IMG/VR virus record: IMGVR_UViG_3300037791_000044
Span: 1-24,977 of that record
DNA: 24,977 nucleotides
Source of the DNA: a virus
Lineage: Duplodnaviria > Caudoviricetes
Direction: 5' to 3' (one strand)
The notes beneath the pieces were generated by a model, which saw nothing but the letters and a program-made list of their open reading frames with translations, was not told where the DNA came from and did no database searches. Positions within the stretch are counted from its first letter, which is position 1, and each line of letters starts with the position of its first letter. The translations under genes were made by a program, and so were the position numbers. Positions 1-24,977 of the stretch are shown piece by piece.

Positions 1-888
1 TCACAAACTCCCACCGAGGTTCGAAATGAGCAGGTCGCCGGCGGGGGTCCAGAAGACCGATATATAATTCCAGGCGCCGGGTCCCCGAAGGGTCCACTCC
101 ACCGGATCGCCAAGCCATACCCCCAGCATCGCGCCGTTGGAACTTTGCACCGTCGCAGTCCGACCTCCAGTCCCATCCTGTTGGATTTTCAGCAGTATGC
201 TGTAGCCGTATCCGGGGAGTGATGGCGGGGCCACCGACAGGATACAGTCGCCGACGATCGTCCCGTAGGCGAACTGGGTCGTATTTGGCGTGATGTTGAC
301 GGTCCCGGTAAGCGCGCCCAAGCTGGTCCCACGCAGTTCTCCACCGGCATCAACACGGATCGGCCCGGTAAAAACCGCCGAACCCGACGCGTTCAAGTTT
401 TTCAGACTGGAAAGCCCAGTCCCGTGGGGCGTAATTACGACGTTGCCATTATTTCGTGACGTAATGGCGAAATCGTTGACGCAAAGATCGCGCACCAATT
501 CGTTTAGAGAGGTATTCGGGATTCCAATCACCCAATCAGACGCGAGGCCTCCGACAGCTATCGTCACTGAAATCGAAAGGGTGGTTTCTACAAAAGCGGT
601 GACGGTGCCAACCATGTAGATGCCCGGATTGCTTTGGCTTTTGACCTGCACTAAAGCCCCGACGGGGATCACGGAAACGGCGGCCTGTTGATCCGTGGTC
701 AAGGAAATCGCGCCTAAACCCGGCGCGAGCGGTGTCGCCGACGTTGCCCCCAGCCCCTTCAGAAAGCGCGTCTCACTCGCAATTGCAGCGAGGATTGCCG
801 GAAACCCGGATTGCTCGTCCGCATAGGCGGTACCTTCGACATTCGCATCGGTGAAGGTTTGGCCCGCAAGGTTCACACTCCAACTCAT
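1..888 (-). CDS. Putative tail fibre / receptor-binding protein (295 aa)
   Basis: GGAGA RBS. Thr/Gly/Val-rich and beta-strand-like. The N-terminal 'TSATPLAPGLGAISLTT..YMVGTVTAF..LSISVT..SDWVI' and C-terminal 'LKIQQDGTGGRT..W' segments resemble phage fibre modules. Lies downstream of the tail tip genes. Confidence 0.65.
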   Translation of the reverse strand: MSWSVNLAGQTFTDANVEGTAYADEQSGFPAILAAIASETRFLKGLGATSATPLAPGLGAISLTTDQQAAVSVIPVGALVQVKSQSNPGIYMVGTVTAFVETTLSISVTIAVGGLASDWVIGIPNTSLNELVRDLCVNDFAITSRNNGNVVITPHGTGLSSLKNLNASGSAVFTGPIRVDAGGELRGTSLGALTGTVNITPNTTQFAYGTIVGDCILSVAPPSLPGYGYSILLKIQQDGTGGRTATVQSSNGAMLGVWLGDPVEWTLRGPGAWNYISVFWTPAGDLLISNLGGSL

Positions 889-978
889 TTCACATCTCCA
901 TGACGAAAAAACAGATCACCCCGGCCGACGTGAAACATCGACAGGCTCATCATTTGATTGGGGACCGTCGGACGCAGA

Positions 979-1833
979 TCAGAGCAGCTCTTCGATCGTG
1001 AAGCTCTTCGAGTAGCGATTGTGTATCGGGTTCAAAATCGGGGTGTTGTCCTGCAAGACGCCGTATACGGAATGCCGATGTCGATGGATGGGGTCATCTG
1101 GGTCTATCATGACGAAGAGATCCCCACCGGTTCCTTTTAAACGCTCCATCTCATAAGCATTCCCGAACATTTCATCCCGCTCGAGATAGTCGATGGAAAA
1201 TCTCAACCGCCTATATTTGGGCTGCACGTCGACATAAGTTTGTCCGCCTCGAGACTTCACCCGTCGGCTGGTATCCACTTGTTCGATCGACCAGCCGTAT
1301 TGCAGATTGATTGATGGTCTCCACGCCGGTCCGACCAGCAGGCGGCCAGCCTCGAGGTATCCGCTCGGATTCTGTGGATCGATAAGCTCGATCAGCACAA
1401 ACCTGGCGATCACCGGCTGCGCGATCAGCTCGAAAGCCGCGATACCATAGGTGACCGCTTCGTCGGCCAACAGGCGCCCGCCCCAATTAAACTCACCCCA
1501 AAGGCCTTGGCCAAAGGGTTGAATGGTCGGCCAAATATCAATCACACCTGAATCGTGAACGACGTCCTCAAACGCGGCATCTTGAGAAAGCGTTACCCGC
1601 CAACGTCCATTCTGGGTGAGATTGTGCCTGAGCAGAGCCAGGAAAGAGACCGGTTTCGGGTCACCGAAATCGGCAATAAAGCGGGTGTCGGCCGGGTCGG
1701 CATTCGTGCTGCGCGCGACCAGGCTGGGCTGACGGGCAGCCAGGTTTTCAATCGGCAGCTCGGCGCTCCAGCTTCCACCAGAAACGGTGGCCGTATCGAA
1801 ATTGTTGCGGTAGGCGATCAGAACCTGTCCCAT
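979..1833 (-). CDS. Tail tip / distal-tail-like structural protein (284 aa)
   Basis: Start re-called to ATG 1833, 4 nt after the upstream stop, with GGGGA RBS. The pattern 'GYLEAGRLLVGPAWRPSINLQYGWS..D.S....SRGG' is typical of siphophage tail tip proteins. Synteny supports this. Confidence 0.7.
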   Translation of the reverse strand: MGQVLIAYRNNFDTATVSGGSWSAELPIENLAARQPSLVARSTNADPADTRFIADFGDPKPVSFLALLRHNLTQNGRWRVTLSQDAAFEDVVHDSGVIDIWPTIQPFGQGLWGEFNWGGRLLADEAVTYGIAAFELIAQPVIARFVLIELIDPQNPSGYLEAGRLLVGPAWRPSINLQYGWSIEQVDTSRRVKSRGGQTYVDVQPKYRRLRFSIDYLERDEMFGNAYEMERLKGTGGDLFVMIDPDDPIHRHRHSVYGVLQDNTPILNPIHNRYSKSFTIEELL

Positions 1834-1837
1834 GCGT

Positions 1838-3352
1838 TCATCCCCAAAGATCAAGAGTGACTTCATTAACCGCTGCGTCCTCCGTCATTCCGACGACCAC
1901 CAACAACCGACCGGTACCGAGGCGATAGCGCGGATAGGTGATCCGGATGGATTGGCCCAATTCCAAGGCATAGGGCTGGGTTTTCAAGCGCACACGAAAG
2001 GCATCCCGATCTGCACCGAATATCGCAAGGCGTCGCGACGCTTCGGTCTCGGCATCAACCTTAAGGGCCAAAGATGTCTCGTCGACGATTTCTTCGGACA
2101 GCGGGTGACGGGTCTTGATCGATGGATCGTCGGCAACGCTGTAGCGAAAGCTCTCGGCCAAATCCGCCCGCGTTTCTTCATCGACCACGCCAGCAACGCC
2201 ATCAGGGCCGATCACCGTCCAGTATTTCCGATACCCGATCTTGCGGCGCCACGCAGGCAGCGATACCGCCACCCGTTCGATCTCCAGAATCTCCTGCTCT
2301 GAGAATGCAAAAAGCGCTGGTTCGACGGGAGCCGCAATCCGGTCAATCGTCAGCTTGCCCGCCCGATTGAATCCGAAATGTGCCCCGACCCCGGCCACGA
2401 CCTGGTCCAACAAGTCGAGAATATTGATCTCATCGGCCGAGAAGATGCCAACCGGCGCCGTAACGGCTGCCATCGCCTGGAAGCTGGGGATATCAAAATC
2501 GTCGGGATCACTCAGATCGCTTCGGGTGCCCACAACGCGTTGCACAATCGAGCCGACCAGTTCGACATAACTTCCGTCTAACTTATCACCTCGAACGTCC
2601 GCCGTGATCTGCCCTGCAGACCCGGCCCCGAGCGTGAACGTTCCCTGACCCGTATTGACGGCATATTGACCCGCAGACGGCGGCCCTGAAACCTTGGTCA
2701 GCGGCACGCCGGTGTCGTAGACCGCATCTACATCTTCAATTGCACCGTCATGGACCTGATAAAGCAACGCGCTGGGATCGACGAGCACCGGTTCGATGTG
2801 AAAGACACGGCCGTAGCACAACGGTTTAGGGCGCCCTTCCAGGCCTGCCCGACCGTCGAGACCTCCCGTGCCGCCATAGCTGGCTCTTTGGATATCGACG
2901 TCGAGTTTGGATTGAAGGTCACGTAAACGAACTGTAACCAGCGCGTCATCGAACTCAATTTGCTCAGCCGTTCCATCGAAGATCAGCCCAAAGTCGTCTA
3001 TCGAAAAACCGTCGCCACCGAGATAGACCCGGACGCGGCGACCATCGAATGCGAAACCGGCCAGATCATCCAGGCCACCATCGGCATTATTCAGAGCCAA
3101 AACGCCGAAGCCGGGGAATGATCGGCCGCCCACCCTACCGGACGAGAACAGCTCCCGCTTAAAATTGAGAGGCGTCACCAAACGCGGGGCGTAGTACGTG
3201 TTCGCCGGCGTATCCAACGGCCCGGTGGTGAAGCCCCGGTCGCTAAACCGCAACTCGGTCACCCCTCCCAGCTCGGGATCAAAAGGCTCGATGACGACCA
3301 GGTAGGATCTAGGCCCAACTGTGTCGGCGATCAGGTTCTGGAAAAGGCTCAT
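1838..3352 (-). CDS. Tail tip / baseplate hub-like protein (504 aa)
   Basis: ATGA-coupled to the tape measure stop. Motifs 'YGGTGGLDG..LEGRPKPLCYGRVFHIEPVLVD..LLYQVHDG' and C-terminal 'ITYPRYRL..G..VTLDLWG' recur in alphaproteobacterial phage tail proteins. Confidence 0.72.
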   Translation of the reverse strand: MSLFQNLIADTVGPRSYLVVIEPFDPELGGVTELRFSDRGFTTGPLDTPANTYYAPRLVTPLNFKRELFSSGRVGGRSFPGFGVLALNNADGGLDDLAGFAFDGRRVRVYLGGDGFSIDDFGLIFDGTAEQIEFDDALVTVRLRDLQSKLDVDIQRASYGGTGGLDGRAGLEGRPKPLCYGRVFHIEPVLVDPSALLYQVHDGAIEDVDAVYDTGVPLTKVSGPPSAGQYAVNTGQGTFTLGAGSAGQITADVRGDKLDGSYVELVGSIVQRVVGTRSDLSDPDDFDIPSFQAMAAVTAPVGIFSADEINILDLLDQVVAGVGAHFGFNRAGKLTIDRIAAPVEPALFAFSEQEILEIERVAVSLPAWRRKIGYRKYWTVIGPDGVAGVVDEETRADLAESFRYSVADDPSIKTRHPLSEEIVDETSLALKVDAETEASRRLAIFGADRDAFRVRLKTQPYALELGQSIRITYPRYRLGTGRLLVVVGMTEDAAVNEVTLDLWG

Positions 3353-6300
3353 GCCACCCTCCCGGAAACCCGACTTCCGGCCACCGTCCGTTCAAGCGTC
3401 CGTCGCAGGGTCGCATTCTCCGCACGCATGTCGGAGACCTCGCTCCGTAGACGCTTGGTCTCATCGACAAGCATCTCAATTCCACGCGCCTGCCGTTCCG
3501 ACAAACCGCTATCGGCGGCCCCTTGATCATTGGCGGGCTGGGTCACCGTAACGGGAATGGTTCGGCCGTCCGGAAGTGGAACGAACGCCTCCGGTGTGCG
3601 GCCTTCTCCAAACAATGTCAGCTGCGGGCCATAAGCTATGCCACCCTGATCATAAGCCTTGAGGGCGAGTGGCCCGAACGCCGTCATGATGCCGCCGTCC
3701 GCAAACCCGATCGTATTCGCAAGGGTATCGACAAGAGCATTGGTCTCCGACGAAAGGCCCGAGCGAAACGTGCCGAAACCGCCGGATCCGAAATCTCCCG
3801 CATACCCAGTGATACGCGCTATCAAGCGGTTGCGGGTGGGGTTGGCGCCGAATTCGGCGTCCGGGTTGGGTAAATCACCGAGATCTCCGGAGAGCGAACG
3901 ACTGATGTCCCGAAGCGTCTCAAGCTGTTCCTCGGCGACCCGAAGCTGTGATTCAGCAATGCTTTCGGTGCTTTCGAGCGCGCCATCCACCTGCTCGAAG
4001 ATACGGGCGTAGTCCTCGCTGCTCGCGTAGAAACTTCTCGCAAGTTCAAGGTACTCGACGCTCGCGTCTGAAAGCTCCGCTTGGGCTTCCAGATCGCCAC
4101 TCTGCGCCAAGTTGGATAGATCTTCAAAACGCAACCGTGCCTGCTCAAGCTGGTCAGCAGGAGATAAAATCGAAAGCTCGCCGGACATGATCCTGCGCCT
4201 GGCTTCGCCGATTTGTTCAACCACCCGACCCGAGGCGTTTGCAAGCTCCTCCTGTTCTCGGATCTGCTCTCCAAGCTCTTGGGTGGCCAGCGCCGTTATC
4301 TGAGCCAGTGTCATCTGAGCGGCAGCGTTATCGTTTGCGGCTGTCGTGCCGACCGACAAAGTGTCGTTCAAAACATCCATAACCGCTTCGTTGTCCGCGA
4401 AGGTGATCTTTAGCTCCTCCATCGCAGCGATCGTCAGATTTCCGCTTTGGAGCATTGTCTCCAACTGTTGAGAGAACAGCTCATCCAAGCCTGAAACATC
4501 CGCGCCGATTGCAATACCGTCCTGTCGACGCGTGTCGATTGACTCAACCAAACCCCCAACCGAATCTACAATTCCCAAACCGTTGCCAGCACGGATATCG
4601 GCGGCGACGCCCTCCTCAAAATCATTGATGACAGCCTGCTGAAGATCAGCCGACGCGGCATCCAAAGACGCGGTGGACTGTGCGACGAAAGCATCGACCG
4701 CATCAGCCAACTCGGGGAACTGCTCCTTCAGCTCTTGCAAACGGTCTGTCAGAGCCGGCATTTGGTCTTCGAACTCGGCTAAAGCCGCCTGACCCTCCAG
4801 CAAGCGCTTCTCGAACTCTCCGAGTTGTTCAGGCTCAAAAGCGCCTGTTAGGGTTCCGATGAACGTCTCGACATCCGCTTGAGCGATATCGATGCCGTCT
4901 AGAATTCGATCGATGTTTTCCTGGTAGGCTGTGGCCGCGTCTTCGGTTTCAAATCTTTGATCCCCAACGGGGGTATCCAGTGAAACCACGCTTTCAATGC
5001 TGGAAATCGTCCCATCTGTGAGGGCTTCACCCACAAGATTTATAGCCTCGACGAGGGAGTCTACCGCCCCGAGGACCTCGCCTTCGGGATCCAACACTTC
5101 AAACTTTCCGTCACGTCCCAGTGACGCATTAGATCGCGTGCTGTATTCGGCCTCGCCAATCCGGAAGCCGCCAAGGCCGTTGAACTTCCCCTCGTCCGCA
5201 GGATCTTCCACGAGAACAAAGTCCTGTGGCAGTCCTGAAATACGCCCGCGTTCCTGTTCGACAGTCATGAGGCTTGCGCCGAGAGCGACGTCCACCGGAT
5301 CTACTTGGCCGGACTCATCCGTGATATCGCCATTTGGGTTGAACAGTTTGAAAATGCGATCCAGGCCGTCGAATATCTCGCCAAAGCGTTCCCCCGCCAA
5401 CTCACGACCGGTCTTCTCCGCCTCTAGACGCTGACGAGCCAAGGCCAAAGTCATCGCATCTATAGACTCTCCGGTATCCTGAAACTCCTGTCGCAATCGC
5501 CCGAAAGCATCGGCAAAGTCGAGGTCCTCAAGCAGCTCGTCCAGGTCTTCAGCCGTGCTGTTCTTGGCGGCCTCTGCGACCTCCGGTGAGTCAAAATCTT
5601 GAAGACCTTGCTTCAATGCCAGAAACACAGCCTTTTCGATAACTTCAGGTTCGGTGAGGCCTTGGATATTCTCATCCTGGCCGAGGACGCCATTCAAAAT
5701 GGTGGATAGCGTGTAGCCACTTTCCCGGCCCGAGCCCGACTCGGGACTGGAGAAATATCCGATGTCGAGGCCGAAGTTCCGATACCCTGCGCCGTACCGC
5801 ACACGCACGTCGTCGACGGCATCGAAAATTTCATCGGTCAGATTGGAAAGGGCGTCGGGATCGCCTCCGTTATCGGCGCTTCCGACCTGGGAGCCTCGTC
5901 CTTCGGGGAACAGCAACCGCGAGATTGTGGTGGGGCCTACAGAGGGTGTTCGCTCGAACAACATCGGACCCAGAATTTCAATCGCCATCATCGCCGCTGC
6001 AATGTAGGGATTTGCGCCGGCCAGGGCGGTGCCCGCCGTGCTCCCTGCACCACCTGCGGCGGCGCCAAAGAAACTGCTTCCCGCACCTATGGCCGTGCTC
6101 GCCACATTTGCTACAGTCGACCCACCCGAGCCGGCCGCACCGGAAGCCGTTCCACCGGAATTGCCGAAAATACCGGCGATCGAACTGATGATCTCGGAGA
6201 AGCCGCCTTGATTTTCCGCTTGCGCGCCTGATCCCGCTCCGCCCGGGAAAAAGCCCGACAGCAAGGAACTTCCAACCGAGAATATTTGGTTCAACCCAAC

Positions 6301-6912
6301 GCCTCGACCGCTTTCGACTCCGCCTATCAGGCGTCCCACCTGGCCCACGAAGCTCGACATGTCGGTCCCGCTGAGCGCCGAAAAAAAATCCGCCACAAGG
6401 GGTTCGACGGCATCAAACACGCCCGATACTGAGACCTTGCCATCCCGCTCAATCTGCTCGAACAGCGTCTTGAAAGTCGTCGCAAGCTTCCCACCAAATC
6501 CGTCCCATTCTTTTGCAACCTTGTCCTCGGCGTCCTTATGGGCTTCGGCCAAGGCGTCGACCTGATCCGTGCTGGCCGCATAAGCGCGATTGGTCCGCTC
6601 GATCGTCTCCAACCGCTCTCGCTCCAAGGCGACCGGGTCCAAATCCGAGCGCGACGCGGACGCGTCGGAAAAACGATCAACCGGCCCGAAGCTGTCGATA
6701 TCGGCAAGACGCTGGGCAATGCCGACGGTCAGACGGCTTAATGCCATCTCAGTATTCGAAATGGTGACAAGCAGCCTTTCGAAAGCCCCATTGATTGCGA
6801 CCGCCGACTTGGCCATCTCGACACCAGAACGGCTGGTCCCACCCGACGCGGCAACAGGATTGGAAGGAGGCCCGTAGGCACTGATCAATTGCTCAAAACT
6901 GGTCATGCTCAC
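3349..6912 (-). CDS. Tape measure protein (1187 aa)
   Basis: Longest ORF, directly after the tail chaperones. Helical and Ala/Glu/Leu-rich, with a Gly/Ala-rich hydrophobic stretch. C-terminal 'FADGGIM..AYDQGGIA..LFGEG..PEAFVPL' motif of lambdoid tape measures. Confidence 0.85.
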   Translation of the reverse strand: MSMTSFEQLISAYGPPSNPVAASGGTSRSGVEMAKSAVAINGAFERLLVTISNTEMALSRLTVGIAQRLADIDSFGPVDRFSDASASRSDLDPVALERERLETIERTNRAYAASTDQVDALAEAHKDAEDKVAKEWDGFGGKLATTFKTLFEQIERDGKVSVSGVFDAVEPLVADFFSALSGTDMSSFVGQVGRLIGGVESGRGVGLNQIFSVGSSLLSGFFPGGAGSGAQAENQGGFSEIISSIAGIFGNSGGTASGAAGSGGSTVANVASTAIGAGSSFFGAAAGGAGSTAGTALAGANPYIAAAMMAIEILGPMLFERTPSVGPTTISRLLFPEGRGSQVGSADNGGDPDALSNLTDEIFDAVDDVRVRYGAGYRNFGLDIGYFSSPESGSGRESGYTLSTILNGVLGQDENIQGLTEPEVIEKAVFLALKQGLQDFDSPEVAEAAKNSTAEDLDELLEDLDFADAFGRLRQEFQDTGESIDAMTLALARQRLEAEKTGRELAGERFGEIFDGLDRIFKLFNPNGDITDESGQVDPVDVALGASLMTVEQERGRISGLPQDFVLVEDPADEGKFNGLGGFRIGEAEYSTRSNASLGRDGKFEVLDPEGEVLGAVDSLVEAINLVGEALTDGTISSIESVVSLDTPVGDQRFETEDAATAYQENIDRILDGIDIAQADVETFIGTLTGAFEPEQLGEFEKRLLEGQAALAEFEDQMPALTDRLQELKEQFPELADAVDAFVAQSTASLDAASADLQQAVINDFEEGVAADIRAGNGLGIVDSVGGLVESIDTRRQDGIAIGADVSGLDELFSQQLETMLQSGNLTIAAMEELKITFADNEAVMDVLNDTLSVGTTAANDNAAAQMTLAQITALATQELGEQIREQEELANASGRVVEQIGEARRRIMSGELSILSPADQLEQARLRFEDLSNLAQSGDLEAQAELSDASVEYLELARSFYASSEDYARIFEQVDGALESTESIAESQLRVAEEQLETLRDISRSLSGDLGDLPNPDAEFGANPTRNRLIARITGYAGDFGSGGFGTFRSGLSSETNALVDTLANTIGFADGGIMTAFGPLALKAYDQGGIAYGPQLTLFGEGRTPEAFVPLPDGRTIPVTVTQPANDQGAADSGLSERQARGIEMLVDETKRLRSEVSDMRAENATLRRTLERTVAGSRVSGRVA

Positions 6913-7241
6913 GGGCTCCCTTGTGTGCTGCGCTCGCGCCGCCGCTCGGCAACGCGGGTGAGATAGGCGTCGTCCATTGCGCGGATCAGATGAATGAAGT
7001 CTTCGGTCTCCCGCATATCAAACAAAGCGCAGTAGGCCTGGATTTCAGTCAGTGGAATGGGTCCCGCAACAGCCAGGGTCGGACCGGCGTGAAGCGGTCG
7101 GCTCGCCGACAGGACCCCGAACGCCCGGAGCACCGGCTCCAGATCCTCGAAAACGTCCGGTTTGTCCGTTAGCGCTTGCGGGATGATCCCGCTCTGATCA
7201 GCAAGCGCGTTCAGGAAGTCGAGCTGGTTTCCCCAGTCCAA
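6909..7241 (-). CDS. Tail assembly chaperone C-terminal part (gpT-like), probably made as a -1 frameshift fusion
   Basis: Only a TTG start. Lies in the -1 frame relative to the upstream chaperone and is open from the slippery site. 'AFGVLSASR..GPIPLTEIQAY..IRAMDDAYL' motif. Confidence 0.8.
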   Translation of the reverse strand: MDWGNQLDFLNALADQSGIIPQALTDKPDVFEDLEPVLRAFGVLSASRPLHAGPTLAVAGPIPLTEIQAYCALFDMRETEDFIHLIRAMDDAYLTRVAERRRERSTQGSP

Positions 7242-7666
7242 CTGCCACTGGACGACGTCTCGGAGTTTTTTTCCGCGTCCTCCAGATCCTGCTGACGGTA
7301 GAGTTCCAGATCGCTCGCCATTTCAACGACAAGGTCCCGGAAATCCTTGAACCGCGTATCGCACAAGAGGGTCCGCGCGGCCTCCGCAGAGTACGTCAGC
7401 GGTGCGCCGCCATCGGTCAGCCCCTGCCAATCCAGCAGCACCGTTTCCGCCAGAACCTCGGCGGTGATCTGCTCCGTTACACGCTCATCCAACGTGCCGT
7501 TGCGAAGGGCCCGGCGGTATGGTTTTAGCCGTTTTGTCATCGCTTCGCGGTAACGGCGGTTACCGATACGAGCGATCTTGATTCGGGCGCCGGTGCCGAC
7601 GTCGACCGAGGTCCAAACGCCCTCATCTTCGAGCTGCGGATCGGCTTTGAAGCGGGTGAGGTCCAT
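7211..7666 (-). CDS. Tail assembly chaperone (gpG-like, 151 aa)
   Basis: GAGGAG RBS. Sits between tail tube and tape measure. 'EDEGVW..IKIARIGN..LAETVLLDWQG..YSAEAA..LL' pattern, with EKN at the slippery site. Confidence 0.85.
   Translation of the reverse strand: MDLTRFKADPQLEDEGVWTSVDVGTGARIKIARIGNRRYREAMTKRLKPYRRALRNGTLDERVTEQITAEVLAETVLLDWQGLTDGGAPLTYSAEAARTLLCDTRFKDFRDLVVEMASDLELYRQQDLEDAEKNSETSSSGSWTGETSSTS
7265..7271 (-). other. Programmed -1 ribosomal frameshift heptamer A-AAA-AAC
   Basis: Minus strand reads GCG GAA AAA AAC TCC. A -1 slip gives ..K-L-R-D-V-V-Q-W-Q-L-D-W-G-N-Q.., in frame with 6909..7241. Confidence 0.85.
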
Positions 7667-7775
7667 ATGGGACTCCTCTCTGATGCGAACGAGACGAATG
7701 AAACGTCAGAGGCAGACGACACCGTTACAAACCGGCGCCGCCTGCGTTATCCGACAATGGTGAAAAGCGAACGGA

Positions 7776-8945
7776 TCAGGCTGCGATCCGGTCGATTTGC
7801 AGTGTACATCCGGTGGTTGGGTCGCGAAGCGCCTGGAAGCTGAGATTGGCCAAAACATCCTGATCGGCCCCGCCCGCGACCACGGCGCCCTGGGTGAATT
7901 TCACCCTTGGCAGCGTGAAGACGTAGCTGTTGCCGTCCGCATCCGTGGTCCGGAACGAGATGTCGGTCGGCGTGTTCTCCAGGTATTTCTGGTAGAGCGC
8001 CCCGTCGCTGAAGTAGACCGTGACCGCTCCTGTGACATTGCAACGACCAGCGCCGATATCGACACTTCCAAGACTGCCGACCGCCTGAATGCCACGCAGG
8101 TTGTTGTTCAAATTGAGAGACAGCGACTGGACGGCCCCGCTGGGCATGAGGGCGCCTGCTTCCCGGATCTCGCCGACGTGGTCCACTGCGTTCAGCACCG
8201 GCGCCACGCTTGCCGCATTCGGAGGCCCCGTACCGCTGGTGGTATCGGACAGAAGGCCGGATTTTCCGTTGAATGAGAACGAGCCCGTCAAAATACTTCC
8301 AGTCGAGATCGACAACGTCATGGCGCCCGGCACCATGCCGGTGAACGTCACGTACTTCCCGACATCGCTGAAAAATTTCTCCAGCGTGAAGGAGGTTTCG
8401 GTCACCCCATTGCGAACCATGCTGCCACCAAGGGTGACGGTGAGGCCGACCGCCGCTTCGTCCGAGTCGGGCGCCGGGGTCACGCCGAGGCTTCCTGCGG
8501 CAATCGAGGTGACTTTATAGAAACCGTTGTTGGCCCCCGAGGCTGCGGAGAACCCATCGACCTTGACCCACTGTCCGACCTCCAGGCCCGCCGAAGAGAA
8601 ATCGGTTACGGAACTGGTAAACGAAGAAGTCGCGTTCGACGCTGCGATATCGTCGGACGCGGTGATCGCGACCGGGAGGCGCCAAGCGTCGAACAAAGCC
8701 GCGGCCAGCAGGGCATCATAGCTGCCGTAGCTGAGCTCGAAGTCGAAGCCGCCGGACGCTTGGCCGCCGGTCTGTATCAGATCGGCGATCTGACGATCCG
8801 ATCGGACCTCTTGGCTTGCGGTCGTGGTGATATTGTAGCCCAGGCTTTCGCGGGTAAAGCGAAGCTCATTCAAGGCGATGGTCGGGATAGCTCCCCACGT
8901 GTTTTCGCTCACGTAGTAGAGTTGCGCGCGGCTTGTGTCGGCCAT
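7776..8945 (-). CDS. Major tail tube protein (389 aa)
   Basis: Start re-called to ATG 8945 (GAAGGAG RBS). Motifs 'LYYVSE.TWG..P..LRFT.ESL..SQEVRSDRQ' and 'SFTLEK.F.D..VTG..TVYF..LY.K..Y.F.LP.VK' match the phage tail tube family. Confidence 0.9.
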   Translation of the reverse strand: MADTSRAQLYYVSENTWGAIPTIALNELRFTRESLGYNITTTASQEVRSDRQIADLIQTGGQASGGFDFELSYGSYDALLAAALFDAWRLPVAITASDDIAASNATSSFTSSVTDFSSAGLEVGQWVKVDGFSAASGANNGFYKVTSIAAGSLGVTPAPDSDEAAVGLTVTLGGSMVRNGVTETSFTLEKFFSDVGKYVTFTGMVPGAMTLSISTGSILTGSFSFNGKSGLLSDTTSGTGPPNAASVAPVLNAVDHVGEIREAGALMPSGAVQSLSLNLNNNLRGIQAVGSLGSVDIGAGRCNVTGAVTVYFSDGALYQKYLENTPTDISFRTTDADGNSYVFTLPRVKFTQGAVVAGGADQDVLANLSFQALRDPTTGCTLQIDRIAA

Positions 8946-9099
8946 CGTGCGGTCTCCTTCGGGTTTCGGATTGTCGGGGTATTGCGAAACGTGACGGGTC
9001 GGCGGTCTGCCAACCCATCGGTGACCGCCCGAGGCGGGCGGCGAAGCCACGCCCTGAACCGATATGTCCGGACGTGGAAAACGGTCTCTGAGGACGGGG

Positions 9100-9465
9100 T
9101 CAGCGCCTCACATGAAGACGATGCAAAACGGCCCGGTCGCCCGCCCAAGTCGAGGCAACGGACACCACGCGGAAGGACGTGCCTTGTAAGACGATCGCGT
9201 CACCCGGGGCAGGCTCGGCCCCACCCGAAAGCGTGTCGGCGGCCAGCATGATCATTCGGTCTCCACGCCGGACCAGACCGTCGGGATGCCCGACCTCGAC
9301 ATCCTCGACCACGCCTGTGACTGCAATCTCGGAGCTGGTTTCGGTAACGACCCCCGTTACCGGATCGTAGCTTGGCGGATTATCCCGGCGCAGCGTCAGA
9401 GCGGTTCCGGCGCGGCCGATCAATCGGGCGGCGGCGGGACCAAGCGCTTCATCAAGCCGGCTCAT
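9100..9465 (-). CDS. Putative head closure / stopper protein (121 aa)
   Basis: ATGA-coupled to the adaptor gene. 'A.RLI...G..LTLRR...YDPVTG..DGLVRRGD..P.PGD..L.VRR' pattern plus synteny. Confidence 0.72.
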   Translation of the reverse strand: MSRLDEALGPAAARLIGRAGTALTLRRDNPPSYDPVTGVVTETSSEIAVTGVVEDVEVGHPDGLVRRGDRMIMLAADTLSGGAEPAPGDAIVLQGTSFRVVSVASTWAGDRAVLHRLHVRR

Positions 9466-9932
9466 CCGCGGCGAACCTGGGCGGTGGCGTCACCGCGCAC
9501 CAGGCCCCTCAAAAGCAAGTCGACTGCGGGATAAGTTCGCCCGGCAGGCGCATCCTCGGCATATTGCATCGACACGCTGCCAACCGTCTCCGACACCACA
9601 CGGCCGCCCCGGTCGAGCGGCGGGGACAGGTGTTCCGTCAAGGCATGACGGGCCAACTCGGCGCAGGCCTTCTTGAGCTTGTCGGGGATTCCGGTGAGGT
9701 AGCGGCCCTCGGAATCATAGGCGCCGATCCGCGGCCAACCGAGTGGCTGGTTGAGATCGCTCAACAATCCGACCCACCGGTAGCGCCCGTCCAAATAGAC
9801 CGTCGCTTTGCGCAGGGCCGACTCGCGAGCCGCTTGGTCGGCGGCAGGCCAGTCGCTCTGGCCAAGCGCAGCGTGGTGAGCATCCGCTCCCTCAACATCG
9901 ACATAAACATCGTTTCCAACTGAGACGGCCAT
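9462..9932 (-). CDS. Putative head-tail adaptor (family often annotated DnaT-like; 156 aa)
   Basis: 'YVDV..AD..ALRKATVYLD...W.G...Q.L.WPR..IP..LK.ACAELA..ETVG..S..Y..YPAVDLLL' pattern. Lies downstream of the capsid gene. Confidence 0.78.
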   Translation of the reverse strand: MAVSVGNDVYVDVEGADAHHAALGQSDWPAADQAARESALRKATVYLDGRYRWVGLLSDLNQPLGWPRIGAYDSEGRYLTGIPDKLKKACAELARHALTEHLSPPLDRGGRVVSETVGSVSMQYAEDAPAGRTYPAVDLLLRGLVRGDATAQVRRG

Positions 9933-9936
9933 GTCA

Positions 9937-10266
9937 CTATCTCCCGTATTTGCCGCGTGATTTGCGGCGGGGTCGGCGCCGCGTTTGCTCCGCTGGCATG
10001 TGCTGCGGGCGCGCTAAAATCCGCTCGATGCCACTTTGGCTCGACGGCGTTTTTCGTTGAGCTGGATCGTAAAGCTCCGGCAGCGCGTCGATTGCGAGCG
10101 GCGGAGGGGCAATGAAGTCACCATGGGCCAACAACCGCCAATTCGCGTATCGGGTGTCTTTCTGCGCCATGTAATCGGCCAGATTGACCACTTGCGGCTG
10201 CCCGGTTCGCGCGTTCTCGAGCACGACGGTGGGGAGAAGGTCGGGTGAGAGAGACGGCTGCGACAT
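9937..10266 (-). CDS. Small capsid-associated hypothetical protein with basic C-terminus (109 aa)
   Basis: Start re-called to ATG 10266 (GGAGGAG RBS), because the longer ORF call spans a terminator. Stops 4 nt before the adaptor start. Confidence 0.65.
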   Translation of the reverse strand: MSQPSLSPDLLPTVVLENARTGQPQVVNLADYMAQKDTRYANWRLLAHGDFIAPPPLAIDALPELYDPAQRKTPSSQSGIERILARPQHMPAEQTRRRPRRKSRGKYGR

Positions 10267-10293
10267 GACTCCTCCAGATCGGAAAAGGATCAC

Positions 10294-10326
10294 AAAAAAG
10301 ACCGGCCCCCGCTTGGGAGGCCGGCC
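10294..10326 (-). terminator. Rho-independent terminator after the major capsid gene
   Basis: Minus strand GGCCGGCCTCC-CAAGC-GGGGGCCGGTC-TTTTTT: an 11-bp stem with two G-U pairs followed by a U tract. Confidence 0.8.
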
Positions 10327-10375
10327 AGTTCGGGGCCGCAGGACGGCCCCCTCGGGGGAGAGAAACGGCCGGGCG

Positions 10376-11530
10376 TCAACCCGCCAGACGCACCGCAAGC
10401 TCCGGTCGGACCAGCTTGGCGCCCCAGAGGACGTCGAACTCCCAGACCGTCTGCTTGTACTGGCGGCTGACCTCCAGCCGCAGCGACAGGCCGGTCTTGG
10501 CATCGGTCATCGACAGGATCTGATTGCCGAGCGAGAGATCCGCCAGCCCGGCAGCCAACGGCCGCATGGCGAGCGCAAACGCATCCCGGTGGAACAACAT
10601 GTTCACCACATGCGACTTCTCGACAGTCACACCCGCCGCATCGGCCACGTCCGCTTTCAAGGCAGGCGAAATGCCGACCACGACGCCGGATGTATCCAGG
10701 CTCGCATCCGTGGTCGCCACATAGGTTTGGCTGTGACCGGCGAAAGACAGCACGTCACCCTTCAGAACGGTCGGCGTGCCGGTATCCGACTTCAAAGTCA
10801 CCGCCGAAACACCGGTAATTGCCGCAGCAGCCGTGGTGATCGCATACGTCCCGTCATCCGATGCCGTTCCCGCCGTGTGGGTCGGGATACCGTCATCGGC
10901 ATACCAGTCGATGCCGAACTTGCGACCGATCTCGCCCTCAATCTTGACGGTCGGGGAGCCGGTCTTGTCGGCATCGGAGAATTGCGGCTGGTTCAGCGCA
11001 TTGGTTTCGGCATCGAAATCCAACACGCCGCGCCGGTTCTCACGCGGGGCGAGCTGTTTGTTCAGCAATTTGCGTCCCAATGTGGCGGCTGACACGTCGC
11101 TTGCGAACGGGGTGGTGCCCGCCGTTCCGATCAGGCCGTGAATGCCGGTGTATTCGGCATGAACCGACGCGTTGACCGCATTTGCCAGCGCCCGGATCGC
11201 CTCCGACATCTGCATTGGCACATGGTTTTCGTCCGAGTCGATCTCCATGATCTCCCGGTCGGTCAGGTAGAACCCGGCCTTCTTCCAGTTATCCAGGCTG
11301 ATCTGGACCGACTGGAGTGTGGTGTCGGCATTGGCCGGGGGCAGATGCGACGGGGTCACGTCGGTCGCCGCGATCGCACTCGGCAGCGGCACATCGATGG
11401 TGTCGCCCTTTTTGGCGGCGTCGGCCGAATAGTCGGAATTGACCAGACGCGGCATGATCGCCTGCTCGCGCAGCGCCATCAGGCCACGCGCCAGGATTTT
11501 CGGCATGACAGCCGAGAGGTCGTTCGCCAT
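10376..11530 (-). CDS. Major capsid protein, P22 coat protein (gp5)-like family (384 aa)
   Basis: Start re-called to ATG 11530 (AGAAAGGA RBS). 'MANDL..L..LRE..MPRLVNSDY...KKGDTI.VP.P' and 'N.LFHRDAFALAMRPL..GLSLR..K.T...FDVLWG.K.VRPELAVRL' motifs. Confidence 0.92.
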   Translation of the reverse strand: MANDLSAVMPKILARGLMALREQAIMPRLVNSDYSADAAKKGDTIDVPLPSAIAATDVTPSHLPPANADTTLQSVQISLDNWKKAGFYLTDREIMEIDSDENHVPMQMSEAIRALANAVNASVHAEYTGIHGLIGTAGTTPFASDVSAATLGRKLLNKQLAPRENRRGVLDFDAETNALNQPQFSDADKTGSPTVKIEGEIGRKFGIDWYADDGIPTHTAGTASDDGTYAITTAAAAITGVSAVTLKSDTGTPTVLKGDVLSFAGHSQTYVATTDASLDTSGVVVGISPALKADVADAAGVTVEKSHVVNMLFHRDAFALAMRPLAAGLADLSLGNQILSMTDAKTGLSLRLEVSRQYKQTVWEFDVLWGAKLVRPELAVRLAG

Positions 11531-11673
11531 TGCGAAGTCCTTTCTGAGGATTTGATTTTTTGCGTGGTGGTATGGCGATCGGCGCATCCCGCGACACGAT
11601 CGGAGATTGGGTCGTCACCCGGACGACGGTTCGGGGCTATCGCGTGACAGCGATGCCCCATAAAATTCGACTC

Positions 11674-12483
11674 ATGCGAAACGTCATCTCCGCACTTGTC
11701 GTCTCATTCTTGGCCCTGGGGACCACGGCAACAGCACAGGTGCATCACCCCATCTGCGCGCAAGCCCGCATCGAGAGCGATTGCGGCTGGGCATATCGGG
11801 ACACCAGAATCTGCGAAACGGTCGACAGCGCCTACCAACCGAGACCGCCGAAAAGCGTGAACGAAGACCTCATCGCCCTGTCCCTCCCCAAGCGTGGATC
11901 TCTGTTATCGAATATCGACTTGATTGAGGCGCGTTTGATCGCCTGCGGCCTCGCCGAGGTCGGCGAGGATGTGACCGCGCGCTCCGTTCTTGATGATGAG
12001 ATCACCGGTTTGCATGCAGACTTCGCGCGCTATTGGCAGGGTGGCGAGCTGCTGCCGGCCCTGGCCGAACTTATCGTAGCCCAGTACGATCTGGGCTTTC
12101 GCGACGACGCGCTCAAAAGCCTCAAGCTGTTCGATCACCTCGCGGGCGGAGCAGAGCCGCTCGGCCAGGTCGTGATGGCGCAGTTGGAGCTTGGTGGCCA
12201 TATGGCCCGGCTCCGGGAATTCGAGTTCGCCGATCGCTACTTCGCCTCGGTCGAGCTTTTGTGGCCCTTACTGCCCGATCACGAAGAGAAATCGAGACCG
12301 CGGGTGCACGTCGATACGCTTGTGATGATCGCCCATACCCAGATTGAGGCAGGGGCGTTCGTACGCGGTGCCGAAACCTTAGACCGGGCGGACGCCGCTT
12401 TGGCGAATGCTCAAGTGGCGGATGAGACCCGGTCTATTCTGCGTCAAGCGGTCGACGCACTCAGAGACCGCTTGGACAAATGA
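11674..12483 (+). CDS. Exported helical (TPR-like) hypothetical protein (about 269 aa)
   Basis: Sec-type signal MRNVISALVVSFLALGTTATA. Four Cys in the N-terminal part and amphipathic helical repeats. Fills a gap with no good minus-strand ORF. Start could be 11653. Confidence 0.7.
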   Translation: MRNVISALVVSFLALGTTATAQVHHPICAQARIESDCGWAYRDTRICETVDSAYQPRPPKSVNEDLIALSLPKRGSLLSNIDLIEARLIACGLAEVGEDVTARSVLDDEITGLHADFARYWQGGELLPALAELIVAQYDLGFRDDALKSLKLFDHLAGGAEPLGQVVMAQLELGGHMARLREFEFADRYFASVELLWPLLPDHEEKSRPRVHVDTLVMIAHTQIEAGAFVRGAETLDRADAALANAQVADETRSILRQAVDALRDRLDK

Positions 12484-12498
12484 CGCCTCTCCAGCCTA

Positions 12499-12918
12499 TC
12501 AGGGATAGACCAGCATCGAGACGTCGGTGATCTGCTGGATCGATCCGCGCGGAGCCGCTCTAAGCACAATCTTCGCAATCTCTTCCTGCAGGCCGCGTTG
12601 CTCCCGTTGGTCCAGCATGGTGGAGGCGGATTGCGAGGACAGGAGACGTTTCACCCTGTTTTCAACGTCACGGCTTACGCGCTGCAATGCTTGAACCGCC
12701 CGATTGTCCGGCGCATTTACCGAAACCGTGACATTAGCCGAGGTCCACCCGAGCCGGCTTCGATCGCCACGCACCTGGATCCTTGGAAACGTGTAGTAAT
12801 GCGCAGCTTCTGCGGCTCCCGCGCCAAGTAAGGTCGCACCCAGCGCACCCCCCAACGCCCCGCCCATCCAAGCGAGCGCACGGCGGCGGGTGATGTCAGT
12901 CTTGGTATTAGAGGTCAT
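12499..12918 (-). CDS. Tat-exported protein with FliL-like C-terminal domain (139 aa)
   Basis: Start re-called to ATG 12918 (GGGAGA RBS). Twin-arginine ITRRRAL, a hydrophobic region and an AEA-A cleavage site. Mature part 'V.VSV..D..A...L....V.RLLSSQSA..M.....RGLQEEI..IV......I' follows the FliL pattern. Confidence 0.68.
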   Translation of the reverse strand: MTSNTKTDITRRRALAWMGGALGGALGATLLGAGAAEAAHYYTFPRIQVRGDRSRLGWTSANVTVSVNAPDNRAVQALQRVSRDVENRVKRLLSSQSASTMLDQREQRGLQEEIAKIVLRAAPRGSIQQITDVSMLVYP

Positions 12919-13037
12919 GTCGGTCTCCCAGGTTTGATCCGTCGATACCTCGGCTAAGGACGACGGTGGCTGGTTTTGCGACAAGGCCTCCATATCTTAT
13001 TCAGTCCCAAGCGGCGGGTTTCGACATCCGCATCGAA

Positions 13038-13487
13038 TCATGTTGTTCGAATCAGCTTGAACAGATGGTTTGTAATTCTCAAAAACGCAAATAACGAAAA
13101 AGATCCTGATAAAATCCAAAAATATTTAAAAATTTCCTGTGCATTCTGTGAAGATTGCGGATTCTGGTTCGGCTCAACAAACAAACCCACCAATGACACA
13201 ACCAAAAGCAACATCGAACCATAGACAGCGATTCGAATGTATCCAAGTAATATATCGTGATATCCTGCGGACTTAAGCCTCTGAAACACTTCAGATCCCG
13301 TAAGACCTAGAACTATTGCTTTAGCCGCACTTAAGAATCCAAGTAAAACTGCGGCCACAGTACCAGAAACTCCCATAAGCGCCGTATAATCCATTGGAAA
13401 AGGTTGGCCCAATGGCCACCCCCAAACAACAACAACAACGGCTGCTAATAAATATGGCCACCCTTTCTCAAACTGAAGCTCAGTCAC
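13038..13487 (-). CDS. Four-helix membrane protein, RexB-like partner candidate (about 149 aa)
   Basis: Four hydrophobic segments. The GTG start overlaps the upstream TGA (GTGA); alternative ATG at 13508. AT-rich. Confidence 0.72.
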   Translation of the reverse strand: MTELQFEKGWPYLLAAVVVVVWGWPLGQPFPMDYTALMGVSGTVAAVLLGFLSAAKAIVLGLTGSEVFQRLKSAGYHDILLGYIRIAVYGSMLLLVVSLVGLFVEPNQNPQSSQNAQEIFKYFWILSGSFSLFAFLRITNHLFKLIRTT

Positions 13488-14350
13488 AATGATCCATCCC
13501 TTCGCCATGTTCGGTATGCTGATTTCAATAGTGCCCAGCGAATATTGCGAGGATAACGACCATCGTCTCCAATTTCGATCGGCAGATCGACTTCCAAACG
13601 GTCATCTAAAAGATTTATGGTCTCCGTACTGTCATCCTCTGTAGGCTTTGCTTTCACAACTACCCGGCGAACCGCATCGCCAAGCCGCTGAATTTGATTT
13701 AGCAAACGCAGCACATCATTCTGATGGAGTGAACTATCTCTAGGAAGCCCTGTTGAATATTTAATAGTAACTGTTTCAAGGCCTCCAATCGGATTCTGCA
13801 GCACACTACCCAATCCCCGACCGTCCGAGAGATCGTTTTTTGAGACCGCAGGAACACTGATTTTTGCCTCGAATGAGCGGAAGATGCTCATTCCTCTCAA
13901 CCGAGCATATCCATCCGGACGAAGCCTTACTCCAAACTCGAAGACCGGTGTCTGATTACGGTTTGGATGAACCCAGGACTCATCCGCACCATCAATATAG
14001 TCAGCTATGCCCAATGGCCTTGGACCAAAATGATTGTACTGTACAACCAAGAAGCCACTAGCTGGATCATAGACCATAGCGGTTTCCTCACCGAAGCCAT
14101 CACCAGCACTCACGTCAATATTAAAGCCACCAAGAGGTTCTCCGCGTCGGTATAGGCCTGGGCCATGTTCTCTTCGACGCATGAAGTCAGCGAGGATCAA
14201 CCCATCCTCGACCGTTAGAGCTTCGAGTCGCATAGCTGACAAAGAATCATCTAAAAACCGACTATCCAATGGGCGGTCAGCCAATTGATTCAGAACCGCA
14301 ACAAAGTCATATCCATCAACTTGCGACAGCTGGTAAGCGTGAATTTTCAT
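13484..14350 (-). CDS. Soluble protein, DUF6731-like / RexA-like candidate (288 aa)
   Basis: Start re-called to ATG 14350 (AAGGAGGT RBS). 'GEETAMVYDP..LVVQYNHFGPR..I..Y' and 'INLLDDRL' motifs recalled from DUF6731-type proteins. Lower GC than its flanks. Confidence 0.65.
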   Translation of the reverse strand: MKIHAYQLSQVDGYDFVAVLNQLADRPLDSRFLDDSLSAMRLEALTVEDGLILADFMRRREHGPGLYRRGEPLGGFNIDVSAGDGFGEETAMVYDPASGFLVVQYNHFGPRPLGIADYIDGADESWVHPNRNQTPVFEFGVRLRPDGYARLRGMSIFRSFEAKISVPAVSKNDLSDGRGLGSVLQNPIGGLETVTIKYSTGLPRDSSLHQNDVLRLLNQIQRLGDAVRRVVVKAKPTEDDSTETINLLDDRLEVDLPIEIGDDGRYPRNIRWALLKSAYRTWRRDGSL

Positions 14351-14450
14351 ACTTTTACCTCCTTTTGGCGATCGCATCATGCGCCAAGAAGAGAGGAAAA
14401 ATCAAACTCCGATTGTAAGAGTCATTTCTGAATTTGAATACGCTATCCCC

Positions 14451-15320
14451 TCACACAACCCGCACGCGGCCCGAGGCGATGTCGGCGACGTGGCGGGCGA
14501 TGGCGCGGGGGTCGGAGAGGGCGACGGTGATCGGACCACCCTCGCCCCGACCGGCAGCCGGTGCCCCGCTCCCCGCCTTGCCGGCGCCGTCGAACGCGCG
14601 GGCATAGAGCGGGTCGGCGCGTAGCCGTTCGACCAGCTCCAAAACCGTCAGCATCTTGCCGATACGACCGCTCTTGGCGACGGCTTTCGCGGTGTCGCCA
14701 TCTTCCGGTCCGGCCTTTACGGCTTTGCCCGCCTCGTCGATCACGTGAATGTCTGGAAGTCCGCTCTCCGGGTCCGAGGTCACCCGAAGGCGCGGCAGGA
14801 TCACAGGCAACAACAGCTCGGGCGCCCCGCGAGCCGCCAGGATCGCCGCACGAGCTTCGGATTCCAGCAATCGGGTCTGCAGCGCGGCAACTGTGGGATC
14901 GGCGGCAGGATCGGCGGCAGGGTCGGCAGCGGGTTCAGGCTCCGAGTCAGACGCCGCCGGGTCAGACGCCGCCGGGTCTTCGTCAGCCTCCGGTGCCGAG
15001 GCCTCGGTTTCCGCATCCTTTTCGGGGTCGGTTTCCGGATCATGGGCTGCATCCGGCTCGACTTCGTCCGGGACCTCGCCCGATCCATCTTCGGACGCGT
15101 CCTGGGCGGCTTCGGGTGGGGTCGCATCCTTGAGCTGAGCCAGTTCCACCTTCAGAGCCTTCTTGGCCTCACGCTCCTTTTCGAGCGCCGATTTCAGGCC
15201 GGAGACGTCTTCCACGCCCTCTGCGTCCAACCGGAACCGGCCGTCCTCGGTTTCCACGTAGAAGGCGCGCGCCGCTTCGGGCAAATCCTCGAGACGGTCG
15301 ACGATGGCGGGCAAGGACAT
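14451..15320 (-). CDS. Capsid scaffolding protein (289 aa)
   Basis: GGAGA RBS. 'L..LPE....FY.E..DG.F.LD.EG.EDVSGLKSALEKER' N-terminus, coiled coil, and C-terminal 'F....GSGA'. Directly after the portal. Confidence 0.85.
   Translation of the reverse strand: MSLPAIVDRLEDLPEAARAFYVETEDGRFRLDAEGVEDVSGLKSALEKEREAKKALKVELAQLKDATPPEAAQDASEDGSGEVPDEVEPDAAHDPETDPEKDAETEASAPEADEDPAASDPAASDSEPEPAADPAADPAADPTVAALQTRLLESEARAAILAARGAPELLLPVILPRLRVTSDPESGLPDIHVIDEAGKAVKAGPEDGDTAKAVAKSGRIGKMLTVLELVERLRADPLYARAFDGAGKAGSGAPAAGRGEGGPITVALSDPRAIARHVADIASGRVRVV
14896..14978. repeat. In-frame tandem repeats in the scaffold gene (12-bp x3, 15-bp x2)
   Basis: GGATCGGCGGCA x2 plus a degenerate copy at 14896-14931, and GTCAGACGCCGCCGG x2 at 14946-14975. 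They encode DPAA/DPAAS units. Confidence 0.85.
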
Positions 15321-15361
15321 GGCAAGTCTCCGTTACAGGTGATCCAAAAGAAGAAAGGGGT

Positions 15362-16726
15362 TCAGGCGGCCTCGGCGTCGATGACCCCGCGTCTGCGGAT
15401 CTCCGACAGGAAGGCCTCGCGGCTCAGCTCACCGGCGAGCCGCATTTTCAGCAGCATGTCGATTTCCTGGGCGGCCTCCGGGGCCAGGCCGACATCGGTA
15501 TCCAAGGTGACGCGGCCCGCCGCTTCCGGATCGATTGACATCCAGTCGGTCGCGAGGCGCAAGGCGCGGGTTAGCCCGTCCTCGACGGCACGGACGGCGG
15601 AGGACAGCGCACTATCGGCACGCGCGGCATCGATCGCCCGCTCGGTCGCGGTCATCCCACCGGAGCGTTGCACCAGCAGATCCAATCCCATCACCGCCAT
15701 CCGGTCCTCAAGATCCGCGAGATCCTGGCGGCCGGCCTCGATCGCGGCCCCGGAGTGCTCGACATAACGCAGATCGGCAGTGTCCCCGTCGCCGATGATC
15801 AGGCGGTTCGGGCCGATCTCGATGCCGTCCTCGCCGACTTTGAGATTGCGGCCGAACAGAATCGGCACCCGGGCCACGTGGAGGATGTGGCGCTGGTCCG
15901 AGCTCGACTGCCAATGGGCGAGGTTGAGCCAGGCCAGATCGATCAGCCCGGGGCGCGCCGTCATGAACCCGGTCCGATCGGCGTAGATCGTGACCAACGG
16001 GATCGTGTCCATCGAGGTCTCCCCCGAGGCGTGCCGCGTCCAGAGATCGGAAGCGCCGCCCTCGCCGCGCCGCCAGGTCTCCCATCGGCCGGGCTCAAGC
16101 ACGCGGATTTGTTCAATCGGTCGTTCACCCCACGCGCCGTCGCGCTCAACCACCACTTCGCGGATCCGGACCCGGTCCAGCGTGCCGCCGACCCCCTCCT
16201 CCGACAGCCGCCAGCCGATCAAGTCGCGCGCCGGAATGTGGACCAGGTAGGGTCGGATGCCCCGCGCCCGTTCGTCGGCCAAGGTCTTGCCTTCACCGGT
16301 CACGCCGCCAACGGGGTAGTCGACCAACACATGGGTTAGCCCGTCGGAAACGGCCGCGCGTAGGATGTCGCGGGCGAAGACGGTGAGATCGCGGCCTCCC
16401 AGGTCCAGGTTCTCGCAGATCCGCCGGATGTCGGGGTGGGCGTCGTCGGTCAGCGTGACGGGCTTCTGGAACGGCTTGCCGACCAGGGTTTGCAGCGCCC
16501 GGCCGATGCCATTGAACAGCACCGTGCGGTTGAGCCGAATGCGGTAGGCCTGAAAGCTTTCCCGCGGCTCGCGCGGCAGCCAGCGTTCACCGGCAACCCG
16601 CATCGAGCGGGTGCCGCCCAGCAAATCGTGCACCAGCTCCCAATCCGGAGCCATCGCGGACCAGGCGCCGTTCGGGGTCGCGACATCGGCCTCGGTGCCG
16701 AGTACGCCGGGAGTGTGGTCTGTCAT
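15362..16726 (-). CDS. Portal protein (DUF4055-type, 454 aa)
   Basis: GAGGA RBS. 'LLGGT..MR.AGE.WLP..P.E...Y..RL', 'G..HVLVDYP', 'RPY' and 'LAWLNLAHWQSSSDQRHILHVARVPIL' motifs. Confidence 0.9.
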   Translation of the reverse strand: MTDHTPGVLGTEADVATPNGAWSAMAPDWELVHDLLGGTRSMRVAGERWLPREPRESFQAYRIRLNRTVLFNGIGRALQTLVGKPFQKPVTLTDDAHPDIRRICENLDLGGRDLTVFARDILRAAVSDGLTHVLVDYPVGGVTGEGKTLADERARGIRPYLVHIPARDLIGWRLSEEGVGGTLDRVRIREVVVERDGAWGERPIEQIRVLEPGRWETWRRGEGGASDLWTRHASGETSMDTIPLVTIYADRTGFMTARPGLIDLAWLNLAHWQSSSDQRHILHVARVPILFGRNLKVGEDGIEIGPNRLIIGDGDTADLRYVEHSGAAIEAGRQDLADLEDRMAVMGLDLLVQRSGGMTATERAIDAARADSALSSAVRAVEDGLTRALRLATDWMSIDPEAAGRVTLDTDVGLAPEAAQEIDMLLKMRLAGELSREAFLSEIRRRGVIDAEAA

Positions 16727-16763
16727 GGCATGTCCTCGCTCGTGTCGTCTGCGGAAATCGGGA

Positions 16764-17153
16764 TCAGGTTTCGTCCCACCAGAACGGAATGGTCACGGTC
16801 GCCTCGAATTCGTCGAAGCCACCTCCGGTCAGCGACACCACGGCGGCACGGGTCCGGGCGCCGCCGATGGTGCGGTGGCGGAACAGGACCGCGATCTCGT
16901 CGGCCATCGACAAAACCTCGCCCGACCCCACGCCCTTGGGCACATGGCAGCGGATCCTGATCGAGCCTTTGTGGCGGTATAGCGGTGGCTGTCCCAAACC
17001 GATGACCTCCGTACTTTCGGTGACCAGGAACAGGCTGAGGTAGCGGCCGTCCGCGGGGGTCGTGAACTCGACGTTTTCAAAGGCGATCGGCGTCGAGCTC
17101 CAGGCTCCAACCAGATACGCCTCGACCGCGCCGCGCAGGGCTGCGTGTCCCAT
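16764..17153 (-). CDS. Tail terminator-like protein (DUF4128-like, 129 aa)
   Basis: GGGAGA RBS. 'TPIAFENV.F..P....Y....LG...R..G.I.I....PKG.G......AD.IA.LF....VTIPF' pattern. Confidence 0.78.
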   Translation of the reverse strand: MGHAALRGAVEAYLVGAWSSTPIAFENVEFTTPADGRYLSLFLVTESTEVIGLGQPPLYRHKGSIRIRCHVPKGVGSGEVLSMADEIAVLFRHRTIGGARTRAAVVSLTGGGFDEFEATVTIPFWWDET

Positions 17154-17219
17154 AACGGGTCTCCCAGGTTGTGATGTGAAAGCGAGGCGGCGGCCCCAGG
17201 GGCAGCTACAAAGGCAGCC

Positions 17220-17579
17220 TCAATCGGATACTAACCGCTTGCGTCGCCGACGACGGCGCGTCCACCAGGTCCAGAAAATCCAACTGTGCAAAGCAAGCGA
17301 CAATGTAGTGCTAAATAACCCTGCAAATACCAAAAACTTAGCAACCCCACTACCGGTAACGACATTAAATAAAACTGATAAAGGAATTGAAATTTCTAGA
17401 ATACGTCGATCATACCTTCCTCTTTTCTTAAAGTGGGTCCGAAATTTTCTAATTCTATAGTTTGTGAGTATGTCAACAGGAACGACCACAAAAAACAGCA
17501 ATAAACACTGAATCAAACTTATTTGAATAGCTAAACGCAATAATTCTATTTCTCGGTCCAATTCTTCTAAAATGCTCAT
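17220..17579 (-). CDS. Small 3-TM membrane protein, immunity candidate 2 (119 aa)
   Basis: Three hydrophobic segments, an Arg-rich tail, AT-rich, GGGGGG upstream of the ATG. Resembles 17640..17972. Confidence 0.65.
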   Translation of the reverse strand: MSILEELDREIELLRLAIQISLIQCLLLFFVVVPVDILTNYRIRKFRTHFKKRGRYDRRILEISIPLSVLFNVVTGSGVAKFLVFAGLFSTTLSLALHSWIFWTWWTRRRRRRKRLVSD

Positions 17580-17639
17580 TCAACCCCCCGTAAAATCAAA
17601 TCACATTCCACCGCACGCTTCACCAAATTGACGCCGATT

Positions 17640-17972
17640 CTACTTCTGCCCCGTGAACCAAACACCAATTACAAATAAAGACAAAAGCAAACCCAACGTA
17701 GTGCTGATAAACATGTAGTATATTAAAAATCTAACAAACACCAATCCATGAAATATTGAAACAATAAAAGAAATAATTAAACAAAAAATAAAAAATTTTG
17801 GCAAATATTTGTATTTTCTATGGCCGTCTTGAAGAAATTCAACAAACTCTTCACTTCCAAAAATTTTCCTGAAAATCAAAATTAATGCCAATATAAAAAT
17901 TTCAATCACGCCTATGGTCAACAAATTTCTGAAGAGCACTAAGTCCTCTGGAGTTATACCATCCGCATTCAT
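17640..17972 (-). CDS. Small 3-TM membrane protein, immunity candidate 1 (110 aa)
   Basis: GAGGT RBS. Three hydrophobic segments. Very AT-rich (8/60 G+C in 17761-17820). Confidence 0.7.
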   Translation of the reverse strand: MNADGITPEDLVLFRNLLTIGVIEIFILALILIFRKIFGSEEFVEFLQDGHRKYKYLPKFFIFCLIISFIVSIFHGLVFVRFLIYYMFISTTLGLLLSLFVIGVWFTGQK

Positions 17973-18025
17973 TTCAAACCTCGCGAAATTAACTCTTTCT
18001 CTGCCGCGCTTTTTACGTATTCATA

Positions 18026-19717
18026 TCATTTTTCAGTCAAAAAAATCGCGACTTCAAGAATGCTTGTCGGTGATGCGTCAACAACGGAGCCAATAACACT
18101 AATCGCATTTTTTACAACTGCGGCAGCCGTGAGCTTGAAGAATAGAGCCTTCAGCTCTGCTGTTGGTTTGTATTTCAGGTTGAACCGGTTGGCTGATTCA
18201 CTATTCAACCGAAAAACGTAAAGCAACGCACTTGCTGCAATTCGATCGGACAAATACAAACGTTCAATTCTGTGCTTAATGTTCAGATTTCCAGCAAGGC
18301 GGTAATCGTCTCCGACCAACAGTATCTGCTCCATCAAATTCAATATCTGCGGCCTTTCCTGATCTGAAACACAAAGAGCCTTGATCCGAAAAATTTCCAG
18401 AAGATAACCCTCGCGGGTGTAACCGCTGGGAACCGCGATCCCGTAGATGGACCCCGTACTCCCGTCCAAATCAGTGATCCGCCGTTCGACCTCCGCCTTA
18501 AGATCGGACACGAAGGTTTTCTCCACGGCCATGGACATGAATGAGATAGCGGCAATCGGCACTCCGATCCGGGTCGCAGCGTCTTTTGCCGCCTTGCTGA
18601 TTTTGACGAGTCCGAGAGATGCGAGAATACTGGGAATGATGTAGGAACCAGCCGTCACAACGATTCCTGCAATAAGGGCGTATTGCGCAAGAACTACATA
18701 CTCTTGGATAACCGCGATCAGCGTTTCGCTATCCTGATATTCCATCCAGTCCGCCAAAAACGGCCGCCCCATCGCATTGCGTCTATGCTCAAGCATCTCA
18801 GCGGCGCGGCTATCCGATCGGCTGACTTGATCGATGATTTGGCTCAACCGACCGGATAATGTCCCGTCTTGGCTCGGCAGTTTCGCGATGAGGCCTATTG
18901 CACCCGCGAGGATACGTTCTTCGACCTGGAACTGCCCTGGTGTAACCTTGCACCGCGCAAATTGTGCCTGTCCAACCCGGATCTCGGACTGTGTCGCCAA
19001 CGGCTGCCCGGTCACATAGGTGGCGCCACCGGTCCCATGGTGCCCCACCGCCTGTGTCCAGCTCGCATCTTGCAGTACGCGATCAAGCGCCTGCCAAAGC
19101 GCCCGAGGCACCATGCCCGACGATCCATCCAACGGAGCCATTCTGCCAACTCGGGGGTCGGCCACATGCAGCGATTGTACCTCAATACGCGCCGACACCC
19201 GTAAATCCCGGTCCAGGCCGACCCACTTGACGCCGGTCGCCAACCCAAGATCATGCTCGACCCGCAACAGCGCCTGCATGAAGCGCTGTCTGAGGGTTTG
19301 ATCCGAGATCGCTTTCTGCCGGTCGAACTCTGACAGGATCGACTGGGTCGTTCGGCGCAAGTCCTTTGTCCAATAAGCCTGCGGAGGCTGGGCGTTTGGC
19401 AGCAGGCGAAGCTCATTGGCCCAGGGGGCCGCCTTGTCGAGCAGCGCGCGCCAGGTGTTCGAGTTCGGTCGGATTGTGCCGTCGGTCTCGGCCTGACCGA
19501 AACGGTCCATCTGGCCGGAGGCGGATGCGGTGAGCCCGGCATAGCGCTGAAAAGCGGCGATCGCCTGCACCAGCGCCTCCGAGCCCATACCGGTCAGACC
19601 GCCATCCCAGAACCCATGACCCGGTCGCTCTCCGATATTGGCCAGCAGCACCTGCACCTTCAGCACGTCCTCTCTCGACACATTGCGGCCCTCGTCACCG
19701 CACAGTTGCATCTGCAT
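18026..19717 (-). CDS. Peptidoglycan-binding-domain protein with hydrophobic C-terminal region, candidate toxin/effector (563 aa)
   Basis: GAGGAG RBS. N-terminal 'N..EDV.KVQ.LL..DG..G....AI.AFQ...GL..DG.I.P...T..AL' matches the PG_binding_1 pattern. Two hydrophobic helices at about aa 335-400. Confidence 0.7.
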   Translation of the reverse strand: MQMQLCGDEGRNVSREDVLKVQVLLANIGERPGHGFWDGGLTGMGSEALVQAIAAFQRYAGLTASASGQMDRFGQAETDGTIRPNSNTWRALLDKAAPWANELRLLPNAQPPQAYWTKDLRRTTQSILSEFDRQKAISDQTLRQRFMQALLRVEHDLGLATGVKWVGLDRDLRVSARIEVQSLHVADPRVGRMAPLDGSSGMVPRALWQALDRVLQDASWTQAVGHHGTGGATYVTGQPLATQSEIRVGQAQFARCKVTPGQFQVEERILAGAIGLIAKLPSQDGTLSGRLSQIIDQVSRSDSRAAEMLEHRRNAMGRPFLADWMEYQDSETLIAVIQEYVVLAQYALIAGIVVTAGSYIIPSILASLGLVKISKAAKDAATRIGVPIAAISFMSMAVEKTFVSDLKAEVERRITDLDGSTGSIYGIAVPSGYTREGYLLEIFRIKALCVSDQERPQILNLMEQILLVGDDYRLAGNLNIKHRIERLYLSDRIAASALLYVFRLNSESANRFNLKYKPTAELKALFFKLTAAAVVKNAISVIGSVVDASPTSILEVAIFLTEK

Positions 19718-19771
19718 GATGGAACTCTCCTCATGCCAAGGGAAGATGGTGGGCCGGTTTCCGACACGCGG

Positions 19772-21109
19772 CTAAAACAGAAATTCACGGCTGTCCGCTG
19801 GCCTGCCGCCGAAGGCCAGCTCGGTCAGAGCCCACACCAAGGCGTCCAGCCGATCGGGAGAGCCTTCGGACGGATCGCCCGTGAAGCCCACCATCTGGTC
19901 CTCCAACGCCTGTAAAGGTTTGGCGTGACGCACCCGTCCCTGCTCGTACAGCGCCGCGATCGGCTCGGCCCGCAGGCGTTTGCCTTTGGTCGCCCGTACA
20001 CTGCGCACCGGAACGTTGGGGTCTACCGTCCCCAGGGTCGCACGCACCATATCGCCCCCCTGATTGACCTCGCAGACCAACGCATCCGCCGCATGGCTGC
20101 GCCATAGAGTAATCGCCCGGCGCGCCCAATCGTCTGGCGAATACCGGCCGGAACCGTCTTCCAGCACCCAAAACTCGCCGTCACGTCCCAGACTGGTGAC
20201 ACCCGCCACCACGATGCCGGTCTCGTCCGAGCCGTCGTGGGCGGTGACAGCCGGGTCGACGGCAACCACCGTGCGCACCAACGGCGGCGGCCCACCGGAT
20301 GTGGCCCTGGCCCTCTCAAGACCGCTTCTGTTCCAAAGCGCGCCGGGCAGGTCCACGAGGTATTCGCCGTCGATTTCCTGTCGACCCAATCGTGTCCCGC
20401 CGTAGCGGGCCAGGATTTGGTCCAGGAATCCTGGGGCCAGATTGTCGGTATTCTCGTGGGTTGCCCCGCGGGTCACCCGGGTTGCCGGGTCCGCGATCAG
20501 CCGCGAAAGCCAGGCCCGTGGTTTCGGCGTGGTTGTCGCCACGCAGCGCGGGTCGCTGCCCAACCGCAGACCCAGCATCAGGTTGTCCCAAGCGGCCTCG
20601 TGACGCCATTTGGCGATCTCATCGGCCCAGGCAGCATCGAATTGCGGGCCGCGCAGCTGATCCGGATCGTCCGCCGAGAACGAGGTCGCGATCGCGCCGT
20701 TCGGCCAAGTCAACCGGCGCTTGGACGGCTCGTATTTCGGGCGAAACCACGGCGGGCACGTGGCCAGGATGCCACTCTCCCCCTCAATCATTACGTCACG
20801 CGCATCGGCTGCCGTCTCCCCCACCAGCGCGATGCGCCGCGCCTGGCCCCGTTCGGCCAAGGTTCGCACCCATTCCGCACCGGTTCGGGTTTTCCCGAAC
20901 CCCCGTCCGGCCAGGATCAACCAGACCCGCCACGCGTCTAACGGCGGCAATTGCTTGTCCCGGGCCCAGATCGTCCAATCGAACAACAGGACCGCTACCT
21001 CGGAATCGGTGAGCTTGGAGACGAAATCCCTACGCGCCTTCGGCGTCAGACTCCGTATCCAGGCCCGCAAGGCGGGTTTCAAGTGTTTCGCGGGCGTTGG
21101 AGACTTCAT
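19772..21109 (-). CDS. terL: Terminase large subunit (445 aa)
   Basis: Walker A 'AGRGFGKT', Walker B 'LRGPQFDAAWADE', motif III 'TTTP', nuclease motifs 'VAVDP..DETG', 'EVNQGG' and 'SPDRLDALVWA'. Confidence 0.96.
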   Translation of the reverse strand: MKSPTPAKHLKPALRAWIRSLTPKARRDFVSKLTDSEVAVLLFDWTIWARDKQLPPLDAWRVWLILAGRGFGKTRTGAEWVRTLAERGQARRIALVGETAADARDVMIEGESGILATCPPWFRPKYEPSKRRLTWPNGAIATSFSADDPDQLRGPQFDAAWADEIAKWRHEAAWDNLMLGLRLGSDPRCVATTTPKPRAWLSRLIADPATRVTRGATHENTDNLAPGFLDQILARYGGTRLGRQEIDGEYLVDLPGALWNRSGLERARATSGGPPPLVRTVVAVDPAVTAHDGSDETGIVVAGVTSLGRDGEFWVLEDGSGRYSPDDWARRAITLWRSHAADALVCEVNQGGDMVRATLGTVDPNVPVRSVRATKGKRLRAEPIAALYEQGRVRHAKPLQALEDQMVGFTGDPSEGSPDRLDALVWALTELAFGGRPADSREFLF

Positions 21110-21491
21110 CGGCTAGGGCCTCGTCCAAATCCGGGGTGTCGGCCGCTGCGGCCGCGCGCTCTCGATACCGCTCGGGGCGGTGCGCTTTGAGCAGAAACAT
21201 CAGCAGGGAGTCCGAGTATTTTTTGACGGTGCCGGCGATGTTTCCTTGGTGAAAGTGCGGGCTATCAACTCCGTCCACCGCCCGACGCCGTGCCTCCGCC
21301 TCAAGGGAGTCCACCGCATTCTCCAACGCGTCGGTCCATTCCGAAGCGAAGTCGATATCGGTCGACCGCATCGCGTAGGCGTGGCTGCGGGAAACCCCCG
21401 CCTTCCGGGCCGCTGCCGAAATGTTGCCGGATCTGCCAAGCTCCTTCAGGAACTTCGTGCGGCGTTGTGATGTCCAACGAATGGCGGGCAT
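21030..21491 (-). CDS. terS: Terminase small subunit (153 aa)
   Basis: Start re-called to ATG 21491 (GGAGG RBS). HTH 'FL..L...GNISAAARKAGVSRS.AY..R..D..FA..W..A', then 'LE.EARRRA..G' and 'YSDSLLMFLLKAHRPERY'. Overlaps the terL start. Confidence 0.85.
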   Translation of the reverse strand: MPAIRWTSQRRTKFLKELGRSGNISAAARKAGVSRSHAYAMRSTDIDFASEWTDALENAVDSLEAEARRRAVDGVDSPHFHQGNIAGTVKKYSDSLLMFLLKAHRPERYRERAAAAADTPDLDEALADEVSNARETLETRLAGLDTESDAEGA

Positions 21492-21578
21492 GAAACCTCC
21501 GCAAAAAGACACGCGCCCGCAGCGCCACGCTCACATCGGAGCGGCCGAAGGGGCTCGCAGAAAAACAGGAAACCGCAT

Positions 21579-21620
21579 ATGCAACGCGGCCGGGATCGAC
21601 ATCCCGGCCGCGTGCTGCAT
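21579..21620 (-). terminator. Strong hairpin in the late leader (candidate terminator/attenuator)
   Basis: ACGCGGCCGGGAT-CGAC-ATCCCGGCCGCGT, a perfect 13-bp stem with an outer ATGCA/TGCAT pair. A T-rich run follows on the minus strand but is not directly adjacent. Confidence 0.5.
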
Positions 21621-21730
21621 GGCTTGTGAAATTGGCACCGTTTTCGGTGCCGGGACCGCAGCCGACTTTCCCTCACCCGAAACAGGTTCTAGGCGAGAGG
21701 TCATCGGCCGCAGGTAACTGCCCCGATCGG

Positions 21731-21764
21731 CGTCGCAATCGGATTAGATCAATCCGATTCGACG
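21731..21764. promoter_or_regulatory. Inverted repeat AATCGGATT-N5-AATCCGATT (candidate operator or leader hairpin)
   Basis: Perfect 9-bp arms at 21737-21745 and 21751-21759, extended by CGTCG/CGACG. The left arm plus AG recurs exactly at 22781-22791, before the repressor. Confidence 0.6.
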
Positions 21765-21828
21765 AAACATGGGAGCCGGTTTATCGGATGAAAGGGTGTT
21801 GAACGCGCCTTCTCCGACCGTGCCACAA

Positions 21829-21857
21829 GTTTTATCCGATCTTATAAACGTTGTAAA
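21829..21857 (-). promoter_or_regulatory. Candidate sigma70 late promoter for the virion operon
   Basis: Minus strand TTTACA-N17-TAAAAC in an AT-rich patch just past the stop of the DUF6362-like gene. Confidence 0.5.
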
Positions 21858-21868
21858 GCGTTTTTTTC

Positions 21869-22405
21869 CTACAATTTTTCATCCGACCTCAGAACGTTGA
21901 AATCATGAGTAATTCTGCGCTCAAGATTTGTTCGATCGAACGGCCCTCTGGTGTCTCGAAGATGCCGACGAACCTTCTGCAGCCCCCGATTGGCAACCTG
22001 CCGCAGGGTCATATGGCTACGTCCGTCCAGAGCCTCCAGCTTTCGCCAGGGGATCTTGCAGGCGCGGGCCCAGAGGATTCGCCGTTCACCCTCCTCGCAT
22101 GCCAGCAGCCAGGACAGCACCTCATCCATGCGGTCGATCGCACGCGGTTGCGGGGCTGGTGGTCGGGTCCGGGTGCGCTCGGACGTCGCCAACAGGGAGA
22201 CAGAATTCTGGACGACCTCCGGCCACGAGGTCAGATGCGCCTTCAAACTGGCGCGAGGCATGGCCCTTAGGGTGGCGGCAGCATCCTCCAGGTAGGCCTG
22301 GAGCGCCGCGTCATCCATGGGAAATTCGGGTGCCGATCTGGTGGACATACCACTGTCTTGCGGACGGGATACCGCCGGCTTCAGGCGCTGGGGCGCGCGC
22401 GTCAT
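21869..22405 (-). CDS. DUF6362-like putative late-gene regulator (178 aa)
   Basis: Start re-called to ATG 22405 (GGAGG RBS, ATGA-coupled to the upstream gene). 'LEDAA.TLR.MP..WPEV..P.P.AIDRMDEVL.WL....ERRILWARA..IPW' motif, ending in a sigma-region-4-like HTH. Confidence 0.72.
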   Translation of the reverse strand: MTRAPQRLKPAVSRPQDSGMSTRSAPEFPMDDAALQAYLEDAAATLRAMPRASLKAHLTSWPEVVQNSVSLLATSERTRTRPPAPQPRAIDRMDEVLSWLLACEEGERRILWARACKIPWRKLEALDGRSHMTLRQVANRGLQKVRRHLRDTRGPFDRTNLERRITHDFNVLRSDEKL

Positions 22406-22683
22406 CGGCCGCCCTCCCGTGCAACGGACTCGCCGGGGTATGGGATCGGTTTCAGGTCGCGCAGGGCGCGTATTCGGTTGGCTTCCCGGATGACCGTGCG
22501 CAGCGGAACCGGCCTGCCATCGCACGAAAAATGCCCGCGTCCATCGGTGACAGCCCTCCCGTTGAGGGTCTTCAATGCGCACTCGACCGGAGGACTGAAG
22601 GACTGACTACGGCCGGACGCGACACTGGACAAATTTCTCTTGGTGATGGAAGCGGGGGGGATAACGGCGTAACTGATAGGCAT
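22402..22683 (-). CDS. Small basic hypothetical protein divergent from the repressor (93 aa)
   Basis: GAGG RBS, a promoter with perfect TATAAT upstream, and a stop coupled to the next ATG. C-terminal 'F..DGRP.....VIREANRIR.......IPYPG'. Confidence 0.65.
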   Translation of the reverse strand: MPISYAVIPPASITKRNLSSVASGRSQSFSPPVECALKTLNGRAVTDGRGHFSCDGRPVPLRTVIREANRIRALRDLKPIPYPGESVAREGGR

Positions 22684-22705
22684 GAACTTACAACCTCTCG
22701 GGTTA

Positions 22706-22741
22706 AATAGGAATTATAGTACAATTAATTTCTTATTGAAA
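22706..22741 (-). promoter_or_regulatory. Candidate promoter/operator of the leftward regulatory operon
   Basis: Minus strand TTTCAA-N17-TATAAT (22741-22713), overlapped by the imperfect inverted repeat AATAGGAATT..AATTTCTTATT (22706-22737). Confidence 0.6.
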
Positions 22742-22800
22742 ACCGATCAATCATTTTTTTACGTATTCCCTTCGAACCCCAATCGGATTAGTCTGAGATC

Positions 22801-23571
22801 ATGAAATTAGATCCCGTACGTCGAAAATTGTTGGAGCTGGTCGCCCATCGCGATCCGCCGACGGACCTGAAAAAGGCGTCGCTGTTCTGCGGCAAGAACC
22901 ATGCGTATCTGCATCAGTTCGTGCATCGCGGAACGCCCCGAAAGCTGCCGGAAGACGTGCGACACGCGCTGGCACTTCATTTGGGGGCCGATGAACAGCT
23001 GCTCCGCCACGAAACCCTGCCCCCGTCCGGGACCGCTGGACGGCAAAGTCTGGACGTCACCGCCCGGCGGCCCAGCGCCTACGCCTACGGCATGCCGGGT
23101 TTGGCGGACAGAGATCAGACAGCGGTACGCCCCATCGACCCCGAGACCGAACCCGGCGTCGTCGCGATCCCCGAGGTGCGTGTGGTAGCCGCCGCCGGTG
23201 GCGGGTCGGTCGCCGAGTACGAACCACTGGGTGACAACTGGTTCTTCCCGGTCGCTTGGCTGCGGCACGAGTTGCGGGCGAAAGCCGCGGATCTGAAGAT
23301 CATCTCGATCGACGGCGATTCGATGGAGCCGGTGCTCGAAAGCGGCGACAAGGTTCTGATCGACACCTCCCGCGTGGCGCCGACCCCGCCGGGAATTTTC
23401 GTCCTCCACGACGGATTGGGTCTGGTTGCCAAGCAGGTTGAGTTCATTCCGAACACCGACCCCGCCGGTCTCGTCATCAAGTCCGCCAATCCGCGCTATC
23501 AGGATTACGAACGGACGGTGGATGAGGTGAACATTGTCGGCCGGGTGATCTGGTTCGCCCGCCGGGTCTAG
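22801..23571 (+). CDS. CI/LexA-like repressor with S24 peptidase domain (256 aa)
   Basis: N-terminal HTH 'LKKASLFCGKNHAYLHQFV.RGTPRKL', Ala-Gly cleavage site 'AAAGGG', catalytic Ser 'GDSMEP', catalytic Lys 'LVAKQV', 'IKSANPRY' and 'IVGRVIW'. Confidence 0.92.
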   Translation: MKLDPVRRKLLELVAHRDPPTDLKKASLFCGKNHAYLHQFVHRGTPRKLPEDVRHALALHLGADEQLLRHETLPPSGTAGRQSLDVTARRPSAYAYGMPGLADRDQTAVRPIDPETEPGVVAIPEVRVVAAAGGGSVAEYEPLGDNWFFPVAWLRHELRAKAADLKIISIDGDSMEPVLESGDKVLIDTSRVAPTPPGIFVLHDGLGLVAKQVEFIPNTDPAGLVIKSANPRYQDYERTVDEVNIVGRVIWFARRV

Positions 23572-23591
23572 CACTTTTTTCAGGAGATACC

Positions 23592-24977
23592 GTGATGGCC
23601 AGCCTCCCGTCCGACCCGTTCGCGACCGGCATCGCCGCTTTCGCCGAGGATCTGCGCGCCGGCCGCACCACGGCTGTTGCAGCGACCGAGGCGTGTCTGG
23701 AGCGGATTGCGGCGCTGAACCCGAAACTCGACGCGTTCCAACTGGTTGACGGCACCCGCGCCCGCGCCGCCGCCGCTGCGATCGATGCGCTGCTGGCCGC
23801 CGGCACCGATTTGGGTCCCCTGATGGGCGTGCCGATCGGGGTGAAGGACATCATCGTGGTCGAAGGCCTGCCGACCACCAACGGCTCGCTGTCCGACACC
23901 GCACACCTGAACGGCCCCGAGGGCACCATCATCCAGCGCCTGAAAGAGGCTGGGTGCATCATCCTGGGCAAAACCAAAACGGTCGAGTTTGCGCTCGGCG
24001 CCACCGGTGTGAACGAGGCGCGGGGCACCCCGTGGAACCCGTGGGATTCGAGCATCCGGCGCATCCCCGGCGGCTCCTCTAGCGGCTCGGCGGTGGCGAC
24101 GGCGGCGGGGCTTTGTGCGTTCGCTTTGGGCACCGATACCGGCGGATCCGTCCGCATTCCGGCCTGTTTCACGGGATTATTCGGCCATAAAACCACGGTC
24201 GGGCTGTGGCCGACCGACGGCGTCTTCCCACTCTCCCCCACCCTCGACAGCATCGGCCCGCTGTGCCGGAACGCGGGCGACGCGGCCATCGTGCACGCGG
24301 TGATCACCGACGCCGCCGTGCCGATGCCCGCCCAGCTTGAGGGCATGCGCCTGGGCCGCCCCGGAGCGCCCTTCACCGACGATCTGGACGAGACCGTCCG
24401 CGCCACGTTCGAGGCTGCCGTGGTCGCCCTGCAGGCCGCCGGTGTCGAGATCGTCGACATCGACGTGCCCGAGGCGGCGGAGCGCGGCAAGCTGTTCCCC
24501 GCCATCGTCCCGCCCGAGCTGATCGCCCGCCTCTCCCCCGAAGGCTTTGCCCAAGCCCGCGACAAGATGGACCCCACCACCGCCGTGCGCGCCGCAGGCG
24601 GGCTTGAGATCTCCGCCGTCGACCACCTCGCCGCCCAATACCGCCGGGTCGAGCTGGAGCGGATCGCGGCGGGTAAGCTGGAGGGCCTGGACGGCTGGAT
24701 CACCCCCACCTGTCCGTTCGTGCCCATGCCGGTCGACGCCCTGCAACACCCCGAGGAGGCCAAGCGCGCGCTGCTGTCCTCCCGCAACACCCAGGCGGCC
24801 AACCTGTTCGGCATCTGCGCGTCCAGCCTGCCGATCACCCAGTTCGGCGCGCACCTGCCGGTCGGCCTGATGCTGATGTGCGGCCGGGGTGAGGATTCCG
24901 AACTCCTCTCCCGCTCGATGGCCCTTGAACACGTCCTCGGCACCGGCCCCGCTCCCGATCTCGACGGGTTTGAGTGA
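23592..24977 (+). CDS. Amidase signature family enzyme (461 aa), probably a host gene
   Basis: AGGAG RBS. Lys-cisSer-Ser triad motifs 'GVPIGVKD', 'GGSSSGS' and 'GTDTGGSVRIPA'. Strong high-GC codon bias. Start is GTG 23592 or ATG 23595. Confidence 0.93.
   Translation: MMASLPSDPFATGIAAFAEDLRAGRTTAVAATEACLERIAALNPKLDAFQLVDGTRARAAAAAIDALLAAGTDLGPLMGVPIGVKDIIVVEGLPTTNGSLSDTAHLNGPEGTIIQRLKEAGCIILGKTKTVEFALGATGVNEARGTPWNPWDSSIRRIPGGSSSGSAVATAAGLCAFALGTDTGGSVRIPACFTGLFGHKTTVGLWPTDGVFPLSPTLDSIGPLCRNAGDAAIVHAVITDAAVPMPAQLEGMRLGRPGAPFTDDLDETVRATFEAAVVALQAAGVEIVDIDVPEAAERGKLFPAIVPPELIARLSPEGFAQARDKMDPTTAVRAAGGLEISAVDHLAAQYRRVELERIAAGKLEGLDGWITPTCPFVPMPVDALQHPEEAKRALLSSRNTQAANLFGICASSLPITQFGAHLPVGLMLMCGRGEDSELLSRSMALEHVLGTGPAPDLDGFE

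Follow-up and report, generated by a model that had tools for sequence, protein, structure and literature searches.

The window analysed here, meaning the whole stretch of DNA, is the trimmed virus record IMGVR_UViG_3300037791_000044 of 24,977 nt. It starts with the stop codon of the final tip gene (position 1), which leaves its own left flank out of view, and a metagenome scan yielded no closer left flank. A protein of the window is listed in the protein database on a 110,759-bp contig. The gene order is an S24 repressor, a 93-aa open reading frame (ORF), DUF6362 immediately upstream of terS, terL and a head–tail operon, with the following features:

1..3352, minus strand: three tail-tip genes of 504, 295 and 295 aa (phrog_8917, phrog_8610), with roles inferred from position
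3349..6912, minus strand: tape measure of 1187 aa (profile match)
6909..8945, minus strand: tail tube and two tail assembly chaperones (profile matches)
9100..10266, minus strand: small conserved ORF, adaptor Ad1 and head closure Hc1 (profile matches)
10376..11530, minus strand: major capsid protein of the P22 coat family, 384 aa (profile matches)
11560..14380, no strand: accessory island of DUF6731 with a low-GC membrane ORF, a 307-aa ORF on the plus strand and a 164-aa ORF whose N-terminus is signal-like
14451..15320, minus strand: scaffold, phrog_206 (profile match)
15362..16726, minus strand: portal, DUF4055, phrog_145 (profile matches)
16764..17153, minus strand: tail terminator, displaced to upstream of the portal, whereas in Nisaea it has its usual place
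17220..17972, minus strand: two low-GC membrane ORFs of 110 and 119 aa, candidate immunity genes
18026..19717, minus strand: accessory 563-aa protein with a peptidoglycan-binding domain, an endolysin-like middle fold and a variable C-terminus, a candidate polymorphic toxin
19772..21109, minus strand: large terminase terL (Terminase_6N/6C) of the headful group around the RcGTA TerL, with virus-type Ala287/Thr297
21030..21491, minus strand: small terminase terS, homologous to the gene preceding terL in RcGTA-like clusters
21513..21613, minus strand: leader hairpins and terminator-like sites upstream of terS
21825..21872, minus strand: late promoter with −35 TTTACA, a conserved 17-nt spacer, a −10 beginning TA and degenerate operator-like sites on either side
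21869..22405, minus strand: DUF6362, 178 aa, with a sigma4-like helix–turn–helix (HTH), a predicted Q21/AlpA-type antiterminator
22402..22683, minus strand: 93-aa ORF of no family in the cro position
22705..22790, no strand: divergent control region with a sigma-70-like minus-strand promoter (22742–22713) and operator-like half sites AT(A/C)GGA
22801..23571, plus strand: CI/LexA-like repressor, HTH and S24 peptidase, 256 aa, with Ser174, Lys211 and Ala132–Gly133 intact
23592..24977, plus strand: host amidase outside the element (profile match and neighbourhood comparison)

An earlier note made from the letters alone had described an intact virion operon joined directly to a repressor switch, and this layout was borne out. 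In the window, terS, terL, the tail terminator, the DUF4055 portal, scaffold, P22-type coat, adaptor, head closure, tube, two chaperones, the 1187-aa tape measure and three tip genes are all open and full length. The interval between terS and the repressor, given as about 1.3 kb with two small genes, is 1,309 bp from start to start and contains DUF6362 and the 93-aa ORF. The amidase reported after the repressor is present, as a neighbour peculiar to the lineage of the window itself (G010, G034). Of the 34 window ORFs scanned, none matched an integrase, replication or lysis family. Seven accessory ORFs, partly of low GC, interrupt the operon at two places.

The regulatory genes would form a switch. 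All three cleavage features of the repressor are kept in 26 of 36 aligned repressor rows (the remaining 10 do not have the full set), and the intact Ser174, Lys211 and Ala–Gly site of the window copy fit induction of the element by DNA damage. From its sequence, the control region would be bound by the repressor at the AT(A/C)GGA half sites. A perfect AATCNGATT palindrome is not conserved as such, whereas the half site is. The two promoters hold 11 of the 13 genome-wide occurrences of a 16-bp palindrome, whose form in the window's family is degenerate. The idea that the repressor also governs a host regulon was rejected (only 2 stray sites in five genomes versus 7 control matches), as was CtrA control, for which the window has two near-boxes that are not conserved (4 of 34 control regions). 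The 93-aa ORF recurs in position and sequence in G010, G001, G057 and G060 and is missing from many relatives.

DUF6362 comes after the replication genes in ordinary prophages, which is the Q position. Its longest structural match is Q21, a weak one (Z 6.3, 103 residues, rmsd 4.4) that sigma4 domains at least equal in score; Foldseek against Q21 (TM 0.42, E 2.9) and the fold match to AlpA (Z 4.5) are also weak. All 30 loci compared conserve the late promoter. A leader terminator is found in 18 of these against 4.2 expected and is missing in one SAR116 clade; in the window alone the signal is not above chance (65% of shuffles). Contigs from two RNA runs cover the G167 element and host genes in short pieces at similar depth; as DNA carry-over is possible, they were not counted as evidence.

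A switch composed of a repressor and an antiterminator has precedents in AlpR/AlpA and PBSX. In Pseudomonas aeruginosa, an antiterminator under the control of the self-cleaving AlpR binds in the −35 to −10 interval and takes transcription past a leader terminator, and the late promoter is bound by the repressor too (PMC7969949). The switch proposed here resembles this system, although Alp drives lysis genes only and no virion genes. The CcGTA of Caulobacter likewise combines an HTH–S24 repressor (RogA) with an antiterminator (GafZ), but RogA lacks the catalytic residues that the element repressor mostly keeps. Compared by description, the BaGTA of Bartonella (Bartogtaviriformidae) also has a virion operon activated by a Q21-like antiterminator, BrrG; its run-off replication module and HK97-type capsid are both absent from the element.

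Comparison with RcGTA and CcGTA (Rhodogtaviriformidae) revealed likeness in vertical inheritance, in the absence of replication and integration genes and in the terminase. TerS and TerL both have homologues in RcGTA (TerL identity ~50–55%), and the nearest phage TerLs are those listed as closest to RcGTA TerL, a headful group. In the tree, the element TerL falls outside the RcGTA-like clades. On an alignment, the TerL residue pair is Ala/Thr in 26 of 27 copies and Ser/Thr in one, with the GTA-type Pro/Cys in none, whereas RcGTA-like loci have Pro282/Cys292 in 42 of 44. The element has a DUF4055 portal, scaffold and P22-type coat where RcGTA has an HK97 portal, protease and capsid; the RcGTA hub/NlpC/DUF2460 tail set is not matched, and the RcGTA marker DUF2460 was found in 0 of 10 host genomes. 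The element regulators are also linked to the operon, with no conserved CtrA box. SAR116 copies share GTA_holin_3TM and a short tape measure of ~200 aa with RcGTA. The earlier contention that the parts differ from RcGTA thus holds for head and tail and was overstated for the homologous terS and terL and for the SAR116 tape measure. Searches of PDB sequences with TerL, the coat and the 504-aa tip protein gave no matches. Rhodospirillales-type and SAR116 bacteria have been reported to be without large RcGTA clusters (PMC5721377).

The distribution and inheritance of the element in two orders of marine Alphaproteobacteria identify it as a domesticated phage element. Of 63 Thalassobaculaceae genomes, 23 carry one copy of the capsid gene, and in the SAR116 order terL occurs in 24 and the repressor in 67 of 192 genomes, some repressors carrying stops. 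Synteny and a fixed position, proposed earlier as a check, were recovered: the host genes beside the repressor are the same ones in 55 of 57 loci, RHH_4 being present in 40 of 57. A FastTree tree of terS, terL and portal shares 17 of 22 splits with that of rpoB (shuffles: mean 0.15, maximum 2; r 0.925) with no conflict at support ≥0.95, a favourable outcome of the gene-tree check proposed earlier, and a second element-versus-rpoB comparison shares 15 of 23 splits with no strong conflict. The dN/dS check gave values near 0.1 (0.07–0.21 in 10 of 10 pairs; 0.07–0.09 across head and tail genes in close Nisaea pairs). Examined in relatives, the flanks contained no phage integrase or replication family among the proteins scanned and no att-type repeats above chance at the element ends (6 of 6 relatives), in line with the claim that such genes are absent. 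An ordinary temperate phage with its integrase and replication genes on the missing left flank or elsewhere, as the truncated flank and the filing of the record as a virus would allow, is strongly disfavoured and hardly credible: in the closest relative, G010, a small membrane gene and then an ORF on the opposite strand come after the tip gene, host genes start within ~3 kb after the tip end in complete relatives, and the single copy has a fixed site and a host-congruent tree in two orders. Portal homologues L103, L106–L111 and L116–L122 (Rickettsiales-labelled metagenome-assembled genomes and betaproteobacteria) showed no linked cI–DUF6362–terS–terL core in tblastn searches; they were taken for ordinary prophages and set aside.

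Gene loss raises the question of decay. Of the 34 family genomes that have the repressor, 20 keep all 15 core genes; in the available DNA of the other 14, core genes are missing, in at least 7 through within-contig deletion. Nisaea denitrificans DSM 18348 and Thalassobaculum fulvum KCTC 42651 are type strains with complete cassettes. The deletions are independent and take the tail end first, insertions of ~42 and ~66 kb separate DUF6362 from terS in G055 and G056, and only four complete SAR116 cassettes were seen versus many scars. A slowly eroding relic would account for these events and for the excess of repressor over terL in SAR116; its particles would be useless in most lineages, low dN/dS would reflect past selection, and the repressor–antiterminator pair would outlast the rest as a silencer or an AlpR/AlpA-like switch. 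We regard this as quite improbable given the 20 complete family copies, the low dN/dS of the close Nisaea pairs and the survival of complete copies in 2.1–2.8-Mb SAR116 genomes at an rpoB distance between the orders of 0.6. Patchy distribution with relaxed selection had been named as the mark of a decaying prophage; patchiness was found, by deletion at one site, and relaxed selection was not in the copies tested.

The accessory genes bear on what the particles might do. Copies of the 563-aa protein gene share an N-terminal part of ~310 aa, with the C-terminus exchanged: the T. fulvum copy carries Ntox44 (E 2.7e-15), and the C-terminus of the window copy matches no family. Cluster-atlas searches with the 563-aa protein returned peptidoglycan-binding clusters only and none for the C-terminus, Foldseek with the 233-aa Nisaea form gave no match at E 0.001, and PADLOC on nine accessory ORFs gave none better than E 0.001. 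The MuF polymorphic toxins of temperate phages likewise have a conserved N-terminus, a variable toxin C-terminus and an immunity gene in the head region (PMC5576092); the carrier in the element is instead a peptidoglycan-binding protein with an endolysin-like fold. No endolysin was recognisable in the Thalassobaculum G002/G052 clade, and none was found in many copies; a search for Phage_lysozyme came back empty in 5 of 5 genomes.

The main rival to a GTA-like function is a killer particle of the PBSX kind, which we consider unlikely. Damage-induced particles, maybe with host DNA, would be selected to kill or inhibit related cells, the polymorphic toxin being released or carried in some lineages. 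The exchanged C-termini beside the portal, the adjacent small membrane genes, the fall in GC from 0.66 to 0.31 across the variable gene in the window and the varying lengths of the tip genes among loci favour such a role. PBSX of Bacillus is one conserved locus with a divergent repressor, a late activator and head, tail and terminase genes; it is SOS-induced, fills its particles with random 13-kb pieces of host DNA and is bactericidal (PMC8347963). By description, the element shares the single conserved locus, divergent repressor, late regulator and virion genes; PBSX differs in its contractile sheath and sigma-like late factor, where the element has a non-contractile tail, a Q-like gene and a range of two orders. 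Against a weapon, the element has no sheath gene, terminase and portal are conserved to the same degree as the tail, and the long toxin-like form was seen in just five genomes or records (the window, G001, G060, G027 and, split, G057), with none in G010 or the G002/G052 clade and a short form in Nisaea.

What the terminase would package was considered separately. If TerS still recognised a pac site of the element, packaging in place would move adjoining chromosome in headfuls, in the manner of lateral transduction, and not random DNA. The virus-type TerL residues, a full-length TerS whose N-terminal segment is HTH-like (weak ModE match) and the unreduced capsid relatives point this way. The closest phage relatives of the capsid have genomes of 56–76 kb versus ~17–25 kb for the element locus, so its head might hold the whole locus. 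We nevertheless judge such locus-biased transfer very unlikely, as TerS is homologous to the RcGTA-like cluster gene and a single unreplicated chromosomal copy would give few headfuls per lysed cell.

On balance, we favour a phage remnant that is vertically inherited at one site under purifying selection, without integrase or replication genes, and that probably produces tailed particles loaded with host DNA and therefore likely works as a gene transfer agent (GTA). The GTA viriform definition comprises caudoviricete-derived particle proteins, encapsidation of mostly random host DNA, full endogenisation, a head too small for its own genome, vertical co-diversification with the host and DNA delivery to cells (PMC9662315). 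The element shows caudoviricete-derived particle proteins, vertical inheritance and the genomic part of endogenisation (one site throughout, with neither integrase nor replication genes nor att repeats found in relatives). Host-DNA packaging and gene transfer are predicted, and the label GTA is therefore an inference. Points counted against this reading are the core-gene deletions, the few complete SAR116 copies, the virus-type TerL residues, the possible large head, the endolysin not found in the G002/G052 clade, the 10 of 36 incomplete repressors, the weak Q21 match and the palindrome degenerate in the window's family.

In the proposed mechanism, the repressor would bind the 16-bp palindrome at both promoters until DNA damage led to its RecA-assisted self-cleavage. 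DUF6362 would then be produced, bind the late promoter in its −35 to −10 interval and allow RNA polymerase past the leader terminator. Heads and tails would assemble, the headful terminase could cut only the chromosome because there is neither excision nor replication, and finally the cell would lyse. The ancestor was likely a temperate siphophage that would have lost everything between cI and Q. More tentatively, and with somewhat less confidence than doubt, we propose a fourth, independently domesticated GTA lineage, older than the divergence of Thalassobaculaceae, SAR116 and other alphaproteobacterial lineages without RcGTA, with a fixed DNA-damage-induced cI–Q–terminase core, swapped head and tail modules and an endolysin-derived polymorphic toxin in some species. 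Head and tip modules are exchanged in deeper lineages.

If the particles carry host DNA, the element would be a GTA lineage apart from the known ones, and capsid-mediated gene flow would extend to an abundant marine clade. It would represent a second domestication out of the TerL group that gave RcGTA, yet with virus-type residues, and therefore offers a direct test of whether random packaging requires Pro282/Cys292. Deletion between cI and Q would be a simple path to domestication, and some database 'proviruses' (the window record, L004/L161, L160 and L170) would be host machinery.

The window, a virus record with ends trimmed at gene boundaries and its own left flank outside the record, carries the following genes.

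Minus strand: 93-aa ORF, DUF6362, terS, terL, tail terminator, DUF4055 portal, scaffold and P22-type coat, all open
Minus strand: adaptor, head closure, tube, two chaperones, 1187-aa tape measure and three tip genes, all open
22801–23571, divergent to the minus-strand operon: HTH–S24 repressor, with the host amidase beyond

The earlier note had described the head, connector and tail ORFs as intact and replication and integration genes as missing. Both claims held: the ORFs are open, and a scan of 34 window ORFs turned up no family of integrase, replication or lysis proteins. Seven accessory ORFs break the operon at two places. At 13038–14380, between scaffold and coat, DUF6731 and a low-GC membrane ORF, not seen in relatives, look like a two-gene defence cassette; the best PADLOC match to this region reached only E 0.001. 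The repressor has a below-cut-off match to the NCBIfam ECH_1013 family S24 regulator (E 1e-20).

The best named portal homologues came from Thalassobaculum, BAL199 and Nisaea, followed by Puniceispirillaceae, and the gene order of the window was found again in loci of all four. Within the T. fulvum family, 23/63 genomes have the coat gene, as a single copy (in one genome, two partial matches lie at contig ends). Of 192 genomes in the order to which Puniceispirillaceae (SAR116) belong, 24 yielded terL and 67 the repressor; completeness figures are not given for them, so that misses do not equate to absence. Among 34 family genomes with repressor loci examined, 20 contain all 15 core genes, at least seven (G053, G041, G032, G031, G030, G034 and G038) have lost genes inside a contig and the remaining incomplete loci stop at contig breaks. 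G055 and G056 have an insertion with Tn7-like genes, with DUF6362 and terS ~42 and ~66 kb apart. Cassettes are complete in four SAR116-order genomes (G006, G008, G167 and G236), where the tape measure is ~200 aa long and the tip of lambda type; they also encode a porin, a holin of the GTA_holin_3TM type (tested in three of the four) and either a lysozyme or an M15 peptidase. Other copies in this order show deletions of all sizes at the same place, with only the repressor left in G174 and G181.

Several local features accompany these loci. The Gram-negative porin gene of the SAR116 cassettes lies between tip gene and holin on the operon strand (L283:13938-14987, L285:14870-16036 and L259:5190-6383) and is possibly a receptor-exclusion or conversion gene. 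In G038, a SMODS/DncV-like nucleotidyltransferase (L435:10541-11827) occupies the place of the lost virion genes, and a defence island may have taken over the site. Nisaea and G005 share a conserved 240–265-aa coiled-coil gene between portal and scaffold (L100:11331-12113 and Nisaea orthologues), with a weak CheZ match. Two Thalassobaculum-group genomes have repeated intergenic elements between terL and tail terminator (L089:8514-9525 and L091:9000-9506).

The fixed chromosomal position that the earlier note proposed to check was supported by shared host neighbours: a TrmA-type methyltransferase, RHH_4, AsmA or hydantoinase gene lies ≤6 kb from the repressor end in 55 of 57 loci, all selected because the repressor was present. 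RHH_4 taken by itself is present within this distance in 40 of the 57, spanning both orders and G367, while the 14 loci tied by hydantoinase alone are weaker because hydantoinases form a large family. G005 bridges both neighbour sets, and the two loci lacking the shared neighbours belong to the lineage of the window itself, where the amidase stands instead. The tail-side flank is constant within groups, consisting of queuosine genes (Thalassobaculum), DUF3108–ahcY (Nisaea, the DUF3108 flank also in G005 and G367) or polyprenyl synthase–glyQS–ppdK (SAR116). When 113 cluster representatives and another 146 proteins were scanned with Pfam, neither a phage integrase nor a phage replication protein was detected; G055 and G057 do contain transposases, and some SAR116 copies have the host's primase and rpoD beside them. 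Terminal repeats were not longer than in shuffles in 6/6 elements tested. ARAGORN made three tRNA calls on 29 stretches: two are host tRNA-Met genes lying several kb away from the repressor, and the third, within a tail-end ORF of G004, is doubtful. The scanned flanks of relatives yielded none of the phage integrase, replication or att features that the earlier note had wanted sought, and an active prophage is very improbable.

The gene-tree and dN/dS comparisons also came out in favour of that note. A terS+terL+portal tree of 25 genomes, which excluded three genomes without full terL or portal, shared 17/22 splits with rpoB (shuffles: mean 0.15, maximum 2), with 0 conflicts at support ≥0.95 and a patristic r of 0.925. 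With three outside genomes added, a repressor+DUF6362+terL tree shared 15/23 splits with no strong conflict. Nei–Gojobori dN/dS across the element was 0.07–0.21 in 10 pairs; for the window versus its closest relative, G010, it was 0.109 over 2,648 codons, close to the 0.12 of the host amidase. Because dN/dS is also low in pairs where one member later lost genes, these values reflect past as well as present selection. A relic, for which the gene losses could speak, is improbable; the element is very probably phage derived, non-replicating and maintained by the host.

In the window repressor, Ser174, Lys211 and the Ala-Gly site are all intact, as is the full set in 26/36 repressor rows. Intact LexA/cI-type residues mean RecA-assisted self-cleavage; because all three are intact, the repressor would, by analogy, undergo it. 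Caulobacter RogA is in contrast without the catalytic residues that the element's repressor mostly keeps (PMC9632790). DUF6362 was found in 84/401 sampled alphaproteobacterial genomes. In most of the best 30 loci, going by gene types read from sequence, replication-type and RuvC-like genes stand before it and a methylase after it, which would be the place of lambda Q. Its model (pLDDT 80) contains a sigma4-like HTH, and the longest alignment among top structural matches was a weak one to Q21 (Z 6.3, 103 residues). Upstream of terS, a promoter, TT(T/G)AC(A/G), a conserved 17-nt spacer and TA, is present in 30/30 loci; the leader of 18/30 contains a terminator-like hairpin, where 4.2 would be expected. 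A genome-wide search of five SAR116-order genomes for ATAGGAWNNWTCCTAT gave 13 matches, 11 of them in the two promoters (control, 7 matches); the site is degenerate in the window's family. This repressor–DUF6362–promoter–terminator arrangement matches the layouts published for AlpR/AlpA (PMC7969949), GafZ (PMC11150451) and BrrG (bioRxiv 2024.11.20.624540). Orphan repressor–DUF6362 pairs amid host genes, with no virion genes nearby (L372 in G591, L383 in G352, L377 in G604, L389 in G276 and L385 in G444), are possibly AlpR/AlpA-like leftover switches.

The separation from RcGTA claimed in the earlier note stood in part. The element's TerLs sit among phage sequences outside RcGTA-like clades, not as one supported clade, and have Ala/Thr in 26/27 cases versus Pro/Cys in 42/44 RcGTA-like TerLs at the same positions. 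However, RcGTA-like clusters such as L029 have a TerL ~50–55% identical to the element's, and in many the gene before terL is matched by its terS. Tank, Wilde, Sansa, R5C and GMA2 are among the nearest phage TerLs; within the headful packagers, Esterman et al. list these as the closest ones to the TerL of RcGTA (PMC7947584). Without excision or replication, the chromosome would be the only packaging substrate. Headful packaging could begin by random cutting or at a pac site, and the corresponding pac-biased transfer is slightly less probable even than a relic. By genomics the element shows three of the six GTA traits of PMC9662315, the others being a matter for experiment, and it falls outside the RcGTA family. 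GTA-like function is the reading we favour by a little.

A killer or toxin particle is unlikely, if less so than a relic; the cargo bears on it. The product of the 563-aa gene after terL combines a peptidoglycan-binding domain with another whose match to the M15 endolysins Ply500 and LysB4 is weak (Z 7.5 and 7.1, noise band); no conserved zinc ligands were seen in the protein. The T. fulvum homologue ends in Ntox44, whereas a divergent helical domain forms the end in the window, G060, G027 and G057; small membrane genes follow where DNA continues. The protein may have derived from an endolysin, may carry a toxin, or both; as G010 and the G002/G052 clade have no such gene, it is not the core function. 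The last genes of Thalassobaculaceae copies are small holin- or spanin-like ORFs, with no recognised endolysin among them. The homologue P0122, 88% identical to the 563-aa protein (window 18026 end), is 19 residues longer at the C-terminus. L084, L088 and L112 contain a second, partial tail-terminator copy between cargo–immunity block and portal, likely a scar of cassette exchange by recombination.

No description of the element, mention of DUF6362 or Thalassobaculum/Nisaea prophage or GTA report was found in searches of CC-licensed PMC/bioRxiv literature. SAR116 matches there appear to concern lytic phages or viromes, and Shakya et al. give only small RcGTA clusters in these clades (PMC5721377). 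The element's TerLs may sit unremarked in published tables.

In 15/40 further DUF6362 loci a divergent repressor adjoins DUF6362, separated from it by no more than a small ORF or IS. A full cassette with both Nisaea-type flanks is present in G367, its portal and coat only 28–30% identical, and G487, G429 and G602 have HK97-type heads. The core may predate both orders, its modules having been exchanged; G429 and G602 may be unrelated cases.
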